In this document: positions 1-64,000 of the stretch, piece by piece
Layout of the letters: every line of letters begins with the position of its first letter
Position numbering within the stretch: position 1 is the first letter of the stretch
Source of the DNA: Mustelus asterias
Taxonomy: Eukaryota
DNA length: 64,000 nucleotides
Assembly (NCBI RefSeq): GCF_964213995.1
Contig: NC_135804.1
Span: 33,914,001-33,978,000, forward strand
Direction: 5' to 3'
The notes under the pieces: generated by a model
Seen by the model: only the letters and a program-made list of their open reading frames with translations
Database searches by the model: none
Told to the model about the DNA's origin: nothing
Made by a program: the position numbers and the translations under genes

Positions 1-1328
1 CGTCGCGACATTCCGGCGCCTGTTCAGGTACCCTGAGGGAGAATTTAGCATGGCCAGTGCACCTAACCAGCACGTCTTTCGGACTTGAGGTTGGTGAGGT
101 GGTGTCAAAGAGCAAAGATGAGTTTGGTGGCGCACATTTCGGGGAGACAGAGGAATACCCAACTCATATTGGAATCAAGAGAATGGAAGATCCAACTGAC
201 GTAGAAGAGTTTACAGACCGGAGTAATGGACAGGGGTTCTTCAGCAGAATCATCAAGACTTAGAGGAAAGTGAATCAAAAACCTGAATGTAATTTTAGAA
301 CAGTCAGCAATAAAATCATGAGCGTGGAAGAAAGTACACAATGAACCCAGTCACAACTCAGGCACAGAATTAAATCCTACTTGCAATTTATTCCATCCAT
401 GTGCAACCACTTAACTTCAATGGTCACCTTGTAAACCTTACTTTATTACACTGACTCTTCTTCCTTCCTGCAACTTCCTGCTCCTCTCTGGATAATTTCA
501 AGGCCAGCTGCAGTAGTTGCTGGGAGCTTGGGTGGAATTTAATGTCCAACCCTTTGGTGAGTTTGGTTACGGGATAGCAGGGAGAGTGGGAGTTGGGGTT
601 CCTGCCACCTGCGCCCTGATCGAGTCCATGGCAAGAAGGCTTGTGGATAGCGTTCCCTGCCCCACCATCAACTGAGGCCCTTAGTGGGCAAATAAATGCC
701 CACTTTTAAAGGTTTTATCCCCCTGCTACTGGTATTCACCCACTGGTAGATCGGGCCTCGCCACGCAGGAAGTCTGGAAAGCAAACCCTTCGGGATTGTT
801 TGTGGACATCCAGGAGGGTCCCTCTTTCAAAAGCAACGGTATCTGGCTGAGCCAGCCTCTTGCCCTTGCTCTCGCCCACTCCCTTGCACTCGCCCACCCA
901 CCATCACTTACCTTTGGCTGGAACCCTTGGTTGATCTTAGGTCTTGTTTGGGTGCAGTACCAGCAGCAGCCACCATCTCCCTGGTGGTGCTGCTGAACAA
1001 TAGGTGTTGCTGGCCTCATATTGGCTGGCAGCTCTTGGCGGGCAGGACGTCTGCCCCTGGCATCCTTGACTGCAGGCACGGTCAAGTGCCTGACTGGCTC
1101 TCCAAGTGGTGGGTGAGACCCTTGCCACCTCCATTAAATACCAGCTGAAGCTCATTGCAAAAATCAGCCAAGGTCTGCTTATGAGCAGCCAGGCAACTGC
1201 TAATGCATTAACCACATAACACTATTTGTGAAATCAAACTCAAAAGTTCCAATATGAATATAATTGTGCATGGGGGGAGGTGGGATTGGAGAAAAGATTC
1301 TTTTGTGAGTTTAGATTTCAGCACTTAC

Positions 1329-1412
1329 CTTAATTCAACCAAGCTGCGATTTGTTTTTATTGCTTGTGCCATGTACTTTGCACCTTCGTCCCCAATCTTG
1401 TTGAACTGTAAG
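1329..1412 (-). CDS. NLR LRR exon (GLQFNKIGDEGAKYMAQAIKTNRSLVEL); gene probably continues beyond the window start
   Basis: 84 nt, phase 2-2, CCTACTTCAG| ... |GTAAGT; RI-type LRR; no convincing terminal exon in 1..1328. Confidence 0.9.
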
Positions 1413-1565
1413 CTGAAGTAGGACAAAGACTTATATTTTAATAACTGGATAAAAGCAAGTTACTGCGGATGGTGGAATCTGAAACCAAAAGAGAAAATGC
1501 TGGAAAATCTCAGCAGGTCTGGCAGCATCTGTAAGGAGAGAAAAGAGTTGACGTTACACTCTACT

Positions 1566-2208
1566 TGAGACTTAGCAGGAGATCATGGCACCTCATTGAA
1601 ATGCATCGGTCTATTGTTAGAAGTCCAGATCGGGCCAGACTTTCTGTCACCAAGAGATCCTGTAGAAACCTTACCTGATAACAAGTTTAACAACATGGAG
1701 ATGGACACCTGGGGGGTGGACCCTGGTGTCCTGTCAGGCAGACATCAAGAAACCCACTGGGTATTGGAACCCCCTCCTGGGACCTCATTGGCCAGAAGCC
1801 AGAGAAGTTTCTGGAAAGGCAAGCAGGCTGGGGATAAAGGGACACACTCAAAGGCACACAGCAGCGAAGACTTGACAGGGGAGACAGCCGTGATCATTCG
1901 GAAGACTGACCAGACAAGGAAGGAAGGAAGAAGCGGCCATCGAGACTCACCTTCGTGACGACAGACCAAGGGGACTCAGAGAATCGGGCCTGCAGTTTAA
2001 CCAAACCATCTTTACGGGTAGTATACTTGAATCTGCTGGGGTATCCTCTGGTTTTATGTGGGTAATTTAAGGGTTAATAGTGTTATTTAATAAACTTGTT
2101 GAATCTTTACTTGTGTTTGTCCTTTGTCCACCTTGCAAATAAGGGCACCGGGGTAAAACCTTGGAGTAAGTAAACTGGTTGAAAGTATCTGAGATTAACA
2201 GGTACAAC
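1566..2208 (+). mobile_element. Possible LTR-like element
   Basis: TG start, ...ACAACA end and internal AATAAA, similar to the layout of the 24931 element; no TSD found. Confidence 0.35.
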
Positions 2209-2581
2209 AGTGGGAACTGCTAGCCTATGGAAAGTTCAAGAATTGTTCCAGCAGTGGTTGTCATTTGCTTTGCAGCATGTTAAATCCATTACAAGGTGGT
2301 GACACAGCACACCTCACAGACCTTTTGTTTGTGAACAAATATGAGACGATTGTGTCTCTAGTTACAGCTGGGTGATATAAGTGTTTATCTTAGGTTTATT
2401 AAAATACAATTAATAAAATGCACAAGTAAAAATGTTAACACTTTAACGAGCATACAGATCCTGCTGATCAATATGAGGAACCACTGTGCAGACGTCAAAG
2501 CAAACAGTGCAACTCCGAGATTCAGTAATATAGCAAAGTACTGCTCAGAATTTGTTTTTATCCATAGGCTAAAGAACATAC

Positions 2582-2665
2582 CCGAAAACTCGCAATGTTG
2601 TATTGATCTCCAGCGCTTTAGCTATTGAATGGGCACCTTTGGTTCTGATAGTATTTGCTCTTAAT
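2582..2665 (-). CDS. NLR LRR exon (GLRANTIRTKGAHSIAKALEINTTLRVF)
   Basis: 84 nt, phase 2-2, TTTTCTCCAG| ... |GTATGT; RI-type LRR. Confidence 0.9.
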
Positions 2666-2929
2666 CTGGAGAAAATAAAGAGATTTATTTTAGGGAAGAG
2701 AACTAAGCATTGCAGTCATCACAACAGCAGTGTAGCAAAATCATTTTTTTCCTGCAAGTTTGATAAGCATTCTAATTTGCCAGATTAAGGAGAGCCTGTG
2801 GCACAGTGGTACTGTCACTGGACTAGTAATCCAGAGACCGAGGTTCGTAATCCCACCACGACAGATAGTGAAATTTGAATTCAATAAAAATTTGGAATTA
2901 AAAGTCTAAGATGAAAACAAGAAAGAGAA

Positions 2930-3540
2930 GCAGGACCAGGCCACCAGGCCCTTCAAGCTCTGCCCTGTCATTCAATATGATCATGGCTGATCTATGCCGG
3001 CCTCAACTCCTTTTCTGTGCCATTTCCCCATAGCCCTCTATTCCTTGATCTATCAAATATTTATTCATCTTCACTTAAAATATTTCTAATGATCCAGCCT
3101 CTACCACCCTTTGGGGCAGAGAATTCTGTTATATCTGCACGAAGAAATTTCTACACACCTCACTTTTAAATGACCAGCCCTTTATCTTGTAGCCATGTCC
3201 CCTTGTTTGAGACTCTCCCACTAGTGAAACCATCTACCCTGTCAAGCCCACTCAGGATCTTGTATGTTTGAATAAGTTCACTCCTCACTCTTCTAAACTC
3301 CAAGGAATACAGACCCAGACTATTTAATCTCTCTTGATAGGACAACCTCCTCATCCCAGGAACTAGCCTGGTGAATCTCCTTTGCTCTGCCTCCAATGCT
3401 ACTATATCTGTTTTTAGATAAGGGAACCAAAACTGTACACCATATTCCAGGTGAGACCTCACCAACACCCTGTACAATTGCAACAAAACCTCCCTATTTT
3501 TAAACTCCAACCCCTTTGCAATAAAGGCCATGAAACCATT
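2930..3540 (-). mobile_element. CR1/HER1-like LINE 3' fragment nested in an older SINE
   Basis: RT C-terminal motifs LYRVLVRSHLEYGVQFW...RRFTRL; SINE halves at about 2790-2910 and 3540-3665. Confidence 0.82.
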
Positions 3541-3694
3541 GTCGTAAAAACCCATCTGGTTTGCAAATGGAAGGAAATCAGCCATTCTTACCTGGTCTGG
3601 CTCTTAACTGTCCTCTGAAATGGCTTAGCAAGCCACTTAATTCAAGGGCAGGGACGGGCAACAAATAGTGCCCTGGCCAATGTAAAATACATAC

Positions 3695-3778
3695 CCCAAT
3701 GTTTTCAGACTGCTGTTTGTTTTCAACGCTTCAGCTATCTGGGCTGCTCCTTTCTCCCTTATGGAGTTGTGCTTCAAC
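3695..3778 (-). CDS. NLR LRR exon (RLKHNSIREKGAAQIAEALKTNSSLKTL)
   Basis: 84 nt, phase 2-2, TCTTCACAG| ... |GTATGT; RI-type LRR; absent from the ORF track. Confidence 0.9.
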
Positions 3779-4619
3779 CTGTGAAGATTCCAGATATTCA
3801 GTCATTGTATCATATGTCTGGCCTTGAAGTTAGAGATAACCAGATATTATGTGCAGACACTCAATCATCTCAATTGTAGTTTCTGATTTAATGATAATTG
3901 GTTTGGAACTATTCCTGATTAGTTATCATTTTTGCATGGCTTATGGGGAATTATTTACTGCAGTAAATAAAATGCAGGTTCTTACAATAGAGACTGAATA
4001 GAAAGTAGCTATTTTCATGTGTTAAACAGAGTTCATTTCATTGCGTGTCATATATATTCCACTGCTTGTCATGAGCACCAGGAATACGATGCTGTTAGAA
4101 AACTGGCTTGGAATAGTTAGCACACCAAAACACACACACGATCGACATCGTAATCATTGAAAATTCTAGAATTTAATTACTACGTTTCTGCTACTCCACA
4201 TATTTAGCATCATTAACTTTTAATGAGCCCCCTTTCCCCATTATGGTATTTGCAGTCAGTATATAAACAAAAAAAGCTAAATTAATTAACAACAGAAAAT
4301 GATATTATTCATCATTTTTTTTTATCAGGTTGATTTTTCAGACAGTCACAGTAAAATACAATTTTCACAATTTTATAAAGTACAAACGTTATGAATCTTC
4401 AAACATCTTTGTATGATATAACAGTTGGAAGAAAGAGCTCATAACAAACTTTATCACTCTTGGGATGAGAATTTTAGCCCTAAAAATATTTTTTCAACCA
4501 AGTTTCAATCTTTTCTCTATATTTTTTGTACTTAACCAAAACTTGTAGTTCATCTTTAATCTTATTGCGATGCCAGTTTAATAATGTGGTGTACAAAAGT
4601 GGAGCAGTTGGAATTTTAC

Positions 4620-4706
4620 CTTAAGATTTCTATTCTACACCTTTCGCTTTTGAGTGCATTTGCAATGATCTCTGCTCCTTCATCCTCCAGCATGTTCCCC
4701 TCTAAA
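4620..4706 (-). CDS. NLR LRR exon (SLEGNMLEDEGAEIIANALKSERCRIEIL)
   Basis: 87 nt, phase 2-2, TTTACAG| ... |GTAAAA; ribonuclease-inhibitor-type LRR consensus. Confidence 0.9.
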
Positions 4707-4836
4707 CTGTAAATTAAAACATATATCTTTTTGTTAGTTCTGCCTTTGTAAATGCCGAATGTATTTTTGAAGTTATTTGCAGAGCTATAATTATTCAATT
4801 TAAGTTGTGCTAGCATATTCTCACATACTAAACAGG

Positions 4837-4968
4837 TGATGTGGAGATGTCGGCATTGGACTGAGGTGGGCACAGTAAGAAGCCTCAAAACACCAGGTTA
4901 AAGTCCAACAGGTTTATTTGGAATCATGAGCTTTCGGAGCGCTGCTCCTTCCTGAAGAAGGAGCGAGA
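4837..4968 (-). mobile_element. Penelope-like pLTR fragment
   Basis: Same GATGTGGAGATG...CACCAGGTTAAAGTCCAACAGGTTTATTTGG sequence as the element at 52656. Confidence 0.6.
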
Positions 4969-6054
4969 CTAAACTAAACCAGAGTTTCGTATTGGGCGGA
5001 ATGTACGGTTTTTAATGGAGTTTCCCACTGAATGTACCCCTCGCCACAATGAAATTCGGGGGGGGGGGGGGGGTGTGTGTCATTGGCAGGACTGGAAGAT
5101 CCCGCCAGCAGGAATGGCCAAGAAGGTCTGGCCATTGTCTCTTATTCACACTTAACAACAACATGTATAGCAGCTTTAACATAGATGAATATTCAAATAC
5201 ACTTAACAAAGGCATAAGGGAAAACTCGATGATGAGCAAAAGGAGGCGATATTAGAGGGATGGCCAATGACTGGGTCCTGGAAGTAAGATTTTTTAGGAG
5301 AGGGGCTGGATAGGGCAAAGGGTTTAAGAACATTAATCCAAAACATGGGAGCTAAATGCACCTTTGCCAATGATGGGGTGAGGGAATGGAGAAATGCTCA
5401 AGAATTTAAAGGTAGAAGTATAGAATTTGCAGGAGGGCTTATAGGAAGTTTGAGAGGTTATGCTGAAAAAAGAAACATGTTGAAACTTTTTGTCTTGCAT
5501 TCATCAGAACATTTTGTAAGAGTACCAGTATAAGGAGAGAACAACAATTTATACTGTATGAGAAGAGAGTACTGATTGGTTGGCAAGTGGACTCTGGCAA
5601 GAGTTGAGTGACAATCTTAAAATTGTCCATTTTGCTCGCAATGTGGTGCATTTGCATGTACTGAATGCTCCATATATTAACACACAGGACCCTGTTCTTT
5701 ACAGACAGAAAGAACATGTAAACACATTGTGCCTGTTTCAGCTAGACACAATTAATGACAACCATTAGCTGATTCATTTCCCAGGACAATGCCTTGACCA
5801 ATCAGGGTCAAGCTGCCTGTTTTAACTCTCAAACAATGCTCGTCAGTTATCTGTCAGTCACGGCCAACTAGTACATTCTCCATGACAATGCCTCAAGTTT
5901 TCCAGCCAATGAAGTGCTTTTCGAGTGTTGTAATGTAGAAAATGTGACAGCGAATTTGAACACATCAAGTTCCCACAGACAACAATACTAAGATAATGAC
6001 CAGATAACTTGTTTTAGTAATGGTGGCTGAGAGATAATAATTGGCCAGAACGCC

Positions 6055-6903
6055 AATGAATATTTGATCATATATATGAGGTTAATTTGTAATAAATCAC
6101 AGCATTAGTGAAAAATGAGCCAATTTAGGTCAAAGAGCAGGAGGATAATGGCTGACATGTCAGTCACATGCCTGACACCAGACTCTTGAAGTAACTGCTC
6201 CATCTCCATGATAAACAATAATCTCCCAGGACCAAAACAGAAACGCTTTAAAGCCATACTATCCTCTAAATAGTATGATGGGTCATCAACATCCACTTGA
6301 GATTGTTGACAGGCCCCTAGTTTAACATCCGATCCAGAAGATAGCACCTCCAACAGTGCATGATTCTGTCAGTACTGTAGCAGAATGCCATCCTGAAATG
6401 CGTGCTCAAATCAAATCTCACTCAGAGGTGACAGTGCCAACTCCTAGCAACAGCTGACATCACATTGAGTGGCCAACATCACTGTGCTGGAAAAAAATAT
6501 CTTAGGCAAGACCCAAACTTTCAATAGCTAGTCATAGCAAGTAACTACAATAACTATCTAAGCATTTTAAACTAAAGGTGTTCATGTGGCCTGCTGGTGA
6601 GTGACCTGCTAGCAAATCATAGAGTCTTACAGCATAGAAAAGGTCCTTCGGCCCATTGAGTCTGCACCGATAATAACTACCAATAAAGGCGCACTAATCC
6701 CAGGCTTTAACGCGTTTCTGTTTTGGTCCTGGGAGATTATTGTTCATCATGGAGATGGAGCAGTTACTTCGAGAGTCTGGTGTCAGGCATGTGACTGACA
6801 TGTCAGCCATTATCCTCCTGCTCTTTGACTTACATTGGCTCATTTTTCTCTAATGCTGTGATTAATTACAAATTAAACTCATATATATGATCAAATATTC
6901 ATT
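6055..6903. repeat. About 200-bp inverted duplication (arms 6055-6255 and 6703-6903) in the NLR intron
   Basis: The arms are reverse complements with only scattered mismatches; spacer about 450 bp. Confidence 0.9.
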
Positions 6904-7080
6904 TTCTCATGTTCAGTGTTTTTGCTGTTTTAATAAAGTTCAGGCTAAAATATATGAATTATAAGTAAAGATTTGAAATATTAGCCACAGTATAAATGAA
7001 TCACTTACCAGACAACTCCACTTGAAAGTCAAAAAGTAACCTTAAGATATATTATAGCCATGTGTGCAGATAGTATCATA

Positions 7081-7370
7081 GGGTGGCACGGTGGCTCAGC
7101 GGTTAGCGCTGCTGCCTCACAGTGCCAAGGACCCGGGTTCAATTCCCGGCTTGAGTCACTGTCTGTGTGGAGTCTGCACGTCCTCCCCATGTCAGCATGG
7201 GTTTCCTCCAGTTTCCTCCCACAGTCCGAAAGACTCGCTGGTTAGGTGCATTGGCCATGCTAAATTCTCCTTCAGTGTACCCGAACAGGCGCCGGAGTGT
7301 GGCGACTAGGGGATTTTCACAGTAACTTCATTGCAGTGTTAACGTAAGACTACTTGTGACACTAATAAGT
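7081..7370 (+). mobile_element. HE1-like tRNA-derived SINE
   Basis: A/B-box head GGTGGCTCAGCGGTTAGC...GGGTTCAATTCCC and conserved body GTGTGGAGTCTGCACGTCCTCCCC. Confidence 0.85.
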
Positions 7371-7537
7371 AATATTTAAGTGCAAAGCATAAGACTCATC
7401 TGTCTGACTGACAGTCTATAGGGGAATAAATATATTTACATCAGTAGATTTATCTTTAAAAGGCACGGTTGCTGATCCACCAAAATTCCAGAGCATTTCT
7501 GTAACTTCTAATTCATGTCTAAAAATAGTTTTAATAC

Positions 7538-9275
7538 CTCAATATCTTGACTCTTGAGAAAATACACTCCAGTCTTTGGAAGCCAGAAGCTCCGGCTTTA
7601 CATCCATCTAATTCCAATGTTTCAATAGTTGGATAGTAAGAAAGAAGGTTTGCGATTGCTGTGCAGTCAGTCACATTCAAAGAAATGTAAGAAAAATTTA
7701 CTACATCACTGGTTTGGGAGGTAACAAGTTGCGTTAAACTTTCATTTGCTGCTTCATAGAGACAATGCGAGGCAGTTAGCTTTTGTCTTTTGTGAACGGT
7801 ATATTTTGTAATATTTTCAGGAGTTATCGTGTCTTCTTTTGGAACTTCGACTGCAGCCACATTCTTGATGGCATCGAGGACTTCCGCTTCTTTCAGTTGA
7901 TGTTGAGGCATCAACTGTTTCACAAGTTTCCTGTTGCTGTGAGAGACCAGGCCAGCAGTGAATCTCAGCACAATCTCAAACACATTGCTCTTTGAACTGA
8001 AGGCTTTATGCACATGATCCATACCGGGCTCATTTGCAGAAACGCAATAGAGTGCGGCAAAAAACTCCTGATGTGTCAGATGGAAAAACTGCCAAATGTG
8101 GGATTGCATCATCTTCAGACTCTCTTTGGTGAGAATTTTCTTCCAGAAGGATTTTTTATCCGGGGGGTTTTGGGCGAGGTTCCTTTCAATGTCTTTTGCT
8201 GAGAATATTATTGTTTTATTGATGATTCCGTCCCACGCAATTTGTGCCAATTTAATGATTTCATTCTTGTCTTTGTCGTCTTCAATGCAGAAGGACTCAG
8301 GGTCTTCTTCCTCACCACTGCCACAGACCAGCAAACACTTGGTGAATCTGAGGAACAAATCCGTGATTGTCCTTGGAAAGGAAGAGATCTGAGACCACTT
8401 GCCTTTACAGTGGAAGGACTTGTGGAGGTAGAAACACAGGATGTCACAGAATGCAGGAACATAGCAAAGTCCAAACAAAGAATCGATGCTCTTCACTGTT
8501 CGAAAGACATAATCAGCAACTTTTTTATCTTTGAGGCACTTCAAAAAGTATGCATCAATTTCCTTTGTGGAAAATCCTAAAATCTCAGCACATCGATTAA
8601 AATATGTTTTGTGATCTAAATCAATAGTGGTTGGGCGAGATGTAATAAGGACAGTTGCCTCAGGAAGTAGGTTTCCCTTTATGATATTTACAATTAAACT
8701 GTTAATATGTTGAGCAATGGACCGGTCGACAACTGAGCGACTGTTAAATTCAAGAGGCAATTTGAATTCATCCAATCCGTCAAATAAAAACAGGATCCTG
8801 CGAGGAAATTCCAGTATCTTATCGCACGACGCTCTCAGATGAGGGTAGCTCTGTACTATAAGTTCAGTCAGGCTAATTTTTTCCTTGATTGTGTTTAACT
8901 CCCGAAAACTGAAATAAAGCAGTACATAAAATCCAGTATAAATCATTCCACAGGCCCAACTGTGAGCAAGCTTCTGCATCGTAACGCTTTTGCCGATGCC
9001 TGCCACTCCTTGCACGAGAGTGACTCGGGGCGGCTTTTCCCCAGGTGCAGATGGCGACAGAAGCTGTTTTATGTCTATCCGCTCACATGCCGTGTAGTCT
9101 CTGTGTTGCAGGAGTTCATGTTCAGTTTTATTCCTTTCTCGCACATTGAGAATGACGAGGCTGGTGAAACGTTCCTGCAGCAATGGTCTGCTGTTATCAA
9201 ATACAAAGTACGGTTTGATTCTCTCCATCTGTGCTTGCAATGTGCATTTATGTGTGGCCACCGCTTCAGAGATTT
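7538..9275 (-). CDS. Ig-NLR gene exon 6: NACHT NTPase, HD1/WH/HD2 and first LRR (NLRC-type NOD-like receptor)
   Basis: Acceptor CTTGTAATTACAG| (phase 1), donor AG|GTATT (phase 2); 1738 nt open. Walker A GVAGIGKS, Walker B ILFLFDGLDEF, sensor-1 VLITSRP, LCYVPAFC, winged-helix FFHLTHQEFFAALY. Confidence 0.95.
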
Positions 9276-10213
9276 CTGTAATTACAAGAGGAAAGTAATG
9301 AGCCACAGTGGAGCCCACATTTTCTACCATCATGAGCAGGGCTCCTCAGTGAATTACACAGCATGACACATACCCCTGTGCCACCAGATTTGGGACGTTA
9401 CACATGTGATAAATTAATACAACAGGCACAAAATGAAAACAAGTACGATCCAAATCACAGAAAACAAATGTAATGTTTCTTTGGTCTATGAGATTGATTT
9501 ATATCAAACCCAGGAGAATGGCGTTTGTGTTCGATGAAATGGGACATCTGTTGTAAGGCTTTGCCCCATGACAATAAAGGCTTATCTGGAAGGCAAATAC
9601 TAAGAACCTGGGCAATGGAGGTTTCACTGTGTATATAAAGGAATATGAGCCATCTGAGAAAGTGCAGTTCATTTTAAGAATTCAAATGTCTCTTGTAAAA
9701 ATACATGAAGGTAACAACAGCAGGCAGATTCAAATTTTAATTTATTCCATTCTACTAAGTAGTAAATATAGCATATTATTAAAATCAGCTGGCAGGAGTA
9801 TTTGACAGCTTGATTGTCCCATAATATTGCCAAGGCACAAAATGCAGTTGCGTGATCACCTGTAAAGTAGCACAACCTCTGGATGCTTCCTGAATGTAGC
9901 AAACATGTAATGTTTTGCATGACTTAAAAATTATTATACTTAGAATAGTATGATTAATTTCACCTCGCACCACAGTTCACATATCATTCATGAAGTTAAA
10001 CCTGCTTTGCCTTCAAGAAAAATAAAAATTCCACTTTGTTCAAATTCCTTGCAAGATTCTGAGAGTGTCAAGGCTTTAAATAAAAATGAAATCTCTGCCT
10101 AATATCTTGGATATAATTATGGGTTCATTTTTAATGCACATTCTGCAAATCTGGTGTAAAACCTATTCTTTAAGGTATATTTTTATTTTTAACAAATGAG
10201 TTAACAATGCTAC

Positions 10214-10600
10214 ATGAACCATTATAGAAAGGATGTGATTGCACTGGAGGGGATGCAGAGGAGATTCACCAGGATGATGCCTGGGATGGAACATTTATGT
10301 TATGAAGAGAAGTTGGATAGGCTTGGGCTGTTTTCATTGGAGCAGAGAAGACTGAGGGGCGACCTGATCGAGGTGTACAAGATTATGAGGGGCATGGACA
10401 GGGTGGTTAAGGAGTAGCAGTTCCCCTTATTTGAAGGGTTAGTCATGAGGGGACATAGGTTCAAGATGAGGACAGGAGGTTTAGGGGGGGGATGTGAGGA
10501 GAAACTTTTTTTTACCCAGAGGGTGGTGATGGTCTAGAATGCGCTACCTGGGAGGGTGCTAGAGGTGGGTTGCCTCACATCCTTTTAAAAAGTATCTGGA
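10214..10600 (+). mobile_element. CR1-like LINE 3' fragment
   Basis: QRRFTRMMPG...LGLFSLEQRRLRGDLIEVYK. Confidence 0.85.
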
Positions 10601-10675
10601 TGGTACCAAGAGTGGCACGGTGGCACAGTGGTTAGCCCTGCTGCCTCCTGGCTTTGGTCACTGTGTGTGTGGACA

Positions 10676-10818
10676 TGATGTGGAGTTGCTGGTGTGGGAC
10701 TGGGATAGGCACAGTAAGTAGTCTCACAACACCAGGTTAAAGTCCAACAGGTTTATTTGGCAGCTACCAAATAAAACTGTTGGACTTTAACCTGTTGCTG
10801 TGAGACTACTTACTGTGC
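10676..10818. mobile_element. Penelope-like pLTR fold-back fragment
   Basis: pLTR end followed directly by its inverted copy (CAGGTTAAAGTCCAACAG...CTGTTGGACTTTAACCTG). Confidence 0.6.
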
Positions 10819-11979
10819 CCTATTTTACCATTGTGCGGCGCCCGAATGTGGTAAAGTCGGGTGTGAGGCCATTAACACAATCCGTGCCCGCGCAGATGGT
10901 CACTTTACCAAAATCCAGGAATGGCCACGATCCGCTTCGCGGCCGAAACGGGCGCAACGGCGATTTAAATGTATTTGCATGTATTTCAATTGAATTAATG
11001 AACTGCCCGCTCAACTTTATCAGCATTTCCCCCTTTACCACCATGTTCGCCGATCCGGAATCGCGCCGAAATGAACCTGCTAAATAAAAGTCTGTTTTGG
11101 ACGTTCCAGCTGCTGAAGAGCGAGTTCAGAGTTTCCAACGGCGGCGGGTCAGATGTATCTCTTGGGGGAGGGAGGCCCGGTCGTTGTCTGGTGGGGGGCT
11201 AGGGCCGATCGTTGCCTGGTTTGGGGGGTGGGGCGATCATTGTCTGGTGGGAGGGCGGGGAGGCCTGATCGTTGTCTGGTGGGGGGGGGAGGGCCAATCG
11301 TTGTCTGGTGGTGGGGGAGAGCGGATGGATAAGGGCGGCACGGTAGCACAGTAGTTAGCACTGCTGCTTCACAGCTCCAGGGTCCCGGGTTCAATTCCCG
11401 GCTCGGGTCACTGTCTGTGTGGAGTTTGCACATTCTCCTCGTGTCTGCGTGGGTTTCCTCCGGGTGCTCCGGTTTCCTCCCACAGTCCAAAGATGTGCAG
11501 GTTAGGTTGATTGGCCAGGTTAAAAATTGCCCCTTAGAGTCCTGAGATGCGTAGGTTAGAGGGATTAGCGGGTAAATATGTGGGGGTAGGGCCTGGGTGG
11601 GATTGTGGTCGGTGCAGACTCGATGGGCCGAATGGCCTCCTTCTGCACTGTAGGGATTCTATGATTCTATGATAAGGGGGACAATGATATCTGTGGGGAC
11701 CATCGCTCCCGCTTTTCGCTCCCGGGCCGCTTTCTCCGCTTTTGCGGCCCGGGAGCGATTTGACACGGGCACGTTTTTTCAAATTTTTTTCTAACTGCGC
11801 ATGCGCAGTTCAGAGCTCCGATTGTTTCGGGTGCAATCGGGTGCCCACAGCGTGAATGGGACCCACAATTTTTTTTCCAGGCTGATTGCTAATGGGGGCG
11901 CCTGAAAGCAGATTTCCAAGTCAGATCTGAATTACGCCCAGATTCAGCACTTAGAATGAAAATGGTAACATCAGGCCCA
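10817..11979. mobile_element. Non-autonomous DNA-transposon-like element (TIRs) with nested SINE
   Basis: Ends GCCCTATTTTACCATT ... AATGGTAACATCAGGCCC; a homologous 3' part recurs at about 56090-56590. Confidence 0.5.
11334..11672 (+). mobile_element. HE1-like SINE
   Basis: tRNA-like head, conserved body, CR1-like tail ending (ATTCTATG)n. Confidence 0.88.
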
Positions 11980-13576
11980 CTGTGTCTGTGTGGAGTTTGC
12001 ACATTCTTCCGTGTCCACGTGGGTTTCCTCCGGGTACTCTGGTTTCCTCACACAGCTCAAAGATGTGCGGGTTAGGTGGATCGGCCATGCTAAATTGCCC
12101 CTTAGTGTCAGGGGGACTAGCTAGAGTAACTACATGGTGTTATGGGAGTAGGGCCTGGGTGGGATTGTGGTCAGTGCAGACTCGCTCGGCCAAATGGCCT
12201 CCTTCTGCATCATAGGAGTCTATAATTCGAGGATTCTATGAGCACTTGGCACGTCATAAGATTCAAGGTCAAGTGCTAATAAATGGGATTAGGTGGGATG
12301 TCAGGTGTTTCCTATGTGTCAGTGCAGACTTAATGTGCTGTAGGGCCTCTTTTGCACTGTATGGTCCTATGATTCAAACATTATAGCTGGAATATTCCAA
12401 CCCCTCCAGCCAGTCATGCCACAGCCAATGGATGTGTAAATGCTTGACCGTATCCTCCCCAGGGGAACCCGCCACAGGGATGGGGGGGGGATTGGAGGGG
12501 GTTGCAGGGGGCTGAAAAATTCTGGCCTCTGGGTGGGAATTTCCAGTCCTGACGCCACGAGAATCACCGTGTGCAGGATGGAAAATTTTAACAGGCCAGC
12601 AAAAGGTGCATTGACTTTGGGCAGGAATTTCGTCCCAAGGTGGACAGCACCGGAAAATGGCACCCACTGTGACGTATATATTAGTGTAAGTTCTCTACAG
12701 CAGAGAAAGTGAACTGTTGCATCCTGAGTACAGCAACATAATAAATCATGGAATTAGAAGGAGTCTGCTCTCTAAGAGGTTCATTGACTCCAACGTATCA
12801 TGTACTGTCATGGATTCTATGTAACCCAGAAATACCTCAGGAAGGCAAACTAATTCAGCTAAGACTGAAAACCAAAGACAGAAACATCTATAGACACAAC
12901 TGTGGCCTCGCTAAAACGAGGTGACACACATGTCAATAAAGTTGATGGGGTGGGAAATTTGTTACTGGTGAGTGGATGATCCAGATCAGATGGTGAACCA
13001 GATGGGGAGTTGAAAGGCTGTTGGGGAATATGAAGAAATGTGACATTTGATGTTCAATGAATTATTTGCATGCAACTCTGGCTGGAGGCTGATGTTGGAG
13101 GCCTCCTGAAATGGCTGCTCCTTCCAAAATGGGGATGAAAATCACCCCCTTTATTTGTGAAGATGTTAAACCAAGCATGATCATTGCAGACCCAACAACA
13201 GATACTCACCTCGGAGTCTCACCTCACCTCAGGAAAACTGAAACATGAAGAATCTGCTCCAATATCAATACAGAGGGGGTCGATCGCTGGGAATGCTGGT
13301 GGGGCCTCAAGATCCACAAGTCACAGATCTCGCCGGTGAGATCGTGATCTCGGATCTTCCCCACCCCTCATCGGCCGATGTCATCAGGTTCTCGTCCATA
13401 AGGGGTGTGAACCTGCTTTACGTGATTTAAATAAATTTCAATATGATTAACCCACTCCCTCGCTAGATATTGACACCGTGCTGACATTTACAAGAGTTTC
13501 ACCTAGACATGAATCTGTCCTGGGGGTCTCCCTGGGGGTGCAAAGGTAAGTATAGCCTCTGGGGCAGATATCCACC

Positions 13577-13613
13577 CCATCTGACGAAGGAGCTGTGCTC
13601 CGAAAGCTTATGG
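13577..13613 (+). ncRNA. Minimal hammerhead ribozyme motif (Penelope-like fragment about 13570-13668)
   Basis: CCAT CTGACGA AGGAGCTGTGCTCC GAAA GCTT ATGG, followed by the same pLTR tail as the other copies. Confidence 0.68.
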
Positions 13614-14339
13614 TATTTGCTACCAAATAAACCTGTTGGACTTTAACCTGGTGTTGTGAGACTTCTTAGAGGGACATGACCAGACAGTGCCCTGGCAATG
13701 CCCTCTGGCACTGCCCCTTGACACTGGCTGGCACTGCCAGGTTTGCAAGATGCCACCCTGGCAGTGCTAGCCTGGTGGGTACTAGCTCTGACTTGGGGGA
13801 GGCGGTGGGGGGGGGGGGGGTGGTTTGAAAGAGGCCAATGATCGGGGGGTGGGGGCAGTGATCTGGGAGGGGGGAGTTGTGTCGACTTCGATCAGCGCTG
13901 GGGAGGGGAGCCCCTGATACCTCTGTGGTGGGCTGGGGGTGGGGGGGAGATTTATTCAGGTCATGATCGGGGCACCCTTTAAAGATGGTACTCTGATCTC
14001 TGTGCAACCAGGCTTTGCTGGTGTGTTGAGGCCCCGTCCTCCTGTATGGTGGTGTGATTTTTTTTGGCAGAGTGTCGTAAAATCTGGAGAGAAAACTGAC
14101 CAGTTTCTCTGGAGATAAACATGCCGGTTTTCTCAGCGGAAACAACACTCTACCATTGTTTGGTAAGATTTCACCCAGAGTTTACATTATCTGTATCAGG
14201 GTTTAAACTGTCTTTCCATCCATCAGTATTAAAGAACTTCCAAATCAATAGGTCCAAACTATTAATGATACTGAAATCTTAAACATAGAGATGCCTATTC
14301 ATTACATGGAGGAGATTTTCTTTGACAAATCACATTTAC

Positions 14340-14780
14340 CTTCAGGGAAGTTGGTTATTTGGATTTTTTCACTGATGTCCTCAAATGAAACAGTTGGTAG
14401 GTTTTCATTGAGAAGATCAATAAGTGGTCTGCCATCTTTGTCAATGTAGGATTCCAGCAGTGTTGTTACAAACTTCCTTAAGCCAGGATAAAGATCTTTG
14501 GTGTCCTGCAACACCTCGAGAAACTCCGCACATGATTGCTGACCTTTGTGGTTCATTATGTCGAGAAGGGTTCGCCCTTTATCAACGTCTGGTTTCTCTT
14601 GTATTATGTCATGGTCATCTTCAGAGATTATTCTCTTACACATTAAAAGCTTTAGGAGTGGAAGTATGTTGGGACTGATGTAATTCACCACAGTTCGACG
14701 GCCTTCTTCGATTGCATGGATTGCCCAGTCTGCGCGCTTCATTTGTGGTGGAAAATACTTAGTACTGTCACAAGCTCCTG
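14340..14780 (-). CDS. Ig-NLR gene exon 5: CARD (death-fold) domain
   Basis: NAGNAG acceptor TCATTCTTAG|CAG| (both phase 1), donor GAAG|GTAAAT (phase 1); 441 nt. CARD-like pattern: RRTVVNYIS..ILPLLKLLMCKRIISEDDHDIIQ..DKGRTLLDIMNHKGQQSCAEFLEVLQ..LYPGL. Confidence 0.88.
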
Positions 14781-16911
14781 CTAAGAATGATAAGAAATCA
14801 TTTAAAATCAAAAGTGACTGTCAATCAAACAAAACTGTCTAAAAGATTTGAAATTTTGTAGCTAATAAGATGGTATAAGCAAAAAAATAAATGGCTTAAT
14901 TCAACTGCTGTAGAGTTTTGCAATAGTTGTGTCTGGCAAGTTTATATCATGGTTTGAAATACGAATGATTTTCTCCTTTTTTACAGGTTAAGTAATGCAC
15001 ATTCCAAAACAACTTTTTCCCAGCAATCTTATAAGGGTAGTATTATTGTTGATTTTACCAACTCCTACTTGTCTTTGTTCTAATGAACATTTCACGCACT
15101 GACTGAAGTTACTGCTAAGAGCTAAAATGCTAAATGTTAGTGCAGATCAAAGTAGGAATGTCCGTTCTTTTTGAGTGATACCTCCAATTCTGAGCAATGT
15201 AACGAGTATGGTAACGCCAAAAGTTGGTCATACCCACATTTGTTAGTTTAGGACTTTATACACACGGGTCTGGAATTTTTACTGGGTTCTCCAGGAGAGA
15301 GTAGGTGAAACTCAAGGAAAAATTGTGCTAATCATTAATAAATAGCCACTTCTGCCATATCTCCAAATATCCCACAGCAGGAAAATTGGAGGAACCCTGT
15401 GGAATATCGGCGCCATAACTGGTAGCGGGAGAAGAAATAATATTTTACCCTTTTCTTCTACCATGTTTCTTTCCTCTTCCTTTTTAAAAGACAGTATTGA
15501 CAATGGATTTTTTTATTCATTCGTAGATGGTGGACAGGCTTTGGGGAGTTAGGAGATGAGTTACTCACCACAGTATTCCTAGCCTCTGACCTGCTCTTGT
15601 AGCCATTGTGTTAGTGTGGTGAGTCCAGTTGAATTTTTGGTCAATGGTAACCCTAAGGAGATTGACAGTGGGGGATTCAGTGATGGTAACACCATTGAAT
15701 GTCACGGGTCAGTGGTAAGAGCGTCTCTTCCCGGTGATGGTCACTGCCTGGCATTTGTGTGGCACCAATGTTGTCTGTTGCTCTATTTCTTATGTATGAG
15801 CAGACAGTGTGGTAGTTGAGGCTGATCCTGTCCTATCTGACATTCACACGTGCTGACTTTCAGCAAGGGTTTTAAGACAACTCAGATGCTGAGGTTGAAT
15901 TTGGTACACCCACCCCCACCAGACCATAGATAAACTAATTCTGAAGACAACAGGAATTGAACCTGGAATCCGCTTAGTCAAGAAGTAACCATTTACAGGG
16001 TATATTTTGTTGTTTGGAAAGTTAAAGAGAAAGCTTCCAGAATACCTAGACTATTTGGGTAATATGGTCCCATTGCACTGTAGACATCTAGAATTTCAGG
16101 TGTAAGGCATTCTAAAATTCATGCACAATTCCAGCAGAATTGGCTGCAGACAGAAGACCCTGCCTTTCACAGAGTGCTATATGTTTACTAGTAAAAGGAT
16201 AATAAGAGCAAAAGCCGCTGTCTCAAAAATTCCATCATTTATATCAGAATTACACTTCATTTGCCTCAAAGTGGTAGAAACATGAATTTAGTTGCCTGAT
16301 TAACAATTTCTGTTTGAAACATCGATGTTAAATAAAGAAATCAGAAGAATCTATTGCAGTTGGATAATGTAAAAATGATTGTACAAACTTCTGATCAGCA
16401 CTTTAGGCAGGAAATGTTTCTTTCCCACCCTCCTGTTATGGAGTCTTTATCATGGGGTTCGCGATGCGCGGTCCTGCATAATGGTCTTATTGAGGGGCAG
16501 AAGGGAGCTGGAAGAAGAAGAAATAATGGAGGCTTACAGAATGGCTGCACCATTTAGAGAAGATGACCAACTAGGAGGGATACTTCCAACAGTATTAACA
16601 AACCACTTCACTCTAGGTAGTGCTGCATTCTTGTCAAATCCTGTGAAGTGCTTTGGAAAATGTTACTAAATATGTAGTTGTTCCTGTAGTTATTAAAATA
16701 ATAAGAAGAATTCAAATAAATTTGCTTAATCTGATATACTAACATTGGACACAATAAAGCATAGTCTATGATATACACAACTGTGTACTGTCAAATGATC
16801 TCTCTTTTATTATTTAATCATGCCCCATCATTTTGGCACAGATTAAAACAATTCTAGTTTTCTTTAATTTCTTTTCTGATCTTATCGTGCAGTAGAATAA
16901 CAGCAACTCAC

Positions 16912-17340
16912 CTTTGATTTCTAAAAAAACTACTTTTGAAACTCTTTGTTTTATAGCATTATGCTGAACTTCAAAAGAATACACCAGCTTCTTGTTTGTA
17001 GCTTCTGTAGTTCTGATGGTAAGCTGAGATATTAAGCTGTATGCCCCACTCCCTTGGTGTTCTTTCAAAGTCATGGCAATGTCATGTTCTCCTTCCAGTG
17101 TTTTGTCTTGTTCCTGCTCACTCTGATAATCTTCTATTCTACTGAATTCACGTTGTCTTATAGATGATGAAGTGCTGTTCCATTTACTGACGAGAACTCT
17201 CTGGGATTTACCTTCTTCTTCTCTGTACCAAGAGGCACTGATAGCTTTTGGTTTGAACCAGAGAACCGCACAAACCAGAGAGAGGGGATCATCCATATGG
17301 AGGTGGTTTGATTTAACAATGTCTGTCACTTTGGGAGCAA
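16912..17340 (-). CDS. Ig-NLR gene exon 4: divergent Ig C1-like domain (alternative upstream acceptor at 17442 from a 102-bp duplication)
   Basis: Acceptor TGTTTTTCAG|, donor |GTGAGT; 429 nt (531 nt from the upstream acceptor), phase 1-1. Motifs APKV, LVCAVLWFKPKAISASW, GAYSLISQL, YSFEVQH (second Cys replaced by Phe); long charged insertion. Confidence 0.85.
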
Positions 17341-17468
17341 CTGAAAAACAAAGAGAAACAGAATCAACCGCACAAACCAGAGAGAGGGGATCATCCATAT
17401 GGAGGTGGTTTGATTTAACAATGTCTGTCACTTTGGGAGCAACTGAAAAACAAAGAGAAACAGAATCA
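17264..17468. repeat. Perfect 102-bp tandem duplication spanning the exon 4 splice acceptor
   Basis: Identical units start at 17264 and 17366; 34 codons, frame-preserving. Confidence 0.95.
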
Positions 17469-17644
17469 CCCAGTTACGCATCTTTCAGGACTCAACATTG
17501 AGTTCAACAACTTTAGACTGTGACCTTTCTCCTCCTTCTTATATCTCAAACGTTTTTTGTTCCTTTGTAAAAACCCTCTCTTCCCCGGGTCAATGGTCAC
17601 TTTTTCTTAAGTTTTGCTGCATTGTTCTTGCAATCTCTCCCAGC

Positions 17645-18890
17645 TCCTAATAGTCATTAGTACAGAAACGGTGTTGGAGAAATTGATGGATTTGAAGACT
17701 GCTAAATCCCCAGGGGTTGATAATCTCCATCCCACACTACATAAAGAAGTGGCCCTAGAAATAGTGGATGCATTGGTGGTCATCTTCCAAGATTCTATAG
17801 ACTCTGGAACAGTTCCTATGGATTGGAGGGTAGCTAATGTAACCCCTTTATTTAAAAAGGAAGTAAAGAGAAAACAGGGAATAATAGACCAATCAGTAGT
17901 GAGTAAATGCTAGAGTCCATTATAAAAGATTTACTAGCAGAGCACTTGGAAAACAGTGGCAGGATTAGACAGAGTCAGCATGGATTGACGAAAGGGAAAT
18001 CACCACAAATCTACTGGAATTATTTGAGGATGTAACTAGTTGAGTTGATGAAGGGGAGCCAGTGAATGTGGGGTATTTGGACTTTCGGAAGGCTTTCAAC
18101 AAAGTCCCACATAAGAGATTAGCATGTAAAATTAAATGTCCCCGCCATTTTAAATTTATTTTCATGTTCCATAATCTTTGAATAGAAGCTAGGTGATGTC
18201 CTGTGACTGATCCGATTGGGTGGCAATAGTCAATCCCCATGGACAGAAGCTGATTTCTCTCCTGGAATGCTGGCACATGGGTTGAGAAAACTGATGGGTT
18301 CAGGAACCTGATGAATAATTTCCGGGTTCAACCCAACATCTCAGCTATCTCACTACCAGGTGCCACTTTTAAATGCACTCAATGTAAACAGATGTTCAGG
18401 TCTCCCCACTTTGTACTCGACAGTTGTGTGCTTACATGCACTAGGCCCTTCAGGATTGTGAAATTCCCTTTTGAAAAGTTTAGGCCTACACTCTCTGGAA
18501 TTTAGAAGAATGAGGGGAGATCAAATTGAGGTATATAAGATGATAAAAGGTATGGATACGGTAGACGTGGAGCGGATGCTTCCTCTTGTGGGGCATTCTA
18601 GGATGAGTGGTCATAGTCTTAGGATAAGGGGTAGAAAATTTAAAGGAGAGTTGAGAAGAAACTACTTCTCCCAAAGGGTTGTGAATCTGTGGAATTCACT
18701 ACCCCAAAGTGCGGTGGATGATGGAACAGTGAGTAAATTTGAGGAGTTAGACAGATTTTTAATTGGTAATGGATTGAAGGGTTATGGGGAGAAGGCAGGA
18801 AAATGGGTCGAGGAGCTTATCAGCCATGATCGAATGGCGGAGCGAACTCAATGGGCCAAATGGCCTAATTCTGCTCCTATATCTTATGAA
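17645..18890 (+). mobile_element. CR1-like LINE fragments (17645-18140 and 18480-18890)
   Basis: KSPGVDNLHP...DWRVANVTPLFKK and SLEFRRMRGD...RVVNLWNSLP. Confidence 0.82.
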
Positions 18891-21612
18891 CTTACGAAAA
18901 AGTGCAGCTTGTACAGCACAAGGTCAATACCCTGAAATACTCCACCTTACGACAGCCTCACAACCACATAAAATACTGTGCTTCAAGGACACAGACCACC
19001 ACTGTCTTTTCAGGGCAATAAATGAAGCCTTGCCAAAGTCACCAGCATTTCGAAAACAAGCTGACAAAAGAGTGATTATTCACCTTTTCTGTTACTGCTG
19101 TACAAAAGAAGTGTTGCAACGCAAACAGCTGTGGTGATCACAGAAGTTAGGAGAAAAGTGAGCAATATTCTTGATCTTGCCCTGGATCCTGTACAAATGC
19201 AAAACCAGAGAGGCATTATTGATTGTTCACTGCTCTTTCTCTGTGCTTAAAACAAAAGTTTTAAATTTACTTGCAGGGCAGCATCGCGCCTGAATAATTG
19301 AAAGAACCTTTCAATGACAAATGACGCAGTAACTCCTGCTTCATTCACAATGAAGTGAAACGACCAACACATTAGCTGGAAAATCAAGTGGTCTCCATCT
19401 TAAAGAATATTCTTTGACATTTTAAAACAAACCTGTATTTCACTACTTCATAAATGGAATTCTTTCAACTAGAGTGGAAACGTGAAACTTGTGACAGTTC
19501 AGTGTGTGCCATAACCATTTAGATTGTGAGGTCAAGATGAAAATAATTATTTATTGATCCAATATTCTACCCAGTCCCACTCTGCACCCAGGATATGCTA
19601 CACCTGACACTCCAGGCCCTCATTTAGATTGTAGTACTTTTTTCCTTTTCTACCTTAAGGACCTTAAGGCAAGATATTAAAAATGGGATATGGTGATAAA
19701 AATAAAAGTCAGATGTTGACAAGTAGCACTACAACATGAGAATATATTATAAAAGAACAGCTTTGGGAACATTTTTAAAACCTTACATTTATACGCTTAC
19801 ACCTAGGCATACAACAGATCGGCTTCCTATGGCTTGTGTGTAAGATCCAAGACCAAACCCTGTAACGGTCAAAGAGGCACCAAAGAGAAATGCTCCAGCT
19901 TACACCGATTTGTCATTGAAAACCATGGAGGATAAGTCACTATAATGCTGACATTCTTCTTTGATAAAGTCACTCAAATACACACAAAGCAATTGGGACC
20001 TGGGACAATTAGAAGACCAAGGTGTGTGGCATGACACAAGCCACTCTAAGTAGGTTCTTCCACCAAGCTGGAGGCTGAAGTCTGTCTAATAGCTTCTGAT
20101 AAAACTGGGACTTGTGATGACTAATGCTGGAAGATGTGAAATGGAAGCAATGCTCTATGTTTCCAAGGCTCAGTACCCAAGATGATTGGCTTGCCAAGAG
20201 TTACTCTCAAGTTATATAATCATATATAGTGTGACATATGATGTGTGCCAATGTTGTGGTCAGGAAGATAATGGCAATGTACTTGTACGTTTTAATGTCC
20301 GTTCTAATGCTTACTTCACCATTTTGAGCAGCACTTGCTCTTGCTAAGCACTGGGCACAACCTGTATTTTTTAATTGTTTATTGGCAAAATAACGACAGT
20401 CTCCTTCAGGCGGAGGAAGTAATCAGATCCCTTTGGGATCAAGGGGGTTCCACAATGATACAAGTGATGGTAGAAATTCAGAACTAATGAGTGAAATGGA
20501 TTCCAAGCACCGAGAGAAATGACTCCTCATCTAGCCTGGCTCACTAATTGATCCTAGATGGCGTAGACTTGTCACTGGAGGCTGGAAATGTTCCCACTGG
20601 TTTGTAGAATTATCTGGAGTCAATGGCCAGAATTTTACCACCTCGCCCTCTACAAGAATTGGAACGGGCGAGAGGCGGACAATAGGAAAGTCTGTTGCAC
20701 CTCGGGCTGGATTTTACGGTTTCGGGACGAACAAGGTCGTAAACTCCCGCCCATTGAGTGTGCTTTAACTGCAAGGCACTTCTATGTACACTTGGGGGTA
20801 ACAAAACCCTGGCTCCGTTGACCTAAACTTTCTGGACTTAGGGGGATGAGTTGTGCTCCAAAGGGGAATGTGTGTGAGTTCTGTATTGAAATTCTATCTG
20901 TCGTTTCACTCAGATATTCTCAAACATGTTCACAAATCTTTGAGTCTGCTGATAGCTGAACAATCAAAAAATAGATTATTTGGTTGAATACTCACTCAGG
21001 CTAATTAAAAAAGAACTTTTTGTTCCTAATAGTAAAATAATTGTTCCCTTGCAAATTTTGACATGGGGTACAACAGAATCCACTTAGAAATTCCATATCA
21101 TTCAGATATAATATTGAAATTGCTTTGTTGTCTTTTCATTTCTAATAAATTCATATGAAAGTTCATCAGTATTTCTATCCCTGTGTGTTGTGAAAAACAT
21201 TCACAAATACATTTCAATGAACAGATGAGCAATGAACAATTTGAACAATGAAGAAAAACTGGGCCTAAATGTAAATATGGCAAGGCTCATTGGAAAGAAT
21301 AGGGGATTTTAAGGCCTCACTCGTCCCAAAACCGTAAAATCCCACTCGAGGTCAACGGACCTTTCCATTGTCTGCCCCCTCGCTCCAATTCCCGTGGCGG
21401 GTGGGATGGTAAAATTCCGGCCTAGATGTCTACATGTGCAGGAACCAAATAATGTCCTTAATTTGTAATGATCCATTTGTGTGGCTCAGTTACACAAATT
21501 CAAGCCAAGGTTTCCTAAGTGAAAGTAAATTCCAATTCATACCACATTAGATTCGAAAAATGAAATATTTCTCGCCATTTACTAGATACCATTCTCCTTT
21601 ATTATTACTCAC

Positions 21613-21942
21613 CCTTGATGGTCAAACTAACAACTCTTTGTAAAGGTGTCTCTAAAGCTTCATGACTAATTTTGCAGACATAAGATGCTCCATCATCTGC
21701 CTGGGTGCCTTTGACAATCAGGAATGAAAGCTGATTAAACGTTCCATCTTGATTTTGCTGAGGTTTTCCCGCAATCGCTCTTGATGTGAGGTCAACTTGG
21801 TTTTCGCTGTCCTTTGAGCCACGTTTAAACCAAGAGATAGAGTGGTTTTCTGGATAAAAATGTTTCATCTCACAAATGATTGTTTTATCTTCCCCAAGTT
21901 CAACGTCTATGTTTACGGTGTTTACTGAAACCGTAGGAGGTA
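21613..21942 (-). CDS. Ig-NLR gene exon 3: Ig C1-set domain
   Basis: Acceptor TTTTTTTCTTGGTAG|, donor |GTGAGT; 330 nt, phase 1-1. C1 motifs: PPTVSV, ICEMKHFYPENHSISW, QNQDGTF, YVCKISHEAL. Confidence 0.92.
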
Positions 21943-22397
21943 CTACCAAGAAAAAAAGGAATTAAAATAAATTTTATGTTCCTTTTATTAGATATCTCCT
22001 TAAAAATGCAACATGGTCATGTTAGCCATGCATAGAAATGGGTGCAGGCAATTTAACCCCTCAAGCCTGTTTTGCCATTGAATGTGCTTATGGTTGATCT
22101 GAGACCTTATTTCATGTACCCACCTGAGCCCCATATGCATTAATACTTATGGCCAACAAAAATTAGGTTATAATAAAAAAAAATGCTGGATAAATGAAGT
22201 AGGCTGGCAAAGTAACATGGACTCGAAATGTTAACTCTGTTTCTCTCGCCACATCCAGCATTTTCTTTATGTATTTCAGAATTCCAACATCCACAGTATT
22301 TTTTTTTTAAATATAAAAATTAGGCTATCTCAGGTTTAAATTTACAATTGATCTTGCGTTAATTACTTTCTTCAAAAGAGATTTCCAAACCTATTTT

Positions 22398-22692
22398 GTT
22401 TATTTATTAGTGTCACAAGTAGGCTTACATTAACACTACAATGAAGTTTCTGTGAAAATCCCCTAGTTGCCACACTCCGGTGCCTGCTCGGGTAGACTGA
22501 GGGAGAATTTAGCAAGGCCAATGCACCTAACCAGCATGTGTTTCGGACTGTGGGAGGAAACCGGAGCACCCGGAGGAAACCCACGCAGACACGGGGAGAA
22601 CATGCAGACTCCACACAGACAGTGACCCAAGCCGGGAATTGAACCCAGGTCCCTGGCACTGTGAGGCAGCAATGCTAACCACTGTACCACCT
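22398..22692 (-). mobile_element. HE1-like SINE
   Basis: Reverse complement of the 7081 subfamily. Confidence 0.85.
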
Positions 22693-23210
22693 GTGGTACC
22701 TCTACCACCATGTGCATAAAGAAGTGCTTTCCTATTTCACTTCTGTAAGCTCTGGCTCTAATTTTAGACTATGCCCCTCCACCCGCCCTCCACTCCCCCT
22801 TTCCCCACATTGTATACTCAACCAGTGAATTTAATTCCCCTCTATCTAAATCCCCTTAGTACAGTGTCTTGGAATTCATAAATTATTAAATTTCTGTCAG
22901 AAGAGGATATTCTGACCTGTTGACATGTCCACTCAGAATGAAACTGCAACTGCTCAGTTGCAGTTTCATTCATAACTATCCCAAGTATCCCTACAATTCT
23001 ATGGAAGTTTCTATAATTGACTATCAGATGGAGTAGATGTTTTGCCCAGCTGTTCATGTTTGCTGAGGATAAACAACGTTACCCCAGCTCACATTGCTGT
23101 TTCTGGTTTTTTATACTTCCTAAAAGATGTAATTTTCCATGGATACTGCACAGTTGTAACAGTATCACATAGCCAATTAAAATACCTACTCTGTGAGTCA
23201 TGAAATATAC

Positions 23211-23473
23211 CATTCCCACAGTTCTATCCACATCCATAACTATTCCTAGTATTCCTACAATTCTATCTGTAACCATAACTATTCTTAGTATTCCTACAAT
23301 TCTACCTGTATCCATAACTATTCCTAATATTCCTACAATTCTATATTTATCCATAACTATTCCTAATATTCCTACAATTCTATATTTATCCATAACTATT
23401 CCTAATATTCCTACAATTCTATATTTATCCATAACTATTCCTAATATTCCTACAATTCTATCTATATCCATAA
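23211..23473. repeat. 39-bp minisatellite (CCATAACTATTCCTAATATTCCTACAATTCTATATTTAT)n
   Basis: About 6.5 tandem copies; one related copy near 22971-23003. Confidence 0.9.
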
Positions 23474-24930
23474 CAGGCACTGTTATACCCAATACCCAAA
23501 CAGGCACTGGAGTGTGGCCACGAGGGGATTTTCATAGTAACTTCATTGCAGTGTTAATGTAAGCATACTTGGAACACTAATAAACTTAGCTTAAGAGTGG
23601 AAGCTTTTGTTAATTCAATTTTACTGCATCCTGTGGGTACTGCATATCCTATGGGAAAGCATTGAATTGCTTACAGCAATTTCTGGATATCTGCATTTAA
23701 TTGCGCATGTGTAGACTTCAGATGTGTAATTATGGTGAATGCTAACATGGTTCATTGTCATAACGACCAACAATTTAGTGCCTTTAACGTCCCAAAGTAC
23801 TTCACAGGTGCATTATAACACAAAATATTAAAACTGAGCCAGACCTCTGTAAGGTCATATCAGGTCAGATAACAACTATTTGATCAAAGAGGTAGGTTTT
23901 AAGAAGTGTAGATGTTTTGAAGATGGAAATTGAGGTGGTGAGGTGAGAGGTGAGTGCAGATATCTGAAAGGGCTGTGGGGCAGGAAGGAAAAGGTTACAA
24001 AGATAGGAGGGGTTGAGGCCATGGAGAGATTTGAAAACAAGATCAAAAATTTTAAAATCAAGATGTTGTTTTAACTGGAACCAACACAAGTCAGCGAGCA
24101 CAGGGGTGATAGGTTAACTGGATTTGCTGAGTTAATATATGGACAGCAGATAGGTTTACGTAAGGTAGAATATGGAAGGCCAACCTGTAAAGCATTGTCA
24201 GGTTTAGCGATAACAAAGGCATGAATGAGCCTTTTTTTAAAGCAGAAATTGAGCTGTGATGGGGCAAAATCGGGAAATACTATGGAGGTAGAAATAGGCA
24301 GTCTTTGTGACTGTGCAAATATGTGCTCATCTCAGGCACAAATTCCAGGAAGGTGAATGGGACACCGATTGCAGGTCAGGTAGAATACTGATTAGAGCTT
24401 CCTCCAAATGGCACAACAACATGGTTACGCCCAATGTTCTGAGGTCACTCCCATACAACCTAACAAACCTCATGGGAAATGCAGACACGGTTCACTTTAA
24501 CAGATTGAATGATTGAAACAAAAGAAATGGAAATCACATTTATATAGTGTTTTTAAAGACGACTGGACATCTCAAAGCATTTTACAGCCAATTAATTTCT
24601 TTTAAAACTGTAGCTCCTGCTGCAATGTAGGAAGCGACTTTCACACAGCAAACTCCCACAAACAATAATCTTTCACCTATTTTTCATGACACAAAGCTGC
24701 AACTGAAATTTTCCAATCAATAAATTGTAATTAGATCCATTACATTTGGATTACGTATATGAACGTAAGAATTAGGAGCTGGAGGAGGCCATTCGGCCCC
24801 TCGGGCCTTCTCCGTCATTCAATAAGATCATGGCTGATCTGATTGTGACCTCAACTTCACATTCCCACCTACCCCTTATATCCTTTGACTCCCTCTGCCT
24901 TAAAAAAACATTCAATGACCCTGCTACCCC

Positions 24931-25737
24931 TGAGGCCAAACGGGCCATCTAAAATGGCGATTTGTAAAGCACTCTGGGACAATTAGGCAAGAGCTAAAAC
25001 GACAGGCTGCAACCTAAAAGACAGAGATAAACAGGCTGCAACCCAGACGGGTGAATACACAGGATATGGGTTATCTCCAGGACAAAAGAGACTTTCTGGT
25101 CAAACTGGGTTGTTTACCAGACATTAGGGCGCCGTAACCCCTTATTTGGGAGGGAGGTGTGAACCCTACGTGCCCCCAGCACCTGCAGACTTGGCCATTG
25201 GGGACACACCCAGAGATTGGTGTGGCAGCACCCGATTGGACTTTATCGATCAGGGTGATCAAGTCCTGATCGAGTGATTGGCATTGGCCAAAAGGAGCGC
25301 GAAACCCAACGGGGTATAAAGGGTGCTGCACAACCAAGAATGTCTCTCTCTCTCTGACCCCACGAACGAGCTACAACACCGGTGACCATCGCCGGCGACG
25401 ACCAGCACGAAGAGAGCCACCACAGCTGAGAAGGAAGGAAGACCAGAGCCAGAGTGCCAGACCAGACCAAAGGACCAGACTATGCAGAGGACGACCAAGA
25501 CCAACGCACAGATAAAGGCCAATACCTGCTTGGGTACTTCCAGTCACGCAAAGTTAAGTCAAGGTCTTGCATTGGACTTGAACTTTAGTATTTTCTGTAA
25601 GATAACTTATTGTTGGTTGGGTGGGTGATTATTGATTGTGTGTCTTAAACAAATATTGGTTGTACTAACAAGACGTCTACTCGCAGTTAATTGTCCACCG
25701 TATAAGGATTAAAACAGACTGTGTAGCAGGCACAACA
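24931..25737 (+). mobile_element. Solo LTR (ERV/Gypsy-type) in the intron between the IgV and IgC1 exons
   Basis: TG...CA termini with flanking CCCC/CCCC 4-bp TSD; clustered ATTGG (CCAAT) boxes and GGGGTATAAA near 25311-25320; interrupts an older CR1-tail sequence. Confidence 0.65.
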
Positions 25738-26161
25738 CCCCTGACACGATGAGCTCTTATTCCGTGTAGCAACCTTTGACGTGGCACCTTGTCAAATGCC
25801 TCTCAAATCACAGAATCAATCCAGATGGATGTTTCAATGTGCAGAAATGTACCTTCACAACTAAGATAAAAGTTTAAGTTAATTTAACCTGATTGTGGAA
25901 GTGCTTTTCTCTCAGAAATTTCTAGACACTTTTATTTTAGCTCATTTAGGTGAAGGCAAATGATTTGCCTTTTTACGGTAAACTCGGAGTTCAATTGAGA
26001 ATATTTGCATCTCTGCACTTTTCTCATCAGTACATTTTTACACTTCCCAAAGTCAGCTGGAATTCTTAATTTACATTCACATTTCCGGTGAATATAGTGA
26101 ATAAAAACTCCACACACACAGTTCCTGAAGGATCATACTTCAGGCATTATTCCTCACTCAC

Positions 26162-26500
26162 CTGTTATTGCCAGAGTAACGGTCCCCGTTGCTTTATCAG
26201 AAAATACTGTAACTGTGCAGGAGTATGATCCAACATCTTGAATTGTAACATTTTTTAGAAGTAAAGAAGCATTTGCTTTGCTTATTTCATTTATGGAGAG
26301 ACTCGATCCTGGTCTATAGCTTTCATATTCTCCAAACTCGAACAAGCAAACTGCTTTGTTATCGGTGCCCACTCTGTGATTCCATTCAATCACAATGTAG
26401 CTCAATTTCAATTCAACTGTGCGTGTAAATAGGCAGCCCAGCACGACATCATCACCGATTGTGGCATTGATAGCTGGGATGACCATCACCTCGAGGGAAG
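26162..26500 (-). CDS. Ig-NLR gene exon 2: Ig V-set domain (B7/NCR3LG1/tapasin-like)
   Basis: Acceptor TTTTTTAATGCAG|, donor |GTGAGT; 339 nt, phase 1-1. V-set motifs: GDDVVLGC, IEW, ANASLLLKNVTIQDVGSYSCTV. N-glycosylation sequons NAT, NAS, NVT. Confidence 0.92.
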
Positions 26501-27029
26501 CTGCATTAAAAAATACACAACAAAAGTTCAAAACATGGTTCATAAATAATTCATTACAATCATTCTTTGCTTCACGAAAATTCTGTGGAAGGAGAAATGG
26601 CGAACAGAGGCAAAATATAACAGGGGCGTGTGGGACACCACTCAGCCACTTTTAAATATCTATTTCCTTCATTACAACAGTAGCGGCTATTCTTTAAAAA
26701 AGTACTTCATTGGCTGGAAAGCATTTTAATATATCCATTGGTCGTGAAAATGCAATTTAAATGCAAGTCTATCTTTTTGTTTCCCAGCCTGCAGCCAGCA
26801 ACCAGAGAGGTGTGTGTGGTGGGAAGGGAAAGATATGGGGGAGCAGGAGGAATGACCCACGACTGGGAGGGGAGAGGTTGGTGATTGTGGGGTGGGGGGG
26901 AATAGATCTGTGATTGGGTGGGGAGGGGGAAAAAAACTTTGTTTATGAAAGGCGATGGAGGATCCTGATCAGGTTGTGGGGATAAAAAGCCATTGGTTGG
27001 GATGGCTGGGATCAGAATATCAGGACCTA

Positions 27030-29220
27030 GGGGCCAGTGTTCTTGCAAACTGCATAACTAGAGAAGTAAAGAGCGCTTTAAACAAAATAAGGGGAGGGGG
27101 ATGATTCTGGAGGGGGCCTATTTAGGCATATAAAGGAAAAGGATGTGGCAGCTTTACAAGGCAGATGTTTAGGTAATGATACCCAGAGTGTGACAGGAAG
27201 GGACAGAGTGTACAAACATAAAAATATAGCAGCAAATGGGATAAAAAGGGAAAAAAATGTTAACAAAGCAAAGTGAATGGCTCTTTACTTAAATACACAT
27301 AGTATTCAGCACAAAATAAATGAATTGATGGCAAAAATTGGGGTTAATGGGTATGACCTTATAGCCATTATAGAGATGGGGTTACAAGGAGATGAAAACT
27401 GGGAACTAAATAATTAGGGATATGTGACTTTTTGTAAGGACAGGCAGGAAGGAAAGGGTAGTGGGGTAGCTTTGTTGGTATGAGATGGAATAAGTATGAT
27501 AGGAAGAAATGATCTTCAATCAGAAGATGTAGAATCCATGTGGGTGGAGGTAAGAAATAACAAATGGAAAGAAGATACCAGTGGCAGTAGTCTGTAGGCC
27601 CCCTAACAGTAGCTGTACTGTAGGACAGAGAATAAACAGCAGATAATGAGGGTATGGAGCACTTTAATCATGAGTGACTTTAATCCTCATGTAGATTGGG
27701 AAAATCAAATTGGTAGAGGCAGCCAAGAGGAAGAATTTATAGAATGTTTTTGGGACAGAATAATATGTTGTGGATCCAATCAGAGATCAGACTATTTTAG
27801 ATCTGGTAATGTGTAACGAGCAGGTTTAATAAACAATTTCAGAGTAAAAGATTCCTGAGGAAACAGTGACCATAACATAGTAGAATTTAGCATTCAGTTT
27901 GAGAGTGAGAAACTTGCTAAACTTCTATGCTAAACGTAAATAAGAGTAATTCTACAGCAACAAGGGCAGAGATGGCTGGAATGGACAGGGGAAGGAATGC
28001 AGCAGGAAGGATGGTTAATCAGCAATGACAGATGTTTATGAAAATAGTCCATGACTCAACAGACATATATCTCAGTGAGGAAAAAGAATTCTAGGAAGGG
28101 GATAAATCAACCATGGTTAACCCAAGGAAGTTAAGGGTAGTATTAAACTGAAAGAAAAAATCATATAATGCGGCAAAGATTAGTGGTAAGGCAGAGGATT
28201 AGGAATGTTTCAAAAACCAACAAAAGATGACTGAAAAAAATAATAAAAAGGGGGAAGGTAAACTATGAGGGTGAACTAGCAAGTAATATAAAAATGGACA
28301 GCGAGAGTTTCTTTAACTATATAAAAAGAGAGGCCAAAGTAAACATAGGCTCCTCAGAAAATGAGACTGGGGAAATAATAATGGGGAGCCAGGAAATGGC
28401 CGTGGAGTTAAATAAATACTTTACTTCAGTGTTCACGGTGGAAGACTCTAATAGCATTCCAAAAATTCTAACTAATCAAGGAGCAAAAGGGTGGGAAAGG
28501 AAATAAATGCAATAACTGTCACCAGAGAAAAAGTACCAGGGAAAGTAAAAAGGCAAAAGGACGATAAGACCCCTGGCCCTAATGGGTTGCATCCAAGGAT
28601 ATTAAAGGAAGTAACTACAGAGAAAGTGGATGCACTGGTAGTGACCTTCCAACAATCCTTAAATTCTGGAAAAGTCCTAGAGGATTGAAAAACTGCCAAT
28701 GTAACAACCTTATTCAAAATGGGAAGGAGACAAAAACAGGTAACTATAGACCAATTAGCTTGACATCTGTCTTTGGGAAAATATTAGAATTCATTATAAA
28801 GGATACAATAGCAGAGCATATAGAAATGTATAATATAATCAAGCAGAGTCAATATGGCTTCATGAAGAGGAAATCATGCCTGACAAATTTATTAGAATTC
28901 TTTGAGGTGGTAATTTGCAGGATAGATGGAGTAGATGTAACCAATAGATGTAATGTAATGTAACATACTTGGATTTCCAAAAAACGCTTGAAAAGGTCTT
29001 GCACAAAAGACTACTTAATAAGATGAGAGCCCATGGTTTTGAGGTAGAATATTAGCATGGATAGAGGATTGGCTAACTGATAGAAGACAGCGAGTTCGGG
29101 GATAAGATGGGCATTTTCTGGAACTAGTGGAGTTCTTCAGGGTTAGTGCTGGGGCCACTATAGTGAATGTACTGTTGCCAAGTTTGCAAATGGCACAAAA
29201 ATAGATGGGAAGATGTTAAG
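27030..29220 (+). mobile_element. Long degraded CR1-like LINE (endonuclease to RT region)
   Basis: Frameshifted pieces: KTPGPNGLHPRILKE, GNYRPISLTSV, KSCLTNLLEFF. Confidence 0.82.
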
Positions 29221-29342
29221 AATGTAGGAAGTTAATGAGGTTAACAGTTGAACTTGACATGAAAACAAAGTATCAAACAAGTAACAAGATTAGCATGCGT
29301 TCAGAGGAATAATGAGATATGATATACCCAGTAACAAGATTA

Positions 29343-30700
29343 ACATAAGAAATAGGAGCAGGAGTAGGCCATCCAGCCCCTCGAGCCTGCTCCACCATTC
29401 AATAAGATCATGGCTGATCTTTTCGTGGACTCAGCTCCACTTACCCGCCCACTCACCATAACCCTTAATTCCTTTACTGTTCAAACATTTACCTATCCTA
29501 CCTTTAAACACATTCAATGAGGTAGCCTCAACTGCTTCACTTGACAGGGAATTCCATAGATTCACAACCCTTTGTGTGAAGAAGTTCCTCCTCAACTCAG
29601 TCCTAAATCTGCTCCCCCTTATTTTGAGGCCATGCATGCTCCCTAGTTCTATTTTCACCCGCCACTGGAAACAACTTCCCTGCTTCTACCTTATCTATTC
29701 CCTTCATAAACTTATATGTTTCTATAAAGTCTCCCCGCATTCTTCTGAATTCCAATGAATATAGCCCCAGTCTACTCAGTCTCTCCTCATAGGCCAACCC
29801 TCTCAACTCCGGAATCAACCTAGTGAATCTCCTGTGCCTGTGTTTAATGTTCCCTCCACCCACATTGTCTGTACCGTAAGACCTGGCTGGTTGTAGGATT
29901 CGCATTCTAATCAGTATTCTGCAACTTGATTTTGTCTGTTTGTACTGTTTGAGAGCACATTTCCACTCCATCTGACGAAGGAGCAGTGCTCCGAAAGCTT
30001 ATGGTATTTGCTACCAAATAAACCTGTTGGACTTTAACCTGGTGTTGTGAGACTTCTTACCTCATCTAGTGTCAGTATATCCTTTCTCAAGTAAGGAGAC
30101 CAAAACTGTACACAGTACTCCAGGTGTGGCTTCACCAGCACCTTATACAGCTGCAACATGACCTCGCTGTTTTGAAACTCCATCCCTCTAGCAATGAAGG
30201 ACAAAATTCCATTTGCCTTCTTAATTACCTGCTGCACCTGCAAACCAACCCCTTGTGATTCTTGCACAAGGACACCCAGGTCCCTTTGCACAGCAGCATG
30301 CTGCAATTTTTTACCATTTAATAGTCCATTTTGCTGTTATTCCTACCATAATGGATGACCTCACATTTCCCAACATTGTACTCCATCTGCTAGACCCTCG
30401 CCCAATCACTTAGACTATCTATATCCCTTTGCAGACTGTCAGCGTCCTCTGCATGCTTTGCTCTGCCACTCATCTTAGTGTCATCTGCAAATTCTGACAC
30501 ACTACACTTGGTCTCCAACTCCAAGTCATCTATGTAAATTGTAAACAATTGCGGTCCCAACACTGATCCCTGAAGCATACCACGAGTCACTGATCGCCAA
30601 CCAGAAAAACCACCATTTACCCCCACTCTTTGCTTTCTGTTAGTTAACTAATCCTCTATCCATGCTAATACATTACCTGTAACACCATGCACCTTTATCT
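29343..30700 (-). mobile_element. CR1-like LINE, interrupted by a Penelope-like fragment
   Basis: QGSVLGP..FADDTK, HLEYCVQFWSP; 3' tail. Confidence 0.85.
29968..30004 (+). ncRNA. Minimal hammerhead ribozyme motif (Penelope-like fragment about 29832-30060, nested in CR1)
   Basis: CCAT CTGACGA AGGAGCAGTGCTCC GAAA GCTT ATGG. Confidence 0.68.
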
Positions 30701-31645
30701 TATGCGTATGTGCAGTTGCCCCAAACAGTCAGCCTTCAGTTTATTGGTCAGCTCGATCGCTGGCCAGCCTGGGACACTCGCACTGCTGCCCCACAGTTCT
30801 CACCAGCATTCCCGGGCCAGCCCCAACACCCCCCACCCCACTCCGGCCAGAGCACCCCAATCTCCGGCACCCCCCTATCAGTGACAATCCCACCCCAATT
30901 ACTGCCCTCCTTCCAGCCTTGACCGGATCCCAATGCAGAATGGCAGCGGGACCCCCCCATTCCCACCAATTGCCCCGAGTCCCTGCCCCCTCAGCCCCAC
31001 CACCTTGGCACTGTCCCTTGCCCAATGGGCAGTACCAAGGCACCCCCTGGACATGGGCACTTTGCCCCTTGGGCAAATGGTATGATGGCCTTTGTTGAAA
31101 GAGGATTTGAGTATAGGGATAGGGATGTTTTGCTGCTATTGTACAAGGCCTTGGTGAGGCCACATCTGGAATATTGCGGCAATTTTGATGTCCTTATCTG
31201 AGGAAGGATGTTCCTGCTATAGAGGGAGTACAGCGAAGGTTTACCAGGCTAATTCCTGGGATGGCAGGTCTGTCATATATGAGGAAAGACAAAGTCATAG
31301 AGTCATAGAAGTTTACAGCGTGCATTTAGGATTATATTCAAAGAACAAAGAAAATTACAGCTCAGGAACAGGCTCTTCAGCCCTCCTAGCCGAATTCATT
31401 GGACTTTAGAAGAGTGAGGGGGGATCTCATAGAAAGTTATAAAATTCTAACAGGGTTAGACGGGTAGATTCAGAAAGAATGTTCCTGATGGTGGGGGAGT
31501 CCAGAACTAGGGGTCATCGTTTGAGGCTAAGGGATAAACCTTTTAGAATTGAGGTGAGGAGAAATTTCTTCATCCAGAGAGTGGTGAATGAGTGGAATTC
31601 ACTGCACAGAAAGTAGTTGAGGTCAAAATGTTGTGTGATTTCAAC

Positions 31646-31975
31646 GGCACGGCACGGTAGCACAGTGGTTAGCACTGCTGCTTCACAGCTCCAGGGACCT
31701 GGGTTCGATTCCCGGCTTGGGTCACTGTCTGTGTGGAGTTTGCACATTCTCCTCGTGTCTGCGTGGGTTTCCTCCGGGTGCTCCGGTTTCCTCCCACAGT
31801 CCAAAGATGTGCGGGTTAGGTTCATTGGCCATGCTACAAATTGCGCTTAGTGTCCTGAGATGCGTAGGTTGGAGGGATTAGTGGGGAGATATGGGGGTAG
31901 GGCCTGGGTGGGATTGTGGTCGGTGCAGACTCGATGGGCCGAATGGCCTCTTTCTGTACTGTAGGGTTTCTATGA
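31646..31975 (+). mobile_element. HE1-like SINE
   Basis: Near-identical to the copy at 11334. Confidence 0.88.
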
Positions 31976-32249
31976 TATAGCTCTTGGGGCTAAAGGGAAC
32001 AACTCCTAGCAGTGCTTGATTCATAACATAGAACACAACTACTTTATAATATCATGGGACATCCAGAAAGCATAACCATGTTTCAATGTTTCTTTGATTG
32101 TCCTTGAATCTTCCCACCACACTTGCCATCCTCTCGCGCCGCACCCTTTGGGAACCACTGGAATATAATGATCAGCCATGGTCGTAATGAATGGTGGAGC
32201 AGGCTTGAAGGACTGAATAGACTACTCCTGCTTCTAGTTTCTATGACAA

Positions 32250-32590
32250 ATCATAGAAATCATAGAAACCCTACAGTGCAGAAGGAGGCCATTCGGCCCA
32301 TCGAGTCTGCACCGACCACAATCCCACCAGGCCCTACCCCCACATATTTACCTGCTAATCCCTCTAACCTACACATCCCAGGACTCTAAGGGGCAATTTT
32401 TAACCTGGCCAATCAACCTAACCCGCACATCTTTGGACTGTGGGAGGAAACCGGAGCACCCGGAGGAAACCCACGCAGACACGAGGAGAATGTGCAAACT
32501 CCACACAGACAGTGACCCGAGCCGGGAATCGAACCCGGGACCCTGGAGCTGTGAAGCAGCAGTGCTAACCACTGTGCTACCGTGCCGCCC
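32250..32590 (-). mobile_element. HE1-like SINE
   Basis: Reverse complement of the copy at 11334. Confidence 0.88.
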
Positions 32591-32865
32591 TGTATGTACA
32601 CGTCACAGTCATTTATTGTTTTCCATCTTCTGATGGTAGTTCAGCTGAAAAAAAACCTGTTAAATCTTCAGGAAAGCAATTGTTTTGGCAATACTGTAAT
32701 ATACCAAGTATTAGGGTTTATTGTATTATTAATAATAACTTTAACCAGAATAATTAACTATCGTTCCACTTTCTGTCGATTGAATCCCTGGCATGAAGGC
32801 TGAATTTAACTCGTCCAGAGGGAATTGACTTCCTTGTTCATAGTCACAAAGGCTTCTTCACTTAC

Positions 32866-32917
32866 CTGCTACGGAAACAAAGCAAAACGTTGTGAATTTT
32901 GTTAGAAAGCAGCTCAT
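32866..32917 (-). CDS. Ig-NLR gene exon 1: putative leader/signal peptide exon (MSCFLTKFTTFCFVSVA+G)
   Basis: ATG at 32917 (ACA-ATG context); 17 codons + 1 nt, then a strong donor CAG|GTAAGT. Phase 1 matches the IgV acceptor, giving ...VSVA-ASLEV.... Moderately hydrophobic; ISRE-like motif about 93 bp upstream. Confidence 0.72.
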
Positions 32918-33009
32918 TGTTCCGTTTGTCTTGCTTCAAAACGGATTGTGAAGGAAATACATGATTTCCAGGCGAATAAACCAAACACCGCAACGGTTTG
33001 GCTTGAACA

Positions 33010-33026
33010 GAAACGGAAATGAAAGC
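33010..33026. promoter_or_regulatory. ISRE/IRF-E with overlapping EICE (PU.1-IRF) motif upstream of the leader exon
   Basis: GAAACGGAAATGAAAGC: three GAAA cores, containing GAAANNGAAA and GGAANNGAAA, about 93 bp 5' of the ATG at 32917. Confidence 0.65.
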
Positions 33027-33699
33027 AATTTTGGAGGCGGAACTACACATTTAGAAAGTGTTTATCTCAAAGCCCAGAGGGTCACAGGGTGCAATTGAAG
33101 AACGATGTGTCACTTCATTGCGACTTCGTAAACAAATGCTAATTGGAACAAAAACAGAAAACGCAGAGAAGAAACCTGCCGAGGTTTTTCCGCCAGCAGT
33201 TTGAGTTTTCATTTCAGATTTGCAGCATTGTGCTTTAGAAAATGAAAATAAAAGAGCTTTGTCAAACTGCTCATGAAGACCCCCGCAAAGAAGAACAGGG
33301 CAAGTAAACTAAAGGGTGGGTGAGTGTAAAATTTGGGCCTTGGAATCTCCAGCAGAAGATCTGTTTTAAACCCCAGGATCACTGCATGAGCTGGGCTGGA
33401 CACTGTGGAGATCTCTCCAGCAGACCAAATGGCAGGCAGGCAGGCTTGGAGAATTGCACAGGAAGCGATGCATCTGACTCCCAGCAGCAGGAGTTTAAAG
33501 GGGAACATTACGATGTAGAGGTGGAAGAGGGAGAGAATTTGAATTTTTTTTAAATTCATTTCTTAAAGTTACAGAACCAATGGGCTGAATGGACAGCCGG
33601 GCAAGTCCTTAATCCCTCTCCTAGCTTGCTCCAAAAAACAATTCAAATTGAATCCAATTTATGGTCCCCACTAGAGAGACGGGTGGTTGGGGGGGGGGG

Positions 33700-33995
33700 G
33701 GGCACGTTGCTGAGCCTTGCTGCCTCAGCGCCAGGTACCCAGGTTCAATTCAGGCCTTGGATGACTGTTTGGAGTTTGCAAGTTCACCCAGTGTCTCTGT
33801 TGGTTTCCTCCCACAGTCCAAAGGTGTGCAGGGTAGGTTGATTGGCTATGCTCCAAGATGAGTGGGTTAGGGGGATTAGTGGCCTAAATAAGTGGGGTTA
33901 CGGGGGTAGGGTCTGGGTAAGATGCTCTATCGGAGTGAGCCGGTGCAGACTTGATGGGCCAAATGGCCTCTTCTGCACTGTAGTGATTCTATGAT
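33700..33995 (+). mobile_element. Degenerate HE1-like SINE
   Basis: Diverged head and body; CR1-like tail. Confidence 0.75.
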
Positions 33996-34129
33996 CTATA
34001 CAAGATCCAAGTTGACAAAAACAGGCATTGCACCTGATCTTGGGCTTGATCTGATACTCCATCTTACCCAAATGGTTGAGAAGTGATGCTTAGTTTATTC
34101 AAAGAGGATTACTAAGCCAAGTCTCAGAA

Positions 34130-34420
34130 TCATAGGATCCATACAATGCAGGCCATTCAGCCCATCGAGTCTGCACCGACAACAATCACACCCAGGCACT
34201 ATCCCTGTAACCCCATGGATTTACCCTGCTAACCCCCCCGACACCAAGGGGCAATTTAGCATGGCTAATCAACCTAACCCACACATCTTTGGACTGGGAG
34301 GAAACCAGAGCATCTTGGGGAAACCCATGCAGACACAGGGAGAACGTGCAAACTCCACACAGTGACCTGAGGTTGGAATTGAACCCGGGTCCATGGCACA
34401 GTGAGGCAGCAGTGCCACCC
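34130..34420 (-). mobile_element. HE1-like SINE
   Basis: Same family, minus orientation. Confidence 0.8.
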
Positions 34421-34881
34421 TCTTACCTTGTTCTTACCCAACCAGTGTATATGCAACCATTGCTCTCACCCAGTGCCTTTATTTCTTCAGAATCAGGAAT
34501 GACAAACCATATTACAGTGCAAATATCAGGGTTCTGTTTCTGAAGCAGAATCTAACACCATCCCCCTCTCTGGTCACAGTCTCAGGTTGAAACAGATGGT
34601 TCTGTACCTTGGCATCCTGTTTAAACCTGAGTTCAACTTCATATTGTATGAACCCGATTTCAATTCTATGCAAGTGGGTGGGCTTTTGAGTTAAAATCTC
34701 ATCCTATTTCCTCTCCACCACAAAGACTACCTACTTCCATATCTGTCACATTGCCTCCATCCTTGTCACTGCAAGACAAATGTGCTCTAATGTCCATTCT
34801 AGCTATCCTGCTGCCTCTGTATGCAGAACAATTAATGGACTCTGCTGCCCATAAACTGGCACCAAAGACCACTCACTCAAC

Positions 34882-34965
34882 GTTCCTGCCTTTACTGGCC
34901 AGCATTGGTTCCCACTCCTACTAGTTCCTGCCTTTACTGGCCAGCATTGGTTCCCACTCCTACTA
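34882..34965. repeat. 42-bp tandem duplication
   Basis: GTTCCTGCCTTTACTGGCCAGCATTGGTTCCCACTCCTACTA occurs twice. Confidence 0.85.
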
Positions 34966-35338
34966 ATCTTTATGCTCCCAAATTTAAATTCTTCCTAGCC
35001 CTTGTCCCTCAACTCTATAATCGCCTCCAGCTTTACAATCTGACTTGAACTGTTCTTTGGATTCTAGCCTCTGTGCAACACCTCTTTTCACCGCACAATC
35101 AGCGGTTTATGCCTTCAACCAAGTGGACCTCACGCAATGGAAGTCTCTCGGCTTCCCACTCCTTTTTTTAACCAACCTCCTTAAAATTCACCTATTTGAC
35201 CAAACTTTTGATCAGCCACCACCCTGAATGTCTCCTTTATTGCCTCAGTTCTTCTTATACCTCTGTGAAAGGCACTGGGCCATATTTCTATGTTAAACGT
35301 ACGTAGATGCAAGTTGTTGGTGCTTTCAACATAAATGA

Positions 35339-35344
35339 TTTATT
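35339..35344 (-). terminator. Candidate POP4 polyadenylation signal (AATAAA)
   Basis: TTTATT on the plus strand about 330 nt downstream of the POP4 stop codon; not verified by transcripts. Confidence 0.4.
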
Positions 35345-35675
35345 TTTGGCTTTTATGTTTTAATGAACTTTAACAAAAGCAGATAGTAAACAAAAATTAT
35401 TTTCAGTATGTGGTAATTCACTGTGAAAAGATAATGTACATGAGGGCACATTTACTAAATGCTGTGCGAATCCTTTCATTGCTCAGCAATGAGTGTAAGG
35501 AATCTGATAGGATTTTTAAATTAAACTTCCTGCGCAATTCCCTAACAGACAAGACGATCAATACATGTTTCCACTGATAGAACTGAACACGCAAGGCTAC
35601 ATCTCTTCCAGTGAAGCTGTGTCGAGAAACCAATGACTTCAGTAGTTATTGGACATCAGCTGCACCGCCCTGGAT

Positions 35676-35812
35676 TTAAAGGTCTATGCTTCCTTTCCCT
35701 TTAAACTTCTTCGCGGAACGTTCACTCGATCTCAACTGAAACTTGCTGCCGTAAATGTAGGAAACAAAGCCATCGATTTCCACGCTGAAGACGCTGTTTT
35801 GCTTGGGAATGA
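35676..35812 (-). CDS. POP4: POP4 exon 7 (VIPKQNSVFSVEIDGFVSYIYGSKFQLRSSERSAKKFKGKGSIDL*)
   Basis: 137 nt to TAA; near-identical to the vertebrate POP4 C-terminus. Total CDS 660 nt = 219 aa + stop. Confidence 0.96.
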
Positions 35813-36477
35813 CTGGGTTGGAGAAGGAAGATAAAATGAAGCATGTGGCACGATGTACAGAATAACAATTTCAAAGCTGCTTCAATTCTTTTGTACTTGA
35901 ATACTTTACAACGCAAGTTATACTTCAATAAAAATATGCTGGGGACAGTGATGCCACGACCACAGAATGAATGTTTTAAGGAATAACAACACAATTTACA
36001 CATCTTAGATGTAAAAGAAAGAATAAATAAATATCTGGGAATGATTAAAAAGCACTAATTTGAAGAATCTATACAAGCCCAGAACCATTAAATTGATGGT
36101 ATTACAATCCACCAATTATCCACATATGGCTTCCAGCTAACTGCCTTTGGCTGAAATTATGGGCTACAAAACTTGGAAGTTCAAAGGGGGTTTAGTTCCA
36201 TTTGTGAAGCTAACACTGCACTAAGTGCAAGTTACTGTATATAACAGGTTAAGCAGAATTTTATTTTAGCTGAGCTATTCTTCAGTTATCTCTACCAAAA
36301 TTAAATTGGTCACAGAGGGTCCTATTTTGAACTCTATTTTGTCACAGAAGGACTGTGGTTTGATTTTCAATAAAATGCTACATTAAACTTTTACTCAGTA
36401 GGGTCTAAATTCCCTTGCAGCTGAGGGGAGTATGGAAAGGATGTGGTATTAAAATGAAACAAACCAGCTTCAAAAAG

Positions 36478-36822
36478 GGCGGCACAGTAGCACAGTGGTT
36501 AGCACTGCTACTTCACAGCTCCAGGGACCTGGGTTCGAATCCCGGCTGGGCTCACTGTCTGTGTGGAGTTTGCACATTCTCCTCATGTCTGCATGGGTTT
36601 CCTCCCGGTGCTCCGGTTTCCTCCCACAGTCCAAAGATGTGCGGGCTAGGTTGATTGGCCATTCTAAATTGCCGTTAGTGTCCCAGGGTGCATAGGTTAG
36701 AGGGATTAGTGGGTAAATATGTGGGGATATGGGGATAGGGCCTGGGTGGGATTGTGGGTTGGTGCAGACTCGATGGGCTGAATGGCCTCTTTCTGCACTG
36801 TAGGATTCTATGATTTCTATGA
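36478..36822 (+). mobile_element. HE1-like SINE
   Basis: Same family. Confidence 0.88.
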
Positions 36823-37359
36823 CTGTTTCTACTTACATTCCACTTTAACTGCAACAATAGATGTAAATTCATTCCCCCAGCTAGGCTAAGATAAAAACAA
36901 AAGACTGCGATGCTGGAAATCTGAAATCGAAACAGAAAGTGCTGAAAAAACTCAGCAGGTCTGGCGGAGAGCCAAACAATTAGTTTTTCAAGTATAACAT
37001 GACTCTCCTTTGGAACTAAAGGGAGGGAGAAATCAGTGCAGAAGAGGAGTCAAATTGGACTAGAAACGTTACGCAACTCCACAAACGTTGTCAGACCTGC
37101 TAAGTTTTCAGGAACTTTCTGGTTTTACCTCAGATAGACTTATTTATTTGGTAAACATCAGGAGATAGTTGCTAGGATCCTTCACTGTTGTCTGGTTTAG
37201 TTGCCCAATCCCAAGACATTAAATGGGTCAGCAATCAAACTGCTGTTTATTCGTTCAGTGAGGAAATGTGAACAAAGAAACACAAGGCCAGTCAATTTTG
37301 TAAAAGAGCCAGACATAGCAAGAATAAATACTCTAATTATTAAGCTCATAACTGGTCGG

Positions 37360-37625
37360 AAACTATCTGCCACAGGTGACTCAGTTGGCTGCACTCTTAC
37401 CTCTGGGGCATCTCCACATCCAAATCCTGACCCAGGACTTGAGCATAAAAATCAAGGTTGATACCTCAGAGCAGTGCTGAGGGAGTGCTGTGCTGTTGAA
37501 GGTGTGGTCTTTCGGATGAGATTTTAAACAGAGGCCCTGTCTGCTGCAAAAGATTTCATGGCACTAGTTTGAAACGGGGCAGAGGACCCTTAGTTCTGGC
37601 TAATACTTATTCCTCAATAAACCAA
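37360..37625 (+). mobile_element. Old Deu-domain (SacSINE1/AmnSINE-like) SINE remnant
   Basis: GGACTTGAGCA...CAGTGCTGAGGGAGTGCTG...CTTTCGGATGAGA...TTAAACAGAGGCCC resembles the Deu-domain consensus as I recall it. Confidence 0.5.
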
Positions 37626-37696
37626 GTCAAAACGACAATGAGGTAATATACCAGAAAGTCTTTAAAAAATTGAAAAAATATGGAAACATGCAAGAA

Positions 37697-38037
37697 TCAT
37701 AGAAACCCTACAGTACAGAAAGAGGCCATTCGGCCCATCGAGTCTGCATCGACCAGAATCCCACCCAGGCCCTACCCCCATATCCCTACATATTTTACCC
37801 ACTAATCCCTCTATTCTACGCATCCCAGGGCACTAAGGGGCAATTTTAGCATGGCCAATCAACCTAACCCGCACATCTTTGGACTGTGGGAGGAAACCGG
37901 AGCACCTGAAGGAAACCCACGCAGACACGAGGAGAATGTGCAAACTCCACACAGACAGTGACCCAAGCCGGGAATCGAACCCAGGTCCCTGGAGCTGTGA
38001 AGCAGCAGTGCTAACCACTGTGCTACCGTGCCGCCCC
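37697..38037 (-). mobile_element. HE1-like SINE
   Basis: Same family. Confidence 0.88.
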
Positions 38038-38107
38038 CAAGAGTTTATGCTGTTCATTTATTCCAGTGTTTAATTGTTATGACTCAATGTCATATTATGA
38101 TGTGACT

Positions 38108-38425
38108 TGGGCAGCACGGTGGCACAGTGGTTAGCACTGCTGCCTCACAGCACCAGGGTCCCAGGGTTCAATTCCGGCTTCGGGTCACTGTGTGTGTGGA
38201 GTTTACACATTCTTCCTGTGTCTGTGTGTGTTTCCTCCGGGTGCTCCGGTTTCCTCCCACACTCCAAAGATGTGCGGGTTAGGTTGATTGGCCATTCTAA
38301 ATTGACCCTAGTGTCAGGGGACTAGCTAGGGTAAATGCATACGGGGATAGGGCCTGTGTGGGATTGTCGTCGGTGCAGACTCGATAGGCCGAATGGCCTC
38401 CTTCTGCACTGTAGCGATTCTATGA
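38108..38425 (+). mobile_element. HE1-like SINE
   Basis: Same family. Confidence 0.85.
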
Positions 38426-38501
38426 TATAGGGCAGTAAAAATAACATTTTCACTAAAGGTTGTGGAATAAAATTATGGGACAGATCCGAAATTTACAGTA
38501 C

Positions 38502-38603
38502 CTTTGAGTTTATTTTCTTTTGTGATAATCTTGAATATGTGTTTCATTTCCTGAAGAATAATTCCTGTGGCCCCTACATAGGAGGGACATTTGGATTTCA
38601 TCA
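38502..38603 (-). CDS. POP4: POP4 exon 6 (VMKSKCPSYVGATGIILQEMKHIFKIITKENKLK)
   Basis: 102 nt, phase 1-1; RPP29 signature SKCPSYVGxxGI. Confidence 0.95.
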
Positions 38604-39240
38604 CTGTAATGTAAACACATATTTTTAATACAAATCTGATCTCACTGAAATGTTTTAGCTGAAGTTTTCTTTATGCTTATAGAATGATAAGTTAGAATCG
38701 GTGCTAGCACATATGCACTTGGCAAAAAAAAGTTCATTTTACATTTCAGAAAACTGTTGGATCTAATAATTTATCTAGGGAAAATGAAATGGATCTTGGG
38801 GGCAGAGTTATGTTTGCTGGTAACAGACATGTCAAACTCACCATCTCATAAATCAATAGACAAACTTTAAAAAAAAAATCAATAAATTTAGTGTAAGAAT
38901 CATGAGTTGCTATTTCTTTGCAAACATTAACCAGTTGGTTGACAGCTGGTTTATAAATCTCATTACTAGTTTATTTAATCTCTAATAGGTCAGACACCTT
39001 CCCAGAAAATATAACACTGCATCTAAAAATGGTTTACAAAAGCTTTTTCAAAAATTCTACCTGTTAGAAAGGATCCATCCTCCCACTAGTGCGTATGATA
39101 GGGCACAGGAGGCGGCCATTTGGCCTTCTGTCCCTGATGATAACATCCCTAAGGCAGTCCTGCATTCACAACTTAACACTGTCTGTCACGTAGGCCAAAA
39201 TTATGGTTCAACGACTCCTTGAAGGCGAAGCTCAAGAAAT

Positions 39241-39500
39241 GGGCGGCAAGGTGGCACAGTGGTTAGCATAGCTGCCTCACAGCACCAGGGACCCGGGTTC
39301 AATTCCCGACTTGGGTCACTGTCTGTGTGGAGTTTGCACATTCTCCACGTGTCTGCGTGGGTTTCCTCCGGGTGCTCCGGTTTCCTCCCACAGTCTGAAA
39401 GACGTGCTGGTTCGGTGCATTGGCCCGAACAGGCGCCGGAGTGTGGTGACTAGAGGAATTTCACGGTAACTTCAATAAGCCTTACTTGTGACTAATAAAT
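39241..39500 (+). mobile_element. HE1-like SINE
   Basis: 7081 subfamily. Confidence 0.85.
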
Positions 39501-40512
39501 AAGCTTTAACTTTTACTTTTATGTTGTATGCCTACCAGACAAGGAGAATATTCACAAGAGACAACTACCTAGGGAGCAATCTCCAGTAGTGATATTGTTT
39601 CCTTTGACCAGCGAAGAATACAGGCAGCAAAGGGCAGAAGGCAAGCTAGAGAGACTGGGCATACAGTCTTAGCAAAATTAGACATCCTTTCACTGGGAAA
39701 AGTCATGATGGTTTGCAATTGGGCTCCACAACCACATTACAATGCACAAAGGGCTTATCGATACACACGAGCAATGGTCATCTTTGATAATTGATGGTGA
39801 CGTCTGTGCCTGCTTGTTCTAAGAGGTATACAATCAATCCTATTCCTGGGCTTTTTTCCTTAGACTTTGATTATTTTTTCCTTTCATGTATTTATCCAAT
39901 TCCTTTTGAAGGTTACTGCTGAATCTGCTTCCATCGTCACTTCAGGCAAAATATTCCACATCGTAACTGTAATTCACGACGGAGAAATGAATAGAAGAGA
40001 TGCTAATAGGGTTGGATGAAATAAGGTACAAGTAGGATTACAATTCAGAGCTGTGCAACCCAAATTATGCCTCCCAATATTGGCTTCCTAGGATCACTGT
40101 AGGGATTATTTTCCATAATATATATTCTATGTACAAATCTTTTCAATAGCACATTAAAAGGGCAACATTTAAAAACAAACTGTGTCAAGAGGGTAGGCTG
40201 TAATGTCCTTTGTACTTTTGCTCTAAAAAAAATCAAAGGGAACATTCTTTGATCTTTTATAACTTATTCTGTTTCCTTCTCAGCAGCCTCTGGAACTTAC
40301 TAAGGTACTGTGTAGTTCAACAGTAGCAGGAATCAACACACAGGGCAGAGAAAGAAACTAATGTTTCTTTGAGAAAGTCAGAAATATTGTTTGCAGCTGA
40401 AATCCGAAACCTGAAATAGTACAACACAGAAACAGGCTATACAACCTACTGAGTCTGTGTCCGATCTTTCAAATAGTAATTCAGTCGCCCCACTCCCCTG
40501 TTTTTCTCCATA

Positions 40513-41435
40513 TTAAGAACATAAGAAATAGGAGCAGGAGTAGGCCATCTCGCCCCTCGAGCCTGCCCCGTCATTCAATAAGATCATGGCTGATCTGATA
40601 GTGGTTTAGTTCCACTTACCCGCCCGCTCACCATAATCCTTAATTCCCTTATTGATCAGAAATCTATCTACCTGTGACTTAGACATATTTAATGAGGTAG
40701 CCTCCACTGCTTCAATGGGCAGAGAATTCCAGAGATTCACTACCCTCTGAGAGAAGAAGTTCCTCAACTCTGTCCTAAACTGACTCCCCCTTATTTTGAG
40801 GCTGTGTCCTCTAGTTCTTATTTCCTTTCTAAGTGGAAAGAATCTCTCTGCCTCTACCCTGTCTCGCCCCTTCATTACCTTATATGTCTCTATAAGATCT
40901 CCCCTCAGCCTTCTAAACTCCAACGAGTACAGGCCCAACCTACTCAATCTCTCCTCATAAGCTAACCCCCTCATCTCTGGTATCAACCTGGTGAACCTTC
41001 TCTGTACTCCCTCCAAGGCCAATACATCCTTCCGCAAATAAGGGGACCAAAATTGCACACAGTACTCTAGTTGCGGCCTCACCAGTACCTTGTACAATTG
41101 CAGCAAGACCTCCCTGCTTTTATACTCCATCCCCTTTGCGATAAAGGCCAACATTCCATTTGCCTTCTTGATCACCTGCTGCACCTGCAAACTGAGTTTT
41201 TGCGATTCATGCACAAGGACCCCCAGGTCCCTCTGCACAGCAGCATGTTGTAATTTTTCACCATTTAAATAATAGTCCATCTTACTATTATTCCTTCCAA
41301 AGTGGATAACCTCACACTTGTCAATGTTATACTCCAACTGCAGATCCTTGCCCACTCACTTAGCTTATCCAAATCTCTGTGCAGACTTTCCGCATCCTCC
41401 ACGCAATTCGCTTTCCCACTCATCTTTGTATCATC
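40513..41435 (-). mobile_element. CR1-like LINE 3' fragment
   Basis: 249-aa ORF with RT C-terminal motifs; (CTTATGTT) tail. Confidence 0.88.
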
Positions 41436-41875
41436 CTGTACATCCTGTATATTGCTGTACATTTTCCTCCTTCAATTATTTATCCAATTCCCTTTTGAAG
41501 GTTACTATTGCATCTGTATTTATCAGTTTGGCAATGCATTCCAAACCTGAACCACTCATATATACGTTTTTCCTCAAGTCGCCTCTGGTCCTTTTGAGAT
41601 AATTACTTCAAATCTGCACCATCTGACTATTGACCAACAACTGGAAGCAGTTTCGCTTTACTTACTCAATCTAAACCTTTTATGATTTTAAACATCTGCG
41701 TCAAATCTCCTCTTAGCCTTTTCTGCTTTAAGGCAAAGAACCTCAGTCTAATTCGTACAAGTTAGATGCGTTGAACACTATCGCTGTGATGTTACCTACG
41801 TCAAAAATGGATCTACGTTCTGCATATTCGGGTTTATCTTCCTTGCTACTGATTTGGCAGAATTTACTCATGTAC

Positions 41876-41937
41876 CTGTCACAATGGCTCCATGGAAATC
41901 TGCCTTTAGCAGTTTGGTCTGGATCATTTGCGTCTGC
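41876..41937 (-). CDS. POP4: POP4 exon 5 (MQTQMIQTKLLKADFHGAIVT)
   Basis: 62 nt, phase 2-1; RPP29 signature KLLKADxHGA. Confidence 0.95.
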
Positions 41938-43154
41938 CTGCAAACGTGAGAAGAAAGCACAGAAATCAAGGAGGCAGCTTGCCAATGAATTGCACAATAA
42001 ATCAATTGTTATTCTGTGGGATTTACCAGGATCTTGAAATGCAATTAATAACATTTCTTTGAATTCTACATTTACCTCAGCCAAAATGAACCTTTGAAAA
42101 TAAAAAAAAACAATATGTTTTGAAGGATTTCAGTATTTAAGAAATGCAAGATGTGATTATCAAATTCTACCCAACCTCCTTCACACAGCTGTCAGTGCTT
42201 TCTGACCACTTACATATTTGTTACAATCCTTTTTAGAGAGAGAGTGAAATACCAAGTGATTGATTTGAAGGATTACACAAGTATTCAAGTTCTAAGAATT
42301 TTACTGTAATAAACAAACTAAAAGGAACATTGCCTAGACACTATTCAGTCGGCAACTTGTAAGTACAGAAATGATTCCTCATTTAACTTTTAAAATGATA
42401 GAAAATCCCCTTCCATGGTTATATTTTATTCTGTTCCTTGGGTTATATTCTTTGAGAGCCAGTCCAAAGGTATTCACATCTTTAATAATTTTTGCAAACT
42501 GGAGGTGGGAATAGAACCAGTAGCAGCAAAATATAAATTGCCATCTCATTAAAAGGGCGTCATGTAGAACATATTTAAAATTTTAGGTCTGCAAACACCA
42601 TGATAATTTTTTTCCATTACAAATTCTACTCTCCACGTCTATAAGGGAAACGTTTTTAATGTAATTTCTCTCACTACTGATTTTCTGGCACATCTCAGTT
42701 TTGCACCCCACCTTTTAAAGTGGTGAAACTGGGCTGCAATCAATGCTACTTCTCTGCTTCCCAAAGTGCGGTATATTCTGCTAACCTATTATAAATAAAT
42801 ATTAAATGAATGCAAAAGGAAAGTAAGGTAAGAATAGTTCAGCTTTTAAAATTGAGGCTGGATCACTTGATATTGCCCTGTCCTCTAATTCAGTTCACCT
42901 CAAGACCACACTTGATCTCAATACACCCTGTGCTAGAAGAGATTAATTAGTAAATTATTAAAAATCTTATATACAATTCCTTCCAATGCTTTCCATTATA
43001 AACTTGGGTGTCTTCAATTATAATGAAAATTGTCCATGTAAATCTGACGTACTGTTATTATATCTTCCACCCAGTGGATGCTACAATGCCATCAGTGGTA
43101 TGATGGCACAATAATAATGTGTCAAGCTTACAACGATAATTTCCATTATAAATG

Positions 43155-44740
43155 TGGATATGAAATGCAAATGTAGATAAATCCTCAGGACCTGACGAAG
43201 TGTATCCCAGGACATTGTGGGAGGCTAGGGAGGAAATTGTGGGTCCCCTAGCCGAGATATTTGAATCATCGATAGTCACGGGTGAGGTGCCCGAAGGTTG
43301 GAGAGTGGCAAATGTTGTGCCTTTGTTTAAAAAGGGCTGCAGGGAAAAGCCTGGGAACTACAGGCCAGTGAGCCTCACATCTGTGGTGGGTAAGTTGTTG
43401 GAAGGTATTTTGAGACAGGATCTACAGGCATTTAGAGACGCAAGGACTGATTAGGGACAGTCAGCATGGCTTTGTGTGTGGAAAATCATGTCTCACAAAT
43501 TTGATTGAGTTTTTTGATGGGGTAACCAAGCAGGTAGATGAGGGCAGTGCAGTTGATGTTGTCTACATGGACTTTAGCAAGGCCTTTGACAAGGTACCGC
43601 ATGGTAGGTTGTTGCATAAGGTTAAATCTCACAGGATCCAGGGTGACGTATCTAAATGGATACAAAATTGGCTTCTTGACAGAAGTCAGAGGGTGGTTGT
43701 AGAGGGTTGTTTTTTAAACTGGAGGCCTGTGACCAGCGGTGTGCCTCAGGGATCAGTGCTGGGTCCACTGTTATTTGTCCTTTATATTAATGATTTGGAT
43801 CAGAATATATGAGGCATGGTTAGTAAGTTTGCAGATGACACCAAGATTGCTGGCATAGTGGAAATTGAAGAAAGTTATCTCCAATTGCAAAGGGATCTTG
43901 ATCAATTGGGCCAGTGGGCTGATGAATGGCAGATGGAGTTTAATTTAGACAAATGCGAGGTGATGCATTTTTGGTAGATTGAACTAGAGCAGGACTTACT
44001 CAGTTAATGGTAGGGTGTTGGGGAGAGTTACAGAACAAAGAGATCTAGGGGTACATGTTCATAGCTCCTTGAAAGTGGAGTCACAGGTGGACAGAGTGGT
44101 GAAGATGGCATGCTTGGTTTCATCAGTCAGAACATTGAATACAGGAGTTGGGACGTCTTGTTGAAGTTGTACAAGACATTGATAAGGTTACACTTGGTAT
44201 ACTTTGTGCAGTTCTGGTCACCCTATTATAGAAAGGATATTATTAAACTAGACAGAGTGCAGAAAAGATTTACTAGGATGCTACCGGGACTTGATGGTTT
44301 GAGTTATAAGGAGAGGCTGGATAGACTGGGACTTTTTTCTCTGGAGCGTAGGAGGCTGAGGGGTGATCTTATAGAGGTCTATAAAATAATGAGGGGCACA
44401 GATCAGCTAGACAGTCAATATCTTTTCCCAAAGGTAGAGGAGTCTAAAACTAGAGGGCATAGGTTTAAGGTGAGAGGGGAGAGATACAAAAGTGTCCAGA
44501 GGGGCAATTTTTTCACACAGAGGGTGGTGAGTGTCTGGAACAAGCTGCCAGATAGTAGAGGCGGGTACAATTTTGTCTTTTAAAAAGCATTTAGATAGTT
44601 ACATGGGTAAGATGGGTATAGAGGGATATGGGCCAAACGTGGGCAATTGGGGTTAGCTTAGGGGTTTAAAAAAAAAAGGCGGCATGGACAAGTTGGGCCG
44701 AAGGGCCTGTTTCTATGCTGTAAACCTCTATAACTCTAAT
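43155..44740 (+). mobile_element. CR1-like LINE RT fragment
   Basis: [35 protein letters not shown]; frameshifted. Confidence 0.88.
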
Positions 44741-45609
44741 AAGGACAGAAAGTAGGGACTGAATGAAGTTAGTGCATCCTGGTCCAATCATCCTTTCAAT
44801 AACCCTAATTTGCCTGAATGCCACACACACCAAGTATTAATTTTTTAAAAGTTTGACAAAGAAATTGTTGATACATACGTGATGCAATAATGTAAATTAT
44901 AAACCACTGAGATAATATCTTAAATGTAGACAATGTCTCATAAAGCTTCATGAGGGGAAATAGATTGAGCAGAATGAGTCTAATGAATTACTGCATTATT
45001 AATGTATGATTTTGCTGTAACAATTAATAAACCAGTCTTGTGTGAATCAACTGCCTCGCAAATATTAACTTTGGTAAACACATCTGCAATGAAGACAAAG
45101 CCTCAAAAATTAATGAAATTTATATCATTTCATTTTATCTGCAATATTATTAGAGATGCCCTTCCTGATCTAGAAACCATCTAAATTTACATGTAAAACT
45201 TGCCCCCAAACACTGCTAGCAACAATGAGCAAAACAAAAACAACATTTTACCACCTTCCCATCAGTAAAGTGAGCAATAACGTGGGTTCACTGCCACATT
45301 GCTGCTTAATATTTTTGTAAGACTTCCACAACTCAATGAGAAGCAACAGTTAAAGGCTGGAGCAAAATTAATCTGCTGTGTTCTGTGAAACAACAATATT
45401 TGTATTTTGACCACAAAATAGTTCAATCAATTTAAGAATCAGTGCTGCAGACACTAGTTGAACTTTGTGTGATCACTGGGATTTCCCAAACAGTCCCAGT
45501 ATCTCCTGCATTGTATGTAATAAAGGGGTTTTTCGCATGTACAGTGTAATCTTTCAGCAGCCAGTTAACAGTGAATCTGTCCATTCTATAGTGCAAGTAC
45601 TGTACTTAC

Positions 45610-45687
45610 ATGTCAGGTTTTAAACCATTACACAAGTCTCGAATGTATTGCTTCCACAACTCATGCAAAGGGAGAAACAATTCATAT
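45610..45687 (-). CDS. POP4: POP4 exon 4 (YELFLPLHELWKQYIRDLCNGLKPD)
   Basis: 78 nt, phase 2-2; RPP29 signature LPLHELWKQYI. Confidence 0.95.
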
Positions 45688-45899
45688 CTGGAAACAATGA
45701 AATTATTCCGATTAGCATTTTAACATCTATGGATTGGAAATGTCTGAATGATGCCAATCTAATAGGCAAGAATGAACTTTTCATTGAAACCCCCTTGGTA
45801 CAGAGGTGACAAAGTACCTGACGCAGGAAGTTTGATCAGTTCACAATGCAGAACAAACTTCACAACCACATTTCAAAGATTATAGCGAATGTGGTACCA

Positions 45900-47650
45900 T
45901 TATAGAAACATAGAAAAACTACAGCACAAAACAGGCCCTTCAGCCCCACAAGTTGTGCCGAACATATCCCTACATTTTAGGCCTACCTATAACCCTCCAT
46001 CCTATTAAGTCCCATGTACTCATCCAGGAGTCTCTTAAAAGACCCTATTGAGTATGCCTCCACCACCATTGACGGCAGCCAATTCCACTCGCCCACCACC
46101 CTGTGTGTAAAAACCTTCCCCCTAACATTTCCCCTGTACCTACCCCCCAGCACCTTAAACCTGTGTCCTCTCGTAGCAGCCATTTCCACCTGGGAAAAAG
46201 CCTCTGAGAGTCCACCCAATCTATGCCTCTCAACATCTTATATATCTATTTAAGAAGGGTAGCAGGGATAACCCGGTTAATTATAGGCCAGTGAGCTTAA
46301 CGTCCGTGGTAGGGAAGTTGTTGGAGAGGATTCTTAGAGACAGGATGTATGCGCATTTAGAACGGAACAATCTCATTAGTGACAGACAGCATGGTTTTGT
46401 AAGAGGGAGGTCGTGCCTTACAAATTTGGTGGAGTTTTTTGAGGAAGTGACAAAAATGGTTGACAAAGGAAGGGCCGTGGATGTCATCTATATGGATTTC
46501 AGTAAGGCATTTGACAAAGTCCCTCATGGCAGGTTGGTTAAGAAGGTTAAGGCTCATGGGATACAAGGAGAGGTGGCTAGATTGTTAGAAAACTGGCTTG
46601 GCCACAGGAGACAGAGGGTAGCAGTCGAAGGGTCTTTTTCCGGCTGGAGGTTTGTGACCAGTGGTGTTCTGCAGGGCTCTGTACTGGGACCTCTGCTATT
46701 TGTGATATATATAAATGATTTGGAAGAAGGTGTAACTGGTGTTATCAGCAAGTTTGCGGATGACACGAAGATGGCTGGATTTGCGGATAGCGATGAACAT
46801 TGTCGGACAATACAGCAGGATATAGATAGGCTGGAAAATTGGGCGGAGAAATGGCAGATGGAATTTAATCCAGATAAATGCGAAGTGATGCATTTTGGAA
46901 GAACTAATTAGGGGGGAGTGGTATACAATAAATGGCAGAGCCATCATGAGTATAGAAACACAGAGGGACCTAGGTGTGCAAGTCCACAAATCCTTGAAGG
47001 TGGCAGCACAGATGGAGAAGGCGGTGAAGAAGGCATATGGTATGCTTGCCTTTATAGGATGGGGTATAGAGTATAAAAGCTGGAGTCTGATGTTGCTGCT
47101 GTATAGAACGCTGGTTAGGCCACATTTGGAGTACTGCGTCCAGTTCTGGTCGCCGCACTACCAGAAGGATGTGGAGGCTTTAGAGAGAATGCAGAGAAGG
47201 TTTACCAGGATGTTGCCTGGTATGGAGGGTCTTAGCTATGAGGAGAGATTGGGTAAACTGGGCTTGGTCTCCCTGGAAAGACGGAGAATGAGGGGAGACC
47301 TAATAGACGTGTCCAAAATTATGAAGGGTATAGATCGGGTGAACAGTGGGAAGCTTTTTCCCAGGTCGGAGGTGACGATCACGAGGGGTCACGGGCTCAA
47401 GGTGAGAGGGGCGAGGCATGACTCAGATATCAGAGGGACGTTTTTTTACACAGAGAGTGGTGGGGGCCTGGAATGCGCTGCCAAGTAGGGTGGTGGAGGC
47501 AGACACGCTGGCATCGTTTGAGACTTACCTGGATAGTCACATGAACAGTCTGGGAATGGAGGGATACAAACGAATGGTCTAGTTGGACCAATGAGCGGCA
47601 CAGGCTTGGAGGGCCAAAGGGCCTGTTTTCTGTGCTGTACTGTTCTTTGT
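45900..47650. mobile_element. Two divergently oriented CR1-like fragments (45900-46250 minus, 46250-47650 plus)
   Basis: RT motifs on plus strand ([17 protein letters not shown]); 3' tail of a second copy on minus strand. Confidence 0.85.
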
Positions 47651-48244
47651 ATATTAAATTGCAATGCTACAAAATTGAGAATTGTCACTCAAAATAGGTA
47701 TACAATTGTATATCCTATCTAGACAAAGACAGAATTACTGCAGAGATTGGGCTATATCTGCCGAGCACATGCTTAAGATGATCTTTGAACAAATCCTGAT
47801 GAAATGATATAGAAATGCTGTTTGTTCAATTACACACTACAGTAAATGATCAATGAGAATTTTCAAAGCCCCAAGTTACAAAGAAATGCCATTACCACAA
47901 GTTTGATTACAATTTATTTGTGTATAATTACCACCAACCTCCAATCCAGCAGTTTATGTTTTAACTTGTAATTCTTCCATGTGTTTAAAAAAAAATCAAT
48001 TTTCTGGTTTCTCAGCTTTATGTGATCTTCAGGTTGGAAAGCAGATCTGATTAAGGATTCTATCACATGCGTCAATTCAGATCATTATCAAAGGGTGGAA
48101 GGACATGTTCAGAATGAAATGTGTACTCCAAGAATCTCCGAGGTGGTGCTCACCACTAACCAGAGGCATCGTACCTTGTAGCTGAGATAAAGTTCATTGA
48201 AAGGCAAAATCTGAATGAGTGCAGAAACTGGGACTCAATGCATG

Positions 48245-49725
48245 TCCATAAGACCATAAGACATAGGAGCGGAAGTAAGGCCATTCGGCCCATCGAGTCC
48301 ACTCCACCATTCAATCATGGTTGATTTCAACTCCATTTACCCGCTCTCTCCCCATAGCCCTTAATTCCTCGAGAAATCAAGAATTTATCAATTTCTGTCT
48401 TGAAGACGCTCAACGTCTCGGCCTCCACAGCCCTCTGTGGCAATGAATTCCACAGACCTACCACTCTCTGGCTGAAGAAATTTCTCCTCATCTCTGTTCT
48501 AAAGTGACTCCCTTTTATTCTAAGGCTGTGCCCCCGCGTCCTAGTCTCCCCTGCTAATGGAAACAACTTCCCTACGTCCATCCTATCTAAGCCGTTCATT
48601 ATCTTGTAAGTTTCTATCAGATCTCCCCTTAACCTCCTAAACTCCAATGAATATAATCCCACGATCCTCAGACGTTCATCGTATGTCAGGCCTACCATTC
48701 CTGGGATCATCCGTGTGAATCTCCGCTGGACCCGCTCCAGTGCCAGTATGTCCTTCCTGAGGTGTGGGGCCCAAAATTGCTCACAGTACTCCAAATGGGG
48801 CCTAACCAGTGCTTTATAAAGCCTCAGAAGTACATCCCTGCTTTTGTATTCCAAGCCTCTTGAGATAAATGACAACATTACATTTGCTTTCTTAATTACG
48901 GACTCAACCTGCAAGTTTACCTTTAGAGAATCCTGGACTAGGACTCCCAAGTCCCTTTGCACTTTAGCATTATGAATTTTGTCACCGTTTAGAAAATAGT
49001 CCATGCCTCTATTCTTTTTTCCAAAGTGCACGACCTCGCACTTGCCCACGTTGAATTTCATCAGCCACTTCTTGGACCACTCTCCTAAACTGTCTAAATC
49101 TTTCTGCAGCCTCCCACCTCCTCAATACTACCTGTCCCTCCACCTATCTTTGTATCATCGGCAAACTTGGCCAGAATGCCCCCAGTCCCGTCATCTAGAT
49201 CGTTAATATATAAAGAGAACAGCTGTGGCCCCAACACTGAACCCTGCGGGACACCACTTGTCACCGGTTGCCATTCTGAGAAAGAACCTTTTATCCCAAC
49301 TGCCTTCTGTCTGACAGCCAATCGTCAATCCATGTTAGTACCTTGCCTCGAATACCATGGGCCCTTATTTTACTCAGCAGTCTCCCGTGAAGCACCTTGT
49401 CAAAGGCCTTTTGGAAGTCAAGATAGATAACATCCATTGGCTCTCCTTGGTCTAACCTATTTGTTATCTCTTCAAAGAACTCTAACAGGTTTGTCAGGCA
49501 CGACCTCCCCTTACTAAATCCATGCTGACTTGTCCTAATCCGACCCTGCACTTCCAAGAATTTAGAAATCTCATCCTTAACGATGGATTCTAGAATTTTG
49601 CCAACAACTGAGGTTAGGCTAATTGGCCTATAATTTTCCATCTTTTTTCTTGTTCCCTTCTTGAACAGTGGGGTTACAACAGCGATTTTCCAATCCTCTG
49701 GGACTTTCCCTGACTCCAGTGTCTT
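48245..49725 (-). mobile_element. CR1-like LINE RT fragment
   Basis: Three overlapping frameshifted RT ORFs; 3' tail at 48245. Confidence 0.88.
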
Positions 49726-49856
49726 GTGCACTTATTTTGTTTTTCCTTTGTAACTGTACCAACACAGAAAACCACCATCAGAGGATTGAAAAAAGTCTCA
49801 ACACAAATATCTGATTGAGCTAGAGGGAATCACTTTTCTTCATATGGTTTGCCTAC

Positions 49857-50077
49857 CTTTGTTGTTCTGGTTTGAGCTCAAATATTCTCAATTCTCGCCT
49901 TTCTTTGGCAGACAGACACTTTGCTTTTCTCTTTGTTTTCTTGTGCTTCTTTAAGAGATGCTCGAGAATCACAGCCTTTCTGTTCAAATGTGAGTGAATC
50001 TGCTCAGCGCCCAACCGAGGTAAACTGCGCTTGAGAAAGGCATTGACAAATGCTTCAGCCTGTTTGGATCCCTGAGG
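49857..50077 (-). CDS. POP4: POP4 exon 3 (PQGSKQAEAFVNAFLKRS...KAVILE...RRELRIFELKPEQQR)
   Basis: 221 nt, CAG|...|GTAGG; strong similarity to RPP29 (AEAFVRAFLKRS, RRELRLFDIKPEQQR). Confidence 0.95.
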
Positions 50078-50527
50078 CTGTCAGAAGGAATTTATAAATT
50101 ACTTAGACGTTTCAGACAACTTTGTACATGGTGGGTAACTGCAATGCACAAAACAAATGCCGTTCGACTTCAATGACTATGATTTTGCTCTAAACACAAA
50201 ATCATTCCTGTCTTAAATCCACGATTGCAAATAGGTTGGCATAAAACTACACATTTCTCATGTAGTGTGTACATTTATACCAAATCACAAGATAAAAGGC
50301 ATAAGCAACAAAAGAAATGTAAGCTTTGCACCTAGGCAATCAATATACCATGGAAATAAGAGGAATATGATTTCCAAAAATAGTAATATTTAAGGTCTGT
50401 TGTATGTTATAGTCATTATGAATGTGTCTTCATCAAAAAATTGCTCAATTCACATTGTGTTCATACTGTTCTCAGGACCGCCAACAAAGAAACACCAGAG
50501 GGCAGCAGCAACCAGAAAGTAGCATAC

Positions 50528-50580
50528 CTGAATGTCCAAGTGATCTGTCTCTTTCGCAGAAATCGTACGGTAAACAATAT
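50528..50580 (-). CDS. POP4: POP4 exon 2 (NIVYRTISAKETDHLDIQ)
   Basis: 53 nt, AG|...|GTATG; resembles the vertebrate POP4 N-terminus (SVIYHALSQKEANDSDVQ). Confidence 0.88.
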
Positions 50581-52655
50581 CTTTAACAGAGAAACAAAGA
50601 ACCTCAATTAGACCGGGCGAAAAGATGGCGACAAGAATAAGACAAGATAGACGGGTCTGTTATTCAATCATGTTAAAGCACGGTTATTTCAAACAGAAAG
50701 ACAAATTATACAAAAGGCAAGCCACACATTTATTCCACTAATCAAAGATATCCTGCTGGGATATATGGCAAATGTGGCAAGCAGTGTAGAAACCTATAAA
50801 TAAAACATTACCAAAGCTACAAAACAAAACCTTTCTTTCTATAAAGATCAGAGGTAGAGTGACTTACTGAAATTCATGGACAAGACAGCAAATCTGCTGG
50901 GTTGGCAATAAATATTTTCCATTACTTCCACCCCTGAAGTCCTGTCAAACCCAAGCTAAGTTGCTTAACTCAGCACCGATCAGAGGCTGAACCTGGCCCT
51001 GCTTTGTCTGTTTGACTTAGTACCACAGTGGGCAGTAAACGCACCAGCTGAGTCATCAGGAAGATGTTATTGCATTTCTAAGGATTCATGACATTTTCAG
51101 GGGCTTGGCGCTAGATAAAGTAAATTATTTGTCTACTCCAGACCAGACAGAAACCTTTTTTTTTGTAAACGCTGGTGTGGAAAGAGGAAGAAAATAACCA
51201 CAGGCTCGGATTTATACCAACGGCAGTATTTTGGCAAGCTGCACGCTACAACATTTTTATATTCCTTTTTCCAAAATGGATTTAAAACATTCCACAAAAT
51301 TTAGGTGATATTTGATTTACTTGGTGGATCCTGCATTTGACTCTTCTCTGCACAAGTCTCTTTGAAGCTTTCGCTTCAGTCATCGGCCTAGCGGATCTGC
51401 GCTGGTTTAGATTAAATTGTCCAATTTGCAAAACACAGCAAGGTCGGCAATTCACAAAACATGGCAAACAACTCCTTTAATGCTCTGCTGGACTCTGAGC
51501 AAATCAAAAATCAATTCAAAGCCACGGAGAGTAATTTAAAGCCTAATTTTATTGCCTAACGAGTTTGCCATCAAATAAAAAGTGTAAAGCACTAATTACA
51601 GAAGATAATTCCAGAATTAATGGTGTTTTGCCCAGATTCAATCTATGACTACATCGATCACTGACTGGACAGAGCCAATTGGGTTTCTTCTACATCAGCA
51701 CATTTTCCAGCCTTAATTTCCAAGTGTAAATGTAAGCATTTGAAGAACTTATTTTTAAAAACTTTATTAGACCAGTCAGACTTCAGCACTTCAATTAAAA
51801 GAGCATGAAATAATAAGTGGTACATTTATTAGCACGAATCAACAGTTAACGTCAGTGTTGCGCCCCTCATACCTGCCACACTAAGAAATCAAAATATAAA
51901 AAAGTGCATTTAGTGCATTCATGGACGTAAGTATTGATATTCGCAAATCCCAAACAAAATCTGTTTGGGAAGAGGGATAAGGAGAATGGGAAAAAAAATT
52001 AAATGAGTGGTTTACCCAGTATTAAATATGGACCATGTAGACAAGTGATTTGTTCACATTACATCATACGAATATGCTTCAAGCCCAACCTTCCTTCACA
52101 AATGAGCTCCTAGGCAAAAATCTTTACAAAGCTTTGGAAGACAAATGCAACCAAATGAACCACACTGTTGTTCTTGCATTCAATACTGACATTTCTGACA
52201 GAATGAATGCGGCGAGGGAAGATCACCGAACTGTTTGTTTGATATCTTCAGCATTGGAAAGGGAGAAGCCCATCTACTTGATTAATTTGCCAGACGTTTT
52301 CCTAGCATTTTAATTAGAGAGAATCAGGTTTTCGTTGATCACTCACTTTAATTTTATTCCAAGATTAAAATTCTAACTAAACTGCAATCCATGACGTTAG
52401 GGATATTGAGTGCTAAATGTATGTTTCATTAATGAACCATGGGCCTAACAGCAAAGACTCCATAAGCACTGCAAGTGCTAAAATATCATTAACATTTGCA
52501 CTTGATTGTAATTCAAAAACAAATGTGTCGGTTTGCCCCAAGTGCACAATACAGTGGTGTACTACAAATTGGTACTGAGCTGTTGTTCACCCACACATTT
52601 CAAGGGAAATAAGGTAAATCCCTCACCACTTCTTCTTGCTGTGTCCCTTTAATTA

Positions 52656-53339
52656 TGATGTGGAGATGCCGGCGTTGGACTGGGGTAAACACAGTAAGAG
52701 TTTTAACAACATCAGGTTAACGTCCAGCAGGTTTATTTGGTAGCAAATACTATTAGCTTTTGGAGCGCTGCTCCTTCGTCAGATGGAGTGGAAATCTGCT
52801 CTCAAACAGGGCACAGAGATCACACTACAGAGATCACCAGGCGAGACTGTTCTCTTCCTGTGGGGGAGCACTTCAGCGGTCAAGGGCATTCAGCCTCTGA
52901 TCTTCAGGTAAGCATTCTCCAAGGCGGCCTTCACGACACACGACAGCGCAGAGTCGCTGAGCAGAAACTGATAGCCAAGTTCCGCACACAAGGACGACCT
53001 AAACCGGGATGTTGGGTTTATGTCACATAATCAGTAACCCCCACAGCTTGCCTGCTGGACTTGCAGAATCTCACTGGCTGTCCTGTCTGGAGACAATACA
53101 CATCTCTTTAACCTGTGCTTAATGCTCCCTCCACTCACATTGTCTGTATCTTTAAGACCTGGTTGGCTGTAGAGATTCGCATTCTAATCAGTATTCTGTA
53201 ACTTGATTTTGTGTCTCTGTGCCCTGTTTGAGAGCAGATTTCCACTCCATCTGACGAAGGAGCAGCGCTCCGAAAGCTAATGGTATTTGCTACCAAATAA
53301 ACCTGTTGGACTTTAACCTGGTGTTGTTAAAACTCTTAC
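52656..53339 (+). mobile_element. Truncated Penelope-like retroelement with inverted pseudo-LTR and 12-bp target site duplication
   Basis: Remnant of the GIY-YIG C-terminus (LPVGEHFSGQGHSASDLQVSILQ...RRVAEQKLIAKFRT). The 5' end (about 52670-52820) is the reverse complement of the 3' end. TSD TCCCTTTAATTA at 52644-52655 and 53340-53351. Confidence 0.8.
53247..53283 (+). ncRNA. Minimal type I hammerhead ribozyme motif in Penelope-like pLTR
   Basis: CCAT-CTGACGA-A-GGAGC-AGC-GCTCC-GAAA-GC-TA-ATGG: core CUGANGA/GAAA/UH, stem I CCAT:ATGG, stem II GGAGC:GCTCC, very short stem III. Confidence 0.7.
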
Positions 53340-54896
53340 TCCCTTTAATTAGCCATTGGTAACTGGATTATTGAATCCTTAGGTTTTCACTTGCTGGGAA
53401 AGCACACATTGCTTTGACAGGAGAACCTTCATTTTAAAAACAGACCTAATTGCCATAGCTTGGTCAACACCTGCCTACTACTAATAAAACAAATATTACA
53501 GCAAAAATAATGTTTTGCTTTAAGGAGAGTTAAGAGATCAGTGATTTCTTTCTATAACAGCACTGAAAACTGGCATATTTCTTATAAGAATCAGGCACAA
53601 AATCATAAAGGCTTATTTACAGAATGAGAATACTTCAGAGATATACATAAATGCATGACAGAAAATATATGATGGAGTGAACTATGACTGCAGCAGTTAC
53701 ATGAAATTAATTGTAATTCATGTAATCTTCCTTGGTTTAATTACACTGTTGAGTTTTAAAGATTATTCTACTTATAGGCATGTGGCTATTGATTAATAAA
53801 TGGCCATCTCAAAGTAGGAGAGAGGTGAGGATGTTTAAGGAGGAACTTCCAGAGCTAGGACTTGGGCAACAGAATGCTACCAAGGATGGAGTGCAGTAAA
53901 TTTGGGAGGTGTAATGGAAGTATAAATAAATGGCACAAGTTTTTAAAAAATCATGGCATTGCTGGATCAGGAGACAATATTTGATTCTGTCCTTTTGCCA
54001 GTGGAAACAGTTTCTCCCTATCCACACTTGTGTACATTTGATTTTAACCTTGCTCCAAGGAGAACTAGTTCATCCACATAATAGAAATATCTCTCTGGTA
54101 AATCTGCTCTGTATGCTCTCCAAGGCCTGACATCCTTCCTAAAGTGTGCTGCGTCCAGTATTTTTACTTTATTCAATCAGCAATTTTACAACTCAGGAAA
54201 AACATGGGCCTCAATTTATTTTGGGTTGAAGCCTGCACATTTACCAAAACACTATGGAAAGGGGCCCAATAGCAGCTGGAACACAGAGGCTGATGGAAGG
54301 ACAGATTATAACTTACATTTCTTCTGTGCTATTGCAAAGAAAAATGTGCACGCTTTATCGGATGTTGGAAAAGGTGAGCCAAGTAGGAGATCAAAAGAAA
54401 TTGGGATGAGGCAAGATCAGTGAAAAATGTTTTAAGGAGGCATTGTGAAACGAGGGGAGATTAAGGAGGTTACTGAAGGGAAATAAATAGTAGCTACAGG
54501 AAGAGTGGAACAGGGAATGAAGAGTACTCCACTGTTGAACACAACACAAAGTAAAGATATACAATTAACAGATCACTGAGCTAGTGGAGTCAAACCACAA
54601 GTTTTAAGGATAGGGTCTTTAAGTTAAGTTGAATGGGGAGATAGGAATGCAGAAGAGTGAATGGGTCAGAACACTTTGGCTATAGTTGTGGACAGTGGAA
54701 GCTTCAACATTGGGCCTCAAAATAACAGGAATTTCAGAGAGAAACAGGTGTGAAGGTTGAGGCAAGCAAACGTTTGGGAGGTGATAGAAAACAACAGACC
54801 AGACAGAGAAAAGAAAGCCAAAAACGTTGGAACGTTCTACCTTTTGGGTTTGGGGGCTCAGATTGTAGCTAGGAAAGTTGCAATTAAGGCCACAGC

Positions 54897-54938
54897 CATA
54901 TACATATATACATACATATATATATACATATATATATA
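54897..54938. repeat. (TA)/(TACA) microsatellite
   Basis: Run of ATAT/ACAT repeats. Confidence 0.8.
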
Positions 54939-55269
54939 AACTAGAACTGAACAGCATAGTTTCGAATAGGCTGCTTTGGAGGAAACATTCATCTCATCCA
55001 TCTCTAAATGTCAGATAAGCAAGTGGCGATTACAGAAACGGAAGAAATGTGGATTTAGGTAAAGGGGGGGGGGGGGGGGGGGGGGAGAAAGAGTGGGGAT
55101 GAAGAGTGAAGCTGTGGCCCGTCAGAGAGATGGGGAGAGGCTGAGATTAGGTTTCCATTCACGCAGGACCTATGTCATTGGGTCTGTTGACCGCTTCGAT
55201 ATAACAATAAGCCGTGTGCTGAAAATGGGGGTGGGGAGGGTTCATTAACTCCCCACCCTCTCTGTAAAG

Positions 55270-55510
55270 CACCCAGCGAGTCGCTACCGTTCCCGGGCCT
55301 GAAAGGAATAAAGAGGCGCACTCCAGCAAGGCCCGCGGCACTAAAGTTACCTACTGTCCATGGCGCGGCGCGATGACCTCACCCGCGGCGCATTGAAATG
55401 ACGTCAGGGAGCCGAGCGACCAATGGCGTTCTCGGTGCGCGGCGGCCGGGACACGATGACGCAGCGCGTGCGCCGGGGGACAAAGGAAACCATGGTTACC
55501 GGACGTCACA
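55270..55510 (-). promoter_or_regulatory. POP4 CpG-rich promoter with CRE/ATF sites and CCAAT box
   Basis: Local CpG enrichment. Perfect CRE TGACGTCA at 55399-55406, CCAAT at 55420-55424, and CRE-like TGACCTCA, TGACGCA (55457) and GGACGTCA (55501). Confidence 0.75.
55355..55361 (-). CDS. POP4: POP4 exon 1 coding part (ATG GAC A)
   Basis: Kozak-like GCCATGG inside a CpG-rich patch; donor |GTAGGT; phase 1 matches exon 2. Confidence 0.8.
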
Positions 55511-56634
55511 ATGGAGACCTTTGTTCCTGGGTGACAGGCAGACTCCACTGGAACATCATCCCAGGACACAACCTGACCCTGTGTCTGGCCAACTGGGAAA
55601 AAACCCTCCCACCCTCAGACACATGTATCTCTGGTGGGGGGTGTTGGGGGAGGACAGATCATTCTCTGGGGGTGGGGGGAGTTAATTCTATCCCATCACA
55701 TTTCTAATTCTGATCATTCCTGTTATAAATGCTACTTAGATTATATTTCACTTGCCATGAATGTTGCTTTCCCCCCCGCCCCCCCGACACCAGCAAGTTC
55801 AGAAGAAGTAGAAATTATCTTATTACCATTTTCCAAATTATCTTCTAAACTTGGAAACGCAGCTCTTAGAAAGTACTGCAAGTTGGCTGTTGCTAAACAC
55901 AATTGCAAAGGTTGTTGAATCGAGCAATGGTTATTTGTATATGTTTCATTACACAACTTCAATAAAGGCCTGGATATGTACCTCAGTGGATTTGGGAAGT
56001 ACGGGCAGCAGAGAGAAGGGATTCCACAGCTATAATAGTGCACGTGCACTTAATTAGTGAAACTGTCAAAGTACTCGGCTGTGAGTGTGTGAAACATACT
56101 GGGAGGGAGGCCCGATCATTCTCTGGGGGGTCGGGGGGAGGTGGGGAGGAAGGCCAGATAGATCTCTGGTGCGGGGGTGGGGCAGGGGGGTCCACTGCCA
56201 ATCTGTGGGCGATCGGTGGGGAAAAGGGGCAGAGGGTCGGGATCGGTCTGGGTAGCGGGGGTGGGGTGGGTGGACAAGGGGGAAAGTTATGTTGTAGGGG
56301 TGGGGGTGATGTCTGTGGGGATCATCGCTCCCAGGCCGCTTTCCCCGCTTTTTGAGGCCCGGGAGCGCTGTGACAGCGGCGCGATTTTCAATATTTTTTT
56401 TCTAACTGTGCATGCACAGTTCAGAGCTCCGATCGTTTCGGGTGCACTAAGCCCCACCCACAGCGCAATTCAGATCTGTGATTTTTTTTCAGGTTGAGTG
56501 CGTATGGGGGCCTCTGAAAGCAGATTTCCAAGTCGGATCTGAATTGCGCCCAGATTCAGCACTTAGAATGAAAATGGTAAAATTGGGCCCAGAGTACTGT
56601 GTATAATTTTGGGCCCCTTATTTGAAAAAAGATA

Positions 56635-57654
56635 TGGGGCGATATTCCCCCCAAAATTTTAAGTGTTGAATTTGCGTAAAAACTGGAGTTTTTTTTCAAC
56701 GGGAGTTTCAAAATGAATCTCCCACACAATGTGCACTGCAGAGAACATTAACGTGAATCCTATTGAAAATCAGTGGGCGTTGAAGAAGCCGGCAGCATAG
56801 TGGTGAGTGGGCCACTGCACATGGCCGATCTGTCAGCGCCAAGATTAGCGCATGTGCAGTAGCCCCACATTACTGGCCTCCCGATCACCAACCAGCCTCA
56901 CTACCTCTGCATCACCAGTTGGGCAACCCACCCACGTCCCGATCGCTGACCCCCACAGGTGTATCCGGTCCAACCTCCACCCCCCTCACCCCAGGCCGCT
57001 TGATCTTCATCCCCCCCGCAGCTCCAATCTCAAGATCCCCCCACCGGCAGCCCCGACCCCCCAGCAGGCTGACCCCCGATGCCCAGCCCCAATCGCTGGC
57101 CTCCCTCCCTCTGTCATTCAACCCGAGTGCAGAGTGGCAGCGGGACCCCGCACCCGCACCAATCGCTCCCCCCCCCCCCCCCCCCCCCAGAGGCAGTGCC
57201 AACGTGCCCCCGGGCATTACGACTTTGCCCTTTGGGCAGTGCTAGGGGCCCAGGGAGCACCCTTCCTGGCACTCGACATTCTGGGGGGCCTCAATTGCCC
57301 CTCTCCACTCCAGTGGGGTTGGGCCGCCAGCTTCTCGCAAGTGAGGAACTATACTAAACCCCACTGGAGTGCAACATTCCTGGTGGGGCGGGAGGTGGGG
57401 GGGAGGGTGGGGGGTGGGGGGGGAGGTGGAGACACTAAATCAGCATTTTATCAGCAAGTGATATTTAAAATTTATGGTAATGAAGCTTACCATAATTTAT
57501 GCAGCTCCATCGATTTCTGGTACCGGAAGTCCGGCTGCCGGAGACTCACGGAGGCCGTGGCGCCCAGCGGGGAGCCCGCAAAACGTCTTCTGCTCGAGTT
57601 TCCTGGCCCACTGCGCTGCAAGAGCAGTGCAGCGGGATGGGAGAATTGCCCCCA
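56635..57654. mobile_element. GC-rich MITE-like element
   Basis: Imperfect TIRs TGGGGCGATATTCCC ... GGGAGAATTGCCCCA; C-rich interior resembles 30700-31070 and 13680-14180. Confidence 0.45.
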
Positions 57655-57659
57655 TGATT

Positions 57660-58145
57660 GCTTCAGAAGCAGTTCAGAGGAGGTTCACTCAACTCATTTC
57701 TGGATGAAGGGCTGATCTTATGAAGAAAGGTTGAATATGTTAGGCTTATACCCATTGGAGTTTAGAAGAATGAGAAATGATCTTATTGAAACATATAAGA
57801 TTTTGAGGAGAATGGATAGGACGGGTATCGGGAGAATATTTCCTCGTGTGAGGAAACTAGAATGCGGAGACATAGTTTAAGAATCAGAAGTCTTCCTTTG
57901 AACACGGAGATGAGGAAAATTTGTTTTCTCTCAGAGGGTCATTAGATTGTGAAATTCTCTTCCCCAGAAACTAGTGGAGGCTGGGTCTTTAAATTTACTC
58001 AAGGCTGAGTTAGATAGATTTTGCATAGGAGATAAAGGAGTCAAAAGTTATGGGAGCCAGACAGGAAAAAGGAGTTGAAACCACAATCAGATTGACCACG
58101 ATCTGACTGAATGGTGAAGCAGTCTTGATGAGCCGAATGGCCTAC
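57660..58145 (+). mobile_element. Degraded CR1-like 3' fragment
   Basis: Nucleotide similarity to the other CR1 3' ends in the window. Confidence 0.7.
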
Positions 58146-58636
58146 ACCTAAATCCATCCTCCAAGAATTATTTTATTTCAGAGTCCATAATACTGACAAC
58201 CTTCATTCCTGATCTTAAATAAATGTTTATACAGCTTTTAAAAAAAAGAGGGAATGGAGACAGTGTAAGCTGGAGTTGCTGGAAACCCGTATCTGGTAGT
58301 CACTGATCTGTCACATCATTTTCAGGAAACTGGCAAACCCTGAATGCATTCTGACGAACAAAAGAAAATGGCGTCACTGTGAGGCACCAGGACAATCAAT
58401 GAATCAAAGGTGGATTTTAATTTGGATGTGTAAAAAGCACTAAACAATGGCTTACAAACAAAATGGAAAAATCATTAGATTTTGTGCAATTAACCACCTT
58501 TTTGCAAATAGAATATAAAATTGTTTATAACAGTGACAATCAGGTGCTAGAATGTCTCTGAGAAAAAAACATATTTCAAAACAGGCTATTTTAATCCAGG
58601 GTAATTATTTGATAGTGTACACAATCATCTAAATAT

Positions 58637-59790
58637 GAACAAAGAACAAAGAAAATTACAGCACAGGAACAGGCCCTTCGGCCCTCCAAGCCTGCACCAA
58701 CCATGCTGCCCGACTTAACTAAAACCCCCTACCCTTCCGGGGACCATATCCCTCTATTCCCATCTCATTCATGTACTTGTCAAAACGCCCCTTGAAAGTC
58801 ACTACCGTATCCGCTTCCCCCGGCAAGGAGTTCCAGGCACCCATCACTCTCTGTGTAAAAAATCTGCCTCGTACATCTCTTTTGAACCTTGCCCCTCGCA
58901 CCTTAAACCTGTGCCCCCTAGTAATTGACTCTTCCACCCTGGGAAAAAGCTTCTGAATATCCACTCTGTCCATGCCTTTCATAATCTGATAGACTTCTAT
59001 CAGATCTCCTCTCAACCTTCGTCACTCCAGTGAGAACAAACCAAATTTCTCCAACCTCTCATAGCTAATGCCCTCCATACCAGGCAACATCCTGGTAAAT
59101 CTTTTCTGTACCCTCTCCAAAGCCTCCATCTTTCTGGTAGTGTGGCGACCAGAATTGAACACTATATTCCAAGTGCGGCCTAACTAAGGTTCTATAAAGC
59201 TGCAACATGACTTGCCAATTTTTAAACTCAATACCCCGGCCGATGAATGCAAGCATGCTGTATGCCTTCTTGACTACCTTCTCCACCTGCATTGCCACTT
59301 TCAGTGACATGTGTATCTGTACACTCAGATCCCTTTGCCTATCAATACTCCTGAGGGTTCTGCCATTTACTGTATATTTCCTATCTGTATTAGACCTTCC
59401 AAAATGCATTACCTCACATTTGTCCGGATTAAACTCCATCTGCCATCTCTCCGCCCAAGTCTCCAACTGATCTGTATCCTGCTGTACCCTCTGATAGTCC
59501 TCATCGCTATCCGCAAATCCACCAACCTTTGTGTCGTCCGCAAATTTACTAATCAACCCAGTTACATTTTCCTCCAAATCATTTATATATATTACAAACA
59601 GCAAAGTTCCCAGCACTGATCCCTGAGGAACGCCACTTGTCACAGCCCTCCATTCAGAAACGCATCCTTCCACTGCTACCCTCTGTCTTCTTTGACCGAG
59701 CCAGTTTTGTATCCACCTTGCCAGCTCACCTCTGATCCCATGCGACTTCACCTTCTGCACCAGTCTGCCATGAGGGACCTTGTCAAAGGC
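58637..59790 (-). mobile_element. CR1-like LINE RT fragment
   Basis: [27 protein letters not shown]; (TTCTTTG) tail. Confidence 0.88.
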
Positions 59791-61851
59791 CTTGATTCTA
59801 TCTTCAAATATGATTCTATCTACAAAAGGACATTGGGGAATGTTTACAGAAGAACAATTAAAATGATTCTAAAACTTAGGGAGCAAAGCTTGTCTACATT
59901 AACAGTGGGAAGCAAGCTCAGAGCGAATATAACCAATCAGCGGCTGAGTTTTCACTGTGGTCAATCTTCTTTCCATTCAAGTTCACAGCCCAATAGTTCC
60001 AACTCTTTTTGGAGACTAATTTCCTGGACTCACTGTGTCTTTCCCTTAGCTTGAGACTGGAAATCTTAATGATATTTTCTAGGTCGCTGGAAAATAAAAA
60101 CTGGCAGAGTGAAAAATTGGCTGAAGATTCACACACACTGCTGGTGTGAACAAAGAACAAAGAAAAGAACAGTACAGAACAGACCCTTCGGCCCTCCAAG
60201 CCTGTGCCGATCATGATGCCCTAACTAAGCTAATGAAAAAACCTTCTGCCCTTACTTGGACTGCATCCCTCTATTTCCTCCCTATTCATGCACCCATCCA
60301 GATGCCTCTTAAATGTTGCTAATGTGCCTGCTTCCACCACATCCTCTGGCAGCACATTTCAGGCACCCACCACTTTCTGCATGGAAAAACTTCCCCTGCA
60401 CATCTCATAGAAACGTTGAAAATAGGTGCAGGAGTAAGCCATTCTGCCCTTTGAGCCTGCACCAACATTCAATATGAACATGACTGATCATGCACTTTCA
60501 GTATCCCACTCCCACTTTCTCCCCATATGTGGACCAGGTTCACCACCTTAGTATTTTCTGAAGACAGCTTACAATTGAATGTCTAAATTGAAGGGTAACT
60601 CATCTCCATACAAAGCAAAATAATATGGGGCAGAATTTTACATTCCCCAGCCAGCGGGTTTATAGGCTGGGTGTGGCCATAAAACTATTCAGATTGCCTT
60701 CCCACTGGGCTCTCACCTGCCCTGACCTCCCTGCAATTTTACAGAGGGATGGATGAGGCCTGGATTGCTCTCCCCACCTCAGCCCTTTCCCCAGTAGTGG
60801 AAAAGACCTGGCCAGTCTCCTATGTGGTGGAGGCACAGAGCTGTAGGGTGAAGAAGCAGGTCGACCAATTGCGTTAGAGAGTAGAGGCAGCTGTGGGAGA
60901 CAAGCCAGTGAGTTCTCTATCGGTTTCATCTGTACCAGTTTCTGAACTCGAGATTTCAACGTTTTCTTTAATTTCTTTTTGTATGCAATAAGTGTAATGA
61001 TTTTATTTGAAAATGTGAAATCTAGTGATGTGGTTCTGTCAGTTATTTACTGGGTGTTTGGATTTCTCTTTAACCATTAATAGTCCCCAGCAGGATTGTA
61101 ACAGTAGTCATTGTTGCTAAGTATCCACCCTCTGGTTTGATGCAGTAGTTACAGCGTTTTGTGGCAGGTTATCGGCATGTGACCTGCCTGATGCACTGAG
61201 TGTGGGTGAGCAGTAACTGAAAGATAAGCAGGTGGAAGCTCTTCCGGTTATGATGCATCTCAATAGTTGACATGTGGTATCCACAGAGCAGCATAATGGT
61301 GAAACCCAAAATCCTCCTGAGGCTATAGCGCACAGTCTGCTTGCTTCTCTCTGGCAAAAGAGAATGAAATGTATTCATAGCCCTTGGAATACAATGCCTC
61401 AGTGATTTCTCTGAAGCAAAGGTGGATGGTAAACTGCGAGATGTTGCAAATATCACCTACTCCAACTCGGAAGAGGTCAGAGGAATAACAGTTTGTGCCA
61501 TTGTAATTTTCACATCACCAATAGCGTCAAACCTGTACGACACATTGGCTGGCATCACAATCTGCCTATCTGTGTTGTCAAATGTATGTGTATATTTGTA
61601 TTTATATTGCTGGATGTTAGAAATATGGGATTAGATTTAAGTGAGTTTAATTTGGTGTTTCTGTGCAAGAAAGGTTAAAACTCTAGTTAAATTCATGTTG
61701 AACAAAGGTGTTTCCATGTTTGGGTTTTTTTGATTTCAGTTCAATCTGTGGCTGTATTGTGCTAAGACAGTGTACGATAGGAAAATAAACACAAGCTTGT
61801 GGAAAGAATGTGATATTGCTTAGCAACCAGTGGCCACTTTAAACTAAAGTT

Positions 61852-62148
61852 TATTTATTAGTCACAAGTTGGCTTACATTAACACTGCAATGAGGTTACT
61901 GTGAAAATCCTCTAGTCGCCACACTCTTGCGCCTGTTCGGGTACACTGAGGAAGAATTTAGCATGGCCAATGCACTTAACCAGCATGTCCTTTGGACTGT
62001 GGGAGGAAACTGGAGCACCCGGAGGAAACCCACACAGACACGAGGAGAATGTGCAGATTCCGGACAGACAGTGGCCAATGCTGGGAATTGACCCCAAGTC
62101 CCTGGCGCTGTGAGGCAGCAATTCTAACCACTGTACCACCATACTGCC
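61852..62148 (-). mobile_element. HE1-like SINE
   Basis: 7081 subfamily. Confidence 0.82.
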
Positions 62149-63430
62149 CAGGAAAGACAAACCTAGGAAGATAGAGAGAGAGAACAGCTTTCAGCTCTGC
62201 CAGCAGAAGGGCAAGGCACCTATGAAAAGGCAGACTTCCCAAAAAGCACACTAGAAATTAAAGAACAGCTGGTTATGGAAATTAGAGAATGAAAAGGTGT
62301 TTCAGGAAATTTGAAGTCAAAGGAACAAATAGAAACTGGAACTGGAACACGGTACTGTTCATTGAAGTCACAGACAGAGCTGAGAGGAAATTGACTACTA
62401 AGAAGCCAAAGATATCTAAAGAGGTTATAAGGCTTGTGATATCATACTGCAGATTGATAACTGAAGTAATTGTGGAGCAATTGGTGGCTTGATCTCAGAG
62501 TATGTGTAAAAGCTTAAAAGCATTTAAGCCAAAGGAATACTGAAAGGAGAGTTGGAAAACCTGGAAGTGGATCCAAGTTAGGAACATTGGAAAGAAAGCA
62601 TTACTTGAAAGAAGATTCTAACGTGTATCTTTTTGAGAGTGGAGTTTGGAATCACTTGTGTGAAAGCCAGAATCTGGTGAGATAAGTTGGCTCGAGGTGT
62701 AAGAATTATCTGGGGGAATTTGAGAATAAATCCACTGAAGTTCAATTGGGTGGCATCGGCCAATTGGTTTCAGAGTGGTGTGTCTGACCATAGTCAACTT
62801 GTGGGTTTAAAGAGACTGTGTGTTTACAGAGAACATTATAACATAAGCCAAATTTTGAACCTGTATTAGCCTTGAAATTTGTGAACATTTATGAAGGTAA
62901 ATGCGAATGAAAGAAAAGTATTATAGTCAAACATTTCATGTTTAATATTTTTTTGCTGTTGTTAGAAAGCTAATTGTCCTGTACCTCTTTTCATCCATGT
63001 TTTCTATAAAACTAATGTTATAGTCTTGTGTGCCAGAATTCCATTCGGGGATCTTTCCGTCCAGTAGTAACATCAATTGTGATCCTGACAGTATATTTGA
63101 CATATACACTCTGTGCCCACACTAATGCCTTGGCTCTATCTGCACCAGAAGTGTACATGCCCCAGGTGACTACCAACTTGGACCTAGAATGGCATCCATA
63201 TTTCTGAAAATGCAGGGGTCTGCACCCCATCCTGAAGTGGTTCGTCTGCTCTGAGTGTGAAAGGAATTCACTCAGTCATTCCACTTGCTAAGATACAAGC
63301 GGGTTCTTAAGTGAGGGGTTGGATTCTGCTGGAATTGCTGGTGGGAATCACATCCAGGACTGAACCATGCAGTTTGGGCTGACAGATTGCAATAAGCGCC
63401 TCCTTGGTGAAGTGGAGACAGCGAACACAT

Positions 63431-63559
63431 TGGCCGGAATTTTACTGTCCGACCCGCCACGGGAATCGGAGTGGGCAAGGGGTGGACCATGGAAAGATCC
63501 GTTGACCTCGGGCGGGATTTTACCGTTTTGGGACATGCGAGACCGTAAAATCCCGCCCA
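63431..63559. mobile_element. Short MITE-like repeat (related copies about 20625-20752, 21300-21422)
   Basis: Shared GGCCGGAATTTTAC...GTAAAATCCCGCCC quasi-palindromic structure. Confidence 0.5.
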
Positions 63560-63776
63560 CTGTTCCTTGTTGAGGTTGTGATAGGAAAATCGGTCCATGG
63601 CCCCAACTGAGAGCTGTTCTCCTCCTCCTTCTACGAAGAGTTTGTTCTCTTCTGTGCCATTTCTGCTCATGCTGCAGGACAAGGATGAGAGAAACTAGTA
63701 CAACAATGACCGAGAGAAGTAGTGAACAAATTCCTTGAAGTCAGAAGACCAAGGCTTTCGTGACATGCTCTCTAAT

Positions 63777-64000
63777 GGTGGCACGGTGGTTAGCACTGCT
63801 GCCTCACAGCGCTAGGGACCTAGGTTTGATTCCCGGCTTGGGTCATTTCTGTGTGGAGTTTGCACATTCTCCTCGTGTCTGCGTGGGTTTCCTCCGGGTG
63901 CTCCGGCTTCCTCCTACAGTCTGAAAGACATGCTGGTTCAGTGCATTGACCTGAACAGGCACCGTAGTGTGGTGACTAGGGGAATTTCACAGTAACTTCA
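63777..64000 (+). mobile_element. HE1-like SINE (cut by the window end)
   Basis: 7081 subfamily. Confidence 0.85.

What the first reader, a model, noticed from the sequence alone, without database searches (positions are those of the whole stretch)
1329..32917. Candidate immunoglobulin-NLR chimeric gene: leader-IgV-IgC1-IgC1-CARD-NACHT-LRR in one frame
Seen in sequence: ten minus-strand exons with canonical GT-AG sites join without a frameshift or stop (phase 1 five times, then phase 2 for the LRR exons), giving at least 1222 aa. The key junction is the third Ig exon donor (16912, phase 1) to the CARD exon acceptor (14780, phase 1) across a 2.1-kb intron. In that gap I see no separate TM/cytoplasmic exon for the Ig gene and no separate first exon for the NLR. 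Established: V+C1 Ig modules typify B7/NCR3LG1/tapasin-type molecules of jawed-vertebrate immunity, while NLRs normally begin with CARD, PYD, BIR or FISNA. Inference: exon shuffling through phase-1 introns placed an Ig module at the N-terminus of an intact CARD-NLR, like an integrated sensor domain. I do not know this architecture from the literature, but I cannot search.
Basis: partly seen in the sequence, partly recalled or inferred. Interest (0 to 1): 0.95.

Follow-up and report, generated by a model that had tools for sequence, protein, structure and literature searches.

The report
Shark membrane-anchored NLR with B7-H6-like ectodomain

Summary
Contigs of two public runs, from two organisms and two studies, contain the key Ig3-to-CARD junction (16912 to 14780). 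A DNA-like run lacks it.

It is phase 1 at both ends and encodes a transmembrane helix between the IgC1 exon and the third Ig exon. The architecture is therefore leader, IgV, IgC1, TM, Ig-like domain, CARD, NACHT, LRR.

The window matches RefSeq LOC144492602 of Mustelus asterias at 98-100% in the exon-confined alignments. Models with the same architecture exist in 12 shark and ray species, named NLRC3-like or NOD1-like. The NACHT tree follows the expected species order.

The V and C1 domains are B7-H6-like. The third Ig domain has Phe in place of the second disulfide cysteine in 12 of 12 species, which fits a cytosolic location. The NACHT is NLRP3-like with intact Walker motifs.

Eight paper searches found no description. 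The closest published case is the sea cucumber membrane NLR AjNLRC4.

In passing: bichir and reedfish have an unrelated, expanded family of butyrophilin-like Ig-NLR models.

Function is inferred, not shown.

The parts
32866..32917 (-). Coding part of the leader exon (ATG at 32917, 17 codons plus 1 base, donor G|gtaagt, phase 1). The 5' end of the exon was not determined.
   Evidence: Sequence read. Phase and borders. tblastn of P0161 residues 1-18. Hydrophobic 10-mer with KD 1.89. Hydrophobic N-termini in 3 of the 4 shark-family proteins scanned (not Narcine isoform X4); all 12 are aligned.
26162..26500 (-). IgV exon (339 nt, phase 1 to 1), B7-like V domain
   Evidence: Pfam V-set 1.4e-7. Best PDB matches are CD276 at 1.1e-11 and NCR3LG1 at 1.7e-9. 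Borders. Cys/Trp/Cys and two N-x-S/T sequons are invariant in 12 of 12 orthologues.
21613..21942 (-). IgC1 exon (330 nt, phase 1 to 1)
   Evidence: Pfam C1-set 2.4e-12. PDB match to NCR3LG1 (B7-H6) at 4.3e-14, among Ig constant domains. Borders.
19084..19188 (-).
   Evidence: ORF and sequence. Borders. Best 19-mer KD 2.18. 100% match to P0161 residues 241-275. Present and hydrophobic in 12 of 12 orthologues (KD 2.18-2.63 in the four scanned). The exon ends in 'ag', as the contig pieces reaching 17342 require.
16912..17340 (-). Third Ig exon (429 nt, phase 1 to 1): a C1-derived Ig-like domain without the second cysteine and with an acidic disordered loop. An alternative acceptor at 17442 adds 34 aa.
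   Evidence: Pfam C1-set 3.3e-5. AlphaFold2 model with 8 strands, pLDDT 66 and pTM 0.63. Foldseek hits to Ig constant domains, IgNAR C1 and B7-H6 (6yjp_C, TMq 0.59). Phe at the second-Cys position in 12 of 12. RNA contigs cover 16912-17342.
17264..17468 (.). Perfect 102-bp tandem duplication (2.0 copies) that copies the Ig3 acceptor and the first part of the exon
   Evidence: TRF. RefSeq isoforms X1 and X2 read through it as one block 17443..16910. The insertion is absent from the 11 other species. The laid contigs use the downstream acceptor.
14340..14780 (-). CARD exon (441 nt, phase 1 to 1), with a NAGNAG alternative acceptor at 14777
   Evidence: Pfam CARD 1.3e-10. PDB matches to ICEBERG, CARD11 and NOD1 CARDs at 3e-5 to 1e-3. 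Borders. Joint to 16912 in runs X4 and X1. Isoform pairs differ by 1 aa.
7538..9275 (-). NACHT exon (1738 nt, phase 1 to 2): weak FISNA-like stretch, NACHT, helical domain HD2 and the first LRR-like part
   Evidence: Pfam NACHT 1.2e-35, NLRC4_HD2 1.1e-11 and FISNA 0.032, the last below its cut-off. Best PDB match NLRP3 at 1.6e-43, NOD2 at 3.6e-32. Walker A GVAGIGKS invariant; Walker B DGLDE core invariant within LFLFDGLDEF (LFLLDGLDEF in 3 rays) in 12 of 12.
4620..4706 (-). LRR exon 1 (87 nt, phase 2 to 2)
   Evidence: Sequence; tblastn.
3695..3778 (-). LRR exon 2 (84 nt, phase 2)
   Evidence: tblastn at 100% to P0161.
2582..2665 (-). LRR exon 3 (84 nt, phase 2)
   Evidence: tblastn at 100% to P0161.
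1329..1412 (-). LRR exon 4 (84 nt, phase 2). The last two coding exons lie beyond the window start.
   Evidence: P0161 residues 1292-1346 are unmatched in the window. The LRR-motif scan of 1-1327 printed no candidate.
33010..33024 (+). ISRE/IRF-like triple GAAA element, 93-107 nt upstream of the start codon; a possible promoter element, not tested
   Evidence: It is the only match in 64 kb, against 0.04 expected; 4 of 100 shuffles had a match. The motif consensus is recalled.

Best explanation
The region holds one gene, RefSeq LOC144492602 of Mustelus asterias, with one-to-one orthologues in sharks and rays. It encodes a single-pass type I membrane NLR. Outside the cell are a leader peptide and a B7-H6-like IgV plus IgC1 ectodomain. 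A 35-residue TM exon follows. In the cytosol come a C1-derived Ig-like domain that lost its disulfide, a CARD, an NLRP3-type NACHT ATPase with intact Walker A and B motifs, and six ribonuclease-inhibitor-type LRRs.

Shown: the exons, their phases, the used Ig3-to-CARD splice, and conservation of the whole architecture.

Inferred: the topology, and the way it works. My committed reading is outside-in signalling. Engagement of the ectodomain, by an NKp30-like receptor on another cell or by a microbial surface, clusters the receptor. The membrane-tethered NACHT modules then oligomerise and the CARDs form a platform that recruits a CARD partner (a caspase-1, ASC or RIPK2 type protein). This would resemble a death receptor built on an NLR engine. 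The cytosolic LRRs keep the engine autoinhibited and may add a second, intracellular input.

Origin: exon shuffling through phase-1 introns in the elasmobranch stem lineage placed L-V-C1-TM plus an extra C1 exon in front of a CARD-first NLR.
For: Exon anatomy and phases come, and domains. RNA: the joint 16912/14780 has GT..AG ends in 2 of 4 runs and is absent from the DNA-like run. The intron has zero depth over 15949-16911. One 3508-nt contig runs from 892 nt upstream of its aligned Ig3 piece (to 17342) to the end of the NACHT exon. The exon before Ig3 ends in 'ag', as the TM exon does; the IgC1 exon ends 'gg'. The window matches P0161 at 98-100% in the exon-confined alignments. Of 17 hits, 14 belong to this gene family, from 12 species. 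All 14 carry V-set, C1-set and NACHT, and 12 of the 14 carry CARD. In alignment A1 the following hold in 12 of 12: V-domain Cys/Trp/Cys, two sequons, a hydrophobic TM, Ig3 first Cys kept with the second replaced by Phe, the YFP linker before the CARD, and the Walker A and B motifs. The Ig3 model is an Ig fold. The NACHT tree puts the 12 orthologues in one clade (SH-aLRT 100) whose branching follows what I recall of ray and shark phylogeny (quick tree). The ectodomain's nearest non-NLR relatives are turtle NCR3LG1 and human B7-H6 and B7-H3 structures. A precedent for outside-in signalling by an Ig-TM-NACHT protein is sea cucumber AjNLRC4 (PMC8699970, abstract and passages read).
Against: The laid stretch did not include the TM exon. 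The 'ag' before Ig3 fits the V exon as well, and RefSeq isoform X5 (1168 aa) joins V directly to Ig3 and so lacks C1 and TM. I therefore cannot prove that the two contigs carry the TM exon. All runs were contigs, not raw reads, and the RNA nature of X1 and X4 is inferred from intron loss and exon-only coverage. In X4 the CARD exon contig has depth 150.6 against 80.3 for Ig3. This is unexplained, although the tool warns against ranking by depth. The N-terminal flank of the TM segment carries more basic residues (4) than the C-terminal flank (2), and the leader has no basic n-region. RefSeq models in different species may lean on each other. There are no protein, localisation, ligand or partner data, and the direction of signalling is a guess. 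CARD-less isoforms are predicted in Narcine and Pristiophorus.
Confidence: 0.6

Rival explanations
1. Same protein and topology, but inside-out signalling. The cytosolic LRR-NACHT senses a danger or pathogen signal, oligomerises, and thereby clusters or exposes the B7-H6-like ectodomain. This flags the cell to NKp30-bearing cytotoxic lymphocytes, giving an 'induced-self' ligand hard-wired to its sensor.
For: LRRs and NACHT motifs are fully retained and are the most conserved parts: NACHT 76-90% and most LRR exons 75-100% identity to other species, against V 63-79%, C1 61-82% and Ig3 43-76%. The ectodomain resembles B7-H6, which in mammals is a ligand, not a receptor. NKp30 is listed among elasmobranch MHC-linked genes in PMC10751288 (passages read).
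Against: No data on ligand or partner. A CARD has no obvious role in a pure display mechanism. The only studied Ig-TM-NACHT protein signals outside-in (PMC8699970).
Confidence: 0.2
2. One reading: leader-V-(C1)-Ig3-CARD-NACHT-LRR, as in RefSeq isoform X5. The Ig domains and the NLR would then share one compartment, either all in the secretory lumen or all cytosolic if the leader fails.
For: Isoform X5 (P0169) joins V to Ig3. The V exon ends in 'ag', so the contigs are compatible with this form. All the exons involved are symmetric phase 1.
Against: The TM exon is kept, hydrophobic and has invariant residues in 12 of 12 species. Four of 5 M. asterias isoforms, and a full-length model in each of the 12 species, include it. 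A TM-less product would put an ATPase sensor in the ER lumen or disulfide- and sequon-bearing Ig domains in the cytosol. If the contigs were V-to-Ig3, they would need a 5' UTR of about 500-560 nt, against 68-126 nt with the TM form (arithmetic).
Confidence: 0.06
3. These are two neighbouring genes, a B7-H6-like gene and a CARD-NLR, whose transcripts are joined by read-through splicing. The fused reading frame would be a by-product without a function of its own.
For: An in-frame Met lies 8 residues before the CARD. Low-depth contigs cover 14753-15122 just upstream of the CARD exon. The CARD exon depth exceeds the Ig3 depth in X4.
Against: That Met is kept in only 8 of 12 species, while the linker residues in front of it (YFP) are invariant, so the linker is coding sequence. 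The intron after the CARD exon has a similar low depth (13.8 against 9.76), so the coverage looks like pre-mRNA. Depth is zero right after the Ig3 donor, so no Ig-only terminated transcript is seen. No Ig-less isoform of this gene appears among the 14 family clusters (lengths limited to 642-2044 aa). The fusion frame is kept in 12 species, and the orthologue tree follows the expected species order.
Confidence: 0.05

Closest known systems
AjNLRC4 of the sea cucumber Apostichopus japonicus (PMC8699970, abstract and passages read; PMC13133943, listing and start of abstract only)
   Same: Extracellular Ig domains, membrane anchoring and an intracellular NACHT. Shown experimentally to be a membrane receptor that oligomerises after ligand binding.
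   Different: The paper reports two TM segments, no CARD and no LRR, and signalling to actin and phagocytosis. It is an echinoderm protein, so an independent invention is presumed; sequence relatedness was not tested here. The shark protein has one TM, an extra cytosolic Ig-like domain, a CARD and LRRs.
B7-H6 / NCR3LG1 and the B7 family (CD276)
   Same: Leader, IgV, IgC1-type domain and TM exons separated by phase-1 introns. These are the best sequence matches for the V and C1 exons.
   Different: B7 proteins have short cytoplasmic tails. Here the tail is about 1040 residues of Ig-like-CARD-NACHT-LRR. Identity to turtle NCR3LG1 is only 24-27%. Binding to NKp30 was not tested.
NLRP3 and the FISNA-NACHT NLRs of fishes and sharks
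   Same: The NACHT exon is closest to NLRP3 structures (1.6e-43). The nearest database relatives that I looked up are named NLRP3-like. There is a weak FISNA-like stretch. The LRRs are of the RI type.
   Different: CARD instead of PYD, at most 36% identity to any non-orthologue, a long separate stem branch, and a membrane anchor.
NOD1 / NLRC3 (the names NCBI gives these models)
   Same: CARD plus NACHT plus LRR composition.
   Different: The CARD is internal, not N-terminal. Among solved structures the NACHT is nearer NLRP3 than NOD2, and the database relatives I looked up are named NLRP3-like; no NOD1 or NLRC3 sequence was compared. I treat the names as automatic labels, not orthology.
Butyrophilin-like Ig-NLR models of bichir and reedfish (RefSeq predictions; no paper found)
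   Same: V-set plus Ig-C followed by an NLRP3-like NACHT (18 of 42 clusters). A TM-like stretch was checked in P0108 only.
   Different: BTN-type C2-set_3 domain instead of C1. No extra cytosolic Ig. A different N-terminal effector region. A multigene expansion. The NACHT is 28% identical and sits in a separate clade nested among Ig-less polypterid and sturgeon NLRs, so this is an independent fusion.
Teleost NLR-C / NLR-B30.2 (PMC4852459, listing and start of abstract only) and plant NLRs with integrated domains (recalled)
   Same: NLRs that gained a recognition domain by gene fusion.
   Different: In those the added domains are cytosolic and, in teleosts, C-terminal. Neither puts part of the protein outside the cell.

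Membership tests
NLR (NACHT-LRR) family | NACHT NTPase domain with Walker A and Walker B motifs | tested here: met
   Pfam NACHT 1.2e-35. GVAGIGKS is invariant and the Walker B core DGLDE is invariant, within LFLFDGLDEF (LFLLDGLDEF in 3 rays), in 12 of 12.
NLR (NACHT-LRR) family | C-terminal leucine-rich repeats of the ribonuclease-inhibitor type | tested here: met
   Four LRR exons of 84-87 nt in the window. LRR_6 at 5e-13 in orthologue P0002. Pfam gave no LRR hit on the single window ORF tried.
NLR (NACHT-LRR) family | Soluble cytosolic protein without leader or TM segment | tested here: not met
   Leader exon and TM exon are present and conserved. The prediction rests on hydropathy only; no SignalP or TMHMM was available.
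NLRC subfamily / orthologue of NOD1 or NLRC3 (NCBI names) | CARD at the N-terminus | tested here: not met
   A CARD is present but starts at about residue 420 of the 1312-aa isoform.
NLRC subfamily / orthologue of NOD1 or NLRC3 (NCBI names) | NACHT groups with NOD1 or NLRC3 rather than other NLRs | tested here: inconclusive
   PDB ranking is NLRP3 above NLRP1 above NOD2. The named neighbours are NLRP3-like. No bona fide NOD1 or NLRC3 sequences were in the tree.
B7 family / NCR3LG1 (B7-H6) | Leader, IgV, IgC and TM encoded by separate phase-1 exons | tested here: met
B7 family / NCR3LG1 (B7-H6) | C1-type constant domain, the feature that sets B7-H6 apart within B7 (recalled from Flajnik et al. 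2012, not seen) | tested here: met
   Pfam C1-set 2.4e-12 beats C2-set_2 at 8.6e-4. NCR3LG1 is among the top PDB hits.
B7 family / NCR3LG1 (B7-H6) | Binds NKp30 | not testable with these tools
   Needs a binding assay.
AjNLRC4-type membrane NLR | Extracellular Ig, TM, intracellular NACHT | tested here: met
   Predicted from the exon order and hydropathy. The family is defined from PMC8699970.
AjNLRC4-type membrane NLR | Two TM segments, no CARD, no LRR | tested here: not met
   One strongly hydrophobic TM-like segment after the leader (KD at least 2.18); a brief 19-mer just over the 1.6 threshold also occurs inside the NACHT region in 2 of 4 proteins. CARD and LRR are present.
Conjoined (read-through) transcript of two genes | Each parent gene also makes its own complete transcript | tested here: inconclusive
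   No coverage past the Ig3 donor and no exon-like coverage in the intron before the CARD. However, only contigs of two runs were seen, and contigs drop rare forms.

The most novel reading that the evidence does not exclude
Sharks and rays have kept, since their common ancestor, a transmembrane NLR: a B7-H6-like surface module wired through one membrane pass to a CARD-NACHT-LRR engine. It would be the first vertebrate NLR with an extracellular domain. Together with the independent, expanded butyrophilin-like Ig-NLR family of bichirs, it would show that early jawed vertebrates repeatedly fused B7/BTN surface recognition to inflammasome-type machinery. That would link cell-cell (NK-type) recognition directly to NLR signalling.
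Probability: 0.55. Interest if true: 0.88.

Novelty: new variant of a known kind. Interest (0 to 1): 0.78.

Why it matters
NLRs are textbook cytosolic sensors, and B7 and butyrophilin proteins are textbook surface ligands. A protein that is both, conserved in 12 elasmobranch species, would blur the line between surface and cytosolic innate receptors in vertebrates. It offers a natural experiment on how NACHT oligomerisation can be driven from, or reported to, the cell surface. It also raises the possibility that the NKp30/B7-H6 axis was once coupled to CARD signalling. More practically, these models are filed as 'NLRC3-like', 'NOD1-like' or 'uncharacterized', so surveys that count NACHT domains only would miss the architecture. 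The whale shark NLR survey (PMC8455134, passages read) does not use the term 'domain architecture'.

Tried and rejected
A TM or first exon inside the 2.1-kb Ig3/CARD intron. One search lists 45 small ORFs there, none convincing. RNA depth is zero over 15161-15357 and 15949-16911, and the rest is high-copy repeat. Rejected.

Depth in bin 16737-16933 equals exactly the share contributed by the last 22 exon bases in both X4 and X1, so no read-through is seen. Contigs can drop rare forms.

An NLR-only isoform starting at the Met before the CARD. The Met is kept in 8 of 12 species and the upstream linker is conserved. Judged unlikely.

Ranking isoforms by contig depth (CARD 150.6 against Ig3 80.3 in X4). 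Not used, because the tool warns against it. Left as unexplained.

Telling TM-to-Ig3 from V-to-Ig3 in the laid contigs. The two shared letters fit both. Contig-length arithmetic favours the TM form only weakly. With the TM form the X4 contig would begin near 33043, about 20 nt downstream of a 'gataaa' at 33066-33061, but contig ends are not transcript starts.

Sequence search of Ig3 against PDB. Only weak antibody hits (2.8e-4 or weaker). The fold was settled by the model instead.

POP4 or other neighbours. Not checked. ORFs in 33-64 kb are LINE reverse-transcriptase fragments or unassigned.

Holocephalan or bony-fish orthologues. None among the hits, but needs shared 5-mers and a length of 642-2044 aa, so absence is not shown.

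Literature. Searches found no paper on a vertebrate Ig-TM-NLR. The supplements of PMC8455134, which list whale shark NLRs, could bear on this.

The search of earlier findings returned only the two notes on this window.

Full report
OBSERVATION. Pfam was run exon by exon. It gives V-set (26154-26543, 1.4e-7), C1-set (21605-21949, 2.4e-12), a weaker C1-set covering the N-terminal half only (16814-17431, 3.3e-5), CARD (14302-14811, 1.3e-10) and NACHT plus NLRC4_HD2 (7531-9333, 1.2e-35 and 1.1e-11). The LRR ORF at 4616-4888 matched no LRR family.

I read the borders and checked them by script, one exon at a time:
- leader coding part 32917..32866
- IgV 26500..26162
- IgC1 21942..21613
- third Ig exon 17340..16912
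- CARD 14780..14340
- NACHT 9275..7538
- LRR exons 4706..4620, 3778..3695, 2665..2582 and 1412..1329

Every acceptor is AG and every donor is GT. No exon has a stop codon in frame.

THE KEY JUNCTION IS USED. The look-up of sequencing runs gave five runs, and I laid four of them on window 12600-18500. A joint from 14780 to 16912, skipping 2131 nt with ends CT..AC (GT..AG on the gene's strand), is present in X4 (organism B, depth 80.3) and in X1 (organism A, another study, depth 28.5). It is absent from X2, which covers the whole stretch at an even depth of about 25 and so behaves as genomic DNA, and from X5.

X4 and X1 have no depth over 15949-16911 and over 15161-15357. They therefore behave as RNA, although their records do not say so.

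In X1 one 3508-nt contig maps at positions 893-1323 to 17342..16912 and at positions 1324-1764 to 14780..14340. Another 1744 nt follow, against a NACHT exon of 1738 nt. All four runs are contigs, so they show presence but not level, start or end.

THE MISSED EXON. A HMMER search of 1.84 billion representative proteins with the NACHT exon found one close relative, P0002 (77% identity, 1168 aa). In it the exon aligns to residues 426-999. All the other 149 listed hits are at most 36% identical.

P0002 is XP_069757801.1, 'NLRC3-like isoform X4' of the electric ray Narcine bancroftii. It has V-set and C1-set domains. A hydrophobic stretch then lies between the C1 domain and the third Ig domain.

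The same exon is in the window at 19188..19084. It is 105 nt, phase 1 at both ends, with acceptor tgtacag| and donor |gtgaat. Its best 19-residue window has a mean Kyte-Doolittle value of 2.18.

The contig pieces reach 17342 with no mismatch in X4. The exon upstream of Ig3 must therefore end in 'ag'. The TM exon does; the IgC1 exon ends in 'gg'.

The V exon also ends in 'ag'. RefSeq isoform X5 of this gene joins V directly to Ig3. The two letters alone therefore cannot prove that the contigs hold the TM exon. With the TM form, the upstream parts of the contigs (894 and 952 nt once the two shared letters are counted) leave 68 and 126 nt of 5' UTR. With the V-to-Ig3 form they would need about 500-560 nt.

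WHOSE GENE IT IS. The search for homologous proteins with P0002 returned 17 proteins at E of 1e-10 or better. Fourteen of them are this gene family, in 12 species:
- rays: Narcine, Pristis, Mobula, Hemitrygon
- sharks: Pristiophorus, Carcharodon, Heterodontus, Scyliorhinus, Chiloscyllium, Mustelus, Heptranchias, Rhincodon

All 14 carry precomputed V-set, C1-set and NACHT domains. Twelve also carry CARD. The two without it, Narcine X4 and Pristiophorus X2, skip the CARD exon.

tblastn of these proteins against the window shows that P0161, 'uncharacterized protein LOC144492602 isoform X2' of Mustelus asterias, matches at 98-100% in the alignments confined to exons. The alignments that run past exon borders into introns score lower (87-94%). 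The window is therefore that genome or a near-identical one.

Residues 1292-1346 of P0161 have no match, so the last two exons lie beyond the window start.

The five M. asterias isoforms differ in three ways:
- an upstream Ig3 acceptor created by a perfect 102-bp tandem duplication at 17264-17468, which adds 34 aa; this insertion is absent from the other 11 species
- a NAGNAG choice at 14780/14777
- in X5, skipping of the C1 and TM exons

The laid contigs use 17340 and 14780.

CONSERVATION AND TOPOLOGY. I aligned 12 orthologues (A1; mean column identity 81%). The following are the same in 12 of 12:
- the V-domain Cys, Trp and Cys
- two N-x-S/T sequons in the V domain (a third is kept in 7 of 12)
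- the C1 second Cys and Trp (the first Cys in 11 of 12; Narcine has Ser)
- a hydrophobic TM segment with several fixed residues
- in the third Ig domain, the first Cys, with Phe at the position of the second Cys
- the YFP motif in the linker before the CARD
- Walker A GVAGIGKS and the Walker B core DGLDE, within LFLFDGLDEF (LFLLDGLDEF in three rays)

The Met that could start an NLR-only protein is kept in only 8 of 12.

An AlphaFold2 model of the third Ig exon with this alignment has pLDDT 66 and pTM 0.63. It has eight strands and a disordered acidic loop at residues 58-82. Foldseek matches it to Ig constant domains, IgNAR C1 and B7-H6 (6yjp_C, TMq 0.59, the highest in the list).

An Ig domain that lost its disulfide in every species, sitting after a TM segment, fits the cytosolic side. 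Cysteines and sequons kept in V and C1 fit the outside.

Caveats: the basic residues are more numerous on the N-terminal flank of the TM segment, the leader lacks a basic n-region, and I had no signal-peptide or TM predictor beyond hydropathy.

WHAT THE MODULES ARE. The V exon is closest to CD276 (1.1e-11) and NCR3LG1/B7-H6 (1.7e-9) among solved structures. The C1 exon is closest to B7-H6 (4.3e-14), among Ig constant domains. The only non-NLR proteins are turtle NCR3LG1 (24-27% identity).

The NACHT exon is closest to NLRP3 (1.6e-43), then NLRP1 and NOD2 (3.6e-32). The nearest database relatives that I looked up are called NLRP3-like. The CARD is weakly similar to ICEBERG, CARD11, NOD1 and RIPK2 CARDs. 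It is also weakly similar to the N-terminal CARDs of NLRs from lungfish, tarpon and lamprey.

A quick maximum-likelihood tree of NACHT stretches used 63 of the 232 stored proteins that had one; the careful search did not finish. It puts the 12 orthologues in one clade (SH-aLRT 100) on a long stem. Rays split from sharks, and the order within sharks is as I recall the species phylogeny. That is the pattern of a single-copy gene inherited from the common ancestor of sharks and rays.

HOW IT LIKELY WORKS. Shown: one transcript, one frame, a conserved architecture. Inferred: a type I membrane protein with the NLR engine held under the membrane.

I commit to outside-in signalling. Ectodomain engagement clusters the receptor, the NACHT oligomerises, and the CARDs recruit a CARD partner. 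The reasons are that this is how single-pass Ig receptors generally work, and that the one studied Ig-TM-NACHT protein, AjNLRC4 of a sea cucumber, works that way (PMC8699970, abstract and passages read).

The inside-out alternative has a cytosolic sensor clustering a B7-H6-like flag for NKp30-bearing killer cells. It is attractive because the LRRs are retained and the ectodomain looks like a ligand. I cannot exclude it.

Read-through of two genes, and a TM-less main product, are less likely for the reasons given under the rivals.

COMPARISON AND NOVELTY. NCBI already predicts these proteins, under names such as NLRC3-like or NOD1-like. Eight full-text searches found no description of a vertebrate NLR with an Ig ectodomain or a TM segment. 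Look-ups in the most likely papers also found none:
- PMC8455134, the whale shark NLR repertoire (passages read)
- PMC10751288, the shark MHC (passages read)
- PMC11508797 and bioRxiv 10.64898/2026.04.26.720791 (term counts only; all five terms searched in each, including immunoglobulin, transmembrane and shark, had zero occurrences)

I file the gene as a new variant of a known kind. It is an NLR, and Ig-TM-NACHT has an invertebrate precedent. But this combination (B7-H6-like V-C1, one TM, a cytosolic Ig-like domain, CARD, NLRP3-type NACHT, LRR) and its conservation in vertebrates appear undescribed.

IN PASSING. One of the 150 NACHT hits, P0108 (bichir, 'NLRP3-like'), has a V-set domain, a butyrophilin-type Ig-C domain, a TM-like stretch (KD 2.41) and a NACHT. 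It and P0002 are the only 2 of the 150 with an Ig ectodomain.

A search with its N-terminal 440 residues listed 42 proteins. Eighteen of them, all from Polypterus or Erpetoichthys, combine an Ig Pfam domain with NACHT. In the tree, the six that were included form their own clade (support 100), nested among Ig-less polypterid and sturgeon NLRs. This is therefore a second, independent and expanded Ig-NLR family. I found no paper on it.

Noticed in passing
P0108 and P0200-P0219 (stored proteins; not in the window): Bichir and reedfish RefSeq/UniRef models combine butyrophilin-like V-set and Ig-C domains with an NLRP3-like NACHT (18 of 42 clusters). A TM-like stretch was checked in P0108 only. Their NACHTs form a separate clade from the shark gene. 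This is an independent, expanded Ig-NLR family, and no paper was found on it.
   Followed up: partly
window 17264-17468: A perfect 102-bp tandem duplication (2.0 copies, 100% identical) duplicates the Ig3 acceptor and exon start. RefSeq isoforms X1 and X2 use the upstream copy and gain 34 aa. The laid contigs use the downstream acceptor, and the insertion is absent from the other 11 species.
   Followed up: yes
window 33010-33024 (+): A triple GAAA element (ISRE/IRF-like; consensus recalled) lies 93-107 nt upstream of the start codon. It is the only match in 64 kb against 0.04 expected. It hints at interferon or IRF control of the gene.
   Followed up: partly
window 14777-14782: The CARD exon has a NAGNAG acceptor (ttag|cag|). 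RefSeq isoform pairs differ by one residue, and the laid contigs use 14780.
   Followed up: yes
window 14340-14782 against 16912-17342: In run X4 the CARD exon contig has about twice the depth of the Ig3 contig (150.6 against 80.3). This could mean that isoforms skipping Ig3 exist; the TM exon also ends in 'ag', so a TM-to-CARD join would fit the contig break. It could equally mean nothing, since the tool warns against reading depth.
   Followed up: no
P0169 (M. asterias isoform X5); window 26162 joined to 17340: A predicted isoform joins the V exon directly to Ig3 and so skips the C1 and TM exons. It keeps the leader but has no membrane anchor. CARD-skipping isoforms are predicted in Narcine and Pristiophorus. 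All the skipped exons are symmetric phase 1.
   Followed up: partly
window 13388-13781, 15358-15948, 17328-18115; 33000-64000: Very high summed contig depth marks high-copy repeats inside the introns. ORFs with reverse-transcriptase domains (46291-46911 +, 59065-59760 -) and several related unassigned ORFs fill the upstream 30 kb. No other gene was recognised there.
   Followed up: partly
P0151/P0002 (Narcine), alignment A1 columns about 175-180: The Narcine C1 domain has Ser in place of the first disulfide cysteine, which is kept in the other 11 species.
   Followed up: no
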